From Candidatus Doudnabacteria bacterium (lineage in GTDB: Bacteria; Patescibacteriota; Doudnabacteria; UBA920), in NCBI GenBank assembly GCA_963837465.1, contig CAWINB010000004.1:522853-586852 (forward strand): DNA of 64,000 bases, in the 5' to 3' direction. Positions 1 through 64,000 of this stretch are shown here, piece by piece. The notes under the pieces are model-generated. The model did no database searches and had not been told where the DNA came from. It saw nothing but the letters and a program-made list of their open reading frames with translations. The position numbers and the translations under genes are program-made. How positions within the stretch are numbered: position 1 is the first letter of the stretch; the number at the start of each line of letters is the position of its first letter.

Positions 1-444
1 GGATGGTTTAGCTATAAATTTTCCGGTTATTTTCAAAAAGTTATTGCCATTGAGCCTTCGGCTAAGGCCGTGGAAATATGCAAAGAATTGTACCCGCCGC
101 AAAAATACCAAAATATTGAGTGGAGACAGGGTTTTGCGGAAAATGTTTTATCAGGCCTTAAGCTAAATACCCCGGCCTTATTTTTTACCGGGGTAGTTTT
201 AAGCCATTTAAGGGACAAAGAAGTAATAAAAATTTGCGCAGCTGTTAACAGCCTGGCTTTGCCCGGGTCGATTTTAGATTTTAGCGAATGCTGGGGGCAG
301 GAGTCACACCAAATAATGTGGCATGTAAGGACTAAAGAGTGGTGGCAAAGCCAGCTTCCGGGCTGGGAACTGGATTTTCACGGGCCAATAATCCAGGATA
401 CTCCCGGCAGGCACAAAGGTTTTTTTGGTGTAAAAGTTAAATAA
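1..444 (+). CDS. Putative SAM-dependent methyltransferase, 5'-truncated by window edge
   Basis: Frame 1 is open from nt 1 (GWFSYKFSGYFQKVIAIEPSAKAVEI...) and continuous with ORF 70..444. VIAIEPS and LFFTGVVLSHL resemble class I methyltransferase motifs. First gene of a glycan-modification cluster. Confidence 0.4.
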   Translation, partial: GWFSYKFSGYFQKVIAIEPSAKAVEICKELYPPQKYQNIEWRQGFAENVLSGLKLNTPALFFTGVVLSHLRDKEVIKICAAVNSLALPGSILDFSECWGQESHQIMWHVRTKEWWQSQLPGWELDFHGPIIQDTPGRHKGFFGVKVK

Positions 445-446
445 CA

Positions 447-1355
447 ATGCTGAATATTTATACAGAAAATTTTTATATTGGCCCCAGGCTAAAAAATTTG
501 GTGAAGAAAGTTTTGGGAAAAAGCCAGCGGGGACCGGAAGCGGTTTTTTTGAGTTTGCAGAGAGGCTTTCATCAGTTGGCAGAGAAATACGAAGTCAACG
601 CCCCCTTGGCCGAGCATGTAAAATCCGCCGGTGTTTTAAGCGGGGTAATGACACTGCGCTGGGTCATAAAGCAAAAACAGGCCGGGGAAATAAAAAAAAT
701 TATTGCCGGGCCAAACTTAGTGGTTACACCCAAGGATTCCCAAGGTGTTTTGCTTAACCCGTCTATAGATACTGTAATTGTGCCTTGCCAGTGGGTTAAA
801 GATTTCTATATTAAGGTGGCTCCACAGCTGGCGCCTAAAATCCAAATATGGCCCGGCGGCGTGGAAGTTAAAGAGTTGACTAAAGACGACAAAATTTTTG
901 ACTTTCTTGTTTTTAATAAGCTGGGCCAGAAAGCGGGTTTGGCAAGTAAAATTATTGGACATTTAGAGCAGCAAGGGTACAAGCTTAAAATTTTGACCTA
1001 CGGTTCTTTTAAGCAGCAAGATTATTTTAATAGTTTAAATAAGAGCAAGAATTTAATCTATCTTTCGGTTAGTGAAAGCCAGGGCCTGGCCATGTTTGAA
1101 GCCTGGGCCAGGGGAGTGCCGACTTTGCTATGGGACAAAGGTTTTTTTGAACTGGGTGGGGTTTTAGTACAGGGTTTTACCTCCAGCCCTTACTTGGCGC
1201 CTCAGGCCGGAGAAAGGTTTAAGGATTTTGACGATTTTATTTTAACCCTGCCAAAATTTTTAAATTCCAGCTATGCGTCGCGCGAGTACGTATTAAATAA
1301 TTTTTCCGATAAAATTTGCGCCCAAAAATATTTAGATATCTTTTATGAAGCATAA
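447..1355 (+). CDS. Glycosyltransferase, GT-B fold (GT4-like)
   Basis: 302 aa. C-terminal LSVSESQGLAMFEAWARGVPTL resembles the GT4 nucleotide-sugar binding region. Packed tightly against flanking genes. Confidence 0.5.
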   Translation: MLNIYTENFYIGPRLKNLVKKVLGKSQRGPEAVFLSLQRGFHQLAEKYEVNAPLAEHVKSAGVLSGVMTLRWVIKQKQAGEIKKIIAGPNLVVTPKDSQGVLLNPSIDTVIVPCQWVKDFYIKVAPQLAPKIQIWPGGVEVKELTKDDKIFDFLVFNKLGQKAGLASKIIGHLEQQGYKLKILTYGSFKQQDYFNSLNKSKNLIYLSVSESQGLAMFEAWARGVPTLLWDKGFFELGGVLVQGFTSSPYLAPQAGERFKDFDDFILTLPKFLNSSYASREYVLNNFSDKICAQKYLDIFYEA

Positions 1356-2079
1356 AATTTCAAAAGCTTTAAGCTTGGCTAAGTCGTTGCTCGGGGGGCT
1401 GGTTTGGTATCCGAGGGATTATTTTTTTTATAAGCGCCTGCAAAAAAATGCCGGGTTTAACGGACCGTTTTATTTTATGCCGCGCATTCTGGACAAGAAT
1501 CCCGCATCGCACACCTTTGACAAGCATTACGTTTACATGGACAGATGGGCACTCAAACACTTACTCAATGTCCGGCCGGAAGGCCATGTTGACGTGGGTT
1601 CTTCCATAAGGTTTTTGTCCATGGCCAGTGCAGTTGCAAAATTAAAATTTGTTGACATTCGGCCTGTGCAAACGGATTTTGACAACTTTGAATGCATAGA
1701 AGGCAGTATTTTAAAAATGCCGTTTGCGGACGACTCCGTAAAATCTTTGTCCTGCCTGCATGTGGCCGAGCATATTGGCTTGGGGCGTTATGGCGACCCG
1801 TTGGACCCCGAAGGGACAAAAAAAGCCTGTTTGGAGCTTAAACGGATATTGGCCCCGGGCGGAAAGTTATATTTTGCTTTGCCAATAGGAAAAAGTGCTA
1901 TTTATTTTAACGCCCACCGAGTGCACAACCCAAAAACAATTTTGGAATATTTTTCGGGATTAAAGTTGCTGAATTTTTCGGCAGTGAACGATGCCGGCAG
2001 GTTTGTTGCCGGGACAAATATTGGTGATTATGATAATGCCAGTTATTCCTGCGGGATGTTTGAATTCACAAAATTATAA
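1345..2079 (+). CDS. Class I SAM-dependent methyltransferase
   Basis: 244 aa. VDVGSS, LKMPFADDSVKSLSCLHVAEHI and LKRILAPGGKLYFALP match Methyltransf_11-type motifs. Confidence 0.6.
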   Translation: MKHKISKALSLAKSLLGGLVWYPRDYFFYKRLQKNAGFNGPFYFMPRILDKNPASHTFDKHYVYMDRWALKHLLNVRPEGHVDVGSSIRFLSMASAVAKLKFVDIRPVQTDFDNFECIEGSILKMPFADDSVKSLSCLHVAEHIGLGRYGDPLDPEGTKKACLELKRILAPGGKLYFALPIGKSAIYFNAHRVHNPKTILEYFSGLKLLNFSAVNDAGRFVAGTNIGDYDNASYSCGMFEFTKL

Positions 2080-2105
2080 AGCGCATTTGGCAACAGACCC
2101 AAACA

Positions 2106-3320
2106 ATGTCCATTACGGAAAAAATTTATCAGCACTTTAAGCGCAAGACCAACAGCACCAGTTTTATCCCCCAGATTGATGGTTTAAGGTTTTTAGCCAT
2201 AATGATGGTCGTGCTGTACCATATCAATATTTTTGTCACGGTCAAAGTGCCGTTTGCTTTTACACGGCCGCCGGGGGATTATTGGCAGATGTTCAATTTA
2301 CTAAACTCAGACCGCAAGGGAGTATTCCTGTTTTTTGTAATCAGCGGCTTTATTTTGGCGCTGCCTTTTGCCCGCGCGGCCAGGGGCGAAGGTAAACCGG
2401 TGGAACTGAAGCACTATTACTTAAGGCGCTTAACACGTTTGGAGCCGCCCTATATTTTAGTTATGGTGGCCTGCTTTTTTGGTATTTTATTTCTTAAAGG
2501 TCATGAGTTTGCCGCTTCGTTCCCGCATACTTTTTTAGGCTTGCTGCCGCGCCTGGCCGCGTCGCTTATTTATATGCACAACATTATTTTTCCGCAATAC
2601 CTTTCTTTAAATCCAGTGGCATGGTCTTTGGAAATTGAAGTCCAGTTTTATCTGCTGGTGCCGCTGTTGGTTAAGGTTTTTAAATTGCCGCAAATTAGCC
2701 GCCGGGTACTGCTGGTTGCCGCCGCCGCGATGTTTATTTTTTTACAGCACCTGCTGCATCCCACCGTGGATACTCTGTTCAGTTACATCCAATATTTCCT
2801 TGCCGGATTTTTGCTGGTGGATTTATATTTGTCCGGGGTTAAATTTAAGCTTCCCGCCGCGGTCAGTTTAGCCTTTGGTCTGCTGTGCCTAGTGTTTATC
2901 GGCTACGCGAACCTGAGGCCGCACAATTATCTGGAATATATTTTCCCGGCTGTTGTTTTGTCTTTTTACCTGCTGGTTTTAACCGACAATATATGGAAGA
3001 AAGTATTCAGCCTGCGCCTCCTAACCGCTGTTGGCGGGATGTGCTATTCTATATATCTTTTACACTATAATATTATTCCCCTGGTCGGCAACATTACCAT
3101 TGCTTATAACGTCTCGCGTTTTTATCCGCTTGATTATCTGTGGCAGACTGTAATTTTATTGCCGATTATTCTCCTGGTTTCTTCGGTGTTTTACCTGCTG
3201 ATTGAGCGTCCCTGTATGGACAAGGATTGGCCGATAAAACTTTGGGGTTGGGTTTCCGGCCATTTGCCGCCGCGAAAGACAAATAACACGCAACCGTTCC
3301 CGACAGCTGTAATTAAATAA
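2106..3320 (+). CDS. Acyltransferase family 3 membrane O-acyltransferase
   Basis: 404 aa, multi-TM. N-terminal FIPQIDGLRFLAIMMVVLYH is the acyltransferase_3 signature. Confidence 0.85.
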   Translation: MSITEKIYQHFKRKTNSTSFIPQIDGLRFLAIMMVVLYHINIFVTVKVPFAFTRPPGDYWQMFNLLNSDRKGVFLFFVISGFILALPFARAARGEGKPVELKHYYLRRLTRLEPPYILVMVACFFGILFLKGHEFAASFPHTFLGLLPRLAASLIYMHNIIFPQYLSLNPVAWSLEIEVQFYLLVPLLVKVFKLPQISRRVLLVAAAAMFIFLQHLLHPTVDTLFSYIQYFLAGFLLVDLYLSGVKFKLPAAVSLAFGLLCLVFIGYANLRPHNYLEYIFPAVVLSFYLLVLTDNIWKKVFSLRLLTAVGGMCYSIYLLHYNIIPLVGNITIAYNVSRFYPLDYLWQTVILLPIILLVSSVFYLLIERPCMDKDWPIKLWGWVSGHLPPRKTNNTQPFPTAVIK

Positions 3321-3326
3321 AGCCAT

Positions 3327-4127
3327 ATGGACCCGAAAATTTCCATAATAATGCCGACCTATAACAACGCCGCCTTTTTGCCCGCGGCTCTGGAAAGCGT
3401 CTTAAGGCAAAGTTTCGGCGACTGGGAGCTTTTGGTTATCAATGACGCTTCTTCCGATAACACCGACGATATTTTGGAAATTTTTAAAAATAAAGACAGA
3501 CGAATTTTTGTCTGGAACAACCAAGCCAACAGGGGATTGACCAGGAATTTAAATTTTGCGCTGGGTAAAGCCAAAGGCCAATACATTGCCCGCTTGGACA
3601 GCGATGATATTTGGTCGGATAACCGCAAACTGCAAAAACAGGCCGATTTTTTAAATCACAATCCCGGTTGTTGTCTGGTGGGATCGTGGGCCGAAGCCTT
3701 CGGGGCCGATAATAAAAAATCCTTTGCCATAAAGTACCCGACTGCCGACAGGGAGATTCGCGGGCAGTTATTACTGCGCAACTGTTTTGTCCATAGCAGT
3801 ATCCTGGCCCGTAAGGCAAGCCTTTTAGCCGCGGGGGGGTATGATTTAAAATGGCAGTATATCGAGGATTACGCTTTATGGATGAAATTGGGCCTCAGCG
3901 GAAGCCTTGCCAATCTGCCGGAAATTATGGTACGCTATCGCCTGAACAACGTTGGCATAACCAGGACAAAAAACAGCGGGCAAATCAGAAATGTTTTGTC
4001 TTTAATCAAACAATATGGCAGCAGCTATCCCGGCTATAAAATGTCGGTGTGCAAGTGGTATTTACAGTATGCTTTAAGTTTTACAGGTTTGATGAAAGGG
4101 TTGGATTTTTTAAAACATAAAATCTAA
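3327..4127 (+). CDS. Family 2 glycosyltransferase
   Basis: N-terminal ISIIMPTYNNAAFLPAALESVLRQSFGDWELLVINDASSDNT is a classic GT2 (GT-A) motif with the DxD region. Confidence 0.85.
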   Translation: MDPKISIIMPTYNNAAFLPAALESVLRQSFGDWELLVINDASSDNTDDILEIFKNKDRRIFVWNNQANRGLTRNLNFALGKAKGQYIARLDSDDIWSDNRKLQKQADFLNHNPGCCLVGSWAEAFGADNKKSFAIKYPTADREIRGQLLLRNCFVHSSILARKASLLAAGGYDLKWQYIEDYALWMKLGLSGSLANLPEIMVRYRLNNVGITRTKNSGQIRNVLSLIKQYGSSYPGYKMSVCKWYLQYALSFTGLMKGLDFLKHKI

Positions 4128-4129
4128 AA

Positions 4130-5443
4130 TTGATGCAGGGCAGCAAAGGACTTGTAAAATTTTGGCTTTTAACGGTGCCGGTAACGGTTCTGTTTTATGT
4201 TGCTTTGTGGCTGACTATTGTCTTCCGTTACCAGGACACTTTGGGCCACGCCACCATAGCCGAATTAGTCAGGACGTTCAGCTTTATTTTTTTGCTTTGG
4301 CTGGTTGTGTTTTTTATCCACGGGCTGTTTGAAATAGGGATATTCCGCCGCTACACTTCCCTGGTGTTCGGCTTAATCTCGGCCATGGCCGTCAACACCC
4401 TTATTGCCGTTATTTATTTTTATTTCCAGCCCAACCTTATACTTACCCCGCGCCGTTTTTTGCTGACCGATGTTGTTATTACCCTTTGTCTGACTTTTTT
4501 TTGGTATTTGCTGATGAAATATTTTTTTAAGAGCAAGCTGGTACAGGGAGTTTACATTTTTTCCTTTGGCAATGAGTTGGAGGAACTGGAACGGGAGATA
4601 GCGGCCCACAGCTACCTTGGTTATAAAGTTTTGGGTAAAATTTCGGAAACTTCGCTGGCTTCGGCGAAAATTGAAAAAAATTCCATTATTATTCTGCCCG
4701 ACAACCTCAATTCCACTCCGCAAATCAGCGAACAGTTGTATAAGCTCAGGACGCAGGGAGTAATGTTTTACAACCACAAAGATTTTTATGAAAATTTGCT
4801 GCGGCGGATTTATCTTTCGGACTTAAACGAGTTATGGTTTCTGGAAAATATCGATTACCAGGAGAAGCGCCTGTATAATATGGGCAAAAGATTCGTGGAT
4901 GTTATTTTGGGCCTTATCGGGATATTTTTTTTCCTGGTCAGTTACCCGTTTTGCGCCCTGGCTATAAAACTTAACGGCAAAGGGCCGGTCTTATTCGTCC
5001 AGGAGCGGACGGGCAAGCGGGGAAAATTGTTTAAAGTCTACAAATACCGGACTATGGACAGGTCGGATTATAAAGATGGCACATCGGTCCAGGACCAGCG
5101 CATTACCAAAGTCGGCAAATTTTTACGCAAAAGCCGGATAGACGAATGGCCGCAATTTATAAATTTGATTTTGGGGCATATTAGCCTGGTAGGTCCCAGG
5201 CCCGAAAGACCCCACATTGTGGAAGTGCTGCAAAGCCAGATTCCTTTTTACGATGAACGCCATTTGGTTAAGCCCGGAATTACCGGCTGGGGCCAGGTTA
5301 ATAATATTTACGCCACCACCACGGAAGAATCGCGCGCCAAACTTCAGTACGACCTCTACTATGTCAAACACCGCGGCTTTTTATTTGATCTGGAAATCAT
5401 CCTAAAAACCGTTTACTATATCTTTACCTGGCAGGGGAGGTAA
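4130..5443 (+). CDS. Polyprenyl-phosphate sugar phosphotransferase (bacterial sugar transferase, WbaP/CpsE-like)
   Basis: 437 aa. N-terminal TM helices. C-terminal VLFVQERTGKRGKLFKVYKYRTM and DEWPQFINLILGHISLVGPRPERP are PF02397-type motifs. Confidence 0.85.
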   Translation: MMQGSKGLVKFWLLTVPVTVLFYVALWLTIVFRYQDTLGHATIAELVRTFSFIFLLWLVVFFIHGLFEIGIFRRYTSLVFGLISAMAVNTLIAVIYFYFQPNLILTPRRFLLTDVVITLCLTFFWYLLMKYFFKSKLVQGVYIFSFGNELEELEREIAAHSYLGYKVLGKISETSLASAKIEKNSIIILPDNLNSTPQISEQLYKLRTQGVMFYNHKDFYENLLRRIYLSDLNELWFLENIDYQEKRLYNMGKRFVDVILGLIGIFFFLVSYPFCALAIKLNGKGPVLFVQERTGKRGKLFKVYKYRTMDRSDYKDGTSVQDQRITKVGKFLRKSRIDEWPQFINLILGHISLVGPRPERPHIVEVLQSQIPFYDERHLVKPGITGWGQVNNIYATTTEESRAKLQYDLYYVKHRGFLFDLEIILKTVYYIFTWQGR

Positions 5444-5469
5444 AACACGACCATAATTAGTTTTAAAGA

Positions 5470-5500
5470 AAGGCGGCCAATTTGGCCGCCTTTCGGCATT
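5470..5500 (+). terminator. Rho-independent terminator after glycan cluster
   Basis: GGCGGCCAA-TTT-GGCCGCC hairpin followed by TTTCGGCATTTTC, directly after the sugar transferase stop. Confidence 0.6.
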
Positions 5501-5507
5501 TTCTATT

Positions 5508-5535
5508 TTGATTTTTTGGGATTTAATGGTATAAT
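5508..5535 (+). promoter_or_regulatory. Sigma70-like promoter for pilB operon
   Basis: TTGATT (5508-5513), 16-bp spacer, extended -10 TGgTATAAT (5527-5535), about 45 bp upstream of pilB ATG. Confidence 0.5.
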
Positions 5536-5580
5536 CACTACAAAGTTCCGGTCTTTTGAAATAAAAATAAATTTTTTTAA

Positions 5581-7341
5581 ATGGACAAACAACAGCTAAA
5601 TTCAGCTCTGAAGGAAAAAAAGATTTTAGGCGAAGACAAGCTTAAAGTTTTGGAAAAGGAAGCCGCGCAGCTTAAAACCCCTGAGCCCTGGGAAGATTTT
5701 CTTCTGGAAAAAAAAGTTTTAAACCAAGCTGAGCTTTTAAGCCTGAAATCAGAACTTTTAAAAACCCCGATTATTGACTTAACAGCCCAGCAAATTTCCC
5801 AGGATGTCTTAAACCTGGTGCCGGAACCCATTGCCCATCGCCACCAGGTCATCAGCTTTGCCAAAAACAAAGACGAGCTGGCTTTGGCCATGACCGACCC
5901 CGAGGATATCCAGACCAAGGAATTCATTCAAAAAAAGACGGGTTTAAAAATCAAGACTTTTTTAATCGGCCGCGCCAGCCTGGATTTTGGCCTGTCCAAA
6001 TATCATTTGAGCCTGGAAAAAGAAATTAAGCACCTGGTTGCTCCCGGCGCCCAGCCGATTACGGATTCGGCCAAGGCCGAGGGGCAAAGCGCTTTTGACG
6101 ACGGCTTAAAAAAAATGGCCGAAGAAATCCCCGTCATCCGCGTGGTTGATACGCTGCTGGAGTACGCCGTGTTTGAAAAGGCCAGCGACATCCATATTGA
6201 GCCGCAGGAAAATTCCGTGGTCGTGCGTTACCGCATTGACGGCGTGCTCCATGACGTTATGACCCTGCCTAAAGTTATTCAGGCCGCGCTGGTGGCGCGC
6301 ATTAAGGTATTGACCAACTTAAAAATAGACGAGCACCGGCTGCCCCAGGACGGCAGGTTTAAAATCGACAAAGATTCCGTAAAGTTTTCCCTGCGCGTTT
6401 CCACCATCCCTATTTTTGACGGCGAAAAAGTGGTTATCCGTTTATTGGACGAGTCGGCCAAAGCACAGACTCTGGAAGATTTGGGTTTTGAAAAAAGCGC
6501 GCTGGACGCCATTAGCCGCAACATCAAAAAACCCCACGGCATGCTTTTGGTAACCGGCCCCACCGGCAGCGGAAAGTCCACGACCCTTTACACTATTTTG
6601 TCCCTGCTCAACACCAAATCCGTCAACATTTCCACCATTGAAGACCCGGTGGAGTACCGTATTGTCGGCACCAACCAGATGCAGGTTAGTCCCAAAATCG
6701 GCCTGACGTTTGACGTTGGCCTGCGCGCCCTGCTGCGGCAGGATCCCAACATTATTATGATAGGTGAAATCCGCGACCGGGAAACCGCGGAAGAAGCCGT
6801 GCACGCGGCCATGACCGGCCACGTGGTGTTTTCCACCCTGCACACCAACTCCGCGGCCTCGGCATTGCCCAGGCTTTTGGATATAGGCGTGGAGCCCTAC
6901 CTTATAGCTTCCACCATTAACGCAGTGCTGGCCCAAAGGCTGGTGCGCGCCATTTGTAAAGATTGCCAGGCGCCCATAAAGCTGGATGACGCCGCGGTGG
7001 AAACTTTGTCCGGGCAGTTCCATATGGACAAACTCATGGCGACTTTGTCCAAGCTCGGCCTGGCGGCCTCCAAAACCAAAACCATCGGCGAACTTAAATT
7101 TTACAAAGGCCAGGGTTGCGACAAATGCGGGCACACCGGCTACAAGGGCCGCTCGGGCATCCACGAAATTCTGGAAATGACCCCGGAGGTTTCCGAAATG
7201 ATTATGGAGCATAAAAGCGCCCAGGACATCCAGGACATGGCCGAAAAACAGGGCATGCTGCTAATGTGGGAGGATGGCTTTATCAAGGCGCTTAAGGGGA
7301 TAACGACGATAGACGAGATAGTCAGAGTAAGTAAAGAGTAA
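5581..7341 (+). CDS. pilB: Type IV pilus assembly ATPase PilB (GspE family)
   Basis: 586 aa. T2SS_N-like N-terminus, Walker A GPTGSGKSTT, IGEIRD region, Cys-x2-Cys ... Cys-x2-Cys zinc motif (CKDC...CDKC). Confidence 0.9.
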   Translation: MDKQQLNSALKEKKILGEDKLKVLEKEAAQLKTPEPWEDFLLEKKVLNQAELLSLKSELLKTPIIDLTAQQISQDVLNLVPEPIAHRHQVISFAKNKDELALAMTDPEDIQTKEFIQKKTGLKIKTFLIGRASLDFGLSKYHLSLEKEIKHLVAPGAQPITDSAKAEGQSAFDDGLKKMAEEIPVIRVVDTLLEYAVFEKASDIHIEPQENSVVVRYRIDGVLHDVMTLPKVIQAALVARIKVLTNLKIDEHRLPQDGRFKIDKDSVKFSLRVSTIPIFDGEKVVIRLLDESAKAQTLEDLGFEKSALDAISRNIKKPHGMLLVTGPTGSGKSTTLYTILSLLNTKSVNISTIEDPVEYRIVGTNQMQVSPKIGLTFDVGLRALLRQDPNIIMIGEIRDRETAEEAVHAAMTGHVVFSTLHTNSAASALPRLLDIGVEPYLIASTINAVLAQRLVRAICKDCQAPIKLDDAAVETLSGQFHMDKLMATLSKLGLAASKTKTIGELKFYKGQGCDKCGHTGYKGRSGIHEILEMTPEVSEMIMEHKSAQDIQDMAEKQGMLLMWEDGFIKALKGITTIDEIVRVSKE

Positions 7342-7505
7342 TGACAAAAATGAGCAAAAATAATAAAAATTAAAAAAATAACAAACCGTGTTTATCTAAT
7401 AGTTTTATCCCTGACCCTAGACGACGAGGATCCCGCAACTTTCTTCGATACGGCATTAATGCTATTTTTGTCAATTTTGTCATTTTTTTAATTTTTGTCA
7501 TTTAG
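7341..7505. repeat. MITE-like inverted-repeat element between pilB and pilC
   Basis: AT-rich arms 7341-7385 (ATGACAAAAATGAGCAAAAATAATAAAAATT...) and 7463-7505 (TTTGTCA x3; reverse complement of the left arm) flank a 77-bp GC-richer core. Confidence 0.45.
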
Positions 7506-7508
7506 TCT

Positions 7509-8714
7509 ATGGAATTTTCCTACACAGCTTTAACCAAGGACGGGCACAGGGAATCGGCCACTATCCAGGCCGCCAGTTTAGCCGCGGCCGGCCACCTGCT
7601 TAAAGAACAGGGGCTGTTGCCGACAAAAATTACCGAACAAGCCAAAAAAGGCTCCATGGATTTTTTACAGTCGCTTGCCAGCATCTCCCTGGACGAGAAA
7701 ATCGGTTTTATTGAAAACCTCAGCGTCATGCTTAAAGCTGGTATTCCCATAAGCCGCTGCCTGCAAATTTTAGCCAAGCAGACAAAAAACCACAGGTTCC
7801 AGGTAATTTTGGGGGATGTTTACAGCCAGGTCCAGCAGGGCAAGGGGCTTTCCGAAGCCGTGGAAAAATACCCGCGGGTTTTTCCCAACATAATCGTCAG
7901 CATGATTAAAGTCGGGGAAATTTCCGGTAATTTGGATAAAAACCTGGAATATTTAAGCATCCAGCTGCATCGAGAGTCCGACTTAAAAAGCAAAGTCCGC
8001 GGTGCCATGATTTATCCTTCGGTTATTGTCGGCGCCATGGTCATAATTGGAGTTTTAATGTCTATTTTCGTGCTGCCAAACCTGACCTCCATTTTTGAGC
8101 AGCAGAGCGCGTCGCTCCCCCTAAGTACCCAAGTAGTCATAGCCTTTTCCAACTTTATGAGTCACCACGCGGTATTGGTTATCGGCGGCATGATAGCTCT
8201 TATTGCGGCGGCTATCGCCGCTTTGCGGACTTACGAAGGACAGCGCATTTTTGATATGTTGAGCCTCCGTATCATGGCGGTCAACACCGTGGTAAAGAAA
8301 GTCAACCTGGCGCGCTTTTCCAGAATTTTAAGCTCGCTTTTAAAAAGCGGCATTCCCATTGTCCAGGCCCTGGATGTGGCCGGCGAATCTTTGGGCAACA
8401 TCCCTTACCGCCTGCTGGTGCGGGAAACCGCGGCCCAGGTAAAGTTAGGCAAGCCGCTGGCCGACGTCCTGGGCAAAAATACCGACCTGTTCCCCCCGCT
8501 GGTCACGCAAATGATAGAAGTCGGCGAAGAAAGCGGCAGCGTGCAGGAAATTTTGGAGCAGCTGGCGGTGCATTATGAAGAAGAAGTTGACAATACCCTG
8601 AGGAATTTATCTTCCATAATTGAGCCCCTTCTGATTTTGGTGATTGGCGCGGTAGTCGGGCTTTTAGCCATATCCTTAATCACTCCTATTTACAGCATTT
8701 ATCAAAACCAATGA
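7509..8714 (+). CDS. pilC: Type IV pilus inner-membrane platform protein PilC (GspF family)
   Basis: 401 aa. Two T2SS-F-like repeats and 3 TM segments. Immediately follows pilB. Confidence 0.85.
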   Translation: MEFSYTALTKDGHRESATIQAASLAAAGHLLKEQGLLPTKITEQAKKGSMDFLQSLASISLDEKIGFIENLSVMLKAGIPISRCLQILAKQTKNHRFQVILGDVYSQVQQGKGLSEAVEKYPRVFPNIIVSMIKVGEISGNLDKNLEYLSIQLHRESDLKSKVRGAMIYPSVIVGAMVIIGVLMSIFVLPNLTSIFEQQSASLPLSTQVVIAFSNFMSHHAVLVIGGMIALIAAAIAALRTYEGQRIFDMLSLRIMAVNTVVKKVNLARFSRILSSLLKSGIPIVQALDVAGESLGNIPYRLLVRETAAQVKLGKPLADVLGKNTDLFPPLVTQMIEVGEESGSVQEILEQLAVHYEEEVDNTLRNLSSIIEPLLILVIGAVVGLLAISLITPIYSIYQNQ

Positions 8715-9781
8715 TTAAATTTTTATCCAACAGCGTAACTGCATTTGGCCTGGACTTAAGCGCCAGTTCCGTTAAGCTGATGCAGCTGGAAAAAAAAGAC
8801 AAGCGCCTGAGCCTGAAAGCCTATTCCAGCGCGCTTTTGCCCAAGGGTCTGGTTGTAAATGATATTATCGGAGACGCTAAAATTTTTTCGGCCCTGCTGA
8901 AACAAAGTTTGGATAAGCCCGATTTCGGCAAATTCACCACTGATTACGTAGTGGCAAGTCTGCCCGAATCCAAGTCTTTTGTGCGGGTTATCCAACTTCC
9001 CGCAATGAGTAGCGGGGAAGCCGAAAGCGCGGTGCCTTACGAAGCCGAAAGCTTTATTCCCATGCCGCTGGACCAGGTTTATCTTGACTGGCAAAAAATC
9101 GGTGAAACCGGCGATAAAATGAATATTCTGATAATAGCCTCGCCCAAGGATTTTGTTGACGGCTATCTGGAAGTTTTGGATAAATCAGGGCTCCGGTCGG
9201 CGGCTTTGGAGGTGGAGTCGCAAAGCTGCGTCAGGGCGGCGCTGCCTGCCGGAGAAGGCCTCCCGGAAGCGGTTTTGCTCGTAGATTTGGGTTCGGTGCA
9301 CAGCAGCCTGATTATGGTTGAAGACGGCAACTTGCAGTTTACGTCCACCATTCCCATAGCCGGCGGGACATTTACGGAAAGCTTGGCCAAGGCTTTGGGC
9401 ATCTCCAGCGCCAAGGCCGAAGAAATAAAGCGTAAAGTCGGCGTGGCCAACACCACGGAGTATCCAAATATCCAAATCGGCATGCTGCCTGTTTTAAATA
9501 ATCTTGAAGCGGAAATTAAAAACATCCTTAAGTTCCATTCCGAACACTCGGGGCGGCAGGTGCGGAGGATAGTGCTTACCGGCGGCAGCGCCAAGCTTAA
9601 AAATTTGCCGGATTTTTTACTGCCGCTGTTGCAGGAGGTCGGAATTGCCAAAGTGGAGCTAGCTAACCCCTGGCAGGTTTCGGGCCTGCAAAAAACAGCC
9701 GCTTTTAACGACGAAGACAGCCTGAATTTTGCCGCTGTAATGGGTTTGGCCATGCGCGGCGCCGACTATAAAATTATTTAA
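8711..9781 (+). CDS. pilM: Type IV pilus assembly protein PilM
   Basis: 356 aa actin-like fold. N-terminal FGLDLSASSVKLMQLEKK is typical of PilM. Start overlaps pilC stop. Confidence 0.8.
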   Translation: MIKFLSNSVTAFGLDLSASSVKLMQLEKKDKRLSLKAYSSALLPKGLVVNDIIGDAKIFSALLKQSLDKPDFGKFTTDYVVASLPESKSFVRVIQLPAMSSGEAESAVPYEAESFIPMPLDQVYLDWQKIGETGDKMNILIIASPKDFVDGYLEVLDKSGLRSAALEVESQSCVRAALPAGEGLPEAVLLVDLGSVHSSLIMVEDGNLQFTSTIPIAGGTFTESLAKALGISSAKAEEIKRKVGVANTTEYPNIQIGMLPVLNNLEAEIKNILKFHSEHSGRQVRRIVLTGGSAKLKNLPDFLLPLLQEVGIAKVELANPWQVSGLQKTAAFNDEDSLNFAAVMGLAMRGADYKII

Positions 9782-9789
9782 CAGGTTCC

Positions 9790-10344
9790 ATGAAAATCAT
9801 CAACCTTCTTCCCAAACCCAGGCAAAAAGAACTTTATTATTATTTTACGCTGCGTACCCTGTGGCTGGTTGCCAGTTGGTCTTTGGCCAGTTTTGCCGCG
9901 GTGTTTTTGGCGCAATTGGGGGTCAAGTTTTACCTGCAAATTAAGTCCCGCCAGTTAAACAACGAAGTCGCCGCGCTCCAGCAGCAAATTGGCCAGCAGC
10001 AGAACACGGATGTCAAGCAGCAGGTTAAAACCGAGAATAACCTGATTGCCGATTATACTAATCTGACGGCTTCGTCTCCCAAGTGGTCGCAAGTCATAAA
10101 AGCTTTCGCCCCGTTGCCGCCCGCGGGACTTAAAATCAGCTCGTTTGTCGTAAATCCCGCCGATGACTCCGTAACCATTGCCGGCTTAAGCCCCACCCGG
10201 GACCTGGTCATACAGCTTTACAATAATATTTTGCGGGACCAGAGGGATTTTTACGGCATTGATTATCCTCTGGAAAATATTGCCCAGCCCACGGAAGTTA
10301 ATTTCCATTTTACTTTTTACATCCAGAGCAAGCTGCTGCATTAA
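9790..10344 (+). CDS. pilN: PilN-like pilus assembly protein
   Basis: 184 aa. One TM helix after a short N-terminus, Gln-rich coiled coil. Sits directly after pilM. Confidence 0.5.
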   Translation: MKIINLLPKPRQKELYYYFTLRTLWLVASWSLASFAAVFLAQLGVKFYLQIKSRQLNNEVAALQQQIGQQQNTDVKQQVKTENNLIADYTNLTASSPKWSQVIKAFAPLPPAGLKISSFVVNPADDSVTIAGLSPTRDLVIQLYNNILRDQRDFYGIDYPLENIAQPTEVNFHFTFYIQSKLLH

Positions 10345-10371
10345 TTATCAGACATATCCATAAAATCCAAA

Positions 10372-10926
10372 ATGCCCAAAAGTCTTTCCGCGAAAAATAA
10401 AATCATGATACTCTGCCTGGGGTGGTTAATCCTGAGCGGTTTGATGCTGGGCTATTTTTTTAAAATTTTGGACATCCAAAACACTAAAACTTTGGACGGC
10501 ATGGCTCAAAGCCGCCAGACTTTGGCTACTTTACGGACGGAGGATCAGAGTTTTAAAGAGGCGCAGACGGATTTGCAAAAGCTGGCCAGTCAAGCTTATC
10601 AGCCCGATAGTTTTTTTAGTCGCGATATAACTTTGGTGGACGAAATACAAACGCTGGAAGCCTTAAGCCAGAAATTTAACCTGCAAATGGAAATTTCCGG
10701 CGTCAACGGCACGGTAAATTCCGAAACTCCGGCTCCCACCCAGAGCCCTATTGTACTGGTGTCTTACGGATTAAACCTGACCGGCAGTCTGGCCGATGTC
10801 ACCGACTTTGTCCAGACTCTTGAAAACTTAAGTTTTGTTACTACTGTTAACGGCCTGTCGCTGAGCTCGGGGGATAAGGGGCAGATTAACGCCAATTTAT
10901 CAGGGGATTTTTATTTGTTAAAATAA
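10372..10926 (+). CDS. pilO: PilO-like pilus assembly protein
   Basis: 184 aa. N-terminal TM helix then coiled coil. Gene order pilMNO. Confidence 0.45.
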   Translation: MPKSLSAKNKIMILCLGWLILSGLMLGYFFKILDIQNTKTLDGMAQSRQTLATLRTEDQSFKEAQTDLQKLASQAYQPDSFFSRDITLVDEIQTLEALSQKFNLQMEISGVNGTVNSETPAPTQSPIVLVSYGLNLTGSLADVTDFVQTLENLSFVTTVNGLSLSSGDKGQINANLSGDFYLLK

Positions 10927-10931
10927 ATTCA

Positions 10932-11261
10932 ATGGCCGCGCAGAAAAAATCAATTACCCAGTTAAATGTTTCCGCTGTTTTTGGCAAAGGCTTTAATTTA
11001 AGCTGGTTGTTTTTTGTGATTTTTTTAATCCTTATTTGTTTGGAAATTTTGGAAATAAAAAATTCCGTCAGCCTTATTTTGACGGTTAATAAACCCGCTC
11101 CGCTTCCGGTTGTTTCCAGCGATCCGTCCAGCCGCGTTGATTTTTCCTCTTATGACCAAATTATCGGGCGCATCCAGGCGGCGCAAAATTTCCAGCCGAC
11201 AAACGCGCCGACGTCCAACCCTTTCGCGGACCCGACTTCCACCCCGTTATCCGGACAATAG
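10932..11261 (+). CDS. Hypothetical small membrane protein
   Basis: 109 aa with one hydrophobic helix (WLFFVIFLILICLEIL). Last gene of the pilus operon. Confidence 0.3.
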   Translation: MAAQKKSITQLNVSAVFGKGFNLSWLFFVIFLILICLEILEIKNSVSLILTVNKPAPLPVVSSDPSSRVDFSSYDQIIGRIQAAQNFQPTNAPTSNPFADPTSTPLSGQ

Positions 11262-11348
11262 GCTAAGTTTTAAAAGATTTCCGCGTTCCGCCGGAAGCTT
11301 TTAAACTGTCAATTTTGCCCAAACTTGTCTATAATATAATAGTTATTT

Positions 11349-11425
11349 GCACCCGTAGCTCATTTGGATAGAGCGCCTGGCTTCGAACCAGGAGGCAGTA
11401 GGTTCAAATCCTACCGGGTGCACCA
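11349..11425 (+). tRNA. tRNA-Arg (anticodon TCG)
   Basis: Manual cloverleaf. Acceptor GCACCCG/CGGGTGC, D-stem GCTC/GAGC with A in the D-loop, anticodon stem CCTGG/CCAGG with loop CTTCGAA, T-stem GTAGG/CCTAC with loop TTCAAAT, 3' CCA encoded. Possible TGTCAA-16-TATAAT promoter at 11308-11335. Confidence 0.75.
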
Positions 11426-11519
11426 TTCATCAATATTCATCTTTTTTGGAGCTTCTGCCATTAACCGAGCCGACCTGACCATAAAAGGCGACGCTTTATT
11501 AAAATTATAACGACAAAAT

Positions 11520-12311
11520 ATGAGTTTAATTGAAACTTTAACTAAGCTGGAACCAATATTTGTAGAAGCGGGTGATATGGCTGCCAAAATGCAAAGCACG
11601 GCCAGACATCATAATAAAACTAATACTGGTTGGAGCGTCACGGATATTGTGACGGAAGCCGATTTGGCAGTCCAGGAATTTTTACTAGGCGAAATGATAA
11701 AGACAGATTTGGTTAATTGCCGACTACTTGGAGAGGAAGATACATCTTTGGTTTCAAAATTTACAGGGACAAACGGCTATTACTTAGGAATAGATCCCAT
11801 TGACGGAACTGCTATTTACGCAAGAGGAGGAAAATGTTTCAGTGTTATTATTTCCGTTCACGATGGGCAAAATTTGATTTATACTTTTAAATATTTTCCG
11901 GTATTAGGTTGGACACAAAAAATCGTGGAAAAAACCTATTCAACTGCGGGTATTCAGCCAAAGTTTGAGTCTGAATTGTCAAACAAGAATACAATTTTTT
12001 ATTACAAGGGTAATCCCGAAAAAACTATACCCGATATTTATAAAAGCCTTACGGACAAAGGATTAAAGTTTGTAAGTTGCGCAGATAGTTTGGAAGATGT
12101 TGACGAACAGGCCATGTTTATTTGCAACAAAACCGCTGGTTTTTATGCTGAAAATCCAAACCCCTATGATGGCTTAGTATCACTTCACGCGGCTTTGGCC
12201 ACAAACCGGAAAATTTATTCCGGTGGTCCAAAAGGTATACTTGATTTTACCAACATTCAAAAACGTGAGAACGGTTTATATTACCCTGGTTATTACTTAG
12301 CATTAAATTGA
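11520..12311 (+). CDS. Inositol monophosphatase family protein (IMPase/CysQ/SuhB-like)
   Basis: 263 aa. WSVTDIVTEADLAVQE and GIDPIDGT match the DPIDGT metal-binding signature. Confidence 0.7.
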   Translation: MSLIETLTKLEPIFVEAGDMAAKMQSTARHHNKTNTGWSVTDIVTEADLAVQEFLLGEMIKTDLVNCRLLGEEDTSLVSKFTGTNGYYLGIDPIDGTAIYARGGKCFSVIISVHDGQNLIYTFKYFPVLGWTQKIVEKTYSTAGIQPKFESELSNKNTIFYYKGNPEKTIPDIYKSLTDKGLKFVSCADSLEDVDEQAMFICNKTAGFYAENPNPYDGLVSLHAALATNRKIYSGGPKGILDFTNIQKRENGLYYPGYYLALN

Positions 12312-12391
12312 TACTCCAAGAACAATAGAATTCTTGGATTATTTGCTTACAAATCTTAATATTGAAAATATTGCTTAAATCATATAGACTA

Positions 12392-14014
12392 TCATAGTTC
12401 CCATACGGGTCGGTAGCTCAGTTGGTAGTAGCACCTGCCTCTTAAGCAGGTTGTCGTGGGTTCGATCCCCACCCGACCCACCAAGATATTACACAAAGGA
12501 ATTTTTCCAACTTTCCCAAGGGCTGCGCTTAGCGCAGCCCATTGTGTTTGTGGGGTGGAAACAATTTTTTGATTTTTTAAAAATAGGTGCGAGCCAAAGA
12601 TTTTTTGTGCAGCAGATTTTTTGGGGTGCAGTTCGGGCGAAAGCGTTATTTCGCCCAATTTTTGTGCGTCTTTTAAGAAGTTTTTGAGAGGTGCGAGCCA
12701 AATGTTTTGCTTTTGTTCCAGGCGGACAATTTGCTCGCTGTGCGTCTTTTTTTCTGATGTTAGTTTGTTCTTCTCCTGCCGGTATTTATCCGGTTCAATA
12801 TCTTGTTCTAGGTAACCTTGGAAAAGGCGCTCCTGCTTGCGGTCAATATCTTGTATCTTTAACCGCAAGTCCTGGACAAAAGCCGCGGTGGTTTGCGAAC
12901 CTTGCTCTGCGTCTTTGTCCGCCATGGCTTCCAGTTTCGTACCCCATTCCTTAGGCATAATAAACCCTTTTAGGACATTGGACAATTGCTTGTCTAGTTC
13001 CTCGGCTCTGATATGCAGTTGGGAGCAGGTAGTGTTTTTCTTTGTACAACGGTAATAAAGGTAATGGTGGATATTACCGTTTTTTTGATGTTTGGTCTTG
13101 GTTTCAGCGGTAATGCTTCTGCCGCATTCTCCGCATCTAAACAAGCCACATAAGGGCTTGGGGTTACTGACTTGACGGCTGGTTTTGCCTCGCTGTTTTA
13201 AGACTTCCTGAACCTTGTCAAACAGTTGCTTGGTAACGATAGGATGATGATTACCCTGGTGCAGTTCTCCTCCGTATCTGAACAGACCGCAATAAAATGG
13301 GTTGGACAGAATATATGCTGCTTGGTCGCGCTTCATGGCGTTACCTCCTGAACTCTGCCAACGCATAGTAGCTTTGGTTTCAATCCCATTGGCAAAAAAG
13401 AAAGTGGCTATATCTTCCAAGCTATATCGGCTCTCGGCATAGCGTTCAAAAGCTTGTTTGACTATGGGGGCAGTATTTTTATCTTGGACTATGGTCTTAC
13501 TCCGTAAATCGTTAAAATATCCTAATGGGGCAAGTCCCGGATATTCCCCACGCTTAGCTTTTTGGTAAAGTCCGCGCTTAGTGTTGGTGCTTAGGTCACG
13601 GACATATTGATTGGCTATCCCAAATTCTACATTCATGAGCATAACGTTATCAGCGGGATAATAACTGCGCTCCGGGGTTTGGATGTGTTTTATCGTTCCT
13701 TCCTGCAGCAGCCATTCTATCTGAGCGGCATCTACGGGGTTACGGGCAAGTCTATCCAGCTTCCAGCAGACAATGCCTTGAGCCTCACCCTTTTGTATGC
13801 GGGCAAGCATAATGGCAAAGGCAGCGCGACCCGGCCGTTTGGCTGATTGCTTTTCAATGAACTCGTCGGCAATAGTTAACCCCTGTTCCTTGGCCAGCAA
13901 CCTTAAAACCGCAAGCTGGTCTTCAATAGACCGGACTTGCTTGTCTTCAACATCGGTGGATTTGCGTGCGTAGAGGAAATAGTTGTTTACGGAAGAGATA
14001 TTTTTTGGTATCAT
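12392..14014 (-). CDS. Large serine recombinase (SR1); 3' end abuts and reads through tRNA-Lys
   Basis: Resolvase catalytic N-terminus YFLYARKSTDVEDKQVRSIEDQ...CWKLDRLARN (Ser nucleophile), recombinase domain, Cys-rich zinc ribbon, coiled coil. The last 30 aa (GRVGIEPTT...) are an antisense translation of the tRNA, so the true stop is uncertain. Confidence 0.85.
   Translation of the reverse strand: MIPKNISSVNNYFLYARKSTDVEDKQVRSIEDQLAVLRLLAKEQGLTIADEFIEKQSAKRPGRAAFAIMLARIQKGEAQGIVCWKLDRLARNPVDAAQIEWLLQEGTIKHIQTPERSYYPADNVMLMNVEFGIANQYVRDLSTNTKRGLYQKAKRGEYPGLAPLGYFNDLRSKTIVQDKNTAPIVKQAFERYAESRYSLEDIATFFFANGIETKATMRWQSSGGNAMKRDQAAYILSNPFYCGLFRYGGELHQGNHHPIVTKQLFDKVQEVLKQRGKTSRQVSNPKPLCGLFRCGECGRSITAETKTKHQKNGNIHHYLYYRCTKKNTTCSQLHIRAEELDKQLSNVLKGFIMPKEWGTKLEAMADKDAEQGSQTTAAFVQDLRLKIQDIDRKQERLFQGYLEQDIEPDKYRQEKNKLTSEKKTHSEQIVRLEQKQNIWLAPLKNFLKDAQKLGEITLSPELHPKKSAAQKIFGSHLFLKNQKIVSTPQTQWAALSAALGKVGKIPLCNILVGRVGIEPTTTCLRGRCYYQLSYRPVWEL
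12407..12483 (+). tRNA. tRNA-Lys (anticodon CTT)
   Basis: Manual cloverleaf. Acceptor GGGTCGG/CCGACCC, anticodon stem CCTGC/GCAGG with loop CTCTTAA, T-arm GTGGG-TTCGATC-CCCAC, 3' CCA. Its 3' end is the junction with the serine-recombinase island. Confidence 0.8.
12484..12629 (-). repeat. Serine-recombinase 3'-end module, copy a (authentic 3' end of SR1)
   Basis: About 146 bp including the hairpin GGGCTGCGC-TTA-GCGCAGCCC. Near-identical reverse-complement copies at 15292-15429 and 43316-43457. Boundary at ...CACCA|AGATATT. Confidence 0.65.
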
Positions 14015-14069
14015 AGTAATGTATTATAAAAGTCTTTGACTATTATTTTAATAATAGTATTATATTACT

Positions 14070-14282
14070 ATGCGGTCAAGCAATAAATCTAAAATTTCTG
14101 GGAACATAAAAAAATACCGAAATAAACTCGGTATTTCACAAGACCGTCTATCCAAGTTAGCCGATGTGACTTACAACACAATGATTAAAATAGAATCCGG
14201 CGCTAACCAAAATCCTACAATAGAAACCTTGGCAAAAATTGCCAAAGCTTTAAATGTCGGAGTAGATGATCTTATTAAATAA
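14070..14282 (+). CDS. XRE-family (Cro/C1) helix-turn-helix regulator
   Basis: 70 aa. IKKYRNKLGISQDRLSKLADVTYNTMIKIESGANQNPTIETLAKIAKAL is a canonical HTH_3. Confidence 0.8.
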   Translation: MRSSNKSKISGNIKKYRNKLGISQDRLSKLADVTYNTMIKIESGANQNPTIETLAKIAKALNVGVDDLIK

Positions 14283-14303
14283 TAATATAGCGATATATTT
14301 TAT

Positions 14304-15275
14304 ATGCCAGCAGAAACCGGCGGTGGCAATTATCCGCCACCAACACACGATAATTTAGAGGGAGAAGTTCGCCGTTCTTGGGATGTTTGGGAAAACAGAG
14401 GCCTGAAAGAACAGGTAGATGAATGCTTTCCTGGCTCAAACAATAGAGATTTGAGCATTGCTAATCATTTCGCTGCGGGCATTGTAAAGAACCACCAATA
14501 TTTTTTAGTTAACATAGGGAAAAATAATAATGTATACCGTCCTCAATATGAATGGAATTCTCAAATAGACTCTCCAGGGCTTGAGACCCCCGAGCAAAGA
14601 AAGTCTTACGTTGATGGAGTCGTAAAAGGTCTTAGTTGGCTAGAGGATGTTCCTAAAGAAGTTAGAAATTTAACCTTAAACGATTTTGGGTCAGATTTTG
14701 TTAGAAGTAACGGCTCGGTGTTGCGAGTAATACCCTTATGGGAAGATAAAACCAAGCCAATAAACAGACAGTGTAGAGTCTTAATAAATTTTACTGGTTT
14801 TACTTTCAGATCCTCTGACCCACGAGGGACACTAAACAGATACTCAATGATTTATACCATACAAAACCCCGAAAAAAGTAATTTAAACGAGATTGACGAG
14901 TATCATTTGAGACTTATGCGCGTATTACCATTTAGCTTACGAAGTGCCGCATATGTCTTAAATCCGGAAAAGGGAAAGCATTTTTTTGATTCTCAAAATT
15001 GTAACGCCGACGGACAACCCACACATTATATAAATTTCATACATAAATTTGCAGGCTCTATCCCTCCTTTACCAAATGCGATACATGCAGAAGCAAGTGA
15101 CCAAGGAGATTGGAATTTTACCGGAAAAAACTTTTCAAAATCTTCTGATAGTGAGCCAAAACAAATGGCTGACTTTGCTGCCTATACTACAAAAGAAATT
15201 GCAAGACCTGACCCGACACGTGGCGGAACTTTTGATCAGAAGGTTAAACAGCTTATTCCTGATATGTGGAGGTGA
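14304..15275 (+). CDS. Hypothetical protein (cargo of SR1 element)
   Basis: 323-aa ORF 22 bp after the XRE gene. No recognisable motifs. Confidence 0.4.
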   Translation: MPAETGGGNYPPPTHDNLEGEVRRSWDVWENRGLKEQVDECFPGSNNRDLSIANHFAAGIVKNHQYFLVNIGKNNNVYRPQYEWNSQIDSPGLETPEQRKSYVDGVVKGLSWLEDVPKEVRNLTLNDFGSDFVRSNGSVLRVIPLWEDKTKPINRQCRVLINFTGFTFRSSDPRGTLNRYSMIYTIQNPEKSNLNEIDEYHLRLMRVLPFSLRSAAYVLNPEKGKHFFDSQNCNADGQPTHYINFIHKFAGSIPPLPNAIHAEASDQGDWNFTGKNFSKSSDSEPKQMADFAAYTTKEIARPDPTRGGTFDQKVKQLIPDMWR

Positions 15276-15291
15276 ATAAGTTAATTGCGTT

Positions 15292-15429
15292 CTGCGTCCC
15301 CCAAAAAATCTTCCCTGTTCCCGAACCTGTTTTTAAAAAATCAAAAAATTGTTTCCACCCCACAAACACAATGGGCTGCGCTAAGCGCAGCCCTTGGGAA
15401 AGTTGGAAAAATTCCTTTGTGTAATATCT
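15292..15429 (+). repeat. Serine-recombinase 3'-end module, copy b (remnant in the opposite orientation to SR1)
   Basis: CTGCGTCCCCCAAAAAATCT...GGGCTGCGCTAAGCGCAGCCC...GTGTAATATCT. Encodes a ...LFLKNQKIVSTPQTQWAALSAALGKVGKIPLCNIL remnant (ORF 15285-15479). Confidence 0.6.
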
Positions 15430-15884
15430 TGGTGAATTTTCTTAGTGAAGCTCACACCTATTATATCCAAAACAGCTAACTTTGCCTACCCCATTACCCC
15501 CTGCAATACACCCTTGCCGAGGCCAAAACTTTAGCCTAAAATGGAAGCAACTGGTACTTTCCAGCTGTATGAACAGCTGTATGAACATCATTCATACAGT
15601 TTGGCTGTTAAACCCCTTAATTCCATTACCTCTCACTACTCCAAATACCCCTGACTACTATATATCACCAGATAATCTAACTGAACGACAAAATAGATAA
15701 TAATACTAAAAATAATAATAACTAAAATACTATACTTAAAATACTAAAATACTTAATACTAACTAAATACAAATATACTAAACTAACTTAAAACAAACCA
15801 AAAAAACAAGGGAAACAGAGAGGGGAAAAGTGGGGGGGTAGTTTCTCCCGCCGCCGGAGGCGGCGGTTTAGAGGGGGTGGACTG
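15430..15884 (+). repeat. 0.5-kb repeat family, copy 1
   Basis: Starts TGGTGAATTTTCTTAGTGAAGCTCACACC. 270-bp conserved core with a 72-codon ORF (MPTPLPPAIHPCRGQNF...) and hairpin CTGTATGAA-CATCA-TTCATACAG. AT-rich low-complexity spacer. G-run box GTGGGGGGGTAG...CCGCCGCC-GGA-GGCGGCGG...AGAGGGGGTGGA. Confidence 0.7.
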
Positions 15885-15908
15885 ATTTAAAAAATTAAAT
15901 TTGATTTT

Positions 15909-17534
15909 ATGGCAACTTCCAAATACGTTGTCGCCCATCCGGTCTCCCGTACCCCTTTGCCACCGTATTATCTTTTGCACCAAGGCGGCGCAGCAGGACA
16001 GGCCGTCTTGTCCCACCAGTTCAACCAAATGCCTGCGTGGCTTCAGACAGGTTCTCACATCGCCTCTTCCTTATTTTCTCTACTGGTTGTATATTTCATA
16101 CTAAGCTGGCTAGGATTTTTCCCCAAACACGCTTTTGAGAAGATAAAACTTAGAAAAAAGGACTTGGAAGCAGAATTTAAAGATAGTCTGTATTTTGAAA
16201 TCACCATCCCTAAAAATTCCCAAACCACGGCGTTCCAAGTCCAGCAAAAAATCCTCAAAGCCTTCCATTCAATTTACCAAGACCCGGTGGAAGGTGCTCA
16301 TAATTTTTCCACTACCTTTAGCCTAATTTATTTCTTCCAAAAGCTCTGGCGGCATTGGAAAGTCAAACGCAGTAAACAAGTATTTTTCAGTATGCAGATT
16401 TGGGCCCAGCACCCGTATATCTCCTTTAGGCTACAGGTGCCGGGGGCTGACTTTGGGCGCATTGAAAAGGCCATTTTCAATGCCTATCCCAATGCGGAGA
16501 TTACTATGCTAGAAAAATCCAAAGCCCTTGAGGAAATCAAGCAATTTCCACAAGGCTTTTTAAGTTACGGCGAAACTACTATTGAGGGACAATTTTACCA
16601 TAGAGTTAAAACCTTAAAAGACGTATCATCAGACCCTGTAGACTCTATTATCTCGGTTATGGAAGGTCTAAAGCCAGGGCAGTTTATGGCCTACAATATT
16701 TTAATCTCCCCTTCTTCCCATTACTTCAATCAAATCATCCACTACCTTATTGAAGAGCAGGAACAAAAAGGGGTGGTAGACCAAAACCAAAGAAGATTGG
16801 CCATTCAGAAATTTGGCAGCGGTTCGGAACTGGCCAATGCCCTAAACTCCGCCATGATTGAAAAGATGAAAGCCCCTCTTTTCCAGACCATTATTTCCTA
16901 CTGGGCTATTGCCGATACCAAACACAGTGCGGAAGATAAACTCAAAAGTATCCAAGGGGTGTTAACGGAAATCAATCAAAAGAACATGAATACCCTTAAG
17001 CACCAACACCTGTTTACCAAACAGGTGGGTGCTCTTGAGCGGAAAGGCAAGCTGACAGAGATTATCGCCCAAAAGCCGGTGTTCCGCCTAAAGCGTTTTC
17101 CCTTATGGCCATTTGCCAAGTTCAAAAACTACGGGCAGGTCATCTCTGACAGCGAGCTATACTCTTTCTGGCACTTGCCGAATACCACGGGAGGTACGGT
17201 ATCTTCCATTAGGCTGACTAAATTTAAAAAACTCCCGGCCAGCCAAGCGCTTCGGGAATATTCAGACAATTTTTTCATCTCCCTGGGTCATGCCAATTTC
17301 CGTATGCAGGAAGAAACACCAATCGGCATTGCCAGCTGGGAAGACATGAAAAAGCACGTTTACATCCTTGGCGGTACCGGCTCCGGCAAGTCCGAGACTT
17401 TAAAAACCATTCTCCATAGCCTACTGGAAAAAGACAACGACATATCCGCTTACCCTATTGAGCTTCGCCAGGGTTATGGCTGGCAAAAAGAATGCCCTAG
17501 CAGCATTACCCAAAACTGCCCTACTGATAATTGA
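15909..17534 (+). CDS. HerA/FtsK/VirB4-VirD4 superfamily ATPase, N-terminal part (gene interrupted by a frameshift)
   Basis: 541 aa. N-terminal TM segment LFSLLVVYFILSWLGFF. Walker A ILGGTGSGKSETL near its C-terminus. The frame changes between 17404 and 17476. Confidence 0.55.
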   Translation: MATSKYVVAHPVSRTPLPPYYLLHQGGAAGQAVLSHQFNQMPAWLQTGSHIASSLFSLLVVYFILSWLGFFPKHAFEKIKLRKKDLEAEFKDSLYFEITIPKNSQTTAFQVQQKILKAFHSIYQDPVEGAHNFSTTFSLIYFFQKLWRHWKVKRSKQVFFSMQIWAQHPYISFRLQVPGADFGRIEKAIFNAYPNAEITMLEKSKALEEIKQFPQGFLSYGETTIEGQFYHRVKTLKDVSSDPVDSIISVMEGLKPGQFMAYNILISPSSHYFNQIIHYLIEEQEQKGVVDQNQRRLAIQKFGSGSELANALNSAMIEKMKAPLFQTIISYWAIADTKHSAEDKLKSIQGVLTEINQKNMNTLKHQHLFTKQVGALERKGKLTEIIAQKPVFRLKRFPLWPFAKFKNYGQVISDSELYSFWHLPNTTGGTVSSIRLTKFKKLPASQALREYSDNFFISLGHANFRMQEETPIGIASWEDMKKHVYILGGTGSGKSETLKTILHSLLEKDNDISAYPIELRQGYGWQKECPSSITQNCPTDN

Positions 17535-18783
17535 CCCTAAAAACGACTTTGCCACGGATTTATTAACCATGATTCCTGAGAACAGGAAACAAGATGTGGT
17601 TTACTTTAATCCGCAAAGACAAAAGAACAGGCCTTTGGCTTTTCCGTTCTTTTCCAAGTTTTCCGGGGACAAGACCGATGAGGAAAAACTGGAGTTTTTA
17701 ATCTCCATTATGAAAAGGTTTGTGCAAATAGATTCCAGTTATTCTTGGGGGCCGGAACTGGAAAACATCCTAAGGCAACTGTTTGCTACGGCTTTTGTCT
17801 TGCCCGAGCAATCTCTGTCCGGCCTTGACTTACTGCTCCACCAGCAAAGCCAGATTAAAAACATTATCAGATATCTGCCGGAACGGCTTAAGGGGTTTTG
17901 GCAGGATTCAATTTTAAACCGAACAAACAACGATCTGGCTAAGTATTTGGCCACAACTAACAACAAGTTGGGCAAGTTTTTGGATTATCCCGAGTTTATG
18001 AATATCGTGGACAGACAGGGTACAAAAATATCCTTTGAAGATATGATTAACACCGGCAAGATATTTATAGCTAACCTTGGCTCTTCCAGCGAGCAGATGA
18101 AAAAGTACTATTCAGTTTATCTAACCGCCCATATTGCCGAGGCTATCTTTGGTCAGGCTAGGTTTAACAGCGAGGACAGAAAACCAGCAGTCTTTGTGGT
18201 AGATGAGTTCCAAAGAGTGGCCAGCGACATCTTTGAGACCTTGTTTTCCGAGGTTAGGGCTTTTAACACGGCCTTAGTCATCTCTAACCAGTTTATGGGT
18301 CAGCTGGATATTCGTATACAAAAATCCATAGAGTCCAACATTGCCACCAAAATCTTTATGCGGACCCAGTCGGTGGATGACGCCGAGATTGCCGAAAAGA
18401 TATTAGGCCAGAAGGTTTTAGTTGAAGACATTATTAACCTGCCCACAGGTACCGCTTACATCAAGACTTTGGTTAATGGTATACCCCAAGACCCCCTGTC
18501 TATTAATATCCAGAAAACAGAACATCCCAAAGACGCTTCCAAAGACATGGAGGATTACTTTATCAATATGGCTATGGACAAGTACGGTACACCCCTTGAG
18601 GACATATTAAAAGAGCGCACCGCCATAAATTCTCTCTATTATTCAGGAGGGCAAGAAAATAAATTTCACGAAGCTATGGGAAAGCATAGAACCTTTGCCG
18701 CCCCAGATCAAGGAACGGGAGGCAAAGACCAGCAGATGGAAGAACCGCCGGAGCCGGAGGATCCAGAGCCACAAAATATTTAA
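17458..18783 (+). CDS. HerA/FtsK/VirB4-VirD4 superfamily ATPase, C-terminal part
   Basis: LLIIDPKNDF (DP-x-G/N-D/E motif that follows Walker A in this superfamily), Walker B VFVVDEFQ, TALVISNQ. TTG start; continuous with 15909-17534 after a +1 shift. Confidence 0.55.
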   Translation: MSFARVMAGKKNALAALPKTALLIIDPKNDFATDLLTMIPENRKQDVVYFNPQRQKNRPLAFPFFSKFSGDKTDEEKLEFLISIMKRFVQIDSSYSWGPELENILRQLFATAFVLPEQSLSGLDLLLHQQSQIKNIIRYLPERLKGFWQDSILNRTNNDLAKYLATTNNKLGKFLDYPEFMNIVDRQGTKISFEDMINTGKIFIANLGSSSEQMKKYYSVYLTAHIAEAIFGQARFNSEDRKPAVFVVDEFQRVASDIFETLFSEVRAFNTALVISNQFMGQLDIRIQKSIESNIATKIFMRTQSVDDAEIAEKILGQKVLVEDIINLPTGTAYIKTLVNGIPQDPLSINIQKTEHPKDASKDMEDYFINMAMDKYGTPLEDILKERTAINSLYYSGGQENKFHEAMGKHRTFAAPDQGTGGKDQQMEEPPEPEDPEPQNI

Positions 18784-18805
18784 CAATTTTTGATTTTAAA
18801 ATTAT

Positions 18806-19708
18806 TTGCCCATGAATTTTAATAACCCCAATGTTAAATTAACCCCAAGACCCCAAGGCCAAAGCTACCACCTGCACATTAACCAATCGGCTTTGGAAGT
18901 TTTAGGTTTGATTTTTGAATTTAAACTGGCCACCGGCTGGCATATCTCCAGATTTTTAACCCAAAAGGACTATGTCCAATACGTCTATTTAAAGCTCCGT
19001 AGGATGTGGCAGGCAGGTTACTTGGAAAGCTTTAAAATTTCATCGGAATCCGCAAACGGCATCCCCGTCTACTATATACTCTCCCGCTCCGGCCTTAAAG
19101 TCTTAGCCGAACACGGCCTTTATTCTGAAAGCCAGCTGTCAAACTATCCCAAGGCTAAAACTCTGTTTTCTCCGCACTTGTTTAAACACGAATCAGCAGT
19201 TGTGGAACTGGCCAGTCTAGAAGCACAAAACAAGACAAAAGATTTAGACATCAAATTTAAAGGTGAACTAAGTTCCCAAGGCCAAAACATCTTAAGCGAC
19301 AAGACTGTTGAATCCTTAACTCCCGATTATACCGTCTATTATACCCATCAAGGCCAAAGTCATTGTGTCTACAGCGAATTGGAACGCACGTCAAAATCCA
19401 AAACAGCCCAGATTAAGAAAATTGAAAGATACTTGGATTTTTTGAGTTTTGAGCAAAGACAGGCTATAACGTTAAGGCTCATTTTCCAAACAGCGGGCAT
19501 GGAGCAGTCGTTTTGGTTAAACGCCTTAACTAATTTACCCAGGCTCCATAACATCAGGGTTGTTACAACAAATATTGCACTATTACACACGCCTGACAAG
19601 TTCCTTAAGCCCATTTATAGCTCGGAGCAAACAGTCAAACTCGGCAGGTTTGGCGGGCGGCTGACTGTTGATACATCCGGGCGTGTAAAGCTTTTTGAGT
19701 TTTTATGA
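18806..19708 (+). CDS. Replication-relaxation (Replic_Relax) family protein
   Basis: 300 aa. The N-terminal winged-helix-like segment LEVLGLIFEFKLATGWHISRFL resembles PF13814. Sits next to the coupling-protein-like ATPase. Confidence 0.5.
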   Translation: MPMNFNNPNVKLTPRPQGQSYHLHINQSALEVLGLIFEFKLATGWHISRFLTQKDYVQYVYLKLRRMWQAGYLESFKISSESANGIPVYYILSRSGLKVLAEHGLYSESQLSNYPKAKTLFSPHLFKHESAVVELASLEAQNKTKDLDIKFKGELSSQGQNILSDKTVESLTPDYTVYYTHQGQSHCVYSELERTSKSKTAQIKKIERYLDFLSFEQRQAITLRLIFQTAGMEQSFWLNALTNLPRLHNIRVVTTNIALLHTPDKFLKPIYSSEQTVKLGRFGGRLTVDTSGRVKLFEFL

Positions 19709-19856
19709 GTAGCGCGGTTACGGAGCTGTTAGATAAATGCGCGCGCAAGGGCGGGCGAGGCAAAGCGCATTACCTATTAATTTTCCCTCCTTTATATCTT
19801 AAAGGAGGTTTCGTTCTTTCAAACTAGTATGCGAATCAGCAGTTACTATAACGTGG

Positions 19857-20282
19857 TCAAGTACGTGAATACCAAGGAGCTTTCCCGCATCTTACCAATC
19901 GCTTGGTAACAGCAAGGTCTTCTGTTGATGGCTCAAGGCTACCGCTTGGGTGGTTATGGACGAATATCACTGAACAGCAATTCTTTAAAATAGCAGTCCT
20001 AAAACATTCCCGTGGATGGATAATGCTAGCGTTTAATGTGCCAATGCTAACCGTTTCTTTACCGGTAATTCTGTTTTGAGTGTCTAGAAAAAAGACTCGG
20101 AAGTTTTCTTTTCGGGCTTTTTTAATGTCTTTACACCTTAAGGCAATTTCAAGCGGACTGCAAATTGCATCCCGCACTGCCTTAACGTTTAAATTGTTAC
20201 TTACGTAGCTTTGGGCTTTCTCTTTAGCCTCGTTTTCGTTTTCAGCTGTGAAGCTGTAGTTAATGTTGATTTGGTATTCCAT
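19857..20282 (-). CDS. radC: RadC-like JAB/MPN-domain protein (3'-truncated)
   Basis: VIFVHNHPSGSLEPSTEDLAVTKRLV carries the HNHPSG JAMM motif. The ORF ends about 25 aa earlier than typical RadC. Good SD AAGGAG upstream. Confidence 0.7.
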   Translation of the reverse strand: MEYQININYSFTAENENEAKEKAQSYVSNNLNVKAVRDAICSPLEIALRCKDIKKARKENFRVFFLDTQNRITGKETVSIGTLNASIIHPRECFRTAILKNCCSVIFVHNHPSGSLEPSTEDLAVTKRLVRCGKAPWYSRT

Positions 20283-20304
20283 AAAACTCCTTTTTGATTA
20301 CTTG

Positions 20305-20419
20305 TTATGGCAACCAAAAAGAACTCTGGAATGTTTTGGCAGTCAAGGGTGCAGCCCCGCGGCGATTTATGCCCAGGCGTGCAGCGGAATAAAGAAGCCG
20401 CCCCTTTACGGCCAAAAAC
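20305..20419 (-). promoter_or_regulatory. Conserved structured leader element, copy A (upstream of radC)
   Basis: Shares TTATGGC...TGGCAGTCAAGGG...GCGATTTATGCCC...GAATAAAGA...CCCTTTACGGCCAAAAAC with 23494-23610. P1 TCAAGGG/CCCTT. P2 differs compensatorily between copies (GCGGC/GCCGC here, AAAAGC/GCTTTT in copy B). Confidence 0.35.
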
Positions 20420-20605
20420 CCAGAGTTACAATGGGAAGCCCTACGGAAGCAAAAAAGTTTTTAGTTTTAAAAAAATATAAACAAAACAAAAAAGCCCACC
20501 GTGTCCAGATAATGAGGCTGGGCGGCTGCTTTTTCGCTTTTTCGTTTCATGCTGAAAGCTCAACGCTTCAGCAAACCTCCTTTTATAATTTCTCTAGCTT
20601 TCTAA

Positions 20606-21283
20606 TTATTTGACCTGCCGCAGACCGCCATGTGGATGTCTCGGCCTTAGCTGCTCTTCATCGAGCGAATACTCCCGCTCAATGTGATTGGGGTTTACCA
20701 CCAGAATAGCCGTAGTCGGTCCGCCCCATGCCTTAGTACTTAGCAGGGTGCAGATACCTGTCCTTGGATTACCCGGTTTCTCGACGGCCAACAAGGTGTA
20801 ATCCAAACCAGCCCGCTGCTGGCCACCTTTTGACATATCGTAAAACCCAATATCCCTGGTGTCTCCTTTTTGCCGTCTGGGGCAATCCTCGCCGTGGCCG
20901 CAGACTTGGAACACCGCGACCAAGCTCGTTGGCATATCTTCCTTTATTGCCCAGCGAAGCCGAGTCGCCCCTATCAGACAAAGATCGAAGCGAACGCCCC
21001 GCATTTCCAGAATCCACTCGTTTACTACCGGCGGGACTTGGGCGGTCAGATCCAGAAAATGGATGGCTTGGTTTTGGGGCAGTAAGCCACCTTGTTCGTC
21101 GCGTGGTGCAATAACCGTTCTGCCCATCCCCAAACCAATATCAGCGGCGGCTCGCAAAAACCCTTGCAGCCAAGGAGGCTCGGTACTGAAGCCTGCTGGC
21201 AAACAGCCGGGGACGGACATTCCGTGACTATGAGCGTCACCCAGGACATCCTCGATCAGATCAAGCGATGGCATTACTATCAT
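20606..21283 (-). CDS. Hypothetical protein, GC-rich islet (possible metal-dependent phosphoesterase)
   Basis: 225 aa. Local GC about 55% against about 40% background. LGDAHSHG and CGHGED resemble weak metal-binding motifs. Confidence 0.35.
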   Translation of the reverse strand: MIVMPSLDLIEDVLGDAHSHGMSVPGCLPAGFSTEPPWLQGFLRAAADIGLGMGRTVIAPRDEQGGLLPQNQAIHFLDLTAQVPPVVNEWILEMRGVRFDLCLIGATRLRWAIKEDMPTSLVAVFQVCGHGEDCPRRQKGDTRDIGFYDMSKGGQQRAGLDYTLLAVEKPGNPRTGICTLLSTKAWGGPTTAILVVNPNHIEREYSLDEEQLRPRHPHGGLRQVK

Positions 21284-21531
21284 TTTTTTGATTTCCTTTT
21301 TTTTCTCGGCCCCGGCCAGTCGGCTAGGAACCGGCTAAAGTCAGCCTCGGCGATGATCCAAGACTGGCCGATTTTTGATGCTTTCAGTCGTCCCTCCGCA
21401 ATCATCAGGGTGACCGAGACTTGAGTGACGCAGAGTTCCAGCGCAACTATTGATGTCGTCAGCAGGGCCTGTCCGCAACAGGGACAAAGCCCTGGCTGAT
21501 AATCCGATTTGTTCCTCATTTCGTTTCCCAA
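21280..21531 (-). CDS. Excisionase/AlpA-family HTH DNA-binding protein
   Basis: 83 aa. LCVTQVSVTLMIAEGRLKASKIGQSWIIAEADFSRFL matches the HTH_17/Xis-family pattern. Basic tail KKRKSKK. Confidence 0.65.
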   Translation of the reverse strand: MGNEMRNKSDYQPGLCPCCGQALLTTSIVALELCVTQVSVTLMIAEGRLKASKIGQSWIIAEADFSRFLADWPGPRKKRKSKK

Positions 21532-22571
21532 AGGTTTCCCGACCTAATTGGGTAGCCGCGCAATTCGGGTATCCCCAAAAAGGTTGAACCGCTTTCCCGC
21601 TCGATCACAATGTCAATCGCTGCGTGCGACAACCCAGGGAATATGGGGCTCTGGCTTACATACTCTACATGCATCCCTGAATACCATCCGGGGAGCGGTT
21701 CAGGCCAAACGCCTTTTTCATTCGGACAAGCCTTGGCCTCCAAACCGATCAAGGATTCGCCATTGTAGCCAGCAGAAACTTCCACCAGACGCAGGTGTCC
21801 CTCCGGCACGTCTTTGAGGCGATGAACGAACTTAACCCGCACGCCCCATCCCAGCGTTTTTGACAATACAACGGCGCAATCCGCGAACTTTCCTCCTATC
21901 ATTTTTGCCGTTGCGAGGAAGTAAGTATTGTTGAATCGGTCACGATAGCCTACTACCAACTCCTGCTTGGTGTCGAAAAGCTCTTGCAAGTCAATGGAGA
22001 TTTCCTCAATCTCTACCCACTGTCCGGGAAGCTTAAATCCGAGCCGATAGAAACGAAGTAACCAGGACAGCTTGAGACTTCGGAATTGAGTATCTCGCAA
22101 CTCTTCGTGGTCTTTTTTGCTGATTAGTCCCCGGTCGAAAAGGTAGTCAATGCATTCTTCCCAATTCAAGCGGTATACTTTTTCCAAAAGACCGTATAGC
22201 CTAAATGCTGACCATGTGTAACCGCCCTCGGTGGCAATTACCCAGCTATCGCTAATGCGCGCCACGCAGAATCCTGCTCCATTACCTTCCCTGTCACGAT
22301 GAGCGATGTTACCGTGCACTACTGCCGGCTTGTTGTTTTGCCGGGCAACCTGTAGATCACGCAAAATCATGTGACCCAGTTCTGCCGTGGTAGCGACGGG
22401 AGCAACCTCGCCAGATGCACGATCACATTTCATTTGGTTAGTAATCGCTTTATGGCCGTCTCCATCTTGAGCGCAATCTGACGAAGTAGAGAACACCGTG
22501 CCGCGTAAAGCGTCACACACCCAAAGCAGAAAACCGCCTACGATAAACCACGTCTTATAGACTAAATTCAT
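21516..22571 (-). CDS. Hypothetical secreted/membrane-anchored protein, GC-rich islet
   Basis: 351 aa. N-terminal hydrophobic segment WFIVGGFLLWVCDA. Overlaps the HTH gene start (operon). Confidence 0.4.
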   Translation of the reverse strand: MNLVYKTWFIVGGFLLWVCDALRGTVFSTSSDCAQDGDGHKAITNQMKCDRASGEVAPVATTAELGHMILRDLQVARQNNKPAVVHGNIAHRDREGNGAGFCVARISDSWVIATEGGYTWSAFRLYGLLEKVYRLNWEECIDYLFDRGLISKKDHEELRDTQFRSLKLSWLLRFYRLGFKLPGQWVEIEEISIDLQELFDTKQELVVGYRDRFNNTYFLATAKMIGGKFADCAVVLSKTLGWGVRVKFVHRLKDVPEGHLRLVEVSAGYNGESLIGLEAKACPNEKGVWPEPLPGWYSGMHVEYVSQSPIFPGLSHAAIDIVIERESGSTFLGIPELRGYPIRSGNLWETK

Positions 22572-23043
22572 TTAAACCCCCTTCAAATTTTTGCTTGTTT
22601 CCAGTCACATGGGTGGCGAAATTGCCAAAACCACGACTTTCGCACAAAACAAAACCGCCTCAATCTTTTGTGAAAGAGGCGGTGTTAAGAACGAATTAAA
22701 TCACGCTCAAGACGGCCGCTTCCAGCAAAGTTGCAGCCATCATCATGTTTAAATTTTTTAGATAAAAATTCATGGGAATAAAATAAAAGACCCTTTTGCA
22801 AGGGCCTTGAATGTTGAAGATTTACACAAAACAAAATTCAGCCCTTGCGATTAAGGTTTAACATTTTCATCATTTCAGTTTTGGCAGAAATTTGTCGGTT
22901 CATAAGCTTAAAATCATCTTACTCCAATTAAAGAAAAATGTCAATGGGAGGGTACCACCATTATTTATTTGCGCCAATTTTTTTGCACTTATGGCCCATA
23001 GAAAAAGCCACCCTGTGAAGGATGGCTAAATCTTGTTTTTGGT

Positions 23044-23205
23044 TTAAACTTCAAAATATTTCTTGATGTTAAGGTTGCAGGAGCCGCAACCCGGACAGGT
23101 AATGGTGTCCAGGTCAATGATTTCTTGCCTGCTGGCGCTCCAGCAATTTTGGCAGTTGGGGCAGGTGATTAAGTATTGGAAGTAGGCTGTTAGTGTTTTT
23201 AGCAT
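23044..23205 (-). CDS. Small zinc-ribbon protein (53 aa), not in ORF track
   Basis: MLKTLTAYFQYLITCPNCQNCWSASRQEIIDLDTITCPGCGSCNLNIKKYFEV with CPNC...CPGC pairs. Confidence 0.3.
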   Translation of the reverse strand: MLKTLTAYFQYLITCPNCQNCWSASRQEIIDLDTITCPGCGSCNLNIKKYFEV

Positions 23206-23267
23206 TTGTGTTTTGTTAATTATTTTAAGAAAGAATTTTTGTTTTTGTTTTGGTTTTGGTAAGCGGT

Positions 23268-23465
23268 CTAGAGGGAATTCTTGACCGTGATGTACGAGGA
23301 AACTTTTTTCCCGTAATCGTGGTAGTCGCTGGACTTGGGATCTACAGACTTTCTCAACTCCAAGTAGTAGTTGATACTTCTCTGCAAAGCCGCCTTGATG
23401 ATATTTGACTTCATCTCCGGCGTCAGTCCCTGTTTTGCGCTAACTGCCTTTTTGAATTGTGGCAT
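23268..23465 (-). CDS. Hypothetical small protein (65 aa)
   Basis: Strong SD AAAGGAG 7 nt upstream of ATG. Preceded on the minus strand by structured leader copy B. Confidence 0.35.
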   Translation of the reverse strand: MPQFKKAVSAKQGLTPEMKSNIIKAALQRSINYYLELRKSVDPKSSDYHDYGKKVSSYITVKNSL

Positions 23466-23493
23466 GTTAACTCCTTTCTTTGCTTAATTATTA

Positions 23494-23610
23494 TGGCGAA
23501 ATAACACTGGCCGCAGGTTATGGCAGTCAAGGGATTAAAAGCGATTTATGCCCTACGGGAAATAAAGAGCTTTTACCCTTGACCGGCCATAAACGGACAG
23601 TAAAATGGAA
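23494..23610 (-). promoter_or_regulatory. Conserved structured leader element, copy B
   Basis: TGGCAGTCAAGGG...TAAAAGC-GATTTATGCCCTACGGGAAATAAAGA-GCTTTTA...CCCTTGACCGGCCA. Nested helices P1, P2 and CCC-TAC-GGG. A hairpin AGAGCGGT-ATGAATA-ACCGCTCT with T-run at 23655-23690. Confidence 0.35.
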
Positions 23611-23997
23611 ATCCATAAGAAAGCAAAGGCTGTTTTAAAAGCCGTAGACAACATAAAAGAGCGGTATGAATAACCGCTCTACATTTTTTGGTTTGTATTA
23701 AAATTTATTGGGCTTGCTTTTACAAGTCCAATTCGTCTAGATCAATCCCTACATCTTCCATTCTTTGTAAGGCCTCGTCTGCGTCGCCATTGTTAATCTG
23801 CTCGGCTAATTCTTCCTTAAGCCCGTCTTCGTCAACTTCCATTCTGATTTCATCGTCCAAATCTTCAAGCGGCATAAATTTTTCATATTATACTTCAACT
23901 TTACCATTCAAATCTATCAACCATATTTTGGATTGCTCCTTTAATGCGGTCAATAATTCCTTGTCGTTCTTTAATTTTAGGCACTTCTGGTAGTAAA

Positions 23998-26700
23998 TCA
24001 ACAATTTCCTGGCCATTGGGCAGTTTTTGTGTGTAAAGGTATTCGCCAATCAGAATGCTCAAACTTTTCAACTGGAATATTTTCAGCCTTTGCAATGCTC
24101 TTTAAACTCGCGGAACGCTCACTTGCCCAAAAATCGCTAAAGGCTTTTTCAACATCGTCCGCTTTGCCGATTTTTGGCAAATTTTCTTCAATAAATTTCT
24201 TGATTAAGTCTTTTTTCTTACGAAGCTGGACATCCCTGTCAAATAAACGCAAAATTTCTTCAGTTTTCTTTTTGCGCACAACATCGGAAGTGCTGTTTTT
24301 AATCCCCGCTAGAAGCAAAATAATGTAGTCAAAATTAATAATATCTCTGGTTGTCAATTCAATTTCAAAATCAATCTGGTCTAAAATAGATTCGGGTCCG
24401 TTATTGTTATTTTTACGGTCTTCATAAACATCTAAGTATTTGCTCTGGTAATCAAAAAATTCTTGCTCGGTTATCCCGAGATCCATAAATGAAAAATCCG
24501 CAAAAGTTTCCAGTGATGATTTGATTCTTAGCAAGTCACGAAATGTCTTTATAAACTCCGCTTTTTCTTCCTCGCCCTCTAGTTCGTCAACAAATGCAAT
24601 AGTTGGCACCTTTTCTCGCAATTCAGCAAGTTTATCTTCAAACTCTTTTTTTTGCATTTCGTAAGGCTTTTTAAATACGACTTCTTTAGCGTTTTCGTCG
24701 CCAAAAAGCGCCAAGGCTGTATCGGTTGCCTCTTTTAAGTTCCTAAACGACACAATATTGCCGTGGGGCTTGTCGGAGTTCAGCAGCCTGTTAGTGCGCG
24801 AATACGCCTGAATAAGCCCGTGGTAGCGTAAATTCTTGTCTACATACAGCGTATTAAGCCGTGGGCTATCAAAACCTGTTAAAAACATATTTACCACCAA
24901 GACAAGGTCAACTTCCTTATTCTTGATTCTTTTTTGCAAGTCTCGGTAATAATCGTAAAAACGGTCGGTTGAAAAATTGGTAGAATATTGTTTGTTGTAA
25001 TCTTTTATGCAATTTTCCAAAAAGTCTCTCGAATGCTGGTTAATGACCGCCCCTTCATCATTAAACACATCCACATCGAGCATATCGGAACTTTCGTCCT
25101 CATTGGCTTTATAAGTAAAAATTGTCGCAAGGCTAAAATCTGCCGTTTTTTTATTTTTTAGTAATTTATAGTATTTCTTTAATATTTCAATACTGGAAAC
25201 GGCGAATAACGCGTTAAATTTTCCATTCTTTGTTTTTCGTTTCCAATCCGCCAGAACGTAATCAGTAATTTTATTTAGCCGGTCGTCGCTTTCCAAAACT
25301 TCTTTGGTGTTTATGCCTTCCACCAATGAATCTGCAAAAATATCCGCATCTAGCGTATCTGGGTCTTTTTGTTTGTATTTTCCAACGTATTCAACCGCAA
25401 AACCCAACACATTGTTGTCGGAAATTGCGTGGGTAATAATGTATTTGTGCAAACATTCTTCAAAAACATCCACCGTGGTTACGCCACCAACATTATTTTC
25501 GGCAAAAATTGGCGTACCGGTAAAACCAAAAAGCTGGGCTTTTTTGAAGAAGCCTTTTATCCGCGCATGGGTCTGCCCAAACTGGCTTCGGTGGCATTCA
25601 TCAAAAATCACTACCACTTTTTCATTAGCCAAATATTCAAATTGTTTTAAATACGATTCTCTCCCAATAGCAATATCCAATTTTTGAATTGTGGTAACAA
25701 TAAGTTTTCTGTTTTTGTCTTCCAATTGTTTAACCAGGCTGTAAGTGTTGTTCGTACCGTCCACCGCGCCTTCGGAAAAAGAATTAAACTCATTAGTTGT
25801 TTGGATGTCCAAATCCTTCCGGTCAACCACAAAAATCACTTTTTTGATTTCCGGTATTTGCGAAAGCACCTGGCTGGCTTTAAATGATGTTAAAGTTTTT
25901 CCCGATCCGGTTGTGTGCCAAATATAGCCATTTTTGTTAGTTTCCTTAACGCGTTTTTCAATAGCTCTAACTGCATAATACTGATATGGCCTTAGCACCA
26001 TTGGGATTTTGGTAGTCTCCGCCAGTATAATATATTCCGCAATCATTTTTGACACAGTACACTTTTGCAAAAATACGTTAGCAAATTCATCCAGTTGGTT
26101 AATTTTCCTGTTGTCTACATCTGTCCAATAAAAAGTCTGCTCAAATGATTGTTTTGAGTTATTGGAAAAATATTTTGTATTGACTCCGTTAGAAATAACA
26201 AAAATCTGTATATATTCAAATAATGTTCCGGTAAAAGAATGCTTATGATATCTCTGTATTTGGTTAAAAGCCTCTTTTAACTCCATCCCCCGGCGCTTTA
26301 GCTCCACCTGTACCAGCGGCAAGCCATTTACCAACAAAGTTACATCGTACCTGTTTTCGTACTTGCCCACCTGGGTAATTTGCTGTGCCACCTGATACTC
26401 ATTCTTGCACCACTGTTCCATATTAAAAAACCGCGCATAAAAGATACTCCCATCATCCCGGGTCAAAACAAACCTGTCCCGCAAAGTCTTGGCTTTCTGG
26501 AATCTATCACCTTTGTTTAAATGATTTAATATCCTTGTAAATTCATCATGCGTAAAAACTACCCCATTAAACTTTTCCAACTGCTTACGTAAATTGACTA
26601 TCATTGCAGCACTGTCTTCCAACACCACAGGTAAAAATCCCAACCGCCTAAGCTGCTCAATTAATGTTTTTTCAAGTTGTTGTTCGGATTGATGAGTCAT
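23998..26700 (-). CDS. hsdR: Type I restriction enzyme R subunit
   Basis: 900 aa. Motif [14 protein letters not shown], motif [11 protein letters not shown] (DEAD/DEAH-box helicase core), N-terminal nuclease-like region. Last gene of the hsdM-S...R operon. Confidence 0.9.
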
Positions 26701-26703
26701 AAA

Positions 26704-28605
26704 TTATGATTTATTATTCCATATTTCTTCTAATACAATAGTCCCACTATTAGGTCTATTTTTTTTATCTAGGAGATCAATGCTAACTTTTACTGGAATT
26801 TTTACAGCCAGACCTGCAAAAAAACAGCTACCTGTTGAAAGTATAGAAAGAGAGTCAAATGATAGTTTGTCTAAATAAGACACTGTTTTATTAATTGCAT
26901 TTATATCATAATTATTTACCAATTTGTGAATAAAATAATTATGCAACTGAGAGATAATTGTTGTAGAAATATCGTAAGGTCTTTGACTGGCAATTGTTAA
27001 AAAAACATTAAACTTTCTTCCTTCTTTGATTATTTCTTCGAATGTTTCAAGTCTATAATCTTTCCAGGTTTCACTTTCTCGTTCTGAGGAACTCGATAAA
27101 ATATTATGAGCTTCGTCTACAATTAAATGCAATGATTTGCCTTCATAATTATTTTTATGTTCTTCATAAAGTTTTTTGGCAATAATTAGGGGTAATGTTT
27201 TTTTAATTTCAAGATTAGTATTTTTTAAATTTAAAACAACTAAATTTTTACCAGATGGAAAAATTGAATTGCTACTTTCTGTATCTAATATCTTCTCTAT
27301 ATCTTTTTGTTTACTCTTTAATTTATTAATTGCTGGAGAAATATGCTCATTTTGAGCCTTATCATTATAGACATCAAATATTATTTGTAGGTAAAGAAAA
27401 TGTATTAGTTTTGAGATGGCATTTTTAGGGAAAACATAGGCATCAATTTTATTATATAAATCTAAGTTGACTATTTCCTCTTCAGAAATTTGTTTATGTA
27501 CCGTACTACGGGGTAACATAAAATAATTTAAAGTATTGTGCCATTCTGGTATTTTGATTGAATTTGTATCCGTATCTGATATACTCAGAATAATTTTTAT
27601 ATAATCTAATAAAATATGCGACTTTTCTTTTATAACCATTAACAAAATATCTTTTAATCTTTTTTTGAGAATATTTTTAAAAAATTCAAGTGGGTTATTA
27701 TCGTTGCCCATCTCATCTTTTTCTTTATGAATTTTCCTGTAAAAATCAATGGCTCTACTGATAAATGGTCTTTGAGTTTTGTCAGTAGCATTTGAAAGAA
27801 TGGAAATTAGTTCAACATTCATCAAATCGGCTTCTTTTAAGGGTATCTTTTTATCTGTTTCAATTGCACTTAATTCCTTTTTTGTATCTAAAAAATACAC
27901 TTGTTTATTTTCCGTTAGAATCTCATCTTTGTCTCCACCTTTAATTTCTTTTGCATATTCTCCATTAAAATCAAAAATAACAAATTTTGAATTTTCATTA
28001 AAATTGGAGTTGTCTTTATATAATTTAAATAGCTCATGATAAATCTTTGCCAAAGTATTAGACTTACCGCTACCGGTATTTCCAAAAATACCAATATGGC
28101 TGGCGAACAAACCGTTAACACTTACTTCAATTTCTTGAGAAGGCTCTTCTGTTAAAGGACCCAAGGGTATTTTTTGTTCTGTATCTTTATAAAATTGATG
28201 TAAGATATTAAATTCTTCTTTATCTAACAAATAACACTTGTTGTCAATTAATGGCATTTCTTTAATACCCTGCTCAAATTTAACTCCATCAAAATGTCCA
28301 AATAAAGTAACCTCTAAATATCGGACAATTTTTTGTTCTTCTTTATTATATTCTTCATTAAAAATCCTTTCGGTTGTGATAAATTCTCCCTCTACCTTAC
28401 CAATAATTTCAACAAACCCTTTCATAATTTTTACAAAACCACCAACAGAAACATTTTTTAAAATTTTGCCCTGATATAAAAGATGGGATGAGTTTTTATT
28501 TTTATTTACCTTAATTTTTACCTTTCTGCCCTCAACAGAAGAAACGTAGCCAATAATAAAAATTGACTCCTTAGTAAGGCTTCTTTGTATTTGTTCATTA
28601 CTCAT
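26704..28605 (-). CDS. HerA-like (DUF87) ATPase, defence-associated
   Basis: 633 aa. N-terminal HAS-barrel-like region (YLEVTLFGHF), Walker A GIFGNTGSGKSNT, Walker B LHLIVDEAHN. 3-bp gap to hsdR, 8-bp overlap with upstream gene. Confidence 0.7.
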   Translation of the reverse strand: MSNEQIQRSLTKESIFIIGYVSSVEGRKVKIKVNKNKNSSHLLYQGKILKNVSVGGFVKIMKGFVEIIGKVEGEFITTERIFNEEYNKEEQKIVRYLEVTLFGHFDGVKFEQGIKEMPLIDNKCYLLDKEEFNILHQFYKDTEQKIPLGPLTEEPSQEIEVSVNGLFASHIGIFGNTGSGKSNTLAKIYHELFKLYKDNSNFNENSKFVIFDFNGEYAKEIKGGDKDEILTENKQVYFLDTKKELSAIETDKKIPLKEADLMNVELISILSNATDKTQRPFISRAIDFYRKIHKEKDEMGNDNNPLEFFKNILKKRLKDILLMVIKEKSHILLDYIKIILSISDTDTNSIKIPEWHNTLNYFMLPRSTVHKQISEEEIVNLDLYNKIDAYVFPKNAISKLIHFLYLQIIFDVYNDKAQNEHISPAINKLKSKQKDIEKILDTESSNSIFPSGKNLVVLNLKNTNLEIKKTLPLIIAKKLYEEHKNNYEGKSLHLIVDEAHNILSSSSERESETWKDYRLETFEEIIKEGRKFNVFLTIASQRPYDISTTIISQLHNYFIHKLVNNYDINAINKTVSYLDKLSFDSLSILSTGSCFFAGLAVKIPVKVSIDLLDKKNRPNSGTIVLEEIWNNKS

Positions 28606-29719
28606 GCTTTTCAGGTTTCAAGTTAATTCGCTTAAAAAAAACTTCTGTAACCGTACTTAAATCATAAGAATGGATCTCTTCTTCTCCCTCAAATTCATTC
28701 AAAACAATCGTTATGTTTGGAAACTTGAGAATTTCCATCTTATCTTCCATTTCTTTTCTTTTTTCTTTTGAGTGTAAAAATATGAAAATCCGCAGTGTCG
28801 GATTTGATTTTGCAACCCGTTTAGTTATTTCTTTAATATGTTGGTCTGTCATTGAAAAGCCAATCACAAAGAGAACAGAATTTACACGTTCTAATTCACT
28901 AGAATATGAGCGTAATAACTCATAATAATATTTATTTAGTACTGTTTCAGAAAACTTTGCACTCTCTGGATTTACAACAAGTATTTTTTCTTTATAATCA
29001 TCTGTAAACCTTTTCCCAGTCCTTTTTAACAACTTACTATCAAAATGATCAAGCTTAGAAGAAAGCAATATTTTTCTATCTTCTCCTGTCTTGCTGGTTT
29101 CATATTTCCAAGTAAGCGAACCATGAACTTTTAAAATATTAAAAATTGGGATTTCTGATTTATGATCAAAATGCAAACTTCTCTGAAAGACAGATTTTTT
29201 AAAGTTAGATAAAGAAAACGTAGGGTTTAATCTTCCTGAAAAACCATCATTATAATCAATGAACAAATCTTCTAAAGTTTTTTCAAAAAATGGATCAATA
29301 TTTGTAGTAAATATGTTAACTTGTTTATTAAGTATGGTAGTTTCTCTTTCTAAAATTAGCTTAGTTATTGTTTGCAAAAATTTTTCATAAGATTTTTTTG
29401 TATCCCTAAAATCAATTTCTTCAGTCCTGTCCTCACCGTTACTATTTTTTAAACTATTTCCTGTTGCATTTTTTATGGAATCTGTTGAAAATTGTTGTGA
29501 AAAAACCTTTTTATTTGGAAGCATTACCGTTTCTATATACTTTTTATAACCTAGTATTTGCTCTTTGGTTTTGTTGTCCCTAATTGCATTATTTATTTCG
29601 CTTTCAATACCACCTAAGATTGGCAAGAATGGAGTAGAAATACCAGCACCAAAAAGAAAGTTCACATTCGAACTCTGAATTATTTCTTTTAGTTCTGTTA
29701 TAAATTTATCTTTTTTCAT
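28598..29719 (-). CDS. SIR2-like NAD-binding domain protein, defence-associated
   Basis: 373 aa. VNFLFGAGIS (sirtuin GAGIS Rossmann motif) and LKVHGSLTW (catalytic His in the HG motif). Confidence 0.65.
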   Translation of the reverse strand: MKKDKFITELKEIIQSSNVNFLFGAGISTPFLPILGGIESEINNAIRDNKTKEQILGYKKYIETVMLPNKKVFSQQFSTDSIKNATGNSLKNSNGEDRTEEIDFRDTKKSYEKFLQTITKLILERETTILNKQVNIFTTNIDPFFEKTLEDLFIDYNDGFSGRLNPTFSLSNFKKSVFQRSLHFDHKSEIPIFNILKVHGSLTWKYETSKTGEDRKILLSSKLDHFDSKLLKRTGKRFTDDYKEKILVVNPESAKFSETVLNKYYYELLRSYSSELERVNSVLFVIGFSMTDQHIKEITKRVAKSNPTLRIFIFLHSKEKRKEMEDKMEILKFPNITIVLNEFEGEEEIHSYDLSTVTEVFFKRINLKPEKHE

Positions 29720-29725
29720 ATACCT

Positions 29726-30928
29726 CTATACAAACAACCCTTGCATCAAGCCTTTTTTCCATTGCTCGGCTTGGGTGATTTGTTGTTGTTTAGATTCTAT
29801 TACATTGTCGACCGAAGTTAAAAAATCTGCGATTTTTTGCTGTTCCGGAAGGGTTGGAACGGGTAATTTTATATTTGAATATTTAGAAATCCAATGCCTG
29901 CCGTGTCCGCCAATTTCATATTTAATTTGGGTCATAGCTTCATATATAAATTTTATATCGGTCCCATCTTTTGCTTTTAAAATTTTCATCGCCGATGATT
30001 TAACTTTAAATGGAAAATCAACAAACTGCGATGTTGTAGTAAAATCATCAAATATTATTACAGGCAAATCAGTTGTCAGAAAAATTCCACTCGTTTCGTC
30101 TGTAAATCCCAATATAAAAGTTTTACCGGCAGTTAAAACAGGGGTTTTGTAACTACTATCGTATTCTGTGCTTTTTACAATATAATTAGTTGGCTGTTCA
30201 TAATCTAAGCAATCCGCCAACTTTTTCCCTTCCCATTTGGGAAAATCTTTTCCTTTTTCATTTTTAAAACGGATTTCTTGGGAAAATATTTTTTGTACTA
30301 TTCCTTTTTTGTAGGATTCAAAAGATTCTTTTTGCTTTTTTAAATTTTCTATCCACTCATCAACTGCCCCAACAAAACCTATTAACTTTTTTTGTTCGGG
30401 CAATGAGGGTGTATGAATACTAAAATTAGAAACTTGGGCCAAAGAAATATTACTTTGAGCCAATCCTACTTTTAGTCTGTTAATTTGGTTTTGAATAAAA
30501 TCCGAACGCAAAACTTCCCTTATATATTTTGAACTAACCCCACTTTTTGGTGAAATAATCGCAAGTGCCTGGTTTGTATTGGCAGGTAGGACATCTTTAT
30601 TAGCCATCACCACCCGCCCAAGAGCCCCAGCAATTGAAAACAAAATATCACCTTCTTTTAACTGAGACCTTTTTAAGGCCTGATTACAATTTTCATCAAT
30701 ATGAGCAAATTTATCAATTAAAAAATTGCCGTCTTCGGTAATTGATTCAATCTTAATAAAATTAATTCCGCTCTTAGTATAGTTAAACCCCAACGTAGTC
30801 GGGGTAGTCCCTTTTGTAATTCTATCGGAAATATCCCCCAACTTTTTTTCCTCCCACTCACCAGAAAAACCCGGAAAGCGGAGTTTTGGGATTTTTTTAT
30901 TTTGCAGTTGTGCGGCTTTTGCTGGCAT
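29726..30928 (-). CDS. hsdS: Type I R-M specificity subunit
   Basis: 400 aa. Two target-recognition domains separated and followed by conserved LPSLPEQKKLIGFV... and LPVPTLPEQQKIADFLTSVD helices. Confidence 0.8.
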   Translation of the reverse strand: MPAKAAQLQNKKIPKLRFPGFSGEWEEKKLGDISDRITKGTTPTTLGFNYTKSGINFIKIESITEDGNFLIDKFAHIDENCNQALKRSQLKEGDILFSIAGALGRVVMANKDVLPANTNQALAIISPKSGVSSKYIREVLRSDFIQNQINRLKVGLAQSNISLAQVSNFSIHTPSLPEQKKLIGFVGAVDEWIENLKKQKESFESYKKGIVQKIFSQEIRFKNEKGKDFPKWEGKKLADCLDYEQPTNYIVKSTEYDSSYKTPVLTAGKTFILGFTDETSGIFLTTDLPVIIFDDFTTTSQFVDFPFKVKSSAMKILKAKDGTDIKFIYEAMTQIKYEIGGHGRHWISKYSNIKLPVPTLPEQQKIADFLTSVDNVIESKQQQITQAEQWKKGLMQGLFV

Positions 30929-30930
30929 AA

Positions 30931-32508
30931 TTAAAAAGGTTTGTTGATTTTTAGTTCCTCACAAAATTCCGCAATCTTTTTTTGTAGACTTAACTCATTT
31001 ATGTTTAATTCTTTGAGTATCTTAGCAACGCTTTCTATATCAATAATCTCTTCTTCTTCAAATGTGTCCACATAGCGCGGAATGTTTAGGTTGTAATCGT
31101 TTTCTTGAATTTCTTTTATGGTTGCGCGGTGGGAATACTTTTCTATTTCTTTTCGGTCTTTATAGGTTTCAAAAATTTTGGCGATGTGTTCATTTGTTAA
31201 ATAATTTTGATTACCTCTCTTTTCAAATTCTATGGAAGCATCAATAAACAAAATATCTTCATCATCTTTGCGGCATTTTTTAAAAACAAGAACTGTTGCG
31301 GGAATGGAGGCTCCATAAAACAGGTTTGCCGGCAGGCCGATAACCGCATCCAAATAGTTTTGTTTTTCTATAATATATTTTCTTATGTGGCCCTCCGCAC
31401 CGGACCTAAAAAGCGCGCCATGAGGCAAGACTATGGCCATTGTGCCGTTGTCGGCAAGGTGGTGAAGCATATGAGTTACAAAGGCATAGTCCGCGGCGCT
31501 TTTAGGTGCCAGTCTGCCGTATTGGGAAAAGCGGTCATCGTGCGCTAGGGCTGGATCTGTGTCTCCTTTCCACTGGGCGGAAAAAGGTGGATTGGCAACA
31601 ATCGCCTCGGCCTTTAGGTCTGGGTACATATCTTCTTTAAGCGTATCGCCTTGGCGAATGGAAAAACGAGTAAAATTTATCCCGTGCAAAATCATATTCA
31701 TTCTGGCCAGGTTGTATGTAGTTGGATTAAGTTCTTGCCCGTAATAATTAGCTACGTCCGTAAATTCACCAAGACGAAGCAAAAGGGAGCCGCTACCACA
31801 GGTTGCGTCGTAAGCAGATTTAATACGTTTTTTATCTAACGAAACAATTTGTGCAAGCAAACGCGATATTTGAGCGGGGGTGTAATACTCGCCGCCTTTT
31901 TTACCGGCCCCGGCCGCAAATTCTCCAATTAAATATTCGTAGGCATCACCTAACAGATCGCTCTTAGCGTCTTCAAGTTTAAAATCAATACCCGCTAGAA
32001 GCGTTAGCACTTCCACAACAACTTCGTTCTTTTCGTTTTCCCGTGAACCCAGCTTTGAGGAAGCAAGGTCGATATCATCAAACAAGCCCTTAAAGTCGTC
32101 TTCGCTTGCTGTTCCGGCGGAGGTCTTTTCTATATCGTTAAGGATATTTTTAAGATCCTCAAGAATAAAGGTTGTTTGACCCTTTATTTCACCTTTCCCT
32201 TTTTTAACCAGGTATGAAAAAAGTTCCGTCGGTTTAAGATAAAAACCAAGCTCGTCAATACAAGCCTGTTTTGTATGTACCAGATATTCCCGGCCTTCTG
32301 CCGCAGTTTCTTTTACTTGGTCAAAAGTAATTTTGTCGCTAACTAAAAGTTTTTCATTTACATAGCGCTCCAGCTTTTCAGAAAGATATTTATAGAAAAT
32401 AAAGCCAAGAATATAGTTTTTATATTCATCAGCGTTCATCTTCCCGCGAAGCACATTCGCAACGCCCCATAATTGTTTTTCTAACAGCCTTTTTTGTTCT
32501 TCTGACAT
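30931..32508 (-). CDS. hsdM: Type I R-M N6-adenine DNA methyltransferase subunit
   Basis: 525 aa. HsdM N-terminal domain; catalytic motif IV VANPPFS; SAM motif DATCGSGSLL. Confidence 0.9.
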   Translation of the reverse strand: MSEEQKRLLEKQLWGVANVLRGKMNADEYKNYILGFIFYKYLSEKLERYVNEKLLVSDKITFDQVKETAAEGREYLVHTKQACIDELGFYLKPTELFSYLVKKGKGEIKGQTTFILEDLKNILNDIEKTSAGTASEDDFKGLFDDIDLASSKLGSRENEKNEVVVEVLTLLAGIDFKLEDAKSDLLGDAYEYLIGEFAAGAGKKGGEYYTPAQISRLLAQIVSLDKKRIKSAYDATCGSGSLLLRLGEFTDVANYYGQELNPTTYNLARMNMILHGINFTRFSIRQGDTLKEDMYPDLKAEAIVANPPFSAQWKGDTDPALAHDDRFSQYGRLAPKSAADYAFVTHMLHHLADNGTMAIVLPHGALFRSGAEGHIRKYIIEKQNYLDAVIGLPANLFYGASIPATVLVFKKCRKDDEDILFIDASIEFEKRGNQNYLTNEHIAKIFETYKDRKEIEKYSHRATIKEIQENDYNLNIPRYVDTFEEEEIIDIESVAKILKELNINELSLQKKIAEFCEELKINKPF

Positions 32509-32602
32509 AAATATATTTTATAGCTACTTTTATAGTATATACTCTCTTGCTAAATTAATTCCGAAATGTTAGACTAAGGCTAATAACCTTAACCCTAACA
32601 AA

Positions 32603-33022
32603 ATGTACCAAATAAAATTGTCGGTAAGCGAGCTTAAGAAGATTAAACAACTACAAGAAAAGGAGAAAAATGCCAGAGTTTTGCGCCGTCTTGAAGCCAT
32701 AAAGCTCTTAAGCCAGGGGCAAAGCCATCAGGAGATCGCGGAAGCGCTGAATGTATGCATGGATACAATCACAGATTGGGTAAAAATTTACCAATCAGGG
32801 AAACTCCCAGGATTATGTGAACTGCAATTTAAAGATAAGCGAAAGTCAAAAATTAATGATTATGTAGAGCAAATCAAACAGGATGTAAAAGACAACACCA
32901 TTACGACTTTAGCTGAAATGCAGGCCTGGATTAAGGAAAAGTACTCAATTGAAATGGAACAAAGCTGGTTATGGCGTTGCTGTAAAAAAAACTCAATTTA
33001 TCTTACAAAAAAACCCGTATAG
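32603..33022 (+). CDS. IS630 transposase OrfA (HTH part)
   Basis: LRRLEAIKLLSQGQSHQEIAEALNVCMDTITDWVKIY is a Tc1/IS630-type HTH. Ends just after A AAA AAA (33007-33013). Confidence 0.75.
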   Translation: MYQIKLSVSELKKIKQLQEKEKNARVLRRLEAIKLLSQGQSHQEIAEALNVCMDTITDWVKIYQSGKLPGLCELQFKDKRKSKINDYVEQIKQDVKDNTITTLAEMQAWIKEKYSIEMEQSWLWRCCKKNSIYLTKKPV

Positions 33023-33639
33023 TTCCCAGCGGCGCGCCGACACAGGAAGTTCAGAAGGATTTCGTAAAGTTCATTCTTAAAACCATAAAGAAAGCCAATG
33101 AGGATAAGGATATTGTACTATTTTTAGACCCCGCCCACCAAGTCCACAATGTTGATAATAGCTACTGCTGGCAACTTAAAGGTAAAAATGAAACCAAAGC
33201 CGTGCCATCCAATAGCGGCCGGGAAAGATTGACCGTCATCGGTGCCATTGGCGTGGAAAACTTCAAACCGACTATTCTGACGACGACCGATAACTGTGAT
33301 GGGCAAATGATGACGGTATTTTTAGGGGAAATCAGAAAAGATTATCCTGAAGCCCAAACCATATACATTTTCCTGGATAACGCCAAGTACAACCACAGTA
33401 ATTTGGTAACAGCGGAAGCAAAACAGTTAGGTATTGAACTGTTGTTTTTGCCGCCATATTCCCCAAACCTTAACTTAATTGAACGGCTCTGGAAATTCAT
33501 GAAAAAGAAAGTTAAAGCCAATAAGTATTACAAAACTTTTGTTGAGTTTACAAGCGCTATACATGATTTTTTTAAAAACATCGCTCAATACAAACCGGAG
33601 CTTGAAAAACTGTTAACCCTTAATTTTGAGATCATATAA
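32986..33639 (+). CDS. IS630 transposase OrfB (DDE part, via -1 programmed frameshift as an OrfAB fusion)
   Basis: The -1 frame is open from 32986: ...KKTRIVPSGAPTQE...LFLDPAHQVH...IYIFLDNAKYNH...PPYSPNLNLIERLW (D, D, E). Confidence 0.7.
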   Translation, partial: KKLNLSYKKTRIVPSGAPTQEVQKDFVKFILKTIKKANEDKDIVLFLDPAHQVHNVDNSYCWQLKGKNETKAVPSNSGRERLTVIGAIGVENFKPTILTTTDNCDGQMMTVFLGEIRKDYPEAQTIYIFLDNAKYNHSNLVTAEAKQLGIELLFLPPYSPNLNLIERLWKFMKKKVKANKYYKTFVEFTSAIHDFFKNIAQYKPELEKLLTLNFEII

Positions 33640-33853
33640 TCGGAATTAATTTAGCAAGAGAGTATATCTTAATTTTATCACTTTTTAAGCCTTTTGGACA
33701 ATCTTAATTTAAAGCCCCGGGCTCTGTTAAAGAGCCCGGGGCTAGGCAAAAATTACAACTTTTTTAACAGCTTATGGCCACAACAAGACAAATCTTATAG
33801 CCGCTGGTCGATATTAACGATTTGGATATATAATACTCGCAGAAAGGAACTTT

Positions 33854-34228
33854 ATGGACAAGAAATTTCAGGGTAATTTGGAGGATCAGGCAGAAACTGT
33901 AATCGGTCCATCGGCTAACATCCAGGGAGAGTTGATCAGCCAAGGCACTATTAAAATTGAAGGCCAAGTTATAGGTAAGATCACAACCAGCCAAATCGTG
34001 TCTATAACCCAAAATGCAAAAGTTACGGCTGAAGTGGAAGCGGAAAGCGCGGTTATTGGAGGAGAAGTTCAGGGCCATTTAAACATCTCGGGACGCTTGA
34101 TTTTGTTGTCCACCGCCAAGGTTGCCGCTGACATAACTTGTCCAACCTTGAAAGTGGAAGAGGGAGCACTTTATACCGGCAAGTGCATTATGGACGGCAA
34201 TATCCCTGCTGTGTTAAAAAAAGGATAA
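33854..34228 (+). CDS. Bactofilin-family cytoskeletal protein
   Basis: 124 aa. A beta-helical repeat pattern (IQGELISQGTIKIEGQVIGKITTSQIV...AEVEAESAVIGGEVQGHLNISGRLIL) is typical of DUF583. Confidence 0.7.
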   Translation: MDKKFQGNLEDQAETVIGPSANIQGELISQGTIKIEGQVIGKITTSQIVSITQNAKVTAEVEAESAVIGGEVQGHLNISGRLILLSTAKVAADITCPTLKVEEGALYTGKCIMDGNIPAVLKKG

Positions 34229-34299
34229 AATCTCACCAGAACCAAACCTGTAAATCTATATATTGGTATTTCTCGTCTTTTGCTCTGTTTTTGTCTTTT

Positions 34300-34741
34300 G
34301 TCTTCACCTCCCCATTTTTTTCCTGTTTTCGGTCTTTCTTCCACCCCCCCCATTTTCCCCTCTCTGTTTCCTTTGTTTTTTTGGTTTGTTTTAAGTTAGT
34401 TTAGTATATTTGTATTTAGTATTTAAGTATTTTAAGTATAGTATTTAGTAGTATATTGTTTTTAGTATTATTATCTATTTTGTCGTTCAGTTAGATTATC
34501 TGGTGATATATAGTAGTCAGGGGTATTTGGAGTAGTGAGAGGTAATGGAATTAAGGGGTTTAACAGCCAAACTGTATGAATGATGTTCATACAGCTGTTC
34601 ATACAGCTGGAAAGTACCAGTTGCTTCCATTTTAGGCTAAAGTTTTGGCCTCGGCAAGGGTGTATTGCAGGGGGTAATGGGGTAGGCAAAGTTAGCTGTT
34701 TTGGATATAATAGGTGTGAGCTTCACTAAGAAAATTCACCA
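34300..34741 (-). repeat. 0.5-kb repeat family, copy 2 (reverse orientation)
   Basis: Reverse complement of the core seen at 15430. Boundary ...AAAATTCACCA at 34741. Lies downstream of SR2. Confidence 0.7.
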
Positions 34742-34997
34742 AAGCATTTTCACCGCCTGCGTAGGCGGTTTTTGCTTGAAAAATATGCGAAAGTTTTGGG
34801 GTTGTAAATGTTTGATAATTGTAAATTGGTTTTTTAGGAAAAATCAAACCCATGAGTTTTGTTTTTTGCCAGTAAGTTGTCTTAGGCCAGAGCGTGGGCA
34901 AGTCTACGAGGAAGCCGAAGACAAAATTAATAGTGCGCTCAACATCAAAATTTTGACCGCTGTGAGTGTAGTCTTGTAAATCTAAGCTTCTATCCAT
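34692..34997 (-). CDS. Hypothetical ORF spanning the SR2-to-repeat junction
   Basis: 101 aa. C-terminal VNFLSEAHTYYIQNS is repeat-derived. Doubtful as a gene. Confidence 0.2.
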   Translation of the reverse strand: MDRSLDLQDYTHSGQNFDVERTINFVFGFLVDLPTLWPKTTYWQKTKLMGLIFPKKPIYNYQTFTTPKLSHIFQAKTAYAGGENALVNFLSEAHTYYIQNS

Positions 34998-35000
34998 GAG

Positions 35001-36287
35001 CTAACCTTTAACTCTAGCAAAGTCAATTTTAAAATCCTCATCAGGCAGTATATTTCTTTTAACCAAATCTAACAGCCGGTCTTTTTCTTTTTCTAATGAG
35101 GCAACTTGTTTTTTAACTACTTCTTTCCTTTGAGCTAGTTCCTTTGAATGACCGCCCCAAACATCTAAAATGACCTTTTTAAAGGCATTTAAGACTTCGG
35201 CATTCGGAGTAACCCCTTTTAAACACTTATCAAATTCGTCCTCTAGTGTTTTTTTAGCGATAGCTTTTTTGGAGGGGCAGACTTTATGGTAACAGCGGTA
35301 GTAAGGATAAAGGCCACCTAACCTGCCTTTGGAAAAACAGGCAGTTAAGGGACGGCTACACAATCCGCAGTCCACTTGGTGTCGCAGGGGGAAAGCTTCA
35401 TCTGTTCGGCTACCGGCTATGCAATCGCCTTTGGTAGTTTTAGGAAATTGTTTTTGATTTTTGTAATGGGTTTCTTCGCTGATGAGTGCAGGGTGAGTGC
35501 CTTTAAACTCCCCAAATTTGCTAACAATAATACCGCAGTAAAACTTTGAGGCTAAAATTTTATGAATGAGTTGGGTTGAAATCTCTTTACCCTTTTTGCT
35601 TCTAAGTCCCAGCTTGTTGGCTTTCTGCCGTAGCTCTTCTTGGGTATACATTCCAGAGGAAAATTCCTCTAACAAAAATTTGATTATATTACAGCGTGTT
35701 GAGTCTAATACTATGGATTTGTCTTTTTTGCCGTGATTTTGGTTTAAGTAACCAAGCGGAGCGTGGTGCGGCGAACGGCCGGATTGCAGACACTTGATTA
35801 TGCCGTCGGTAACTCTTTCGCTTCTAACATCGTTATCCAGTTGGGCAATGCTGGCCATCATGTTCCCCATGAACTTGCCAAAAGAATTATTGCCAATAGC
35901 TTCAGTGGTAGAAACTAACTCAACATTAAGTTTATCCAGCAAACCTTTAATGGCCGAATAGTCATTGACGTTCCTTGAGAGCCGGTCAACCTTGTTAACG
36001 ATAATGAAGTTGATTTTGTTTTTCTTGTCAGCTACAAATTTCAGCATGTCTTGCAAGCCAGGTCGGTCAGCGGTCTTTGCAGATTCTCCCTCATCGGAAA
36101 ATAACTTAACGATGGTTATGCCCTTGTCATCGGCGTATCTCTGGCAGGCTTCTTTTTGGTTATCCAAACTAAAACCGTCCACTTGGTCAGCTGTGGATAC
36201 TCGATAATACATTACGCCATTTTTCAAATTTTCTTGAGCCATAAGTTTAAGCCAAAATATTATACACCCTTTCGCTCCTTGTCCCAA
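35001..36287 (-). CDS. Large serine recombinase (SR2)
   Basis: 428 aa. N-terminal MYYRVSTADQVDGFSLDNQ...VNKVDRLSRN resolvase catalytic domain, recombinase domain, Cys-rich region CGLCSRP...YYRCYHKVC. Confidence 0.85.
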   Translation of the reverse strand: MGQGAKGCIIFWLKLMAQENLKNGVMYYRVSTADQVDGFSLDNQKEACQRYADDKGITIVKLFSDEGESAKTADRPGLQDMLKFVADKKNKINFIIVNKVDRLSRNVNDYSAIKGLLDKLNVELVSTTEAIGNNSFGKFMGNMMASIAQLDNDVRSERVTDGIIKCLQSGRSPHHAPLGYLNQNHGKKDKSIVLDSTRCNIIKFLLEEFSSGMYTQEELRQKANKLGLRSKKGKEISTQLIHKILASKFYCGIIVSKFGEFKGTHPALISEETHYKNQKQFPKTTKGDCIAGSRTDEAFPLRHQVDCGLCSRPLTACFSKGRLGGLYPYYRCYHKVCPSKKAIAKKTLEDEFDKCLKGVTPNAEVLNAFKKVILDVWGGHSKELAQRKEVVKKQVASLEKEKDRLLDLVKRNILPDEDFKIDFARVKG

Positions 36288-36402
36288 ACCTCATAAGATA
36301 TTTCTGCAAACTGGTACATATCAAGACGCAGCTGCTCAATTTCTTGGTCAGTCAGTGTGCCTGCAAAGTCCCCCAGCGAATTTTTGAATTCATCTAAGGG
36401 AA

Positions 36403-37242
36403 TCATGGCTGTGAGGCTTTGTTTGTTAAAAAGCTTGCTGTATCAAAGCCGTCAGGAAATTGTAAAGTAATCTTTTTTATTTCCCTGCCGTCCAAAGAAA
36501 CAAACGGTTCATGTTCAATGACCTTACATTTGGATAAATCAATCCTATCTAAAACTTTTAAATTTCTGTTGTGGTCTAAACTGGCTTCGGGTTTTTTAAG
36601 TCCCCTTGAACAAAAATATCTTTTTCTAAATTTTTTATGCTTCTTGTCAAAATCTTTTCTGATATACTTGGCGACATAATTGGCTAAGTGGTCTAAATTT
36701 TTAATCTTCTTACCCACGACTGAACCTTGCGCCCAGAGCTTTTGGAAAGTCTTAAAAATATCCGTTATATGGGGCATATTCAAAAACACTGCGTGATAAT
36801 GCACTGACCCGCCGTCAGGTTTTATTTTGCCGTAAAAATCTACATCCTTTTGAAATTCCGGCACACAAATATAACAAAGTTTTTTACCTGTTTTTTTAAA
36901 ACAGTAATAATTAAAGCGTTTAATAAAATTTTTCCAAATGGGATGAGCGACATCAAAGCTGGTGGTGCTTTTGGCAAAGGTGAAAGTATAAAAATATGGG
37001 TTATGGGGCTTCTGCGTCTGCGAATTAAAGTATTGCCAGCCATTGCGTTTGAGTATTTTTCTAAGGCGACTTCTGGATTTGCTAATACACTCAGCAGGAT
37101 TTTTAATAACATCGTCATCAGCCAGCCTAGCCGTACGCCTTACTTTGCCCTTGGGGGTAAAATCAAAGCCAATGGGTTTATCAAATTCCAATAAATCCAT
37201 GTGCGAACCCTGAAAGATAATTTTAAGTTTGGTAGTTTTCAT
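36403..37242 (-). CDS. Rolling-circle replication initiator, Microviridae gpA/VP4-like (HUH superfamily I)
   Basis: 279 aa. Motif I FYTFTF, motif II SVHYHAVF (HUH), motif III ANYVAKYIRKD with two Tyr 4 residues apart, as in the phiX174 gpA active site. Confidence 0.6.
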   Translation of the reverse strand: MKTTKLKIIFQGSHMDLLEFDKPIGFDFTPKGKVRRTARLADDDVIKNPAECISKSRSRLRKILKRNGWQYFNSQTQKPHNPYFYTFTFAKSTTSFDVAHPIWKNFIKRFNYYCFKKTGKKLCYICVPEFQKDVDFYGKIKPDGGSVHYHAVFLNMPHITDIFKTFQKLWAQGSVVGKKIKNLDHLANYVAKYIRKDFDKKHKKFRKRYFCSRGLKKPEASLDHNRNLKVLDRIDLSKCKVIEHEPFVSLDGREIKKITLQFPDGFDTASFLTNKASQP

Positions 37243-37420
37243 ATCGCCCTATGTTTATCCAGTAACAAGTAATACCGGCGGCAGGTGCCAGCGTCCGCGC
37301 GTCTAAAGCCGCGCCGGCCGCAGGACACCTGCGCCGCCAAAAGGCCAAACTAAAAAAAGCCGACCTTTTAAGGCCAGCTTACTAAACTGCTATCCTGCTA
37401 AATTTAGCTGAATGTTAGTT

Positions 37421-38257
37421 TTAGTTTAAATACTTGGAATTTATCTGCATTTTGCCTTGTTTTTTAGAATAGTTAAAAATAAGAAAATCGCCAATGCCTG
37501 TTTCCTTTAAAATCTTATTTTGTATCTTTTCGCAGGCCGTGGTATAACTGGACAGTTTATATTCCTCATCCAGTATGCCCTCGGCTACTTCTGTATAAAA
37601 AAATTCGCTATGCAAATCGCCATAAGCAAAAATATACCGCATAATCCGATATTCGTTGGTAACACGCTTCTGGCCTTTAATGGGGACTACGGCTCCGTTG
37701 ATAAATAAATTGCCGGTATCTACATCAAAGCGAAGGCCTTTTTCTTTTGATTGCCTGACACCGTATTGGAGTTTGCCAAGCTCAAGAGTTAGGTAACGCT
37801 GGATTTTATTGATTTTGTGTGGCAAATTTTTTCTGAAATAGTAATTGTCCCGTTTGGGTTTGCCTGCCTGCAAATCCTTAATGCTTTTGACCATATCAAT
37901 TTGTGCAGGAAATAAATCCTCCTCGGGCGTATGCAGTCGGTAATCATTTAAGGCTTCTTTGGTAAAAGTCAGCTCGGTGAAATCCTCAGAAATATTGGTG
38001 TAGAGCTTCATATCCAAAATCAATTTCATCAAGTCATATTGCCTATCATTTAGGGCTTTGGGAATCCTGCGGCGGGTTTCCCATAAATCGTTATGTTCTT
38101 TTTCCACTAGCTCGTTTAAGACCGGGGAACTTTCCACAAAATTAACATATTTTTCAACATTTAAAACAAAATTAAAATCCACAGGCTTATTTATAACCGC
38201 TTCAAAATGTTGTTTCAATTCTGTTTCTAGTAGTTCTAATTTTTCCAAAGTAGGCAT
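37421..38257 (-). CDS. Hypothetical protein
   Basis: 278 aa, same strand as Rep and SR2. No recognisable motifs. Confidence 0.4.
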   Translation of the reverse strand: MPTLEKLELLETELKQHFEAVINKPVDFNFVLNVEKYVNFVESSPVLNELVEKEHNDLWETRRRIPKALNDRQYDLMKLILDMKLYTNISEDFTELTFTKEALNDYRLHTPEEDLFPAQIDMVKSIKDLQAGKPKRDNYYFRKNLPHKINKIQRYLTLELGKLQYGVRQSKEKGLRFDVDTGNLFINGAVVPIKGQKRVTNEYRIMRYIFAYGDLHSEFFYTEVAEGILDEEYKLSSYTTACEKIQNKILKETGIGDFLIFNYSKKQGKMQINSKYLN

Positions 38258-38610
38258 GGGTATATTATGCCTTATATACAGGGAAAATCAAATGGCTGAA
38301 TGTTCAATAAAACAGGGTTAATTTTATATACTTGGCTTAAATATAGTATATTTAAGTAGCTAATATTGACTTTTTCTATAAAAAGTGCTATAATGTATAT
38401 TCAAAACTAGAAATGGTTTTGAGAGCCAGTATTATCAAATGCCAATAGGCGTTTAATAATCGGCACGCACTTTGACAACTCAAGAGAAATTTTTAGCACC
38501 AAACTTTCACATTTTGTTTTTCCATTCCCTTTTGGCATTTTGCGGCAGAATTTTTTCTGCCATAGAGTCCCAAAAGGGAACAACGTGGCAACCCCACGTA
38601 GGAAAATCAA

Positions 38611-39240
38611 ATGACAAAGAATTTTTTCGACACGGAGTTTGCCACTGTCGTGCTCCCCGATGGCACGACCAAAGTAACGCCGATATCAATCGGCATCACA
38701 GATGAGAGCGGCCGCACTTACTACGCCGAGTTTGTCGGCGGGAGAGAAGCCGCCAACTCCTCTGAGTGGTTGCGAAACAACGTTTTGCCGCATTTGAAAA
38801 GCGGCACGGGGTTTCGGCAGGGAGACCCCCTGGAACTGAAAGGGTACATCATCGCTAACGCCGGATGGTTTGACGAAGGCTCCCCGGCCTTCGTTGAAAA
38901 ATCTCCCGAGACGATTGCTCGAGAAATCGAGCAGTTCTGTGGAGGAGAAATTCCGGAGTGGGTCGCCAGCTACGGGGCGTTTGACTTCGTGCTTTTATGC
39001 GGAGTCTGGGGCGGCATGATGAAAATGCCGAAAGATTGGCCGTGCCGCTTCACGGAAGCGGCGGGACTCGAATTGCCCCGTGTGGAGCGGGTGGGCGGGG
39101 AGCATAATGCTCTCAATGATGCATGCACGCTTCGAAAAGCGTGGATGCAAAAATACGCTCTACCGCCGGAAGTCAAACCCGTGGAAAAGAAGAAATGGTT
39201 TTCATTCTTCTCTCTCGGGCAAACTCGAGCGGCCGAGTAA
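38611..39240 (+). CDS. DEDDh-family 3'-5' exonuclease (DnaQ/RNase T-like)
   Basis: 209 aa. Exo I FFDTEF; Exo III GGEHNALNDACTL (H-x4-D). GC about 55%, clearly above background. SD AGGAAAA upstream. Two hairpins (38517-38580; ACGTGG-CAACC-CCACGT) just before the start. Confidence 0.6.
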   Translation: MTKNFFDTEFATVVLPDGTTKVTPISIGITDESGRTYYAEFVGGREAANSSEWLRNNVLPHLKSGTGFRQGDPLELKGYIIANAGWFDEGSPAFVEKSPETIAREIEQFCGGEIPEWVASYGAFDFVLLCGVWGGMMKMPKDWPCRFTEAAGLELPRVERVGGEHNALNDACTLRKAWMQKYALPPEVKPVEKKKWFSFFSLGQTRAAE

Positions 39241-39261
39241 GTTGCAAACATTTTCTCTTGT

Positions 39262-39312
39262 TTTGTCTTTCCCCGGAATACAGCACGCACAGCTGTTGTT
39301 CCGGGGATTTTT
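39262..39312 (+). terminator. Rho-independent terminator after exonuclease gene
   Basis: CCCCGGAATACAGCACGCACAGCTGTTGTTCCGGGG followed by ATTTTTTATTTTTTT. Confidence 0.5.
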
Positions 39313-39323
39313 TATTTTTTTAT

Positions 39324-40913
39324 CTAAATAATTGCTGAAATGACCTGTTCAAATTGTTTAAACTCGCTTATAATAAGGTTGTAATTCTGAAAACAGTAGT
39401 CCACCAAATTAAAACATTTAGGGTTTTCAGAGTAGGATTTACGGGCGGCACATAGTGCCGCCCATTGTGTTTGTGGGGTGAATTCAATTTTCCCATTCTG
39501 CAAAAACAGGTTCGAACCAAAGACTTTTACTGCAAAGGATTTCTTGTCTGCAAGGGAGGGGCTGGTTGCGATTTCGTTGAGGGTTTGTGCGGTTTTTGTA
39601 AATTCTTTGAGAGGTTCTAACCACGCTTTGTCCTTTTTTTCAAGACGGGCAATTTGCCCCTCCAAAGACTTCTTTTCGGACACTAAGTTGTTCTTGTCGG
39701 TACGGTAGTCCTGTCGTTCAATATCCTGGTCAAGGTACATATCTTTCAGTCTTAGGAGCTTGCGGTCAATGTCCTGTATTTTTAACCGCAAATCTTGAAC
39801 AAAAGTCGCGGTGATATTAGTAGATTCTTTTTCATCTTTATCAATCAATTCCAGCCATTGTTTTTCCCACTCTGGGGGCATGGCGTAGTTGGTAAGTAGC
39901 TTGGATAGCTGCCGTTCTAATTCCTCGGCCCTTATACAGGGCTGGGAGCACGGCTGTCTGCGTTTACCGCAGTGGTAATAGGTATAATAATGGGTATTGC
40001 CGTTTTTTTGGTGCTTGGTCTTGTTCTCAGCCGTAATCATACAATGGCATTCGGCGCAGCGCAACAAGCCGCAAAGAGGCTGGGGGGCAAAGACTTTTAC
40101 CCTGTTCTTGCTCCGCTGTTTTAAGATCTCCTGCACCTTGTCAAAAAGCTGCTTGGAAACCAGCGGCTCATGCTTGCCCGGGAAAAGTTCACCGCCATAG
40201 CGGAACAAGCCGCAGTAAAACGGATTGGCCAGAATGTAAGCGGCTTGGTCACGCTTTACGGCTCTGCCCCCAATACCATTTTTTACATTAGTTTTCTTGG
40301 TTTCAATACCATTGGCAAACAAAAACACCGAGATGTCTTCCAAAGAAAAACGGTTTTGCGAATAGCGTTCAAAGGCTTGTTTGATAATGGGAGCTTTATG
40401 TTTGTTTAGGATAATTGACTTATTTTTTAAGTCATTAAGGTAACCAAGGGGAGCCAAGCCCGGATATTCCCCACGTCTGGCTTTTTCATAAAGTCCACGT
40501 TTGGTATTCGTGCTTAAATCCCGAATATACTGGTTTGCAATCCCAAATTCTACGTTCATTAACATGACATTATCAGCCGAGCGGTAACTGCGGTCATGAG
40601 TTTGAATGTGCTGAATGATTCCTTCTTGGAGCAACCACTCTATTTGAGCGGCGTCTACGGGGTTACGGGCAAGTCGGTCCAGTTTCCAGCAAATAATGCC
40701 ATGGGCTTCGCCCTGCTCAATACGGCGGAGCATTTCGTTAAAGACAGGGCGTCCTGGGCGCTTGGCTGATTGTTTCTCCACAAACTCCTCGGATATATTT
40801 AGCCCTTCAGTTTTAGCCAAAGTCCTTAAAACGGCTAGTTGGTCTTCAATAGACCGAACCTGCTTGTCTTCAACGTCGGTGGATTTGCGGGCGTAGAGGA
40901 AATAGTTTGGCAT
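39324..40913 (-). CDS. Large serine recombinase (SR3), paralog of SR1
   Basis: The ORF runs to 41054 but the likely start is MPNYFLYARKSTDVEDKQVRSIEDQ. Alignable with SR1 along its whole length. The C-terminal coding region carries the variant hairpin GGGCGGCAC-ATA-GTGCCGCCC. Confidence 0.85.
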   Translation of the reverse strand: MPNYFLYARKSTDVEDKQVRSIEDQLAVLRTLAKTEGLNISEEFVEKQSAKRPGRPVFNEMLRRIEQGEAHGIICWKLDRLARNPVDAAQIEWLLQEGIIQHIQTHDRSYRSADNVMLMNVEFGIANQYIRDLSTNTKRGLYEKARRGEYPGLAPLGYLNDLKNKSIILNKHKAPIIKQAFERYSQNRFSLEDISVFLFANGIETKKTNVKNGIGGRAVKRDQAAYILANPFYCGLFRYGGELFPGKHEPLVSKQLFDKVQEILKQRSKNRVKVFAPQPLCGLLRCAECHCMITAENKTKHQKNGNTHYYTYYHCGKRRQPCSQPCIRAEELERQLSKLLTNYAMPPEWEKQWLELIDKDEKESTNITATFVQDLRLKIQDIDRKLLRLKDMYLDQDIERQDYRTDKNNLVSEKKSLEGQIARLEKKDKAWLEPLKEFTKTAQTLNEIATSPSLADKKSFAVKVFGSNLFLQNGKIEFTPQTQWAALCAARKSYSENPKCFNLVDYCFQNYNLIISEFKQFEQVISAII

Positions 40914-41144
40914 ATATTTTTGTTTAAAATTAAAGGGGCAACCCTGGCTGTCCAACTCCACCAAACAGTCGTCTGGCTTCGCTGGCAGGGTTGCCACCTT
41001 AAAAGCGAATATACAAAATAAAAGACTGTTGGTAAATATGGAATTGGACAGCAATAGTATTATATCACAATTTTGTGACTAGGAAAAAAGTGCTATAATT
41101 AAGGCAATAAAATCATTGTCTGTACTTATTTAACTTTAGGTAAA

Positions 41145-41786
41145 ATGAAAAAGAAGACCAGGCAGAAAAAAGTTGAAGTGCCAAAAAAATACCTTGATAA
41201 AAAGGGTACTTTTTGTGTTTATGATGTTTATGAAAAGAGCAAAAAAACAATTTACTATGTCCGTGGTAGCCAAGCTAAACAATTACCTCAAATAACATTA
41301 GATGGTTTTACAGATTTACCGTCAGGACTTTATCTATATAAAGAAGGTTATGGTTTCGGCAAAAAAGGGACTTTTCTGCTATCTGCGATAAGAAAGCATA
41401 TCATTAAATCCGATAAAGTATTTGAATTAATAGTTTCAAAAAATAAAAAGAAAGGTATAAAAAATAGCTCTGTCGGAACTTGCGTAACTTTACCATACGA
41501 TGACGTAAAACAGCTTCTGGCGAGGTTGGGTGGGATAAACGAACAAAATAATGATGAATTAAGGGAAGAAGTTGGTTCTTTTTTGAGCACAAAATTTCCG
41601 AAAAGAATCAACCTTTCATCCAAAAATTTTGATGAATATAAGGCCGGGGAAGTTTACTCAATGCTTTCAAAAAAGAAAGTTGCGCAAAAATTGAATGAGG
41701 ACGATTTGGATGCTCTGAACTGCTCTGATTATACCGTACCACTTCGACCGTTTTTGATGAGAGGTTTTAGAGCGGTCTTGGTGTAG
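41145..41786 (+). CDS. Hypothetical lysine-rich protein, 3' end replaced by IS3 terminus
   Basis: 213 aa. The last ~20 codons run into the IS3 inverted repeat that begins at 41734. Confidence 0.35.
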   Translation: MKKKTRQKKVEVPKKYLDKKGTFCVYDVYEKSKKTIYYVRGSQAKQLPQITLDGFTDLPSGLYLYKEGYGFGKKGTFLLSAIRKHIIKSDKVFELIVSKNKKKGIKNSSVGTCVTLPYDDVKQLLARLGGINEQNNDELREEVGSFLSTKFPKRINLSSKNFDEYKAGEVYSMLSKKKVAQKLNEDDLDALNCSDYTVPLRPFLMRGFRAVLV

Positions 41787-42690
41787 GCCATCGGCGGTTT
41801 GTAGCCGATGCTGCTGTGTAATCTTCTATAATTATAGTAGTTAATTTTCTTCTTTACAAACTTAATAACTTCGGTTAAATTGGTCAGCTCAGATATCTCG
41901 CTTTGCAGCTCAGTCTTAAACCTGCCAAAGAAAGATTCCTGTCCTGGATTGTCCGTTGGAGTGCCAGGCTTGGAAAAAGATATCTTGCCGTGTCCCAGTA
42001 TCGCTTCCACATAACTGTAACCGGTATACTGACTGCCCCTGTCCTGATGCCAAATCATTTTCTTAAATAATCTTTTTAACAGTTTGGGACAAGGTGGGAG
42101 TCGGCTGATAGTTTTTAAAGCGCTGCAAAACGAATTTAAGACTAAAGTTTCTTCCATGTTGTCATCAATATCGTATCCGTAAACTGCTTCCCCTAAGTTG
42201 TCCTTATGTACACACAAGTAAGCTTTTCCGGTTTTGAACTTCAACTCCGTAATATCCGAAGTAACGGCCTGCAAGGGTTTGGTGATATTAGCCTTTAAAA
42301 GTAAGTTGGCTTTATCTCCTAAAGCATTTAAAGTTTTTTGAATAAAAGTATCTTTATTCTTTTTAATATTTCTAGGTAGACTAAGGCCCCAAAGGTTGCT
42401 TAATTTAGCCACTTTATCTCGGCCAATAGTAATGCGCTTGTTATCGTTCAGCTCATAGTAAAGCCTTCTTATTCCATAACCAGAATTATCTTTTATGACT
42501 TTGACAAAGACTGCTTTTAAATGTTTATGGGCAATTTCAAACTTTTGGGTTTTATCACAGGCGTGGTAGTAAGTGTCCTTACTGATATTAAAGAGTTTAC
42601 AGATTTGATTAATCCCAATTCCATCCTGGCCGGCAAACTTGCGACAGTATTCGGCGATGCAAAGCTTGCTTACCCCTGACTGTCTAAAAA
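41729..42690 (-). CDS. IS3 transposase OrfB (rve DDE domain; expressed by -1 frameshift from OrfA)
   Basis: HQDRGSQYTG...KPGTPTDNPGQESFFGRFKTE...YYNYRRLHSSIGYKPP. The frame is open upstream to 42694 and overlaps the orfA end. Confidence 0.7.
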
Positions 42691-43064
42691 ATTTTTAAGT
42701 AAGTTAATTTCCACTTCCTTTTTTCCCAGTAAGGATTCCAGATCACGAATTTGTTGTTTTGCTTGCTCTGTAGTTTTATCTGCTTTGAGTTCAAAGATGC
42801 TGGGACCGTTGTCCAGGAAGTGCCTGCGCCAGGTGGAAATTTGGTTGGGAGCTAAGTTATGCTTCCTGGCCAGTGCTGTAACTTCCGATTGTTTAAAACT
42901 TTCCAGTACCAGGTTAAACTTAAATTGGGCTGAATGTTTAATCTTAGAATTTAATTTGCTGCTACGCTTGTAGACATATTTTTTTACATAATTCATAATG
43001 GTTTTAGCAGGGTTACAATTAATTGTATTTTACCCTCTAAAACCTCTCATGCATAGTGGTACGG
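41734..43064 (-). mobile_element. IS3-family insertion sequence
   Basis: Imperfect ~40-bp terminal inverted repeats CCGTACCACT...GAGAGGTTTTAGAG (41734-41775; reverse complement 43025-43064). orfA/orfB with a -1 frameshift at T TTT TTA. Confidence 0.75.
42670..42996 (-). CDS. IS3 transposase OrfA
   Basis: 108 aa; HTH plus leucine zipper. Confidence 0.75.
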   Translation of the reverse strand: MNYVKKYVYKRSSKLNSKIKHSAQFKFNLVLESFKQSEVTALARKHNLAPNQISTWRRHFLDNGPSIFELKADKTTEQAKQQIRDLESLLGKKEVEINLLKNFLDSQG

Positions 43065-43315
43065 GAAAGCCAGGACAGATCAAAGTTCAATGCTCGTCCT
43101 GCTGATATTGTATAAATTTTATGAATGGATTGAGCTAAAACTACCCAGCCTAAGGACATCGGACCCGTACATTCTTATTGTACTGCTCTTAATCCTTTTT
43201 CTGTATTCTTACAGGAAGCAAACACAATATATTACAAAAAGGATTAAGACAAATAATGGGCAATAATTTTTTTATTTTTGTTTCTCTTGCGTCTTGTGTT
43301 CTGCGCCCTGCGTCC

Positions 43316-43457
43316 CCCAAAAAATCTGCTGCACAAAAAATCTTTGGCTCGCACCTGTTTTTAAAAAATCAAAAAATTGTTTCCACCCCACAAACACAAT
43401 GGGCTGCGCTAAGCGCAGCCCTTGGGAAAGTTGGAAAAATTCCTTTGTGTAATATCT
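43316..43457 (+). repeat. Serine-recombinase 3'-end module, copy c (remnant)
   Basis: 142 bp. One mismatch against the reverse complement of 12484-12625. Encodes ...PKKSAAQKIFGSHLFLKNQKIVSTPQTQWAALSAALGKVGKIPLCNIL. Confidence 0.65.
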
Positions 43458-43968
43458 TGGTGAATTTTCTTAGTGAAGCTCACACCTATTATATCCAAAA
43501 CAGCTAACTTTGCCTACCCCATTACCCCCTGCAATACACCCTTGCCGAGGCCAAAACTTTAGCCTAAAATGGAAGCAACTGGTACTTTCCAGCTGTATGA
43601 ACAGCTGTATGAACATCATTCATACAGTTTGGCTGTTAAACCCCTTAATTCCATTACCTCTCACTACTCCAAATACCCCTGACTACTATATATCACCAGA
43701 TAATCTAACTGAACGACAAAATAGATAATACAAAAAGAGAAACTGACTACAAAAAACTATACTAAAAAATACCAATATACTAAACTAACTTAACTATACC
43801 CTAAAAAACAAAGAAACCCAAAGAACCAAAACACAGCAAATCCAAAGACTACAATTAAAATCTCAATCTAAAACCTAAAAAATACCAAAAACATCAAAAC
43901 CTAAAAATCAATACAAAAGTGGGGGTGGGGTTACCCGCCGAAAAAATCGGCGGGTCAGAGGGGGTGGA
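43458..43968 (+). repeat. 0.5-kb repeat family, copy 3
   Basis: Same boundary TGGTGAATTTTC and same 270-bp core as copy 1. Different AT-rich spacer. G-run box GTGGGGGTGGGG...CCCGCCG-AAAAAAT-CGGCGGG...AGAGGGGGTGGA. Confidence 0.7.
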
Positions 43969-44078
43969 AAAATTGCACACACGAATTTTTAACTTCTATT
44001 CCTATTCCAAACAACAGCCCGAAGGATTTTTAAGATAGATCCTAGAAATTTTTGTCTTGCATTTTTAAAAACCTACCT

Positions 44079-45329
44079 CTAATTAGTCGGCTGTTTTTGA
44101 TCGGCCTGATCCATTAGATTGTTTAATTTTACGAACGCCGCATCAGTATAGGCGTTGCGGATAAGCTTCATATTGGCCGCGCTGCCAAAAAGAACCAGTC
44201 CGCCGCCGTCCGTACCCATAGTCTGGGCAGTGAGGCCTGTGTTGCCATAAGCTGAACCGCCCAGCACGTTACCCAAAAGGTCGGTATTGGTAATGTCCGG
44301 CAAAGCCGTCAGCAGTTCCTGGTCAGTCGGGCTGCCGGAATGAATGCCATTGTCATCTGCCCAGCCGGTGATGTTGCCGTTTGCGTCTTTCATCATGGTA
44401 ACGGTATCGTAACTGCCGTCAGGATTTAACAGCGTGATAGTCGTGGCCGCGGTGGTGCTGGTCAAAGTATTGCCGCTTTGATCCTCAAGTTTAACGGTAC
44501 CGTTATTTTCCACGGTAATACTGTCGCCAGTCGGCTCGCTGGTGGTATCGTCAAGAATGTCATATGTAGTATCGCCGTCATCGTCAACTTGAACTACTGA
44601 ACGGGCTGGCTGGCCGCTGAAGTTAGCGCCCGCTACTATCGTCTGTCCCGCCTTATTCGTCCAATAAAAGTTGCCGCTACCCGGATTTGCGTTGAAAGCA
44701 CTCCCATCGCTAAATTGGACAGAAAAAGCTGTATTGCCTTGCAAGACTTGCATCAAAATAGACTGATACATAGCAGAACCCGGCGGGGCTATAAGGGTTT
44801 GGAGGCCTGCCGCAGCTATAAGGCTGCCAGATTGGGTACCGAATACGCCGTTGGCGGTAATCGAAATAGAATAGAGTCCGTAATTTACATTAACAGAACA
44901 ATTGTTGCAATTTTCCTCATAAGCACCGTACTCTATGGTGCTTAAAGTACCCGCATTAGAATTAGATGTTGTTGGGGTAAGGTCATAAATAAAACCATTA
45001 ACAGCAACACTAGTCTGGTTCAAAACACCAGTCGCGTTAGTGCTACTATTATTATTAGTACTAGTGACAATATTGCCGTTGAGCGTAAGGGTGCCGGTGT
45101 TATAGGTATTATCGCCATATAAAATTACAACAGCCTGTCCCCGCGAAACATAAGCATTAAATTGGGGGGCTGGCTGTCCGTTAATGGCACTGCTGAGATT
45201 AAGTGCTTGATTGAAAAGCGGAGTGAAAGAGCTTGTCATAAATACGGATAGCGGCTGAGTTTGGTAGGCTTGTTGGAGCTGGCTTAGGATGCTCAGATAA
45301 TTGAGCCGTTTGGTAAGCCGTACTTTCAT
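44079..45329 (-). CDS. Hypothetical secreted Asn/Thr/Gly-rich protein
   Basis: 416-aa ORF. Its 5' end overlaps the giant gene by 131 nt, so the real start is probably the internal Met near 45239. Confidence 0.45.
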   Translation of the reverse strand: MKVRLTKRLNYLSILSQLQQAYQTQPLSVFMTSSFTPLFNQALNLSSAINGQPAPQFNAYVSRGQAVVILYGDNTYNTGTLTLNGNIVTSTNNNSSTNATGVLNQTSVAVNGFIYDLTPTTSNSNAGTLSTIEYGAYEENCNNCSVNVNYGLYSISITANGVFGTQSGSLIAAAGLQTLIAPPGSAMYQSILMQVLQGNTAFSVQFSDGSAFNANPGSGNFYWTNKAGQTIVAGANFSGQPARSVVQVDDDGDTTYDILDDTTSEPTGDSITVENNGTVKLEDQSGNTLTSTTAATTITLLNPDGSYDTVTMMKDANGNITGWADDNGIHSGSPTDQELLTALPDITNTDLLGNVLGGSAYGNTGLTAQTMGTDGGGLVLFGSAANMKLIRNAYTDAAFVKLNNLMDQADQKQPTN

Positions 45330-48300
45330 CCATCACTGCATTTGGATCACTTGTGCTATATCCTTGAGCGATTAAGTAAGCTTTCAAAAACAAGTTGGTT
45401 ATTGCCGAGTTCTGGTTATACTGGTTAGCCATAGTTGCAGGGTTAGCGGCGTTGGCTAAATGCTGACCCTCATGTTTGAATACTGACATATACGGAGATG
45501 ATATCTGTATACCATTTTGGACTGACGGAGTTAACACAAATTTTCCCGCGGCATTTTTAGTGATTATATTATTGCTCACCATAAAATTAAATAAGGGCTG
45601 GGCCGCGGCTGGAACTTGACCATTGAGATAATTGAGCTGTGCTACCCAAGCAATCAAACAAGGATTAGTCAAAGTAAATCCGCCTACATTGTTACTACCC
45701 GTATTATTAGGCCACATAGCGTCAAAAGAAGCACCTAATCCCTGCAAAACTGGCAGGGTAGCCACAAAGGACTCTGTCTGATTCTGGCTCTGATAAAGAA
45801 TAACTTGGCCTGAATTAATGGCAGACGATTGAGCTGTAGTCAAAGGAATCTCCGCCAAAGCTGACGCCGCGCTATAAGCTGCGGCTACGACAGGGGCACT
45901 ATTGGCAAGGATGTTGCCTTGGTTGTCAATAAAGTTTGAATCCACGACTCCCGATGTCGTATCCGTATTATCAATAATACTAAAATCACTGTTGACTTCC
46001 TGGACATCTACTCCGGCTAAATTGTTTGCAATGGCATATTGCCAGGCGGCTTTGCCGGCATCGCCCACGGTGTCAACTACCTGTCCGCCGGGCGTCATTA
46101 TGGCGTATTGGTTGGAGCCGTCGGCAGCCGGAGCAATGGGCACTATTTGATAGGAACCGACTGGCGTAGCATTAACACTGCCATCCGTATTGACCGTGGT
46201 TGCCGGAGCAACGCCGCTGGTTAAGGTCATACTGTCACCGGCAGAGGTTGTGCCGGTAATGGAAGTTACGGCTCCGCTGGAGTCAAGGCTTATGCTTACG
46301 TTGGTTAAGGTCATAGTAATGCTTCCATCGCTGCCGTAAATGTTAACACTGGCGGCCTGCGTAGCTCCAGTCGGCAGCTCGGCCCAGACATTACCCATAG
46401 ATTCCATAGTAATTTGGTTCCCGCTGCCGTTAGTGCCCGTGGCTGACAAAATATTACCGCTTGAGTCTTGCGCCACGGTGGCATTGGTCAATACATTGGA
46501 CGGAGTATTATTAAAACCGCCGTACTGGATGCTGGTGGATCCGTCCAAACCTGTCAAAACTTCAAGGCCGTTTTGGGTAGCGGAAACAACCGAATAAGGG
46601 GTAAGGTTAGAGACCATGCCGCTGTCGTCAAAGTAAGTCAGTATCTGGCTGGCGCCGCTGCCGGAAGTAATCATATACAAGCCGTCGTTAGTGGAAGTAA
46701 CCGTAAAATTGGAAAGATTATTAGTTACGGCGTACTGATAAGCCTGCTGGCCGGCGGCGGGGACGGTATCTATGACAAAGTTATTCTGCATTACTAGATA
46801 GTCGGTGCCTGAACCATCGCCCGCTGTATAAGGGACAAAAGTTATGCCGGAGGCACTGCCTGTTACCACTCCCTGGCTGGCTCCGGCGCCGATGGTAAAG
46901 GTCGCCGGTATGCCGCTGGAAGCGTAAACCGGTGAGGCCGAGCCGACGGTGGCGGCCAAAAGGTAGCCGCTGATGCTGACCGGATTGCCGTTGGCATCGT
47001 TGGAAACGGTAGCCGCGCCTAATTTGTAATCCGATGGGCCTATGGAGTTGCCCTGTAAATCAGTCAGCACGTACGCGTTTGGAGTGTTGGTTTGTTCCAG
47101 CCAGGCGCTGCCGACCCGGTAATAGACGAAACCGGCATTGTCGACATAAGAAATAATGTTGCCGTTTTTATCCTTGACCACATCCGAAGCGTTTACCACT
47201 GTGCCGTCAACGTTAAGTTGAAGCTGTGATTGTCCGAACAGCGGGGTCAAAAAACCTATGCCGTTATTTTGGTCAGCGGGCCAATTGGACAGGATTTGTG
47301 TTTGTAAATCCTGGGGCAGTTGGCTGGAGAAATCGCTGTAACTGCCATCAGCTTGCAGCGCCCCTACTTGATCGTCTCTAATAACAACGGTTTGCCCGTT
47401 ATAACTTAAACCAGCCTGGACTTCGCCGTCAGGCAAATAAGTATAAGTTACCTGGTAGCTGTTGCCGGCGGCATCGGTAAAAGTAATGGCCGTGCCGGGA
47501 TTAACAACGTTGCCGGGAAATTGCAGCCATAGGCCGTTAACATAAAGCTGCGGAGAGCTTGTGTTTCTGGTATCGCCGTTTTGGGGCGCGTCCACCCATT
47601 GGTTTTGTGAGCTGTCATAAGTTTGGTGTATGCTGCCGCCATTTTCCTGGGTAACTCTGGTTTGGGTAAGTGGAGCTAAAACGGTAACCGATACCGGATC
47701 AGTAGTGCCCAAGGCGGAAGTTACCGTAACATTGTAATTTCCCGGGGCCATATCAGCAGGCAGCGGCACATTAATTTGGCCGGCAGTTTCCAAAATGCCG
47801 TCAGCCGCCGTATAGGTTTGGTCCCCAATGGTAACTGTATTGTTACTAGCGGAGAAAGTCCCATAGAGAATCAAGTATTGTCCAGCGGTAATATTAGTGC
47901 TGTCTCCATACTGCCCTGTGGCGGGATTGTAACTTTCAACCCCGGAGATGCCGGATGAGGAAATTGCCTGGTTTGGGGTTGTCGTATTTGCCGCCGTTTT
48001 ATCGCCGGTCGTTTTAACAACCGGAGTTGTCTGTAAGCTGGCACGTGAACTGACACTCAAACTCTGCGATACTCCATTGGCATTGCTGACACTAACCGTA
48101 AAAGACGAACCTGTAGTCGTAATGCCCGCAAGCGAAATGTTTATCTGGCCTGTACTTTGGTAGGTTATGGCAGCGGCAGGCACTGTTTGGCCGTTAATAG
48201 ACACTGTGTTGCCCGAAGCGGCAAAGCTGCCGTAAAGGATTAAGTAGGTGTCGTTTGCCATTATGGTATTTTGGGCGGTCTCATAGGTGTTAGTCACATT

Positions 48301-51300
48301 ATTGTAGCCTTGGGTTGACTGTAAAGTCGGAGCCACAGCATATGTGGTAGGTATTTGTGCTGTCTGCGTTGACGGCGCTGTTACAGTAAAGGCCGTTGTC
48401 GTTGTGGCCCCAAATGTAGTATTGACTGTCACGGTGTGGCTGCCAAATGCGATGCCTTGTAATGAGAGATTTATTTGATTGGCCGTCTGGGCAGCGATGG
48501 TGGCAGGCAAGCCGTCAATGGTTACGGTATCACCTGAAGCGTCAAAGGTACCATAGATAATGAGGTAGGTATTGGCAACAGCGGTATTGTTGGTATAGGC
48601 GTTGGTAGTAGGGTCAAAGCCTTGAACGCCGCTAATGGAGGCTGTCTTGGTTGGATTGGAAAGCGTTGGTGTGGACACATTAACGTTTAAGTTTTGGGAT
48701 GTACCGCCGCTATTACTAACAGAAACATTGAGCGAGGTTAGACCGGTAAGATTCCCCAACAAGATATTAATCTGACTGACGCTTTGATAGCTAATGTTAC
48801 CAGTTACTACTGCCTGGCCGTTAATAATAACTGTGTTGCCGGAGGCGGAAAAGTTGCCGTATAGAATAAGGTACTGGTTGGAAGTAACGGTGCCATTTGT
48901 GTAGCTATTACTGATTGGGTTGTAGCCTTGCGCTGAATTTAAAACCGGAGCCGAGAAGGCCGACACGACAGGGACGGAGGCAGGTGGCGGCGGGGCAACC
49001 GGCGGAATAGTAAATGAACTTTGGCTGGAAGTCCCATTGGGATTGGTAACTGTAACCGTGTGTTGACCCGAGGCCAAGCTGCCGCTAAGTAAAACATTAA
49101 TCTGGTTTTGGGTTTGTGCAGTTTCATTAGCCGTTTGTCCGTCTATGCTGACTTTATTATCGTTACTGGCCGAGAAGTTGCCGTAAAGAATAAGGTATTG
49201 TCCGGCAGTAACATTGCTGCTATTAGTGTATTGGCCGGTTGCGGTGTTGTAGCCTTGAACGCCGGAGATGGTGGGAACCGAAACCACAGACGTAGCCTGG
49301 GCAATATTCAAAGTAACTTGCTCGCTTCCTGGGGTATTAACCCCATCACTGGCGGTAACCGTAATATTATTAAAAGAACCGGACACTGTGGGAGTGCCGG
49401 AGATAATCCCAGTAGTTTGATTGATAATTAATCCGCTTGGCAAGCCCTGGGCTGACCAGGTATAATTGCCGTTGCCGTTGCTGGCAGTTAAGGAAGCTGA
49501 ATAGGTTTGATTCACCGTTCCAGAAGCCAAGGAACCGGAAACATTTATCTGACTAACGGTCGGGGTTTGTGCCGGGGCAGTCACGGTAAAGGTACTGGCG
49601 CTGGAACTGCCGCCGATATTACTGACAACCACGCTGTGCTGGCCCGAACCGAGAGTAGAGTTTAGCTGTACATTAATCTGGTTTTGAGTTTGAGCCGTGA
49701 CAGTGGCCTGCTGGCCGTCAATGTTAACGGTGTTATCTTGATTGGCCGAAAAACTTCCATAGAGGATTAGATAGTTGCCAGCCGTTGCTATGCCATTGGT
49801 ATAACTACCAGTAGCGGGATTGTAGCCTTGGATGCCGGAAATAGTCGGGGCAGTTTGGACGGCTGGGGGTGGCGAAGTCTGCTTAACAAATAATCCTTCA
49901 ACGCTGTCGTATGAAGTGAACCCCAAAGATTGAGCCGTTAAATTTAAGCTGGTGCTGCTGCCCATACCCAAAGCCCAGGCAAACACGCTGCCAGGGGCAA
50001 GAGTCTGGAAGTTTTGTCCGGTTAAGGCAGTGGGGTTGTCCGTTAGATAGCTGGTTAAAGCAGACTGTTCATCCGCGGTTAAACTGCCGTAAAGAATGGT
50101 ATTGGCTCCGGCAACTATTTGCTGGACGCGGGCAGAAGTAACAACGGCTGGAGCAGGATCAATATTTAAAGTAAATGCCTGGGTGCCGGGAGTATTAGTT
50201 CCATCGCTGGCGGTAACGGTGACAGTAGGATTTTCGGACTCCGTGGGGGTGCCGGAGATAACACCGGTGCTTGAGTTGATGCTCAAGCCAGCCGGTAAGC
50301 CCTGGGCTGACCAGGTGTAATTGCCATTGCCGTTGCTGGCAGTAAAAGTGGCAGAATAATTTTGGTTAACCGTACCACCTGGGGCTGTGCCGGAAACGGC
50401 TATTTGGCTAACGGTCGGTGTTTGCACAGGGGCAGTTACAGTAAAGGTGCTTTGGCTGGAGGTACCGCCGGTATTACTAACTGTAACATTGTGCTGGCCG
50501 GAACTGATACTAGAGCTAAGCAGCACGTTTATCTGGTTTTGGGTCTGGGCAGTCACCGTTGCTGCTTGCCCGTCTATACTTACCGTATTATCTTGGTTAG
50601 CTGAAAAGCTGCCATAAACAATTAAATAGTTGCCAGCTGTCGCTGTGCCATTAGTATAACTGCCGGTTGTCGCAGCATAGCCCTGGATGCCGGAAATGGT
50701 TGGAGCAATAGCAGCTGGAGCCTTGATTTGCAGGGAAAAACTTTGGCTGCCAGCGGTATTAACCCCGTCACTGGCCGTAACAGTGACAGTAGGATTTTCG
50801 GACTCCGTGGGGGTGCCGGAGATAACACCGGTGCTTGAGTTGATGCTCAAGCCGCTCGGCAATCCTTGGGCTGACCAGGTGTAATCGCCGTTGCCATTGG
50901 CTGCTGTGAGTGTGGCAGAGTAATCTTGGCCGACTGTGCCGGAAGCAAAAGAGCCGGAAACCGTAATTTGCTTTACAGCAGGAGCAGGTACACTAACTTG
51001 GACGTTTAAGCTTTGGGAGGTACCACCTTGGTTGGTAACAGTTACGCTAATGGATGACAGTCCGGAAAGGTTAACTCCGGACAGAGGAACATTGAGCTGG
51101 TTGGTAAGCTGGGAGTCGGGAGTAACTGTCTGGATGTTTTGGCCATTTTGGCTGATCCGGACAGTGTTCCCGGAAGCCGCGAAACTGCCGTAAAGGATTA
51201 AATACTTTCCGGCAGTAACAGTATTGTTGGTGTAGTTACCGGTATCTGGATCATAGCCTTGGGCTGTAACCAAGGTTGGCGCAGAGATGGTTGGCGCGGG

Positions 51301-51777
51301 AATAGCAGGAGCTTGGCTTTGTAGATTCCAAACGTTGCCTTGAAGTGTATACGTCTGGCCAAGAATAGTCTGGCTAGTTTCAACCCCCCCCCAGCCAAGC
51401 ATATATGCCGTTACGCTGTCGCTGTTTATGGCTGAAATCGAGCCGGCCTGAATCAGGCTTACTAAAGCGTCATGGATACCGCTCATATCATCGGCGCTGA
51501 TTGTGGTTGGGTCGTAGGTTGTGGTACTGGCGTTGTCAGCAGTCAAGGTAAAATCAGCATGAGCGGTCTGTGCGCCAAAGATTGACTCCACCTCCTGCTT
51601 TATCTTATCATTGCCGCTATTGGTGTTTGTGCTGACAATAGCCGTCTTGCTCTGATTGGCAAAGCCGGAGCCGGTACTGACCAAAGTGGAGGCCAAACCT
51701 AAACCGGCCAGGATTTTTTCTTTGGTGGTTACGATTTTTTTGTTTCTCTTGACCCGTTTGATTTTTACTCTTTCCAT
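45199..51777 (-). CDS. Giant surface protein with tandem TIG/IPT-like and He_PIG (putative Ig) domains
   Basis: 2192 aa. N-terminal KKIVTTKEKILAGLGLASTLVSTGSGFA anchor or signal. About 10 repeats of PTISGIQGY...YLI(V/L)YGSFSA...TVTAP (TIG-like) alternating with VSGT...YSATLTASNGNGNYTWSAQGLP.GLSIN..TG.ISGTPT (He_PIG). Near-identical DNA tandem repeats inside the gene. Confidence 0.8.
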   Translation of the reverse strand: MERVKIKRVKRNKKIVTTKEKILAGLGLASTLVSTGSGFANQSKTAIVSTNTNSGNDKIKQEVESIFGAQTAHADFTLTADNASTTTYDPTTISADDMSGIHDALVSLIQAGSISAINSDSVTAYMLGWGGVETSQTILGQTYTLQGNVWNLQSQAPAIPAPTISAPTLVTAQGYDPDTGNYTNNTVTAGKYLILYGSFAASGNTVRISQNGQNIQTVTPDSQLTNQLNVPLSGVNLSGLSSISVTVTNQGGTSQSLNVQVSVPAPAVKQITVSGSFASGTVGQDYSATLTAANGNGDYTWSAQGLPSGLSINSSTGVISGTPTESENPTVTVTASDGVNTAGSQSFSLQIKAPAAIAPTISGIQGYAATTGSYTNGTATAGNYLIVYGSFSANQDNTVSIDGQAATVTAQTQNQINVLLSSSISSGQHNVTVSNTGGTSSQSTFTVTAPVQTPTVSQIAVSGTAPGGTVNQNYSATFTASNGNGNYTWSAQGLPAGLSINSSTGVISGTPTESENPTVTVTASDGTNTPGTQAFTLNIDPAPAVVTSARVQQIVAGANTILYGSLTADEQSALTSYLTDNPTALTGQNFQTLAPGSVFAWALGMGSSTSLNLTAQSLGFTSYDSVEGLFVKQTSPPPAVQTAPTISGIQGYNPATGSYTNGIATAGNYLILYGSFSANQDNTVNIDGQQATVTAQTQNQINVQLNSTLGSGQHSVVVSNIGGSSSASTFTVTAPAQTPTVSQINVSGSLASGTVNQTYSASLTASNGNGNYTWSAQGLPSGLIINQTTGIISGTPTVSGSFNNITVTASDGVNTPGSEQVTLNIAQATSVVSVPTISGVQGYNTATGQYTNSSNVTAGQYLILYGNFSASNDNKVSIDGQTANETAQTQNQINVLLSGSLASGQHTVTVTNPNGTSSQSSFTIPPVAPPPPASVPVVSAFSAPVLNSAQGYNPISNSYTNGTVTSNQYLILYGNFSASGNTVIINGQAVVTGNISYQSVSQINILLGNLTGLTSLNVSVSNSGGTSQNLNVNVSTPTLSNPTKTASISGVQGFDPTTNAYTNNTAVANTYLIIYGTFDASGDTVTIDGLPATIAAQTANQINLSLQGIAFGSHTVTVNTTFGATTTTAFTVTAPSTQTAQIPTTYAVAPTLQSTQGYNNVTNTYETAQNTIMANDTYLILYGSFAASGNTVSINGQTVPAAAITYQSTGQINISLAGITTTGSSFTVSVSNANGVSQSLSVSSRASLQTTPVVKTTGDKTAANTTTPNQAISSSGISGVESYNPATGQYGDSTNITAGQYLILYGTFSASNNTVTIGDQTYTAADGILETAGQINVPLPADMAPGNYNVTVTSALGTTDPVSVTVLAPLTQTRVTQENGGSIHQTYDSSQNQWVDAPQNGDTRNTSSPQLYVNGLWLQFPGNVVNPGTAITFTDAAGNSYQVTYTYLPDGEVQAGLSYNGQTVVIRDDQVGALQADGSYSDFSSQLPQDLQTQILSNWPADQNNGIGFLTPLFGQSQLQLNVDGTVVNASDVVKDKNGNIISYVDNAGFVYYRVGSAWLEQTNTPNAYVLTDLQGNSIGPSDYKLGAATVSNDANGNPVSISGYLLAATVGSASPVYASSGIPATFTIGAGASQGVVTGSASGITFVPYTAGDGSGTDYLVMQNNFVIDTVPAAGQQAYQYAVTNNLSNFTVTSTNDGLYMITSGSGASQILTYFDDSGMVSNLTPYSVVSATQNGLEVLTGLDGSTSIQYGGFNNTPSNVLTNATVAQDSSGNILSATGTNGSGNQITMESMGNVWAELPTGATQAASVNIYGSDGSITMTLTNVSISLDSSGAVTSITGTTSAGDSMTLTSGVAPATTVNTDGSVNATPVGSYQIVPIAPAADGSNQYAIMTPGGQVVDTVGDAGKAAWQYAIANNLAGVDVQEVNSDFSIIDNTDTTSGVVDSNFIDNQGNILANSAPVVAAAYSAASALAEIPLTTAQSSAINSGQVILYQSQNQTESFVATLPVLQGLGASFDAMWPNNTGSNNVGGFTLTNPCLIAWVAQLNYLNGQVPAAAQPLFNFMVSNNIITKNAAGKFVLTPSVQNGIQISSPYMSVFKHEGQHLANAANPATMANQYNQNSAITNLFLKAYLIAQGYSTSDPNAVMDESTAYQTAQLSEHPKPAPTSLPNSAAIRIYDKLFHSAFQSST

Positions 51778-51918
51778 ACCTTTGGTTTTGAGAGCATTGA
51801 ATAAATGGCTACATGGTAGTAGCCAAGCTTGGAACTTGGCTTAATTTTATCTTTTTTTAAAGGCTTTAGCAAGCTGCAGCTACGGAAAAGTTTCAGGATT
51901 CTTTACCCCCTTGACCCA

Positions 51919-52398
51919 CTACTGTGAAGAAACAAGGTCTTGGACACTAAGCACATCACTGATAAAGAGCCCATTTTTGGCGGTACTACTTGAAATATCA
52001 ATAACTCTTATTTTTCCTTGATAGTATTTTATATATCCGGTTATGGTTCCATCGGGCCCATCAGCAGACGAGGGCAGCAGTATATAAGCTGGATTACCTT
52101 GATTTGTGACTGGTGGCAAATTCTGTATCAAATTTAAGTTTTGGTCCAAATAAATTGCTGTCTGATATCCTGCATTGGTCAAAGCCTGTTCATAGTAAGT
52201 CAAAAAGTTTTGGTCGCCCCCGTAAAAGCCCGCGTAGGTACTAGTACTATTTTCCCATGCCAAAATACCAGGGTCTGTATTTGTTGCTTCATAGAATTGG
52301 CCTGTCAGAGATAATGTTTTGTCGTTTATATCAAACTCATCATACCCAATGTCAGATGAGGTGGCGGACGCAGAGTGCCATGCGTCTTTTGAATACAT
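51919..52398 (-). CDS. Hypothetical protein
   Basis: 159 aa, immediately upstream of the giant gene on the same strand. Confidence 0.4.
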   Translation of the reverse strand: MYSKDAWHSASATSSDIGYDEFDINDKTLSLTGQFYEATNTDPGILAWENSTSTYAGFYGGDQNFLTYYEQALTNAGYQTAIYLDQNLNLIQNLPPVTNQGNPAYILLPSSADGPDGTITGYIKYYQGKIRVIDISSSTAKNGLFISDVLSVQDLVSSQ

Positions 52399-52427
52399 GG
52401 CCGGAACAGTGAAATTTGCTCCGTCAT

Positions 52428-52718
52428 CTATTGAGGTGATTGAAGCAGTCTGTTGAGTGGTTGTAGGACTAATGCCTGTTGACTAACAGAGGCCGGTATT
52501 GCTGATAGACTAAGAGCCATATTTTTTGGTTTGTATTGGACTACTACTGGCCCTAAGTTTTGAGGCTGATTGTAAATAAAATAAATCCAGACCGAAACCG
52601 CCGCTACCACGGCCAATATGCAAATGACAATTATGCCTTTGTGGTTATACCATTTTTTAGGTTGTTGCGGCTGTTGTTGAGATTGAGATGGAGGCAAAAC
52701 TTCATTTGAATTTTCCAT
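52428..52718 (-). CDS. Small membrane protein, Gln-rich N-terminus
   Basis: 96 aa, one TM helix IIVICILAVVAAVSVWIYFIY. First gene of the minus-strand operon. Confidence 0.4.
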   Translation of the reverse strand: MENSNEVLPPSQSQQQPQQPKKWYNHKGIIVICILAVVAAVSVWIYFIYNQPQNLGPVVVQYKPKNMALSLSAIPASVSQQALVLQPLNRLLQSPQ

Positions 52719-52758
52719 TTTTTTATTCCATTTTTTGAAGATAATTTTTTATTCACCC

Positions 52759-52769
52759 ATATTATACCA
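52759..52769 (-). promoter_or_regulatory. Extended -10 promoter element for the giant-protein operon
   Basis: Reads TGgTATAAT on the minus strand, about 45 bp upstream of the 96-aa gene start. Confidence 0.4.
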
Positions 52770-52934
52770 CACTTGGTTCTAATTCCTGTTTCTTTTATAC
52801 AAAAAATACCTATTCTTATAGGTAAATTTATACTGGAGCGGTCTTAGGGACGATTATTGATTCCCCTGGTGATTAATCATTCCCATAAGCTGTTTGGTTA
52901 GGCCCGCATTAGTTTCCTGGCAGTCCACTATACT

Positions 52935-53444
52935 CCCCGGTTTCTCCCACCCCTGTTTTTTGAGTCTTTTCCACCCCCCATGCTTTTGTATTGATTTTTA
53001 GGTTTTGATGTTTTTGGTATTTTTTAGGTTTTAGATTGAGATTTTAATTGTAGTCTTTGGATTTGCTGTGTTTTGGTTCTTTGGGTTTCTTTGTTTTTTA
53101 GGGTATAGTTAAGTTAGTTTAGTATATTGGTATTTTTTAGTATAGTTTTTTGTAGTCAGTTTCTCTTTTTGTATTATCTATTTTGTCGTTCAGTTAGATT
53201 ATCTGGTGATATATAGTAGTCAGGGGTATTTGGAGTAGTGAGAGGTAATGGAATTAAGGGGTTTAACAGCCAAACTGTATGAATGATGTTCATACAGCTG
53301 TTCATACAGCTGGAAAGTGCCAGTTGCTTCCATTTTAGGCTAAAGTTTTGGCCTCGGCAAGGGTGTATTGCAGGGGGTAATGGGGTAGGCAAAGTTAGCT
53401 GTTTTGGATATAATAGGTGTGAGCTTCACCAAGAAAATTCACCA
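52935..53444 (-). repeat. 0.5-kb repeat family, copy 4 (reverse orientation)
   Basis: Reverse complement of the core (one substitution in the 72-codon ORF). Boundary ...AAAATTCACCA at 53444. Lies downstream of the truncated SR4. Confidence 0.7.
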
Positions 53445-53541
53445 CTTAGTGCACCTCGTCAACATGACCGAGGTGCTTTAAGTTTGCCTAAAGAAAAAAC
53501 ACGAGCGATCGTGTTTTTATTTTATGCTATTTTCTAGTCTA

Positions 53542-54390
53542 TTACAAACTGACGGTTATTTGCTTGTCTTTGAGGATTAATTTGCTTTTTAGGCAGGCCA
53601 TCAGTTCTCTCTTTTCCAGTAAACTACCGTCGGTCAAAATATATTTGGTATAATTTTTTAGGTCTAAATTTTTCTGTAGTAGTTGATCCTGCTGGCTCTG
53701 ACCTAATACTAAGTGTCGGAATTTATTATAGCTCTCTAGCTTTAGCTCTATCTGCTGTTTGATGCCCAGCTTATCCAAATCTACTTCCTCGATAACTTTT
53801 AGCAGCTGACCTACTAAGAGGTCTTCTTTAATATAGTTGCCTGGGCAAGCCCGGTCTTTACTCTTGGTACAGCAGTAGTATACGTATTTAGCTACCGAAC
53901 CGTCTTTGAGATTTTTAAACTTTTCATTGGCGCTTATGCTGGAGCTACAAATGCCGCATACTATGAGTCTGGTAAAAGCGAATTCTTTACCGATAGTTCT
54001 GGGCTTAAGCTCAGCATCCAAAGTTGCTTGGGCTTTATCGAACATTTCCTTTGTGATAATCGGCTGGTGCTTTCCTTGGAAATATTTTTTACTTCTTCGC
54101 GGATACTCAATCTGCCCGTAGTAGAACGAGTTCCTTAATAATAAATAAAGATTACTTAAGTGGAACGGCTTGCCATTTTTAGTTACAAACCTGACCTCAT
54201 CTCGCGGCCACAAGTAGACCCTCCGTCCGCTCTCGCCCTGCCCGACTTTTTCAAACACTTGCTTAACCACCGGCGCTCTAATTGGATCAGGGATTACCGA
54301 GCAAGGCCTGTCTTTATGATATTCGTTGACGTACTCGGTCGGAGCCATTCCCCTGCAAGGGTGTTTTGCAGGGGGTAAAGGGGTGGCCAA
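53542..54390 (-). pseudogene. Truncated large serine recombinase (SR4)
   Basis: 282-aa ORF keeps the recombinase domain, zinc ribbon (CGICSS...YYCCTKSKDRAC) and coiled coil. It lacks the resolvase catalytic domain; the N-terminal MATPLPPAKHPCRG is translated from a degenerate copy of the repeat core. Confidence 0.65.
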
Positions 54391-54720
54391 AATCAGCCGT
54401 TTTGGATATAATTAGTTCGTACCAAGTTGTAAGGGTACACCAAAATATTACACAAAGGCATTTTGCCAACTTTTTGATGGGCTGCGCTTAGCGCAGCCCA
54501 TTGTGTTTGCGGGATGAATTCAATTTTTTGATTTTTTTAAAACAAGTTCGGGCCGAAAATTTTTGCGCAGTATATTTCTTGTCTGCAAGGAGGTGTAAAC
54601 TGCGATTTTACTGAAGGTTTGGACACCTTGTATGAAGTTTTTCAGAGGTTCTAACCAAGCTCTACGGTTTTGTTCAAGGCGGCCAATTTGCTCGTCCAAA
54701 GCCGGCTATTTACAGACAGT
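54352..54720 (-). repeat. Degenerate repeat core plus SR3-like 3'-end remnant
   Basis: CAAGGGTGTTTTGCAGGGGGTAAAGGGGTGGCCAAAATCAGCCGTTTTGGATATAAT (diverged core, reverse complement) then CACCAAAATATTACACAAAGG...GGGCTGCGCTTAGCGCAGCCCATTGTGTTTG and about 200 bp alignable with the SR3 3' region. Ends where holA begins. Confidence 0.55.
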
Positions 54721-54768
54721 CTCTTAAATCGGATAGCCAAAATTGGCAGTTTTTGATAAAGTATCCCT

Positions 54769-55746
54769 ATGGTCACTCTGCTTTTAGGTCCGGATGATTT
54801 TTCCAAAAAAGAATATGTAAATGCTTTGTCTGCCTGCGAAAAAGTTCAGGTGGAGGTTTTAAGCTCGCCCGAAAGTTTGCCGGTTAGCGAACTTGTTTCA
54901 CAGGATTTATTTCCGGCCAAAAAAATTTTTGTCGTCAACGGGGGATTAAAATATCTTGATGAAAAAAACCTCGGCGCTTTAATAGCCGGTAAAAATCAGA
55001 TTTTATTTCTGGAGACCAAAGTCGACAAAAGAATTAAATTTAACAAAGACTTGCTGGCAAATAAAAATATAGTGGTAAAGGAATTCATTCTTCCCCGCGG
55101 CAGCGAACTGGACCAATGGATTATAGCGCGGGTTTTATTGCTTGGCGGGAAAATTTCGCCCCAGGCGGCCGGTACCTTAGCTCAGCGGTTGGGCCGCGAC
55201 AACGCCAAAGAATCAAAATTTGGCGGAAAAATAGTAGATATAGAAGAGATTTATGATTTATGGCAGGCGGACTCCGAAATTCAAAAATTAATCGCGTACG
55301 CGGGCACCGGGGAAATATCGGTAAGTGATGTTTTAGCGCTGGTTTCCGAAAATGTGGAGGTGGATGTGTTTGATTTAACCAACGCCATTGCCGACAACCA
55401 AAAACAAAAAGCTCTGGAACTCCTACACGGCTTTTTAAAAGATCAGGCCGGGAGCGACGAAAAGGGCGCCATAATCCAGTTAAACGCTTTGCTCAGCGAG
55501 CAGTTTAGGAATGTTTATGTTGTCCAGGATTTTTTGTCGCGCAAAACCGCGGAAACGGAAATTTTGGATAAAACCGGCTGGAAAAGCGGCCGGCTGTTTG
55601 TAATAAAAAAAATCGCAACCAAATTTCCGCCAAAAAAAGTCCTGGAACTACTAAACAAACTCGCCGCCTTAGACGAAGAACTAAAAACCTCCAGCACCCC
55701 CCCAAGAGTTTTGTTGGATTTAATCGTAAGCCAACTGTTGACTTAG
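54769..55746 (+). CDS. holA: DNA polymerase III delta subunit-like protein
   Basis: 325 aa. N-terminal LLLGPDDFSKKEY and overall length fit HolA. Weak call. Confidence 0.4.
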   Translation: MVTLLLGPDDFSKKEYVNALSACEKVQVEVLSSPESLPVSELVSQDLFPAKKIFVVNGGLKYLDEKNLGALIAGKNQILFLETKVDKRIKFNKDLLANKNIVVKEFILPRGSELDQWIIARVLLLGGKISPQAAGTLAQRLGRDNAKESKFGGKIVDIEEIYDLWQADSEIQKLIAYAGTGEISVSDVLALVSENVEVDVFDLTNAIADNQKQKALELLHGFLKDQAGSDEKGAIIQLNALLSEQFRNVYVVQDFLSRKTAETEILDKTGWKSGRLFVIKKIATKFPPKKVLELLNKLAALDEELKTSSTPPRVLLDLIVSQLLT

Positions 55747-55821
55747 TCCTTATGTTTATAATATCCGTTTGCGCTAGCGTACTAGTACGCTAGCGCAAAC
55801 GGGATGGGTAAATAATTTTGT

Positions 55822-56196
55822 ATGACCTGGGTAATTCTTTCTTTTTTGGCGCCGTTATTCTGGGCAACCGGCAATGTGGGCGACAAATATATTTTTGCCA
55901 AATGGCTTAAGCGTTCATTTGCCGCTTTAATGGCCTTTGGTTTTTTTGGCGCAATCGCCGCAATAATTATTTTTGCTTTTAGGGGTTTTGGGCATTTTTC
56001 CGCGGGTTTGGTTCTGGGAGCCTTGTTTTCCGGCGCGCTTTATATGGGTGCGAACATTTTTTACTACCGGGCCGCGCGATTGGGAGAAGTATCCAGGATT
56101 ATCCCCATAATCTATCTGGAGCCGCTTTTTACCGCAGCGGTATCAGCAGTTATTTTAGGAGAGATATTTTCAATTTTAGAGATTTTGAGTATTTGA
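55822..56196 (+). CDS. Small EamA/DMT-like membrane protein
   Basis: 124 aa, 4 TM helices. Followed by hairpin GGAGAGGACTCATATAGAATCCTCTCC. Confidence 0.4.
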   Translation: MTWVILSFLAPLFWATGNVGDKYIFAKWLKRSFAALMAFGFFGAIAAIIIFAFRGFGHFSAGLVLGALFSGALYMGANIFYYRAARLGEVSRIIPIIYLEPLFTAAVSAVILGEIFSILEILSI

Positions 56197-57036
56197 AATT
56201 TTTGCTTAAATTTGAGAGAAAATAAACGGAGAGGACTCATATAGAATCCTCTCCACGTTTAGTATTAGAATTATATCAGTTTTTTGACTTTTGTCAAGCT
56301 TAAGTCTTATACAATGGAACATGGCCCCTATCTTTGAGACAGCCTCTAAAGGAGGACGGTACCCCAATTGCTGAAACCGGAGGGTTGCCCGGAAGCTGTA
56401 CAAAGAGCATAAGCCTGCCACACTGACTTGATGACAATCGATATGACAGACTTAAGCGTTACGAGCATAGCTCAAATCAAGGAATTTCTAAAGGTCAATA
56501 CAGCAATTAATTTTACCTCAGTTTCCAGAAAGGAGAAATATGAATGGATTAACAACGTCTTAAACAAGTTTGGCTATGTCCGGCTTAAAGGCAAAAAAGA
56601 CAAGGGGCAGATTAAGGAATATATCCAACGGATGACCGGCATGTCGGGCAGACAGCTAAAACGACTGATTACCAACAAGAGAGGAAGTGGGTTAGTGGCC
56701 TTGTCCCCGAATTGGGGCAAGAAAAACCGGTTTGTTACTGTTTATGGCCCGGCAGAAATACTATTGCTGGCTGAAACCGATAATCTGCACCAACGAATGA
56801 ATGCCCATGCCACCAAACAGATCCTAATGGCTGAATATGAAATATTCGGTGACGAACGGTTTAAAAGACTAAAAGATATTTCCGTTTCCCATATCTACAA
56901 TCTGCGAGTTAAAAGAATTTACACCAGCCACTCCACCACCTTTACCATAACCGATCCAGTAAGCACCCCGATTGGTATTATTGACCTTCGCCAATTAGCT
57001 TGAATATGGATTAATTTTGTGCTACCATGAAGGTAT

Positions 57037-57534
57037 ATGAAAAACAAACATATATCTTCAGGGTCTCGCAAACGGGATCCACAGGCGCTGGAGTCGCGCC
57101 GCAGACAAGCCATCAGGCTCCATAGCCAGGGCAAAAGCCAGTATTTTATAGCCAAAAAGCTAAAAGTCAGCTTTGAGGCGGTCAGTAACTGGGTGGAGCT
57201 CTATAAAGATGGCGGTTTAGAGGGCTTAAAAAGCAAGGGCAGGCCCGGCCCCAAGCCTCAACTGGATAATGAAGACCGGAGAAAGCTCAAAGCCGCTATC
57301 TTAAAGGGCCCCAAAGCCCTGGGTTATTCCACCGACTTATGGACACTTCAAAGGATCGGCAAGGTAATTAAAAGCATCAGTAAGGTTAACTACCACCCGG
57401 GCCATGTCTGGAAAATTCTCATCTCTTTGGGCTTTTCCTGCCAAAAGCCTGAAACCAGAGCCAAAGAACGCGATGAGTCAGCCATCAAAGCCTGGAAAGT
57501 TCAAAGCTTTCCGGCCTTAAAAAAAATGGGCTGA
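57037..57534 (+). CDS. IS630 transposase OrfA
   Basis: HTH; KSKGRPGPKPQL... Confidence 0.7.
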   Translation: MKNKHISSGSRKRDPQALESRRRQAIRLHSQGKSQYFIAKKLKVSFEAVSNWVELYKDGGLEGLKSKGRPGPKPQLDNEDRRKLKAAILKGPKALGYSTDLWTLQRIGKVIKSISKVNYHPGHVWKILISLGFSCQKPETRAKERDESAIKAWKVQSFPALKKMG

Positions 57535-57610
57535 TAAACACCTGTATTTACTGGGCTTCCACGATGAGTCGGGAATTTCTGAAAAACCTACTGTCAGAAG
57601 AACCTGGTCT

Positions 57611-58084
57611 GTGGTGGGCAGGACGCCGATAATACAATCCACGGGCTCTTGGGCGACAATGAGCCTTTCCGGGACAATTGTTTGTACCCCTAAAGGCAAT
57701 AATCCCCGGTTGTTTTTAAAAAGCCTGCCCCATAGCGTCAAATTTCCCGATGTTATTGACTATTTAAAAGAACTGAAACGCCACTTAAAGGGTAAGAAGC
57801 TGTTGTTGTTTTGGGACGGACTATCGGCGCATAAGGCTAAAGCGACGATAGAATACCTCAAAACTCAAAAGCATTGGCTGAAGGTGGAGCGGTTTCCGGC
57901 TTACGCGCCGGAACTCAACCCGGCCGAATACCTGTGGTCCGCTATGAAGAACAAACATTTATGCAACCTGCGGCCCAAAGGCTTGCCGCTGTTAAAGGCC
58001 GCGGTTGGCAGGAGTTATCGTAAAATCAGGAATGACCGGGAACTGTTACGGGGATTTCTGAGAGCCTCGGTACTCTATGTTTAA
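57611..58084 (+). CDS. IS630 transposase OrfB (DDE)
   Basis: LFWDGLSAHKAK...FPAYAPELNPAEYLW. The -1 frame upstream reads HLYLLGFHDESGIS. Confidence 0.7.
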   Translation: MVGRTPIIQSTGSWATMSLSGTIVCTPKGNNPRLFLKSLPHSVKFPDVIDYLKELKRHLKGKKLLLFWDGLSAHKAKATIEYLKTQKHWLKVERFPAYAPELNPAEYLWSAMKNKHLCNLRPKGLPLLKAAVGRSYRKIRNDRELLRGFLRASVLYV

Positions 58085-58877
58085 GACTATTCAATCTAAT
58101 TGGCGAAAGTCAATAGAAGAAGACCCGACAATATGGGCATTCCGGGCTATCTGCGGGTGGATACCGTGCATCAGGGCGACCGTAAGCTGGCTTTGGGCAA
58201 GTATGAGAAAGGTATTTACCACTTAAACCTGGTGGATGAAGTCACCCAATGGGAAATGGTCTTCTGTGTGGAAACGATTTCCGAGCTGCATTTAAAACCC
58301 ATATTTGAACAGTTGCAGCAAATGTTTCCCTTTACAGTAATTAACTTCCACTCTGACAACGGTAGCGAGAACATTAATTACACGGTAGCTGATATTCTTA
58401 GAAGGTTAGTTATTAAACAGACAAAATCACGAAGCAGGCACTGCAATGACAATGCCTTAGTGGAAAGCAAGAACGGCAGTGTCATCAGAAAGTATATGGG
58501 CTACACTCATATCCCGAAAACCTACGCGCAGGAGATTAACGAATTTTACCAGAAGTTTTTTAACCCTTACCTGAACTTCCACAGACCCTGCGGCTTTGCC
58601 ACCACCACGGTTGACCATAAGGGCAAGGAAAAGAAAAAATATGATATTTACTTAACTCCCTATGCCAAACTGAAGACTCTGGATAATTGGACACGCTACC
58701 TTGCCCCAGGACGGACGGAAAAACAACTGGATGACATCAGCACCGGCCACAGCCATAACGGATGGGCAAAACTTATGCAGGAAGCAAAGTCAGCAGTATT
58801 TAAAAACATTAAACTTAAGGAACATCAAAAAATGGCCGCTGGCGGATAGGGGCCATGTCTTGATTAGAAACTACTGC

Positions 58878-60743
58878 TTATCTCGCTGCTCTTTTCCTGT
58901 CGTTCGCGTTCAAAAGTTTTTTGCGGATGCGGATGGATTTTGGGGTTACTTCTACCAGTTCGTCGGGACCGATGTATTCCAGGGCGAAGTCGAGTTCTAC
59001 GGGGCGCGGGGGAGTAAGAATAATCGCCTCGTCGGTTCCGCTGGAGCGGATGTTGGTCAGTTTTTTGGTTTTGCAGACGTTAAGTTCTATGTCGCTGTCC
59101 ACGGCGTTTTTGCCTACAACCATACCCTCGTAAACTTCCACGGCCGGGCCGATAAACATAATGCCGCGTTCCTGCGCGTTGTTAAGGCCATAGGCGTTAC
59201 TAACGCCGGTTTCGGAAGAAATTAAACTGCCGTGGTCGTTGGCGTGGGTATCTACATCGTGCACGGGTTTGTAGCTGTCAAAAAGGTTGTTGATGATAAC
59301 CGTACCGCGGGTTTGGGTTAAAAGCGCGCTCTTAAGGCCAATAAGCCCGCGCGTGGGAATTAAATATTCGGCGTGAATTTCGCCGGAGGGGTTGGTATCC
59401 ATTACCTGCATTTCGCCGCCGCGCCTTCCTAAATTTTCTATCATCGCGCCCTGGTATTCGCTGGGCACGTCTATGCTGGCAATTTCATAGGGTTCCATCT
59501 TCGCGCCATCTTTTTCGTGGTAGATAACCTGCGGCTGGGATACTTGCAGTTCAAAACCTTCTCTTCTCATCGTTTCTATCAAAATTCCCAAATGCAGTTC
59601 GCCGCGTCCGGAAACCAAAAAGTTTTCGCCGCCGCCGCCCGAGCTTTCGGTTAAGGGCGCCCCTTCCATAGTTTGCACTTTCAGCGCCACATTAATTTCC
59701 AGCTCTTTAATAAGTCTGTCGCGGATGTTCCTGGAAGTTACCAGTTTCCCCTCTTTGCCGGCGAACGGGGACGTGTTGACGCCAAAAGTCATTTTAATGG
59801 TCGGCGGTTCTATTTCCACCGGCTCTAAGTGAATAGGGTTTACCGGGTCGGTTAAAGTTTCGCCAATGGAGACATCGTCAAAACCGGAAATGGCCACAAT
59901 GTCGCCGGCCGTGGCCTCTTCCACGTCCGCGGGTTTAAGGCCAATGTACATTTGCAAAGAAGTAATTTTGCCCGGAGTTTTGCTCTCGTCCGGTTTAATC
60001 CGCACAATGTTCTGGCCTTTTTTGATGTTGCCGGAAACAATTTTACCAATGCCCATTTTGCCTTTGTAGTTGTCGTAAACCAGGGCCAGCACCAGCATGG
60101 CAAACGGATCTTCCGGTTTTACGTCCGGAGCCGGGATGTATTTTACAATGGCGTCAAAAAGAGGGGAAACATCCGGAGCCGCGCCGGAAGCGATTTTTTT
60201 CTTTAAAGTTTCAAGGTCCGTGTCTGCCAAACCTTTTACGCCCGAGGCGTAAACTATGGGAAAATCCAGTTGTTCGTTAGTGGCGTTAAGTTTGCCGAAT
60301 AAATCAAAAGTTTTGTCCACGGTGCCGTCGGGGTTGGCGCCGTCTTTATCTACTTTGTTAATTACCACAATGGCTTTAAGGCCAAGTTCCAAAGCTTTTT
60401 TAAGCACAAATTTGGTTTGCGGCATTGGGCCTTCTTTGGCATCCACCAAAAGCAAAACGCCGTCCGCCATTCTAAGCGTGCGTTCTACTTCTCCGCCAAA
60501 GTCGGCGTGTCCCGGAGTATCTACAATATTAATTTTAGTGCCGTTGTAAACCAAAGAAGCGTTTTTGGCCCGAATAGTAATACCGCGCTCGCGCTCCAAA
60601 TCCATACTGTCCATTATCAAATCTTTGGTGTCGGCATTGTCCTTAACCGTCTGCGTCTGCTTAAGCATAGCGTCCACTAAAGTAGTCTTGCCATGGTCAA
60701 CGTGGGCAATAATGGCGATGTTGCGAATGTTGTTTCTTTTCAT
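58878..60743 (-). CDS. typA: Translational GTPase TypA/BipA
   Basis: 621 aa. [33 protein letters not shown]-like domains. Confidence 0.9.
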
Positions 60744-61034
60744 ACTTTGTTATCCTTATGTCCGCTAATAAGTCGCTGATAGGAACGCTGATTTATCGCT
60801 GAGCGCCATTTCAGCGTTTGCTCAGCGTACTTATCAGCGTCTATTCAGCGGTGTGCAAATAAAAATCCCGGATTTCTTTTCGGGAAAGATACGTAAAATA
60901 TAGCATAAATATTGATGATTTGTCAACTATTTATCCCGTTAGAAAAAAAAGCTTGTAATTATAAGGGTTTTGTAATTTGATAAAACTTTTATTGCTTATA
61001 TAAAAGTAAAAGAAGTAATTTTTTTCTATTGGGA

Positions 61035-61063
61035 TTGACGAAATAGAGGAAAAGTGGTATAAT
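61035..61063 (+). promoter_or_regulatory. Near-consensus sigma70 promoter
   Basis: TTGACG (61035-61040), 17-bp spacer, TGgTATAAT (61055-61063). Confidence 0.55.
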
Positions 61064-61070
61064 ATAGTCA

Positions 61071-61140
61071 AAGTTCAGAATCGGAGAATCGGAGAATCGG
61101 AGAATCGGTAGTGCAGGCCCGTGGCCTGCTTTAGCGTTTT
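61071..61140 (+). ncRNA. Candidate small RNA with GGA-containing tandem octamer repeats
   Basis: A predicted transcript of about 70 nt: (GAATCGGA)x4 at 61076-61107, then terminator GCAGGCC-CGT-GGCCTGC plus TTTAGCGTTTT. Confidence 0.3.
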
Positions 61141-61425
61141 GCAAGCTCCTTAAAAATAAAAATCCTTTGCGGAAAGCAACTTGGCGGTTTGTGTGTCATC
61201 CCGGAAAATTTATATTGCTATTAAATTTATCAGGGATCCATATTCAAAAGACACAATAAAGTTGTCAGTTTGCTTTCCGTGAAAATGGGAAGAAAGAATC
61301 GGCAACAACAGGTGAGAGATAGCCTGTTGCCAAGAACAACATATCTTTCCAGTTTGGTAAAACTGGGCTACAAAAATTACCCTGCGCCAACATCCAAGGA
61401 TGTCGCAGCCCTTTAGGAGGGAAAA

Positions 61426-61758
61426 ATGATTATCATTTATGAAAAAGGAACCTGTAAAATTTGCGTGCCGGAAGGTACGCAAATTGGGAGGGTGGGTATA
61501 TCTCCCTCCGCTGGGGAGAAGTATGTAGACTGGGTTAATACCAGTCTACCCCAACCTTGGGGAAGTCCGGCCATCCGATTGCCGGATGGCAGATATTTTA
61601 AGGTCGGGTCCAGTTCTTCCGGACCCAACACCATAGAAATAATAGAAGCTCTGCCTCCCGAAACTTTATTTGTGGGGGTTAGTGAACCCCAATGGGTGGC
61701 GGCGGAAGCCCATGACCCTGGCCACAAAACCCGCAGATGGTGGGAGAGCGCTGGGTAG
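61426..61758 (+). CDS. Hypothetical protein
   Basis: 110 aa. SD AGGAGG 6 nt before ATG. Confidence 0.35.
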   Translation: MIIIYEKGTCKICVPEGTQIGRVGISPSAGEKYVDWVNTSLPQPWGSPAIRLPDGRYFKVGSSSSGPNTIEIIEALPPETLFVGVSEPQWVAAEAHDPGHKTRRWWESAG

Positions 61759-62374
61759 CAAGCGTTACCTTTTTAGTTGGTATTTAGTCGGCGATTTTTG
61801 AAAAAAATCCTTATCAAAATTAGATTATTCAACAGATACGCGCGTTTTGAAATTTATATTTCAACACATACGTATCCCTTGAAGCAACTTAACTAGTCAA
61901 GCCACGATTTTTTGTCTTAATTGTCTCTTAAAAGGTTAATCTCACCAACTAAAAAGGTAACGCTTTCCGCTGGGTCTATCCAGTTATTCGGCGCTCGGGG
62001 AGGGGCGCCGATGCAGGTGAAGTGATAATTCTATTATAGTCGGTATTAGCCGACAAACACTGTCAAAATAGGCAGGAAGAAGTTTGCAGTAAAAACTTAG
62101 GGCTTATGCCCAAAGGACACCTTGTTAATCTTGGCATTCTTTTTTTTGTGCAAAATGCTTTTTGTGCGGCTTTTTGCTATAATATATAGAGAAAAGAATC
62201 AAATTTAGAAACAGAAAATCGTTTGGATTTAAATCCTAAATCACTAAACGCCATTCCGAGCGCAGCGAGGAATCCCTTAATCTGAGAATTTTAGATTAAA
62301 TAAGGGATCCCTCGGGTGCACTCGGGATGGTTCGCAATCTGAAATCAAAAATCTTTACATCATAAATATTTCCT

Positions 62375-63403
62375 ATGCCCTTAGCCAAACAACGCGCGCA
62401 AAATATCAGCTTCTATCTTCTTTTAGCCATTGTCGGGTTGACGGTGGTTTTTATGTTTCTGCCTTTTTTTAAACTGATTGCATTGGGCGGGATTTTGGCC
62501 GTGCTGTTTCATCCGCTAAAGGTTAAAATTTCCAAATATATAAAGTCGCGAACTTTGGCGGCCATAATTACTTTGGTTCTGGCAATTATCATAATTATCT
62601 TACCGCTTTACGCCATTGGACAGCTGGTGTTTAACGAAATCTACAGCGTTTACAGCCACGCCAAAAATGGCGGTTTTGGTTTAAACCAGAGTGAAATATT
62701 AAACCATCTTAGCGGCAACTCGCGCCAGGCCGCGCAAAATCTTTTAAACACCGCCGGGCAAAAAATTTCCGGGCTGGCGGGCAATGCTTTTTACAGCATC
62801 AGCGGCCTGCTTTCCAACATTGCCAGTTTTGTGGTCAGCGTAATTTTGGTGGTGTTTACTTTATATTACTTTTTAAAGGACGGTGATAAATTTAAACTTT
62901 TTATGGAAAAAATTTTTCCGCTGTCCCATACCCACGAAGCTTTGCTGGTGGACAAACTGGAAATGGCCATAAAAGGAGTGGTACAGGGATCGTTTACGGT
63001 GGCGCTGCTGCAGGGCACGGTTTCCACAATCGGCTTTTATATTTTTGGCGTGCCCAACCCGCTGCTGTGGGGCGTGTTTACAGTGCTTGCCGCCCTGGTT
63101 CCCACCGTGGGCACTTTACTGTCGCTTGTCCCGGCGGTTCTCTATTTGTTCATTACCGGCCATACCGGAGACGGCATTGGCATGACTATTTGGGCATTTT
63201 GCAGTATTCAGGGCATAGACAATTTTATTAGTCCCCGGTTGATTGGACACAAAACCAATTTGCATCCGCTGCTGACTTTATTAAGCATTCTTGGAGGCAT
63301 TGGCATGTTCGGCTATTTGGGATTTTTAATCGGGCCAATCCTGATGGCGGTGTTTATGGCGCTTCTTGATATTTACGCGGACGGGGCAAAGCAGAAAACG
63401 TAG
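62375..63403 (+). CDS. AI-2E family transporter-like membrane protein
   Basis: 342 aa, about 8 TM helices. Overall architecture fits PF01594. Confidence 0.5.
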   Translation: MPLAKQRAQNISFYLLLAIVGLTVVFMFLPFFKLIALGGILAVLFHPLKVKISKYIKSRTLAAIITLVLAIIIIILPLYAIGQLVFNEIYSVYSHAKNGGFGLNQSEILNHLSGNSRQAAQNLLNTAGQKISGLAGNAFYSISGLLSNIASFVVSVILVVFTLYYFLKDGDKFKLFMEKIFPLSHTHEALLVDKLEMAIKGVVQGSFTVALLQGTVSTIGFYIFGVPNPLLWGVFTVLAALVPTVGTLLSLVPAVLYLFITGHTGDGIGMTIWAFCSIQGIDNFISPRLIGHKTNLHPLLTLLSILGGIGMFGYLGFLIGPILMAVFMALLDIYADGAKQKT

Positions 63404-63520
63404 TTGCGGCGTGCCCGATTTTTTGGGCGTCGATGGCTTTGTCGCCCAACAAACCGGGCACGCCGCAGGGCTCCATGGAAAAATATTGCTCCCACCCCCA
63501 ATTTGTACTAATATTCATGT

Positions 63521-64000
63521 ATGAAGCCCTCTAAAAACATCCACAAACTCGCGCAGGGTTTCCCGCCCACCATCCTTACCATTTTTGGCGCCACCGGCGA
63601 CCTGTCCGCGGACTATCTTCTGCCTGCGCTTTTGCATATGGACGAACACGGGCTGTTGCCTAAAACTTTTAAGCTGGTCTGCGTGGGTCGGCGTCCCCTT
63701 AACGCCAAAAATTATCTGGAGTTTATTTTAAAAAAATCCCACGTCCTGAAAAAATTAAGCCCGGCAAAAAAATCCAAATTTTTAAGGCACTTGGTTTATT
63801 ACAAAGGCGACTTTGTCCAGCCGGAAGATTTTAAAGGTTTGGCCGAGGTCTTGTCGGATACTGAAAAACCAAAACACACCTGTTACAACCGGCTGTTTTA
63901 TTTTGCCACCAGCCCCCAGCAGTTTGCCGGCATCACCCACATTTTAAAAACTTCGGGACTGCTTATGGCCTGTAGCGGCCACGAGCGAAAAGTCCGCGTG
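63521..64000 (+). CDS. zwf: Glucose-6-phosphate dehydrogenase, 5' part (runs off window)
   Basis: ILTIFGATGDLSADYLLPALLHM...FKLVCVGRR is the G6PD NADP-binding N-terminus. No stop before the window end. Confidence 0.85.
   Translation, partial: MKPSKNIHKLAQGFPPTILTIFGATGDLSADYLLPALLHMDEHGLLPKTFKLVCVGRRPLNAKNYLEFILKKSHVLKKLSPAKKSKFLRHLVYYKGDFVQPEDFKGLAEVLSDTEKPKHTCYNRLFYFATSPQQFAGITHILKTSGLLMACSGHERKVRV

Follow-up and report, generated by a model that had tools for sequence, protein, structure and literature searches.

A probable tandem array of serine-integrase elements at the 3' end of a tRNA-Lys gene in a Doudnabacteria genome

The window analysed here, a stretch of 64,000 nucleotides from a Candidatus Doudnabacteria genome, carries a gene for a large serine recombinase (LSR), SR1, that runs head-on into a tRNA-Lys gene (Table 1). 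ARAGORN and Rfam agree on the tRNA, tRNA-Lys(CTT) on the forward strand (RF00005, 65.6 bits). An Rfam scan of the whole window returned two tRNAs only, and the repeats R and M described below match no known RNA family. SR1 has the Pfam domains Resolvase (PF00239, 8e-21), Recombinase (PF07508, 1e-15) and Zn_ribbon_recom (PF13408, 5e-11), and its family shows distant similarity to A118 and SPbeta integrase structures. Residues Y15, R17, S19, D87, R88 and R91 are invariant across 30 homologues; by analogy with resolvase, we take R17/S19 and D87-R88-R91 to correspond to the catalytic residues. By domain content, SR1, a second gene (SR3) and an interrupted one (SR2) are LSRs.

The SR1 reading frame has no stop ahead of the tRNA, as the initial annotation had recognized. 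It continues for 29 extra codons antisense across the entire tRNA (CNILV followed by GRVGIEPTTTCLRGRCYYQLSYRPVWEL) to a stop at 12392-12394. The conserved protein finishes at CNIL-V, at the sequence CACCA that is referred to here as the core, and the final 29 codons are antisense tRNA. Since the frame reads past the tRNA without a stop, it is the conserved part of the gene that ends at the tRNA 3' CCA, and not, as first described, the open reading frame. A divergent gene next to SR1 encodes a 70-residue helix-turn-helix protein, likely a regulator of the integrase module; a like arrangement occurs in loci L002 and L084.

Table 1. Features of the tRNA-Lys region, in window coordinates. Element and att-site labels are those of the interpretation proposed in the text.
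Feature	Position	Strand	Remarks
tRNA-Lys(CUU)	12407..12483	+	Target gene; T-loop and acceptor 3' strand would be the B-type arm of attL
Core c1, CACCA	12479..12483	+	C72 A73 C74 C75 A76; from identity boundaries of tRNA/M, R/M and R/x junctions
Module M	12484..12626	-	Last ~48 conserved SR1 codons; also putative P'-type arm
SR1, large serine recombinase	12392..14014	-	540-aa ORF; Pfam domains, translation, homologue tails
70-aa Cro/CI-type HTH protein	14070..14282	+	Pfam HTH_3, 2.6e-14
M' and core c2 (TGGTG 15430-15434)	15322..15434	+	Non-coding inverted M copy; 98%; perfect 105-nt run from core
R' copy 1	15435..15839	-	Putative P-type arm; repeat comparison
E1 cargo	15840..34342	.	Pfam
R copy 2 and core CACCA 34737-34741	34343..34741	+	Distal end of E1
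Element E2	34742..39401	-	
Core CACCA 39402-39406, module M3 and SR3	39402..41054	-	
M' and core c2 of E3 (TGGTG 43458-43462)	43315..43462	+	99% identical to M of SR1
R' copy 3	43463..43959	-	
R copy 4 and core CACCA 53440-53444	52943..53444	+	Distal end of E3
S4, trailer-like flank	53445..53520	+	Hairpin 53451-53458 / 53469-53476, then TTTAAGTTT
SR4, N-terminally truncated LSR	53542..54390	-	30% identical to SR1; different subfamily
R* (partial, typical GGATATAATTAGTTCGTACC…), core 54438-54442 and M*	54350..54720	+	

Module M contains a perfect hairpin, GGGCTGCGC-TTA-GCGCAGCCC at 12520-12540, that had been spotted at the outset, and a T-loop-like motif, AGGTGCGAGCC, near 12586-12596. The segment recurs in the window. 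Positions 12479-12626 are 99% complementary to 43315-43462 over 148 nt, and 12479-12591 are 98% complementary to 15322-15434 over 113 nt. Because the 15.3-kb copy has an indel past that point, the start at 15292 first given for it belongs to a diverged part; both inverted copies otherwise stand. Diverged direct copies lie at 54438-54564 (85%) and at 39402-39528 (68%, or 78% against the 43-kb copy), in agreement with the early description of a further remnant and of the SR3 end as a diverged M. Every M copy in the window starts with CACCA, and the proposal that M is fused at one nucleotide to R instead of the tRNA holds throughout. On its left, M is flanked by the tRNA at 12479, by inverted R at 15430-15434 and 43458-43462, by an incomplete R at 54438 and, at 39402, by an R-like arm. 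The four full R copies (15435-15839, 34343-34736, 43463-43959 and 52943-53439) all end at an identical CACCA and are divergent beyond it. Stretches of 113-500 nt that agree at 98-100% greatly surpass anything expected by chance. R' copy 1 has a promoter-like TAGGCA-17-TATAAT (15488-15460) directed toward the core, and R copy 2 has a promoter-like site at 34683-34711.

The region from 12.4 to 54.7 kb probably consists of integrative elements arrayed head to tail, which LSRs of a big Patescibacteria clade would have inserted at the tRNA-Lys(CUU) 3' end. Between tRNA-Lys and holA the array comprises three fairly complete elements (E1, E2 and E3) and two remnants. The cargo of E1 includes genes for a HerA/FtsK-like ATPase, a TraG/VirD4-like coupling protein, a Replic_Relax protein and RadC, together with a type I restriction-modification system (HsdR/S/M), a SIR2-HerA pair and an IS630. 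E2 begins with an arm, S2, that has a palindrome/terminator at 34752-34769. Its LSR gene consists of SR2 (35001-36287), which has no Zn-ribbon match in Pfam, and ORF101 (34692-34997), one frame split by one in-frame stop. This frame runs through S2 and crosses the core (ENALV followed by NFLSEAHTYYIQNS) in the usual frame of the family, so S2 reads as E2's own arm; its identification as native tRNA-Lys trailer is thereby ruled out. E2 also carries a Rep (G2P-type) gene (36403-37242) and an R-like arm, X, at about 39340-39401, and has no c2 site.

SR3, the LSR of E3, is 68% identical to SR1 and has the same domain set, and its frame continues into X. As judged from its two arms, the joint of X with M3/SR3 is an attP-type junction in direct orientation, the tandem join of E2 and E3. 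Positions 43083-43375 are homologous to the end of a small island in a Doudnabacteria relative (see below). Past the distal end of E3 and the S4 flank, SR4 is recognizable as the remnant of an element E4. Last comes R*/M*, where M* is the pseudogenised 3' end of an SR1-type gene and adjoins holA (54769). If the arrival order that we infer is correct, R*/M* would be the oldest remnant in the array. The three LSR genes SR1, SR3 and interrupted SR2 all cross the CACCA core with Leu-Val codons, and M* ends at one.

Relatives of SR1 are numerous, with more than 3,500 matches at E ≤ 0.001 among 8,000 candidates scored. Their context was surveyed at 80 GTDB Patescibacteria loci, where 71 genes are untruncated and 9 are cut by contig ends. 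In 66 of the 71 untruncated genes, the SR 3' end adjoins a tRNA or tmRNA 3' end. An antisense tRNA lies against the SR 3' end at 60 of the 80 loci, four others have intron-containing tRNAs and two have tmRNA; the targeted tRNAs represent 15 amino-acid identities. A peptide encoded by the antisense T-arm, for example G-I/F-E-P, forms the tail of 84 of 120 protein homologues. A core within coding sequence had been called unusual, which is true in comparison with textbook serine integrases; these tails make it the rule within the SR1 family. Four suggestions of the initial annotation hold in the window and in about 60 independent loci: that tRNA-Lys/M is a candidate attL and R/M an attP-type junction, that the tRNA and R ends are equivalent in position, and that the putative att core lies in the 3' end of the recombinase reading frame. 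This LSR family from CPR bacteria (Patescibacteria) is large and apparently undescribed; searches of the literature turned up no specific earlier account of serine integrases from CPR bacteria at tRNA genes.

An inverted copy of the locus's own SR 3' end is present in 46 of 60 loci, so that the copies at 15.4 and 43.4 kb, once thought to be 'portable' att sites, are better described as a conserved built-in feature. An R-like arm adjoins this copy wherever the contig includes the junction. The resulting M'/R' joint is non-coding and is located between the integrase module and the cargo. R-like arms contain a -10 box and a T-loop-like GGTTCGAGC, which is 4 nt farther from the core than in tRNA. 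Their consensus, ..TAAAATAGGTTCGAGC-N14-core, is unchanged across target tRNAs, and the match to the tRNA is limited to a core of 3-7 nt. One consensus at all tRNA types and the 4-nt difference in spacing rule out that R is a displaced tRNA 3' fragment; by its consensus, the R arm is element-borne. Across 1.08 Mb, a position weight matrix made from the R arm gives 62 matches, of which almost all fall on c2 or c3. The window's R arm (AGGTGTGAGC…) is an atypical variant and scores poorly against this matrix. The three-site layout with a distal R/x junction is found in seven other genomes, two of them complete chromosomes. In the common layout, tRNA/M-SR...M'/R'-cargo-R/trailer, the three junctions would correspond in turn to attL, an inverted attP-type site inside the element, and attR.

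At positions +31 to +42, 49 of 61 loci have a palindrome with six or more perfect pairs, compared with 3.5% in shuffled sequences and 9% elsewhere in the same genes. The window hairpin in M is flagged as a candidate intrinsic terminator on the tRNA strand; family copies often have no T tract. Stems in the family are pure Watson-Crick. The 17 G·T and 10 C·A pairs give no strand bias, so that wobble pairing points to neither RNA strand.

Such repeats might be decayed gene fragments or assembly artefacts, with the tRNA overlap an ORF-calling coincidence. The window probably comes from a metagenome-assembled genome, its inverted repeats (289-502 nt, 96-100% identity) are of a kind that may be mis-joined in assembly, and many related contigs end 50-140 nt past c2. 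However, the architecture is found in 46 independent assemblies from many studies, including the complete chromosomes OY970358.1 and OY970354.1, its junction boundaries are nucleotide-exact, and the palindrome far exceeds its shuffled frequency. Because the architecture recurs across genomes, this explanation is effectively refuted and its probability is negligible.

In a related Doudnabacteria genome, an SR that is 90% identical adjoins the same tRNA-Lys. The same fusion in a relative could signify a conserved chromosomal arrangement, the outcome that the initial annotation named as contrary to its reading, but the island there is only 3.9 kb long and has different cargo (42 kb in the window). 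With this island and with relatives at 15 tRNA types and tmRNA, the arrangement must be regarded as mobile rather than fixed. Scars of the m arm lie beside tRNA-Lys in metagenomes L158 and L164. In metagenome contig L122, a tRNA-Lys(UUU) whose last 25 nt are identical is followed directly by a trailer homologous to S4 (77.5% over 80 nt), with no LSR within 9 kb; this contig represents another organism and isoacceptor and may itself hold a scar. A search for circular forms found no terminal overlaps in 20 whole contigs, all attP-type ones included. The contigs that encode three attP-tailed proteins (P0011, P0025 and P0079) are short and linear.

LSRs recombine attP with attB and require a directionality factor for excision. 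Their att sites are short, and the part in common is a 2-bp crossover dinucleotide. Comparison of tRNA/M, R/M and R/x junctions restricts the common overlap to N72-N73-C74 at most (CAC, 12479-12481, in the window), which excludes the AGATAT first considered as part of the crossover region. In 30 of 43 loci, N72 is the position from which the tRNA and R sides become identical, and the others fit chance extension. R/M and R/x part immediately after C74 in four of nine cases. These boundaries, like the anatomy and its conservation, are direct observations. The reconstructed attB sites in loci L031 and L058 are a normal tRNA end and then trailer. The crossover most likely falls inside 12479-12481, with CA at 12479-12480 the best candidate for the dinucleotide.

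The arms on either side of the core differ. TCGAAC is found at 14-19 in the tRNA arm and at 18-23 in the R arm, and the M arm has no matching motif. This 4-nt shift parallels the displacement of about 5 bp of the ZD motif between attB and attP of the LI integrase (PMC3783163), with 4 bp instead of 5. When R and M arms were compared for dyad symmetry with a position-specific consensus, no register gave a convincing match, so R/M is not a typical quasi-palindromic attP. Hybrid junctions are present at both ends in the window (tRNA/M at 12479, R/x at 34737 and 53440) and likewise in seven other genomes. We know of no canonical LSR that uses attL or attR as a target; a tandem array therefore requires non-canonical target use or another route.

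In the mechanism proposed here, the element of the SR1 clade would carry R/M as its attP. The right arm, M, would be the last 35 nt or so (and more) of the integrase coding sequence, and the left arm, the R end, would use its T-loop-like box to mimic the tRNA arm of attB from 4 bp farther out. LSRs would catalyse strand exchange where the acceptor strand of the tRNA meets the discriminator (N72-N73, extending no farther than N72-C74). One product would be attL (tRNA/M), in which the integrase frame continues into antisense tRNA, and the tRNA's CCA and downstream palindrome/terminator would come from the element. The other would be attR (R/trailer). Depending on the junction, the SR1 tail has 16 R-encoded or 29 antisense-tRNA residues. 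Most elements would have a third site, the inverted non-coding M'/R' between integrase module and cargo. Later elements may insert beside earlier ones, generating attP-type R/m joins between neighbours.

The internal site could be dispensed with if the layout consists of two adjacent insertions, an integrase cassette T (M-SR-M', with terminal inverted repeats of ~110 nt) and an integrase-less U (R'-cargo-R), each inserted at a core after a tRNA-like arm. One core is indeed common to the three junction types, and inverted repeats that end there enclose each module. T is as small as 1.8 kb, with the SR gene alone, in three loci (L054, L058 and L081), E2 has no c2, and the relative L001 has T-like content and no R, although M' of L001 is truncated and a plain deletion may explain the absence. 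However, a T-only insertion (tRNA/M…M'/native trailer) is not seen among 46 loci, and neither a U-only tRNA/R' nor a palindromic r/r' joint occurs in 164 loci. Two independent modules are thus an unlikely origin of the layout.

The segment from M to M' might instead be an invertible cassette, in which the recombinase flips its own gene or the R'-R cargo in the manner of phase variation or a shufflon and the sites are not integrative. Integrase module and cargo are each bracketed by long near-perfect inverted repeats ending at one core, flipping at the cores would preserve all junction types, and cargo inversion is compatible with the data. The perfect identity of M and M' extends over a median of 105 nt, which suggests ongoing exchange. 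Yet past ~110 nt a conserved insertion of ~10 nt distinguishes M from M' in at least 14 loci, so that exchange of whole arms must be infrequent. A DNA invertase or shufflon is expected to leave both orientations, but the integrase module is almost invariably oriented one way, with 66 of 71 untruncated SR genes pointing at the tRNA or tmRNA, four or five loci adjoining R have no upstream tRNA/M copy and no flipped module was found. Inversion also leaves the 15 tRNA types, variable cargo, remnants and tandem arrays unexplained, and we consider it quite improbable. Integration at tRNA ends remains the preferred reading.

Some of the integrative features may be connected, and we offer the following joint reading tentatively, as one that is possible but doubtful. 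The LSR clade might recognize the acceptor end along with the universally conserved box of the T-loop (GGTTCGA), in which case any tRNA or tmRNA could be targeted by altering 2-3 nt of the attP core and the enzymes would be retargetable. M'/R' might be functional rather than a relic. It could be a small gene, running from the R promoter through the core to the M' palindrome, whose transcript, in perfect antisense to the integrase mRNA at its 3' end, would keep integrase expression low. Alternatively, it could be an accessory or second recombination site. Any function of M'/R', the palindrome and the R promoter is conjectured from sequence. Finally, integration would exchange the C-terminal tail of the integrase and set the tRNA promoter opposite its gene, which together could act as a built-in sensor of the integrated versus the excised state.

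For inserting DNA in one direction, serine integrases are the principal tools, and they were believed to avoid tRNA genes. The SR1 clade has thousands of members, and the sampled ones are almost always at tRNA or tmRNA 3' ends. If confirmed, these sites would be a natural example of how the half-site geometry of attP and attB is encoded, and would point the way to integrases directed at conserved targets that are present in all genomes. They would also supply candidate genetic tools for CPR bacteria (Patescibacteria), which are now almost without any. The array shows defence and conjugation cargo (type I restriction-modification, SIR2-HerA, coupling protein/relaxase) building up in very small genomes.

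A 2020 survey termed it previously unreported, and in need of proof, that serine integrases use t(m)RNA genes (PMC7192596). Among the closest known systems are the ssrA islands of Dehalococcoides with the serine integrase DsiB, for which the evidence is bioinformatic only (McMurdie et al. 2011, PMC3146451). DsiB is also a CcrB-like LSR of ~540 residues; its gene is on the reverse strand and adjoins attL, where a tRNA-like gene, that of tmRNA, has its 3' end, and several tandem islands follow downstream (PMC3146451). However, Dehalococcoides islands insert in the T-loop with a 20-bp ssrA direct repeat, whereas the elements described here have a core of 3-7 nt at N72-C74 and a distal arm that is a mimic, not a copy. 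Unlike DsiB, the SR1 clade uses at least 15 tRNA types and tmRNA, its reading frame crosses the core, it has no DsiA-like partner, and its elements contain an internal inverted attP-type site.

SCCmec elements are LSR-driven, insert at the 3' end of rlmH (orfX) and form composite arrays. LSR-driven insertion at the 3' end of a conserved, still-functional gene and composite tandem arrays would be common to Ccr and SR1 systems (PMC3146451). The SCCmec target is a protein-coding gene, and the core of its att site is not spanned by the ccr genes, which are internal to the element. SCCmec is also not known to have a tRNA mimic or an inverted site in its interior. Phage serine integrases (A118/LI, SPbeta, phiC31, Bxb1) have the same domain set and distant similarity, and short sites with minimal attP/attB identity. 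A recognition motif that is more distant from the centre in the P-type arm than in the B-type arm is another point of likeness (PMC3783163). In contrast to the SR1 clade, they target protein-coding genes or intergenic DNA, their attP is beside int and not inside it, and their attP arms are alike, whereas R and M are unlike each other.

Tycheposons are among the tRNA islands with tyrosine integrases (10.1101/2020.12.28.424599). Such islands too integrate at tRNA 3' ends, with the integrase gene adjoining the tRNA and the tRNA restored by the element, and newer elements accrete by the tRNA with decayed ones farther off (10.1101/2020.12.28.424599). Tyrosine-integrase islands use another enzyme class and have long identical tRNA-fragment repeats, compared with 3-7 nt in common here. 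A Pfam scan found no Phage_integrase domain in the island ORFs scanned; this absence, the sharing of 5 nt (CACCA) only and the tRNA-independent R arm rule out a classical tyrosine-type tRNA island. In SSV1-type integrases and in the integration-dependent immunity of mycobacteriophages, both of which employ tyrosine recombinases, attP lies within a gene and integration alters the C-terminus of its product. The SR1 clade resembles them in that a crossover within a reading frame would change an element-encoded C-terminus, but here the recombinase is of the serine type and the change is limited to a short, non-conserved tail.

In the window, serine-integrase elements have piled up at tRNA-Lys(CUU) to form an accretion array. 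The adjoining gene, SR1, encodes a large serine recombinase (LSR). Translation confirms that SR1 lacks a stop codon before the tRNA and that its frame is open through the shared 3' segment. SR1 had also been described as ending at the tRNA CCA. The conserved part of the gene does end at this point, but the ORF reads 29 codons further, past GKIPLCNILV, and this tail is plain antisense of tRNA-Lys (GRVGIEPTT). The end of the conserved part, module M, has four copies elsewhere in the window by repeat comparison. Every M copy begins with CACCA, the 'core' that corresponds to the tRNA from N72 onward. The left neighbour of this core is the tRNA, the end of R (a repeat of 0.4-0.5 kb) or an R-like sequence. 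R has four full copies, all of which stop at the identical CACCA and diverge beyond it. The initial annotation therefore described the repeats and junctions accurately, small coordinate details aside, and its overall attachment-site model was largely correct.

Coordinates of features in the tRNA-Lys array (M' and R', inverted M and R; a slash marks a junction)
Feature	Position	Strand or orientation	Description
tRNA-Lys(CUU)	12407-12483	+	ARAGORN and Rfam
SR1 ORF	14014 to 12392	-	540 aa; Resolvase, Recombinase, Zn_ribbon_recom domains (LSR)
M	12479-12626		Final 148 nt of conserved SR1 part
Palindrome in M	12520-12540		Perfect; GGGCTGCGC-TTA-GCGCAGCCC
M copy	15322-15434	inverted	98%
M copy	39402-39546	direct	Diverged, 68-78%; SR3 3' end
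M copy	43315-43462	inverted	99%
M copy	54438-54564	direct	Diverged, 85%
Element E1	12484-34741		Integrase side: SR1, divergent 70-aa Cro/CI-type HTH gene, 323-aa unknown ORF, M'/R' at 15430-15434; 18.5-kb cargo: HerA/FtsK-like ATPase, TraG/VirD4-like coupling protein, Replic_Relax protein, RadC, type I R-M system, SIR2-HerA pair, IS630; R ending 34737-34741
Type I R-M system	23998-32508		HsdR 23998-26700, HsdS 29726-30928, HsdM 30931-32508
HerA-like ATPase	26704-28605		Inserted between HsdR and HsdS
SIR2-like gene	28598-29719		Inserted between HsdR and HsdS
IS630-like	32603-33639		HTH ORF and DDE_3 ORF, apparently split
Element E2	34742-39401		Own, more distant LSR (SR2); G2P-type Rep gene; R-like arm X
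SR2 and next ORF	34692-36287	-	428 aa and 101 aa
Element E3	39407-53439		Begins with M3/SR3 (SR3 68% identical to SR1); IS3 copy; M'/R' at 43458-43462; 2,192-aa Ig-repeat surface protein; R ending 53440-53444
IS3-like	41729-42996		HTH_Tnp_1 and rve; between SR3 and its M' copy
2,192-aa ORF	45199-51777	-	He_PIG Ig-like domains
holA	54769		After the last remnant

Two joins, R to S2 (the M-type arm of E2) and X to M3 (the SR3 counterpart of M), are directly oriented hybrids of attP type, the kind that neighbours in a head-to-tail array should have between them. X contains TATAAT-AAGGTTGTAAT. SR2 and the next ORF form one frame with a single in-frame stop (FARVKG-stop-LMDRS); joined, the ~531 codons have normal LSR length and cross the core as ENALV/NFLSEAHTYYIQNS-stop. 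The interrupted gene is either a pseudogene or subject to read-through. Distal to E3 are S4, a hairpin-plus-T trailer, then SR4, which is an LSR of yet another, third type with a truncated N-terminus, and last a partial, typical R arm joined at 54438 to a pseudogenised M with stops in every frame. Decay in the array rises with distance from tRNA-Lys. The type I R-M region has a G+C content of 28-32%, versus ~43% elsewhere. The cargo of E3 includes the 2,192-aa protein, a giant repetitive surface protein, and DNA repeats internal to its ORF are spaced 855/576 nt (families D1, D4, D8 and D10).

Significant homologues of SR1 number more than 3,500, and the named ones belong to Patescibacteria (CPR). 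Peptides antisense to the tRNA T arm, such as G-I/F/L-E-P-T/A/S, form the C-terminal end in 84 of the best 120; about ten of these 120 carry RTHFIKNS-like tails instead, only on contigs shorter than 9 kb. The comparison covered 80 loci in GTDB species representatives, at 48-88% identity; a Doudnabacteria MAG was the closest. A tRNA gene on the opposite strand abuts or overlaps the recombinase 3' end in 60 of the 80. Four more (L017, L043, L048, L051) abut tRNA 3' ends undetected by ARAGORN, which we read as intron-containing tRNA-Asn-like genes from their sequence and PMC13011429; an apparent group I intron (GATGATATAGTCCAC) precedes each tRNA-Asn-like end. Two (L038, L040) abut a 3' end read as tmRNA-like (GGACCCGGGTTTAACTCCCGGCATCTCCACCA), nine are cut by contig ends, and in four or five R-like sequence adjoins the recombinase. 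Because such contexts recur across the 80 loci and the targeted tRNAs span 15 amino-acid identities, the fusion of recombinase and tRNA is what this mobile family normally shows when integrated, and no quirk of the window locus. A far more distant LSR (L143, metagenome contig PVBE012017421.1, 55-1506; 31-33% identical to SR1 and SR3) overlaps a tRNA 3' end sharing the same last 25 nt, beside a flank that is comparatively G+C-rich by eye. The overlapping arrangement may extend beyond the SR1 clade.

Of the 60 tRNA-linked loci, 46 have a second, inverted copy of the recombinase gene's final 110-190 nt, core included, at a distance of 1.8-9.8 kb. The outer flank of this copy is R-like (TTGATAAAAT-AGGTTCGAGC-N14-core) in all 43 loci where the copy reaches the core and enough flank is available. 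A position matrix for the R arm finds 62 sites in 1.08 Mb of loci DNA, nearly all at M'/R' or distal R junctions. Where the flank is long enough, in seven loci (two on complete chromosomes), a second R lies further on, in opposite orientation and ending at the core; the sequence beyond is unrelated, with an obvious hairpin and then a T run in L054 and L058. The general layout is thus tRNA/M-SR, M'/R', cargo, R/x. In this layout, tRNA/M would be attL, R/x would be attR, and M'/R' would be an internal inverted copy of an attP-type junction. Contigs of many GTDB loci (among L005-L075) stop 41-139 nt past M'/R'. Such stops are consistent with assembly breaking off within the R inverted repeat, so short-read MAGs probably understate how often the three-site layout occurs.

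The R-arm consensus is constant whichever tRNA is targeted, and only the 3-7-nt core matches the particular tRNA. The R arm is therefore element DNA, and its origin as a displaced tRNA fragment is ruled out. R arm and tRNA share a T-loop box, with TCGAAC at 14-19 outward in the tRNA arm versus 18-23 in the R arm; R and M have no evident mirror-image relation. For the Listeria LI integrase, structural modelling puts the zinc-ribbon-domain motif of attP 5 bp further out from the centre than that of attB (PMC3783163). By analogy, we infer that the R arm is a P-type and the tRNA a B-type half-site, with which the 4-nt shift agrees.

Identity between the tRNA and R sides begins at N72 in 30 of the 43 loci, and 1, 2 or 3 nt earlier in 10, 2 and 1, the level that chance matches would give. 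Between R/M and R/x, it ends directly after C74 in four of nine comparisons. Because of these limits, exchange would be confined to N72-N73-C74, and the simplest place for it would be the N72-N73 dinucleotide, in the window the CA at 12479-12480, inside a Val codon of SR1 (L-V); the junction limits exclude the AGATAT first proposed as part of the crossover. With a crossover at N72-C74, the element would supply the CCA of the tRNA. In L031, the encoded CCA of the reconstructed target becomes CAA upon integration, and L058 shows the reverse. Encoded CCA is likewise removable in L016, L027, L047 and L072 (CAC/AAG). The tRNAs losing CCA must depend on the CCA-adding enzyme, and those gaining it are relieved of this dependence.

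Most loci have a palindrome at a distance of 31-42 nt from the tRNA end. It varies greatly in sequence (GGGCTGCGC, CGCTTCGCG, GCGACGC, TTTTCTTTGGC). At least six perfect pairs occur at this position in 49 of 61 loci; the corresponding rates are 3.5% in shuffles and 9% when other windows of these genes are taken. The palindrome is retained within coding sequence, under the motif WAALxAA / YAxLRxAR, and its pairs are nearly all Watson-Crick, with no strand bias. A T tract follows in the window, where a scan flags a terminator on the tRNA strand, and in some relatives. The palindrome may terminate transcripts from the tRNA or R, bind a protein, or do both. At the end of R, a promoter-like site is aimed at the core (TAGGCA-17-TATAAT in the window), so each junction is flanked by a hairpin and, opposite it, by a promoter or tRNA gene. 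Short direct and inverted repeats (GATGAAGGGG twice) or GC-rich palindromes precede the -10 box in R, including the R arms of L010, L029, L034 and L035; window R, for example at 34560-34680, has CTGTTCATACAG twice plus GCAGGGGGTAATGGGGTAGG. These features look like operator sites for an element-encoded regulator.

From the core outward, M and M' match without a difference for 105 nt (median). In at least 14 loci (L010, L024, L027, L034, L042, L050, L053, L058, L061, L068, L080, L081 and others; also the window copy at 15322), identity stops exactly at GGTTC/GAGCC (codons for FGSNL), a third T-loop-like box, where M' holds a conserved ~10-nt A-rich insertion. Because of this long identity and shared insertion, M' is an old, maintained, non-coding feature, and random duplication is ruled out. 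One role for M'/R', inversion of the integrase module, is unlikely because the orientation of the module is fixed in the loci examined. An origin from two modules, an integrase cassette and a cargo module, seems unlikely; solo modules were not found, in 164 loci for the cargo module and in 46 for the integrase cassette. Speculatively, M'/R' could be an antisense-RNA gene comprising the R promoter, core and M' palindrome, perfectly complementary to the integrase 3' end; if so, this would explain the identity kept over the first ~105 nt.

In a related Doudnabacteria genome, the same tRNA-Lys is joined, through the same junction, to a recombinase of 90% identity; the island there is only 3.9 kb, and its M' is truncated against holA. 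The empty tRNA-Lys locus that the initial annotation called for has a possible counterpart in metagenome contig L122. There, an S4-like trailer (77.5% over 80 nt) directly follows a tRNA-Lys(UUU) whose final 25 nt are the same, with no LSR within 9 kb. The site is unoccupied or bears an old scar. This arrangement is reproduced when window position 12483 is joined to 53445. A search of 20 whole contigs, including all attP-type ones, for terminal overlaps found no circular form, and no product of excision or integration came to light. Canonical serine integrases are not known to target attL or attR. New elements could plausibly re-enter at the tRNA-like R arm at distal ends and at the intact tRNA at the proximal end.

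A literature search outside subscription journals found no description of the SR1-type clade in CPR, which is apparently an undescribed, large clade of tRNA/tmRNA-targeting LSRs. As read from sequence, its marks would be an attP overlapping the integrase 3' end, a tRNA-mimicking P arm, crossover at the discriminator, and a conserved internal inverted site copy. Of 297 serine-integrase elements in a 2,168-genome survey, only 14 were at t(m)RNA genes, a use called previously unreported (PMC7192596). The nearest described case is the ssrA islands of Dehalococcoides, in which a CcrB-like 540-aa serine recombinase, DsiB, adjoins attL at the tmRNA 3' end; their tandem arrangement is like the window array, whereas their 20-bp direct repeat and T-loop crossover differ from the SR1 clade (PMC3146451). 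Tycheposons and classical tRNA islands use tyrosine recombinases, in contrast to the serine recombinases of the window, and SCCmec/Ccr arrays at rlmH are functionally similar to the array described here.

Follow-up and report, generated by a model that had tools for sequence, protein, structure and literature searches.

SCC elements carry the large serine recombinases CcrAB and lie at the 3' end of rlmH/orfX. They resemble the locus described here in that serine-recombinase elements stand in tandem at one chromosomal site and make up composite islands with decayed members. They differ from it in their pair of Ccr enzymes, their protein-coding target and the direct repeats around their units, and they have neither an inverted internal site nor a tRNA. 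In the 2-micron plasmid (Flp/FRT) and in Salmonella Hin, the recombinase gene lies between inverted copies of its own site and there are two arcs, as here. The enzymes of those systems belong to other families, however, and at our locus one site is fused to a host tRNA and inversion is putative. The inverted sites notwithstanding, the enzymes here are large serine recombinases (LSRs) of 510-540 aa and not DNA invertases of the Hin/Gin type.

The phage LSRs (A118/LI, SPbeta SprA, phiC31, Bxb1) have the same resolvase, recombinase and zinc-ribbon domains as the enzymes here and also use a short shared core. Phage integrases have protein-coding genes as targets, whereas the elements here are found at the CCA end of tRNA genes. 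Unlike in the phage systems, the 3' coding end of the enzyme's own gene serves as the P' arm, there is a second, inverted attP-like copy (arms of 113-170 nt), and occupied junctions have apparently been reused as targets. In both groups the element arm has a distal recognition motif at a greater distance from the centre than the host arm does, by 4 bp here and by 5 bp for LI integrase (PMC3783163).

Tycheposons of Prochlorococcus are site-specific at tRNA genes and form islands from tandem arrays in a streamlined genome, as here; 910 of 937 have tyrosine recombinases, with partial tRNA duplications, and a minority have large serine recombinases (10.1101/2020.12.28.424599). The island described here is not a tycheposon. 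It agrees in tRNA anchoring and tandem stacking only; it has serine-type integrases that read into the tRNA, and it shares 5 bp with the tRNA rather than having partial tRNA repeats. Classical tRNA islands (Islander type) use tyrosine integrases and likewise place accessory DNA 3' of a tRNA that is kept intact. The split tRNA is restored and the displaced fragment forms a direct repeat (PMC4383910). At our locus, Pfam searches found no tyrosine recombinase and only CACCA is repeated, so the island does not belong to this class either.

Contents of the island at tRNA-Lys

We analysed 64,000 nucleotides of a Candidatus Doudnabacteria contig (the window). Accessory DNA occupies window positions 12484-54710 (~42 kb), between tRNA-Lys(CTT) (12407-12483, plus strand; ARAGORN, Rfam 65.6 bits) and holA. 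About 5% of the 868-kb genome lies at this one tRNA end. A first-pass annotation had proposed an island of this size anchored at tRNA-Lys, and its right end (54730) is acceptable given that the last element-derived base is at ~54710. It had also correctly described the flanks as housekeeping: pilus genes, tRNA-Arg and IMPase are on the left, and holA, EamA, typA and a permease are on the right. A recombinase remnant does lie beside holA, as it had stated. The two GC-rich patches that it reported measured 52% (20606-22571) and 55% (38611-39240), and the R-M/SIR2 block has 34% GC compared to 45% in the flanks. As a genomic island, the region is ordinary. We made an inventory of the genes between the flanks with Pfam, PADLOC and PHROGs.

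Seven copies of a CACCA core delimit the stacked elements, of which there are at least five: an SR1 element (22 kb), an SR2 element (4.7 kb), a 14-kb unit in which an SR3 element is fused to a second remnant of the SR1 type, and two remnants. Element 1 starts with SR1 (12392-14014, minus strand), an intact LSR gene whose reading frame runs across the core and stops within tRNA-Lys, on its antisense strand. The 3' end of the gene constitutes arm A (12479-12626), with a GC hairpin at 12520-12540. The rest of the SR1 arc (14070-15275, plus strand) contains a gene for an XRE-type HTH protein (14070-14282) and a second ORF, of unknown function (14304-15275). An internal inverted attP-like site follows (15322-15839, minus strand), made up of A' (15322-15434, 98% identical to A), the core as TGGTG (15430-15434), and B1 (15430-15839), which has a T-loop-mimic arm and a promoter-like site directed at the core. 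The cargo arc (15909-34228) begins with a frameshifted TraG/VirD4/FtsK-like ATPase gene (15909-18783), followed by a Replic_Relax gene, a truncated RadC gene, GC-rich ORFs (20606-22571) and a gene-poor stretch (22572-23997). Its right part holds a type I R-M operon with an embedded SIR2-HerA system (23998-32508), IS630 (32537-33667) and a bactofilin gene. The SIR2 and HerA genes (PADLOC, 1.9e-57 and 8e-179) are adjacent, between hsdR and hsdS, as in SIR2-HerA defence systems. The right end of element 1 is B2, a P-type arm (34343-34741, plus strand; core 34737-34741) that forms the junction B|C with element 2.

Element 2 contains SR2 (34692-36287, minus strand), from a second recombinase lineage, with an in-frame TAG at 35001-35003 and a terminator-like hairpin (34752-34769) in its 3' arm C. 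The remainder (36403-39406) has a rolling-circle Rep gene (36403-37242), a 278-aa ORF, an RNase H-like ORF and arm D (core 39402-39406). SR3 (39324-41054, minus strand) is intact, belongs to the SR1 family (66% aa identity to SR1) and crosses the core into arm D. An IS3-family element (41713-43085, minus strand) truncates the ORF at 41145-41786 and connects the SR3 element with what is left of another SR1-type element. This remnant (43083-43959, minus strand) comprises the distal end of a recombinase arc of the type found in SR1 and in a relative, L005 (43083-43375 is 86% identical to L005), and then an inverted attP-like site with A'' (43315-43462, 99% identical to A), a core (43458-43462) and B3 (43457-43959). 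The adhesin cargo arc (44079-52718, minus strand) encodes a 2192-aa surface protein with Ig/TIG repeats and three neighbouring ORFs. It is flanked by 502-nt inverted repeats, B3 and the P-type arm B4 (52943-53444, plus strand; core 53440-53444), and B4 makes the junction B|E. The B repeats form two pairs, one in element 1 and one in the adhesin element. The element 4 remnant (53445-54442, minus strand) has arm E with a hairpin, SR4 (53542-54390, minus strand) lacking the catalytic domain (no PF00239 match), a B-like arm (54350-54437) and a core (54438-54442). The element 5 remnant (54438-54710, minus strand) is what remains of an SR1-like gene: ~90 codons from its 3' end, interrupted by a frameshift and a stop. 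It finishes 58 bp short of holA.

The first-pass annotation had listed four serine recombinases or remnants; these are present, and the remnant at 54438-54710 brings the count to five. Of the three IS elements that it placed in the island, two (IS630 and IS3) are inside; two further IS, of which one sits inside the other, are found beyond it at 56319-58858. Its R-M/SIR2-HerA locus, rolling-circle Rep and giant adhesin locus all held up. So did its picture of decay (truncated SR4 and RadC, the frameshifted ATPase and the IS-truncated ORF), to which we add the SR2 nonsense codon and the truncated SR5. Its conjugation-like module is represented by the frameshifted coupling-type ATPase and Replic_Relax, and does not amount to a complete transfer apparatus or to an integrative conjugative element. 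The island is not a prophage: Pfam and PHROGs gave no structural matches and the recombinase family is absent from IMG/VR.

SR1, SR2 and SR3 match PF00239, PF07508 and PF13408, the resolvase catalytic, recombinase and zinc-ribbon domains of LSRs, and SR1 and SR3 are the only intact recombinases in the island. The YxRKSTD and DRLARN motifs are invariant (alignment A1), and matches in the PDB were to the A118 and SPbeta integrases. None of the phage and plasmid recombinases that were searched exceeded 28% identity, and a search of IMG/VR gave no relatives of the family.

Integration sites here and at other tRNAs

We found that every internal boundary of the island coincides with a 5-bp core. CACCA, the last five nucleotides of tRNA-Lys (12479-12483), consists of the final base of the acceptor stem, the discriminator base and CCA, and it is present at seven junctions (tRNA|A, B|C, D|A3, B|E, B-like|A-like and two inverted A|B) exactly where sequence identity changes partner. 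Each recombinase gene has its 3' end directly to the right of a core, all in the same orientation. The tRNA supplies the chromosomal (B-type) arm. The left boundary of the island is exact, the presumed crossover lying within 12479-12483, at a point of the core that a scan for dyad symmetry did not locate. Neither here nor in L005 could we identify the native B' arm, which would be on the right of the tRNA-Lys site. The tRNA-Lys 3' end is not duplicated beyond the 5-bp core, so the island is not reduced to a smaller element bounded by such a copy. We saw no empty site, excised circle or population variant, and identified no directionality factor. In an independent assembly, the Logan contigs of ERR10755945, both the tRNA|A junction and the sequence next to holA are reproduced without mismatch; these contigs stop where the repeats start.

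The T-loop motif GTTC is at -19±1 in the tRNA arm. In 37 related loci the core-facing element arm has a copy of the motif 4 bp farther from the core. Its position there is -23 in 33 of 39 loci, a displacement of precisely 4 nt. A short shared core with a motif at differing spacing is characteristic of LSR elements. LI integrase has a 5-bp shift of its ZD motif between attP and attB (PMC3783163), and the 4-bp shift of GTTC matches this known half-site rule of serine integrases. Most elements have a second, inverted attP-like copy that separates the recombinase arc from the cargo arc, and this three-site layout is seen in many independent loci.

In homologues of SR1 and SR2, too, the reading frame passes the core and continues on the antisense strand of a tRNA, with more than 12 different tRNAs represented. 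Their C-termini ('...LV G.GIEP.T') correspond to the antisense T-arm, with LV encoded by the reverse complement of CACCAA. A convergent tRNA overlapped the gene end in 41 of the 48 metagenome loci with enough downstream sequence, and these tRNAs had 11 amino-acid identities; at least four of the remaining seven had a T-arm at the position of the gene end. SR2 homologues have the same tails, and one (L087) overlaps tRNA-Glu.

The relative L005 has the same flanks (pilus, tRNA-Arg and tRNA-Lys on one side; holA, typA, permease and zwf on the other), and has only an SR1-type element of ~4 kb in the interval from tRNA-Lys to holA. SR1 and its L005 orthologue share 90.6% identity, compared to 41-72% for the flanking core proteins. 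Relatives had been predicted to have tRNA-Lys followed directly by holA. The short interval in L005 goes in that direction and the whole island is not shared, although we found no relative with tRNA-Lys joined directly to holA.

Formation of the island

We think it likely that the interval is a tandem stack of elements, each inserted by an LSR at the CCA end of tRNA-Lys, and that decay followed. Each element would have an attP-like site with a T-loop-mimic P arm, the core CACCA and, as the P' arm, the 3' coding end of its own recombinase gene. Recombination with the tRNA end would place the recombinase gene tail-to-tail with the tRNA and shift older elements to the right, and the GC hairpin in the P' arm could terminate the tRNA transcript. 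A newcomer would then find as its target the junction of tRNA, core and the 3' end of the old recombinase gene. If newcomers used this tRNA-side junction, then the newest element (SR1) would be next to the tRNA and the oldest remnants next to holA. Among canonical serine integrases, attP does not react with attL-type sites, and stacking on an occupied junction would depart from that rule. In SR1-type elements the inverted attP-like copy divides the recombinase arc from the cargo arc, and later nonsense mutations, frameshifts and IS-linked deletions have disabled most modules. Any present-day activity of the elements is putative. The first-pass annotation had suggested repeated tandem or nested integration at one att site. 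CACCA at all junctions bears out the tandem part; the nested appearance is due to the conserved internal inverted site of SR1-type elements and not to nesting of elements. The A'' and B3 copies beside the SR3 element are 99-100% identical to the element 1 copies, so gene conversion or recent rearrangement has blurred the history.

It is possible, although unlikely, that the region is a working multi-segment inversion system, similar to a shufflon or the 2-micron plasmid, in which the recombinases would flip both recombinase arcs and cargo arcs and the order of cores reflects function and not history; this would partly exclude a tandem stack. The orientation of the cores alternates (+,-,+,-,+), every arc lies between inverted repeats (113-502 nt, 96-100% identity), the same three-site layout recurs in many independent loci, and the sites around the recombinase arc have identical cores and right arms, so inversion would be permitted. 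However, the surveyed gene ends nearly always face the tRNA and not the mimic arm, indicating that the orientations are not in equilibrium. In addition, the promoter-like sites are within the repeats and point outward at both ends, so flipping the cargo would not switch its expression, and inversion leaves unexplained why four different recombinase lineages share one orientation.

Entry of a single large integrative, mobilisable element, with the extra recombinases, Rep and IS as cargo or as later arrivals that did not use the tRNA, seems to us very unlikely. The outermost sites, tRNA|A (12479) and B|E (53440), do fit the ends of one SR1-type element, and the interval contains a transfer-like ATPase and a relaxase-like gene. 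Yet SR2, SR3, SR4 and the fifth remnant each lie exactly at a core, all in one orientation, reading into tRNAs is a native trait of SR2 homologues, the element 2 module (278-aa ORF, Rep and SR2) also occurs independently on an unrelated contig, and L005 has just the 4-kb recombinase arc at the same site. Least probable of all is an assembly chimera, in which alternative tRNA-Lys occupants of different cells and excised circles were joined through shared repeats. The order and orientation of modules across the 274-300-nt repeats (100% identical, four occurrences) come from a single assembly, attP-like junctions lie within the contig, and the short-read contigs of ERR10755945 break at these repeats. 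In contrast, dozens of unrelated assemblies and samples show the same layout with its paired B repeats and inverted attP-like copy, only partners share the distal part of a B repeat (B1 with B2, B3 with B4), and the source contig is 868 kb. A tandem stack at tRNA-Lys is the reading that we prefer.

The recombinase family and Patescibacteria

The recombinase family is widespread and apparently undescribed, with an unusual site layout, and its architecture appears to be a new feature. We propose, tentatively and for the reading as a whole with short of even confidence, that these recombinases define an undescribed class of integrative elements that is widespread in Patescibacteria (CPR). Elements of this class would dock on the universal tRNA 3' end through the T-loop and CCA end, with an element arm that mimics the T-loop at a 4-bp shift. 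The hairpin-bearing 3' coding end of the recombinase gene would be the other arm and could double as a replacement terminator for the tRNA. If the inverted attP-like copy is always present, then the free form would resemble a two-arc circle of the 2-micron type. If all junctions have the form of tRNA-like arm, core and recombinase-end arm, then occupied sites could be targeted, and islands built, in genomes of <1 Mb.

The same recombinase family is at tRNA ends in many CPR lineages, so this may be a general mechanism of island building in CPR. If the family recognises a sequence common to all tRNAs, it would provide a new natural test of the half-site spacing rule, since the attP arm is a shifted copy, and would be of interest for recombinase biology and engineering. 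CPR genomes are tiny, and few ways for them to acquire genes are recognised. The cargo gained at this locus includes defence systems (type I R-M and SIR2-HerA) and a giant surface protein.

Junctions and contents of the island

We found that every boundary in the island, which lies between tRNA-Lys(CTT) (12407-12483; ARAGORN and Rfam) and holA, switches partner at the same 5-bp core. Read in the tRNA orientation this core is CACCA, made up of the CCA of tRNA-Lys and the two bases before it (the last of the acceptor stem and the discriminator base). Repeat A is the 3' end of the gene for SR1, the leftmost of the large serine recombinases SR1-SR4, and has two inverted copies (98-99% identity) and one diverged direct copy. 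A repeat search of the window gave four copies and one diverged stub of repeat B (290-500 nt). In direct orientation, the core joins the tRNA to A (12479), B to C, the 3' end of SR2 (34737), D to A3, the 3' end of SR3 (39402), B to E, which runs into the SR4 stop (53440), and a B-like to an A-like arm (54438). In inverted orientation it joins A to B, at 15430 and at 43458. All of the recombinase genes are on the minus strand with 3' ends directly right of a core, and the ORFs of SR1 (12392-14014), SR2 (34692-36287) and SR3 (39324-41054) read through it. Judged from the sequence, this pattern is the mark of site-specific recombination at a single site, in agreement with the repeated tandem integration at one att site proposed in the first-pass annotation.

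The cores divide the island into element 1 (12484-34741; the SR1 element), element 2 (34742-39406; SR2, a rolling-circle Rep, a 278-aa ORF and an RNase H-like ORF), element 3 (39407-53444), element 4 (53445-54442; the SR4 remnant) and element 5 (54443-54710; a 3' remnant of an SR1-like gene). Element 3 combines an SR3 element with a second SR1-type remnant. IS3 extends to 43085, and from 43083 on the sequence matches the distal part of the recombinase arc of L005, a related locus with the same flanks, at 86% identity. We therefore infer that the SR3 element and what is left of another SR1-type element, which carries the adhesin arc, were fused beside the IS. Excision of element 1 would leave tRNA-Lys joined to arm C (GGTTCGATCCCCACCCGACCCACCAAAGCATTTTCACCGCCTGCG), and excision of the whole stack would leave it joined to arm E (...CCCGACCCACCACTTAGTGCACCTCG).

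Listing of ORFs and scans with Pfam, PADLOC and PHROGs from 12484 to ~54710 recovered nearly all of the content previously described. The island has a TraG/FtsK-like ATPase gene that a frameshift near 17455-17480 has split, a Replic_Relax protein alongside it, a truncated RadC, a type I R-M operon whose hsdR and hsdS genes enclose SIR2-HerA, and a 2192-aa Ig/TIG-repeat protein with three adjoining ORFs. Two GC-rich patches (20606-22571, 52% GC; 38611-39240, 55% GC) are distinct from the flanks (45%), as claimed. The four serine recombinases or remnants that had been counted are all present, including the SR4 remnant, which lacks the catalytic domain (53542-54390, minus strand), but there is also a fifth, SR5, beside holA (54438-54710, minus strand; ~90 codons from an SR1-like C-terminus, disrupted by a frameshift and a stop). 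Of the three IS elements placed inside, IS630 (32537-33667) and IS3 (41713-43085) were found there; the third was not, and two further IS elements, one nested in the other, lie right of holA.

Between the first GC-rich patch and hsdR, ~1.4 kb (22572-23997) had no convincing gene. The sole ORF there of more than 100 aa is low-complexity, a 131-aa ORF has no family match, and the stretch is probably decayed cargo. Exact-protein look-ups gave no match for SR1, P0015, the ORF at 14304-15275 or a 72-aa ORF present in the four copies of B. We regard this last ORF as a by-product of the repeat. Right of holA, outside the island, an EamA transporter gene is shortened to 124 aa (55822-58858 region). 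Behind it is an rve-type IS (~56319-58858), interrupted at 56979-58115 by an IS630 copy whose terminal repeats are 28 nt long.

Recombinase ends and attachment sites

SR1 has thousands of homologues, most of them unnamed or labelled Patescibacteria. In an alignment of 12 members, the C-termini (...ILV G.GIEP.T) are the antisense translation of a tRNA T-arm, with LV corresponding to the reverse complement of CACCAA. We fetched 80 metagenome loci with 45-62% identity. Among the 48 that have at least 150 bp past the gene, a convergent tRNA overlaps the gene end in 41, with 11 amino-acid identities (shorter contigs added Val); at least 4 of the remaining 7 have a T-arm at that position. SR2 belongs to a separate lineage (26% identity to SR1), yet the tails of its homologues are the same. 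The closest relatives of SR2 end in ...MVGWVGIEPTTNGLKGRCSTD, one homologue overlaps tRNA-Glu, and another is in a module like element 2, with the 278-aa ORF, Rep and recombinase. These tRNA-reading tails indicate that SR2 once adjoined a tRNA end and was displaced afterwards, and a displaced SR2 is what stacking would predict. The SR2 gene has an internal TAG stop. We considered an alternative genetic code and rejected it; the homologues are full length without TAG, and so we read the stop as a nonsense mutation. An SR4-like gene adjoins tRNA-Gln in a Saccharibacteria MAG, with a ~190-nt spacer.

In ~60 of 82 loci, the final 113-171 nt of the gene, up to the tRNA junction, recur as an inverted copy upstream of the gene. 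The start codon is frequently just 50-300 bp from this copy, which makes the minimal unit ~1.8 kb long; in other loci the distance is 1-7 kb. Beyond it is a sequence conserved across the family, aaaatAGGTTCgAGC...TAtAat. On the tRNA side, the GTTC of the T-loop is at -19+/-1 from the repeat boundary. On the element side, 33 of 39 loci have a copy of this motif (the mimic) displaced outward by exactly 4 nt. In LI integrase, the motif for the zinc-ribbon domain occupies attP positions 16-24 and is shifted 5 bp inward in attB (PMC3783163). Taken with that shift, the 4-nt offset suggests that the mimic is a P-type (element) arm and the tRNA a B-type (host) arm. In the window, B, B-like and D each end in a degenerate form of the mimic.

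The cargo arc is closed by a third site, at which, in the seven loci with enough sequence to score, the mimic-bearing region recurs in inverted orientation (130-305 nt, 98-100% identity). This gives a general layout of tRNA / core / A - recombinase arc - A' / core / B1 - cargo arc - B2 / core / X, where X is in many cases the 3' end of a further recombinase gene. Both element 1 and the adhesin element fit, and the predicted circle junction B2/A would be the same as the internal sites over ~390 nt. Dyad symmetry gave no consistent centre for the crossover. L040 is one locus where the arms show symmetry about the flank/repeat boundary, but the -1 base differs between sites, so the crossover must fall inside the core. 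At a few loci (L024 and L034/L035), the recombinase arc has a mimic-type arm, in place of a tRNA, at each end; such loci could represent unintegrated forms or the alternative orientation of the arc.

We examined the A arms of 35 loci, and each carries, 40-60 nt past the junction, a GC-rich hairpin whose loop is 3 nt long. In the window it is at 12520-12540, as a perfect palindrome encoding the recombinase motif WAALxAA, at the same position in the 35 loci. Many of these hairpins differ between loci through compensatory changes. Because the stem varies yet stays complementary, selection seems to be on a DNA or RNA hairpin and not on the protein alone. The hairpins of A, in the tRNA direction, and of C have terminator-like scores, and in E the hairpin is followed by T residues; the tRNA may gain a terminator from the element. 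A promoter-like site aimed at the core, TAGGCA-17-TATAAT, is present in each B copy, and the one at the internal site could give a short RNA antisense to the recombinase 3' end. ARAGORN and Rfam found no tRNA-like or known RNA in B. At 15548-15640, and in the other three copies, B has a hairpin (CTGTATGAA..TTCATACAG), then tandem GTTCATACAGCT GTTCATACAGCT, and then an AT-rich stretch with AGTAT-like repeats. This region resembles a protein-binding or origin/nick region, and similar repeats are found past the distal site of L006.

Flanking synteny and independent assembly

The locus L005 (ENA ERZ27254241), which surrounds P0002 (an SR1 homologue, 90% identity), has the same flanks as the window: pilB, pilC, pilM, three small ORFs, tRNA-Arg and tRNA-Lys(CTT) on the left, and holA, typA, a permease gene and zwf on the right. 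It had been expected that relatives would have tRNA-Lys directly followed by holA. The synteny agrees with this in direction: in L005 tRNA-Lys and holA are separated by only ~4 kb, which holds the recombinase gene, genes for a LexA-like and a metallo-beta-lactamase-fold protein, and a 163-aa ORF. We found no empty site (tRNA-Lys without an element) in relatives. The tRNA/CACCA/A junction is common to both genomes. SR1 and its counterpart are 90.6% identical, whereas the flanking core proteins are 41-72% identical, a difference that fits a mobile gene. Upstream of holA in L005 (7607-7672), an inverted copy of the recombinase 3' end stops 87 bp before the core and meets the holA start codon, indicating that the native right arm of the site was deleted there too.

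Short-read Logan contigs of ERR10755945 match 7473-12508 and 54480-55793 with zero mismatches and end 30 nt into the repeats. These contigs support the outer junctions independently of the long contig.

An IMPase gene (11520-12311) lies between tRNA-Arg (11349-11425) and tRNA-Lys, an interval (11426-12406) that is just 112 bp in L005 and lacks the gene. A search for synteny via this gene gave only two distant genomes (73-74% identity), without shared gene order. In both, the homologue adjoins tRNA-Gln, and in one it is also beside an SR4-like recombinase. The IMPase gene may be a relic of mobile cargo.

Probable serial integration and its alternatives

The best-supported reading is serial integration at the CCA end of tRNA-Lys, in which the newest element is the one closest to the tRNA and decay came later. 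An incoming attP-like site (mimic arm, core and recombinase 3' end) would recombine with the occupied junction between the tRNA and an older recombinase end. Canonical serine integrases are not known to recombine an attP-like site with such a junction. Stacking in this way is plausible because all of the junctions have the same form. The decay that had been proposed is seen in the SR2 TAG, the truncated SR4, SR5 and RadC, the ATPase frameshift, the IS630 and IS3 insertions and the gene-poor stretch before hsdR.

Free inversion of the arcs at equilibrium seems unlikely, since in the surveyed loci the gene end is nearly always toward the tRNA. Nor is the layout likely to be an assembly error. 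Although the order of modules between 100%-identical repeats is known from one assembly, the same layout is seen again in unrelated assemblies. We rejected phase variation of the adhesin or R-M genes as the main reading: the promoter-like sites are within the repeats and face outward at both ends, so that flipping would not switch expression of the cargo.

We regard the island itself as ordinary in kind, and its recombinase-site architecture as a new variation on a known theme. Like tycheposon arrays, it is a tRNA-anchored stack, but it has neither a tyrosine integrase nor partial tRNA repeats. It also resembles the stacks of composite SCC islands, but without Ccr pairs at rlmH. By domain content the recombinases are large serine recombinases, and they match the structures of the A118 and SPbeta integrases. 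Among the phage and plasmid recombinases searched, none exceeds 28% identity to them, and IMG/VR had no relatives. In the literature, which we covered incompletely, serine recombinases at tRNA ends were not described for CPR or Saccharibacteria, a weak sign of novelty.

Contigs ended less than 150 bp from the end of the recombinase match in 34 of 82 cases (L007-L086 survey), many of them near query residue 479, where repeat A starts. It appears that the inverted repeats of the SR1 family systematically break short-read assemblies, and such breaks probably hide islands of this type in CPR MAGs.

Follow-up and report, generated by a model that had tools for sequence, protein, structure and literature searches.

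Large serine recombinases such as those of phiC31, Bxb1, A118, SPbeta (SprA), Tn4451 (TnpX), and SCCmec (Ccr) combine Resolvase, Recombinase, and zinc-ribbon domains; in their elements the recombinase gene adjoins attP, and the sites have 2 to 5 nt in common. The attP of a typical serine integrase is compact (about 50 bp) with imperfect dyad symmetry, and the tRNA 3′ end as a target is usually associated with tyrosine integrases, some of which (myxophage Mx8 IntP/IntX and the SSV1-type integrases) have attP within their own gene. Small serine invertases of the Hin/Gin type use 26- to 34-bp sites and an enhancer. According to a review, the site-specific serine-recombinase IMEs surveyed integrate within, and disrupt, dispensable genes, and in streptococci ICEs, IMEs, and CIMEs accrete in tandem at tRNA-Lys 3′ ends (PMC5704250). 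The tycheposons of Prochlorococcus, which carry cargo and target tRNA genes, likewise occur as tandem arrays in the islands of small genomes; in the passages of the preprint that deal with serine recombinases and tandem arrays, they mostly carry tyrosine recombinases, and 27 of 937 carry large serine recombinases (bioRxiv 10.1101/2020.12.28.424599). A serine-integrase attP arm and a tandem accretion array are both already known kinds of system.

Here we describe a repeat, r, that lies beside recombinases of this kind in the window (the whole 64,000-nt stretch of Candidatus Doudnabacteria DNA that we analyzed). Pfam Resolvase, Recombinase, and zinc-ribbon domains were found in SR1, SR2, SR3, and the truncated SR4 (Zn_ribbon_recom in the intact SR1, 12392-14014, minus strand), and structure comparison gave weak matches to the A118 integrase and to SPbeta YokA/SprA. 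The SR1 family resembles the large serine recombinase elements named above in its domains, in the adjacency of recombinase gene and attP, and in the few nucleotides common to its sites. It differs from them in its target, the extreme 3′ end of tRNA genes, the tRNAs adjoined covering at least 12 amino-acid types; in a crossover that would fall inside the recombinase ORF; in a second, inverted copy of the site; and in a conserved recombinase-side arm of about 150 nt, with repeats and hairpins and no detected dyad symmetry. Moreover, the window families are nearly absent from viral contigs, unlike characterized serine integrases; IMG/VR searches with the SR2 and SR1 families were essentially empty, so that this is not a phage family. 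In full-text literature searches, no account of this system from CPR bacteria turned up. We conclude that r is very probably the element-side (P′) arm of attP together with the noncoding leader that follows it, and that its copies belong to integrative elements of CPR-wide large serine recombinases stacked at a tRNA-Lys gene.

A first-pass annotation of the window had listed four full copies of r, and all four were recovered by repeat search and MAFFT alignment: c1 (15430-15884, plus strand), c2 (34300-34741, minus strand), c3 (43458-43968, plus strand), and c4 (52935-53444, minus strand). Their pairwise identities were 95 to 100%, with c1 and c2 being 100% complementary over 289 nt, c3 and c4 96% identical over 502 nt, and c1 and c4 95% identical over 298 nt (repeat search), while c1 and c3 were identical over at least 300 nt; the length of these identities excludes a chance origin. 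The annotation had also reported a diverged core at 54352-54412. This copy is real (86% identity, 54350-54412), but its true start is at 54442, so that the diverged and truncated copy c5 occupies 54350-54442 (minus strand, core 54438-54442). As had been claimed, the full copies all begin at one nucleotide: c1 to c4 read TGGTG/AATTTTCTT, and c5 starts with the same TGGTG, followed by TACCCTT. The motif TGGTG is the reverse complement of CACCA (12479-12483), the 3′ end of tRNA-Lys(CTT) (12407-12483, plus strand; ARAGORN and Rfam), and the boundary of r coincides with the point where the SR1 gene meets this tRNA end. The annotation had rightly placed a fixed boundary downstream of recombinase 3′ ends but had not noticed that TGGTG matches the end of tRNA-Lys, which we take up below as the integration target, with CACCA as the shared core.

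What lies to the left of the boundary differs among copies, as previously described. First, c1 and c3 are directly preceded by inverted spare copies of the SR1 3′ end, namely a-rem1 (15322-15429, plus strand; 113 nt, 98%) and a-rem3 (43315-43457, plus strand; 148 nt, 99%), the identities being to 12479-12626. Then, the left flank of c2 is the decayed 3′ end of SR2, that of c4 consists of 98 nt from downstream of SR4, and that of c5 is a diverged copy of an SR1-type recombinase 3′ end. We also considered whether r might be a small transposable repeat (IS- or MITE-like) or a protein-coding gene, given that it is multicopy and contains a 72-codon ORF. That ORF, on which the annotation had remarked, is not conserved, being absent from the orthologous repeat of locus L003; furthermore, the copies have neither terminal inverted repeats nor target duplications, all of them sit at a recombinase/tRNA-type core, and scanning three collections (genome, viral, and metagenome) for the exact pattern of the core returned no match and no dispersed copies. 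The repeat is lineage specific at the DNA level. There was no Rfam match, and the hallmarks of IS elements and MITEs were missing. A transposable or coding origin is therefore extremely unlikely.

To place the copies in their genomic context, we compared the window with L002, a Candidatus Doudnabacteria MAG found by protein-guided scan, which is syntenic on both flanks and whose recombinase is about 89% identical to SR1 (88% or, by BLASTP, 90%). Genes identical to those of the window are also present in the source sample, ERR10755945 (Logan/ENA). From tRNA-Lys to holA (54769-55746, plus strand), the right chromosomal flank, the distance is 42 kb in the window (12.4-54.8 kb) and 3.9 kb in L002, where only the recombinase and three ORFs lie between the two genes; the 42 kb therefore constitute a genomic island. 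Within it lie genes for transfer-like ATPases, a Replic_Relax protein, RadC, a 2192-aa surface protein, and a rolling-circle Rep; a type I restriction-modification operon in which a SIR2-HerA pair is embedded; copies of IS630 and IS3; and four recombinase genes. Between tRNA-Arg and tRNA-Lys, the window has a 263-aa inositol-monophosphatase-like ORF (11520-12311); in L002 only about 110 nt, without an ORF, separate these tRNA genes.

The older recombinases of the island were traced through their homologues. SR2 (34742-36287, minus strand) has an ORF at 35001-36287 that is ended by a premature stop, followed by a decayed 3′ end that forms the arm s2 (34742-35000); at 428 aa, against 507 to 519 aa in homologues, it is C-terminally truncated. 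Two homologues, in L087 (73% identical) and L088 (54%), run exactly up to the 3′ terminus of a tRNA-Glu gene, and their final arm (...AAACCGCC..GGCGG..GCTT/TGGTA) matches the arm left of c2. The 5′-truncated SR4 (53445-54390, minus strand; ORF 53542-54390, Pfam) has a downstream arm, s4 (53445-53541), that is the same in L089, the locus of its nearest homologue (88%): ...GCACCTCGG..CGAGGTGCACTAAG/TGGTG. In L089 this arm is joined to the 3′ end of a tRNA-Ala gene. The sequences left of c2 and c4 are thus the recombinase-side arms of older elements that formerly adjoined tRNA-Lys. SR3 (39324-41054, minus strand) is an SR1-family recombinase, 65% identical to SR1, with a TGGTG core at 39402-39406, past which comes the element-side arm of the SR2 element. 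The SR1, SR2, and SR4 types are only 23 to 35% identical to one another, and all end at the same position of the tRNA 3′ end (L006-L085 and L087-L089).

Read from holA, the island begins with its oldest part, the remnant a′ (54443-54710, minus strand; found by direct and inverted repeats), which adjoins holA, is the 3′ end of the oldest SR1-family recombinase (SR5), and is joined to c5, followed by a deletion. Next come SR4 with arm s4 joined to c4, the surface-protein cargo, c3 in inverted orientation joined to its spare copy, an IS3, and SR3. The third part consists of the SR2 element's own arm, Rep, and SR2 with arm s2, and the last of c2, the defense and transfer cargo, c1 in inverted orientation joined to its spare copy, ORF323, SR1, and tRNA-Lys. 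All five direct-junction cores lie on one strand (12479-12483, 34737-34741, 39402-39406, 53440-53444, and 54438-54442), and the farther an element lies from the tRNA, the more it has decayed: the SR1 gene is intact, that of SR2 carries a premature stop, SR4 is 5′-truncated, and SR5 is a remnant only. On this sequence evidence, at least five elements follow one another in tandem in the island, and their recombinases represent three large-serine-recombinase families (SR1/SR3, SR2, and SR4).

The stacking can be accounted for by a simple integration scheme. In this scheme, attP would consist of the last ~150 nt of the recombinase gene (the arm a, seen by inverted repeats at 12484-12626, minus strand), TGGTG, and r, and the crossover would take place within 2 to 3 nt at the discriminator/CCA end of the tRNA gene. 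Recombination of attP with the tRNA 3′ end would yield an a/tRNA junction (attR; seen at 12483) and, at the far end, a flank/r junction (attL). Each newcomer would insert next to the tRNA, and its r would be joined to the recombinase end of the previous occupant. Such stacking explains c2 (SR2 end/r), c4 (SR4 end/r), and c5 (SR5 remnant/r′), and the left flanks differ because they are the ends of older elements stacked at one tRNA. Copy c2, whose core has the same direction as the SR1/tRNA junction, would then be the attL junction of E(SR1), the SR1 element, and c4 that of the SR3 element. SR1-family elements also carry an internal, inverted second site (spare recombinase 3′ end/r), and c1 and c3 are explained as the second sites of E(SR1) and of the SR3 element, respectively. 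The copy count is two per element in two related elements, with the fifth copy coming from an older, decayed element. Boundaries, arm register, stacking order, and the coding of the recombinase tail are all evident from sequence comparison, and the att sites may still be active.

Like the streptococcal tRNA-Lys arrays, the window contains stacked elements whose distantly related recombinases have the same specificity, chimeric internal att sites, and decayed older elements; the streptococcal arrays involve tyrosine integrases and longer direct repeats, whereas the window involves three serine-recombinase families and a core of at most 5 nt (PMC5704250). Tycheposons belong to another host phylum, and the passages on serine recombinases and tandem arrays in that preprint mention neither an in-ORF crossover nor an inverted second site (bioRxiv 10.1101/2020.12.28.424599).

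Next, we looked into whether the boundary of r holds across the recombinase family. A protein alignment of the SR1 family retrieved more than 594 metagenomic relatives, of which 80 loci were kept. The recombinase end lay within 4 nt of a tRNA 3′ end in 40 of the 42 related loci with an adjacent tRNA, and twelve amino-acid types were represented among these tRNAs. The arm past the core was in a fixed register across about 35 loci, and r and c5 of the window belong to this arm family. The attP configuration, in which an intact recombinase reads directly into an r-type arm, was present in L040, L047, L071, and L084. Junctions of attL type, with a second r at the far end of the cargo joined to an unrelated flank, were present in L068, L070, L075, L076, and L081, in direct orientation with the recombinase/tRNA junction, and the identity among the three sites was limited to GTG/GGCT. 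Similarly, identity between a/tRNA and a/r ends after TGG plus 2 nt. An identity restricted to GTG/GGCT is the trace that would be expected from a 2-nt serine-recombinase crossover at the discriminator/CCA position.

These results favor the attP-like half-site that the annotation had proposed: the boundary falls at the SR1/tRNA-Lys junction, the arm keeps the same register in dozens of related loci, and attL-type junctions elsewhere have 3 to 5 nt in common with the other sites, as serine recombinases predict. In keeping with a serine-recombinase element, the window has an adjoining recombinase, a very short core with no long direct repeats around the element, and attL and attR in direct orientation; it does not have a compact, symmetric attP, and the conserved recombinase-side arm measures about 115 to 175 nt. 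No dyad symmetry above background was found between the a arm and the r arm (identity of at most 0.30 at any offset), which counts against the attP explanation given the symmetry typical of serine-integrase attP. The internal inverted copy also counts against the simple integration scheme, which does not predict it, and neither a circular junction nor an empty-site junction was seen.

The position of the crossover has a consequence for the recombinase itself. The proposed crossover would also fall within the coding frame of the recombinase, some 15 codons ahead of the stop, so that the first 45 nt of r would encode the C-terminal tail of the recombinase, and integration would swap the last ~15 recombinase codons for tRNA-antisense sequence. 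Translation of these ~45 nt in the frame of the recombinase does give a conserved C-terminal tail and a stop, with the family-wide consensus xLYxxARTYFxQN followed by the stop. The tail encoded by r in the window is NFLSEAHTYYIQNS, and that of c5 is YPYNLVRTNYIQNG, each ending in a stop; the native SR1 tail ends in ...LVNFLSEAHTYYIQNS. In the integrated state of SR1, the last ~30 codons are read from the tRNA antisense strand, and the attR junction (a/tRNA) is ...TGTGTAATATCT/TGGTG/GGTCGGG, the last part being tRNA. Across the family, the Arg codon of the tail is CGA or AGA and the Thr codon is ACN; because this codon use varies, the constraint on the tail is at least partly at the protein level. 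In attP of serine integrases, the zinc-domain motif is shifted outward, and a T-arm mimic in r (TCGAAC at +17, compared with +13 in tRNAs) resembled such a shift; this candidate was confounded by the Arg-Thr codons of the tail and was set aside. As in Mx8 IntP/IntX and SSV1-type integrases, integration would alter or split the recombinase coding sequence and leave a different C terminus in the integrated state; in contrast to those systems, just the last ~15 codons would be exchanged in the window, and a spare inverted 3′ end is kept.

A 9-bp GC hairpin (GGGCTGCGC/GCGCAGCCC) lies inside the recombinase coding end at 15373-15393 and 12520-12540, and relatives have conserved it with covarying positions. 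From the side of the tRNA, it resembles a terminator and possibly replaces that of the tRNA itself after integration.

Beyond the tail codons, r has further parts, most of which had been pointed out in the annotation and are indeed present: a hairpin, a variable AT-rich tract, and a G-run box with a GC hairpin. In c1, the core (15430-15434) and the tail codons with their stop (15435-15479) are followed by a direct repeat and hairpin (15562-15599, the hairpin itself at 15577-15599), an AT-rich tract (about 15690-15810), and a G-run with a GC hairpin (15830-15884), after which the transfer ATPase gene starts at 15909. The closest orthologue of the whole repeat is that of L003, whose recombinase is 61% identical to SR1; its parts come in the same order (arm, direct repeat and hairpin, AT-rich tract, G-run and GC hairpin) and are followed by a fused 918-aa transfer ATPase and a relaxase-like gene. 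The L003 core is TGGAG, which matches the CTCCA end of a tRNA-like sequence adjoining the L003 recombinase. This sequence (L003 11510-11600) was missed by ARAGORN and may be interrupted; group I introns have been reported in Patescibacteria tRNA genes (PMC13011429). The structure of the CTGTATGAA direct repeat and hairpin of the window is kept in L003 through two compensatory pairs, and all three copies of the motif covary between the two loci. This repeat and hairpin would fit a site bound by protein, for instance an origin of transfer or an operator ahead of the transfer ATPase gene, and distal r as a whole (repeat and hairpin, AT tract, and G-run) may be a leader of the first cargo gene with a role in transcription, as a transfer origin, or in regulation.

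A conserved hairpin of about 85 nt occupies the equivalent region in about 15 related loci, where it is placed at both cargo ends and directed inwards. It carries a CGCGGGGG apical motif (L014, L018, L038, L043, L047, L055, L068, L070, L072, L075, and L076; for example, L068 2502-2590 and 8748-8836), and its interior reads CCAT, a T-rich stretch, CGCGGGGG, TTGAA, and GAATGG. Compensatory changes affect 7 of its 12 stem pairs, U-G pairs fall on the r-sense strand, and a T-run often follows. It has no Rfam family and may act as a terminator of recombinase transcripts or as a cargo insulator. The only features that r in the window has in common with it are the G-run and a small GC hairpin.

These structures bear on a second explanation, also raised in the annotation, in which r is mainly a structured noncoding RNA or a module serving as promoter or leader, its recombination boundary being incidental. 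The covariation in the 85-nt hairpin and the two compensatory pairs of the window hairpin relative to L003 speak for it, as do G-runs of 5 to 10 nt that recur in r (5 to 8 G in c1 to c4, 9 in L003, and up to 10 elsewhere, with a run of at least 5 G in 24 of the 37 r sequences examined) and the direction of c1, c2, and c4 into downstream genes. However, only tRNAs reached the Rfam gathering score in the window and nothing credible appeared at E values up to 10, a covariance model of the 85-nt hairpin had no match in the window or L003, and folds of the whole repeat surpassed those of shuffled sequences by a slim margin (z = −1.9 and −2.7) and differed between the two copies folded. Furthermore, c3 has no downstream gene in its orientation, a promoter scan of r was at background level, and the fixed boundary would be left unaccounted for. 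The annotation's alternative is weakly supported, and we consider it fairly unlikely that RNA or leader function is the main identity of r.

The inverted second site is typical of the SR1 family. The last 115 to 175 nt of the recombinase gene recur in inverted form 1.5 to 10 kb upstream of it in about 60 of the 80 loci; this spare copy ends 3 to 5 nt past TGG and is followed by the conserved arm. The gene thus forms a cassette flanked by inverted repeats, one being its own 3′ end and the other the spare (12479-15434 in the window, 8666-11515 in L003, and about 60 of L006-L085). On its left, the spare copy is precisely delimited by a CCAAAAAATC direct repeat, and it contains conserved GC hairpins; many loci also show within it a conserved insertion of 10 nt (TTCTGAATTT or TTTGTATTTC) that would break the reading frame. 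A reading of the spare copy as an independent mini-gene was rejected on account of this insertion and of inconsistent in-frame starts. The spare copy beside c3 matches SR1 (99%) better than SR3 (78%), which counts against the attP explanation insofar as it requires either gene conversion or the loss of an SR1-like gene. Together with the identity of c1 and c3 across at least 300 nt, this match suggests that the two elements recently underwent gene conversion with each other.

We then asked whether the recombinase cassettes themselves might be the mobile units, with r as their target, such that cassettes with inverted a ends (for example, 12479-15434) insert into an existing tRNA/r or r-containing site. 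The 113-nt inverted repeats that bound 12479-15434, with like repeats in about 60 of the 80 loci, are as this reading would have it, yet its junction cores are inverted (CACCA ... TGGTG) and would need a palindromic crossover dinucleotide, and none is present. Moreover, the attL junctions put the crossover in GTG, r encodes the recombinase's own C-terminal tail, and the flank/r junctions have unrelated, native-looking flanks. We regard r as a target as very unlikely. Cassette insertion into tRNA/r, or a cointegrate of two palindromic sites, was rejected for the same lack of a palindromic dinucleotide. In CTXphi, a duplex attP is built by pairing of inverted sites in single-stranded DNA; a similar pairing here was rejected, as double-strand cleavage by a serine recombinase would produce hairpin-capped chromosome ends.

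The inverted sites also raise the question of inversion, since the SR1 family resembles Hin/Gin-type segments in having its recombinase gene in a segment bounded by inverted site copies. The inverted r pairs (c1/c2 and c3/c4) and the a pairs could form a multi-inversion switch (shufflon- or Hin-like) that flips segments of 3 kb, 19 kb, and 10 kb. The sites alternate in orientation, c1 and c2 are fully identical over their 289 nt, and the recombinase gene lies within an inverted-site segment in most of the family, all of which agree with such a switch. So does L016, in which a tRNA-Leu(TAG) is adjoined by the spare copy, including its 10-nt insertion, and the recombinase gene is directed away (1264-1725), the state expected after flipping. 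Against this, L016 is the sole resolved locus with the spare copy at the tRNA, whereas about 40 integrated loci have the recombinase's own end there. A protein-level scan for tRNAs adjoined by a remnant only found none, the L016 case being visible at the DNA level only; it reflects either a second site usable for integration or flipping of the cassette. In addition, the stacking model accounts for every junction without inversion, and inversion would be an added property of the elements and not an alternative origin of the repeat. To our knowledge, attP × attP and attP × attR reactions are not expected of serine integrases. An inversion system as the explanation of r is accordingly quite unlikely.

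On the attP-arm reading that we prefer, the in-ORF crossover could itself work as a switch, in that integration would exchange a tail of 13 to 15 aa for tRNA antisense and the spare copy would serve as a second site or as a flip substrate that restores the tail. The spare copy would then govern when recombination occurs or in which direction it runs, with no need of a separate directionality factor, and L016 would represent the flipped state. We put this forward tentatively, as a rather improbable extension.

With regard to the cargo, the transfer-like genes of E(SR1) (15909-19708, plus strand) encode a HerA/FtsK-type ATPase, a TrwB/TraG-like ATPase, and a Replic_Relax protein (Pfam, and BLASTP against L003); the matches to HerA/FtsK, TrwB/TraG, and Replic_Relax were all weak, and no full type IV secretion set was seen. 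At 15909-18783, the transfer ATPase is split into overlapping ORFs of 541 and 441 aa, where L003 has one ORF of 918 aa, and this split is due either to a frameshift (pseudogene) or to a sequencing error. The operon at 23998-32508 encodes HsdR, HsdS, and HsdM, with a HerA-like ATPase and a SIR2-like gene between hsdR and hsdS; this type I restriction-modification operon with its HerA/SIR2 insert is a composite defense island carried as cargo. The main cargo between c3 and c4 is the gene for the 2192-aa protein (45199-51777), which has He_PIG and TIG domains and whose DNA contains internal repeats spaced 564 to 855 nt apart and 63 to 83% identical.

Taken as attP arms, the copies of r, hitherto an unexplained repeat, record at least five integrations at a single tRNA gene of an ultra-small CPR bacterium, and they reveal three serine-recombinase families that would cut at the tRNA 3′ end. 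The SR1 family in particular falls outside the textbook picture of serine integrases, with its in-ORF crossover, its long and asymmetric recombinase-side arm, and its conserved inverted second site, and these features could bear on the control of recombination direction and on use as integration tools. Moreover, because the islands carry defense and surface-protein cargo, the elements may be one of the main paths by which genes move among CPR bacteria.
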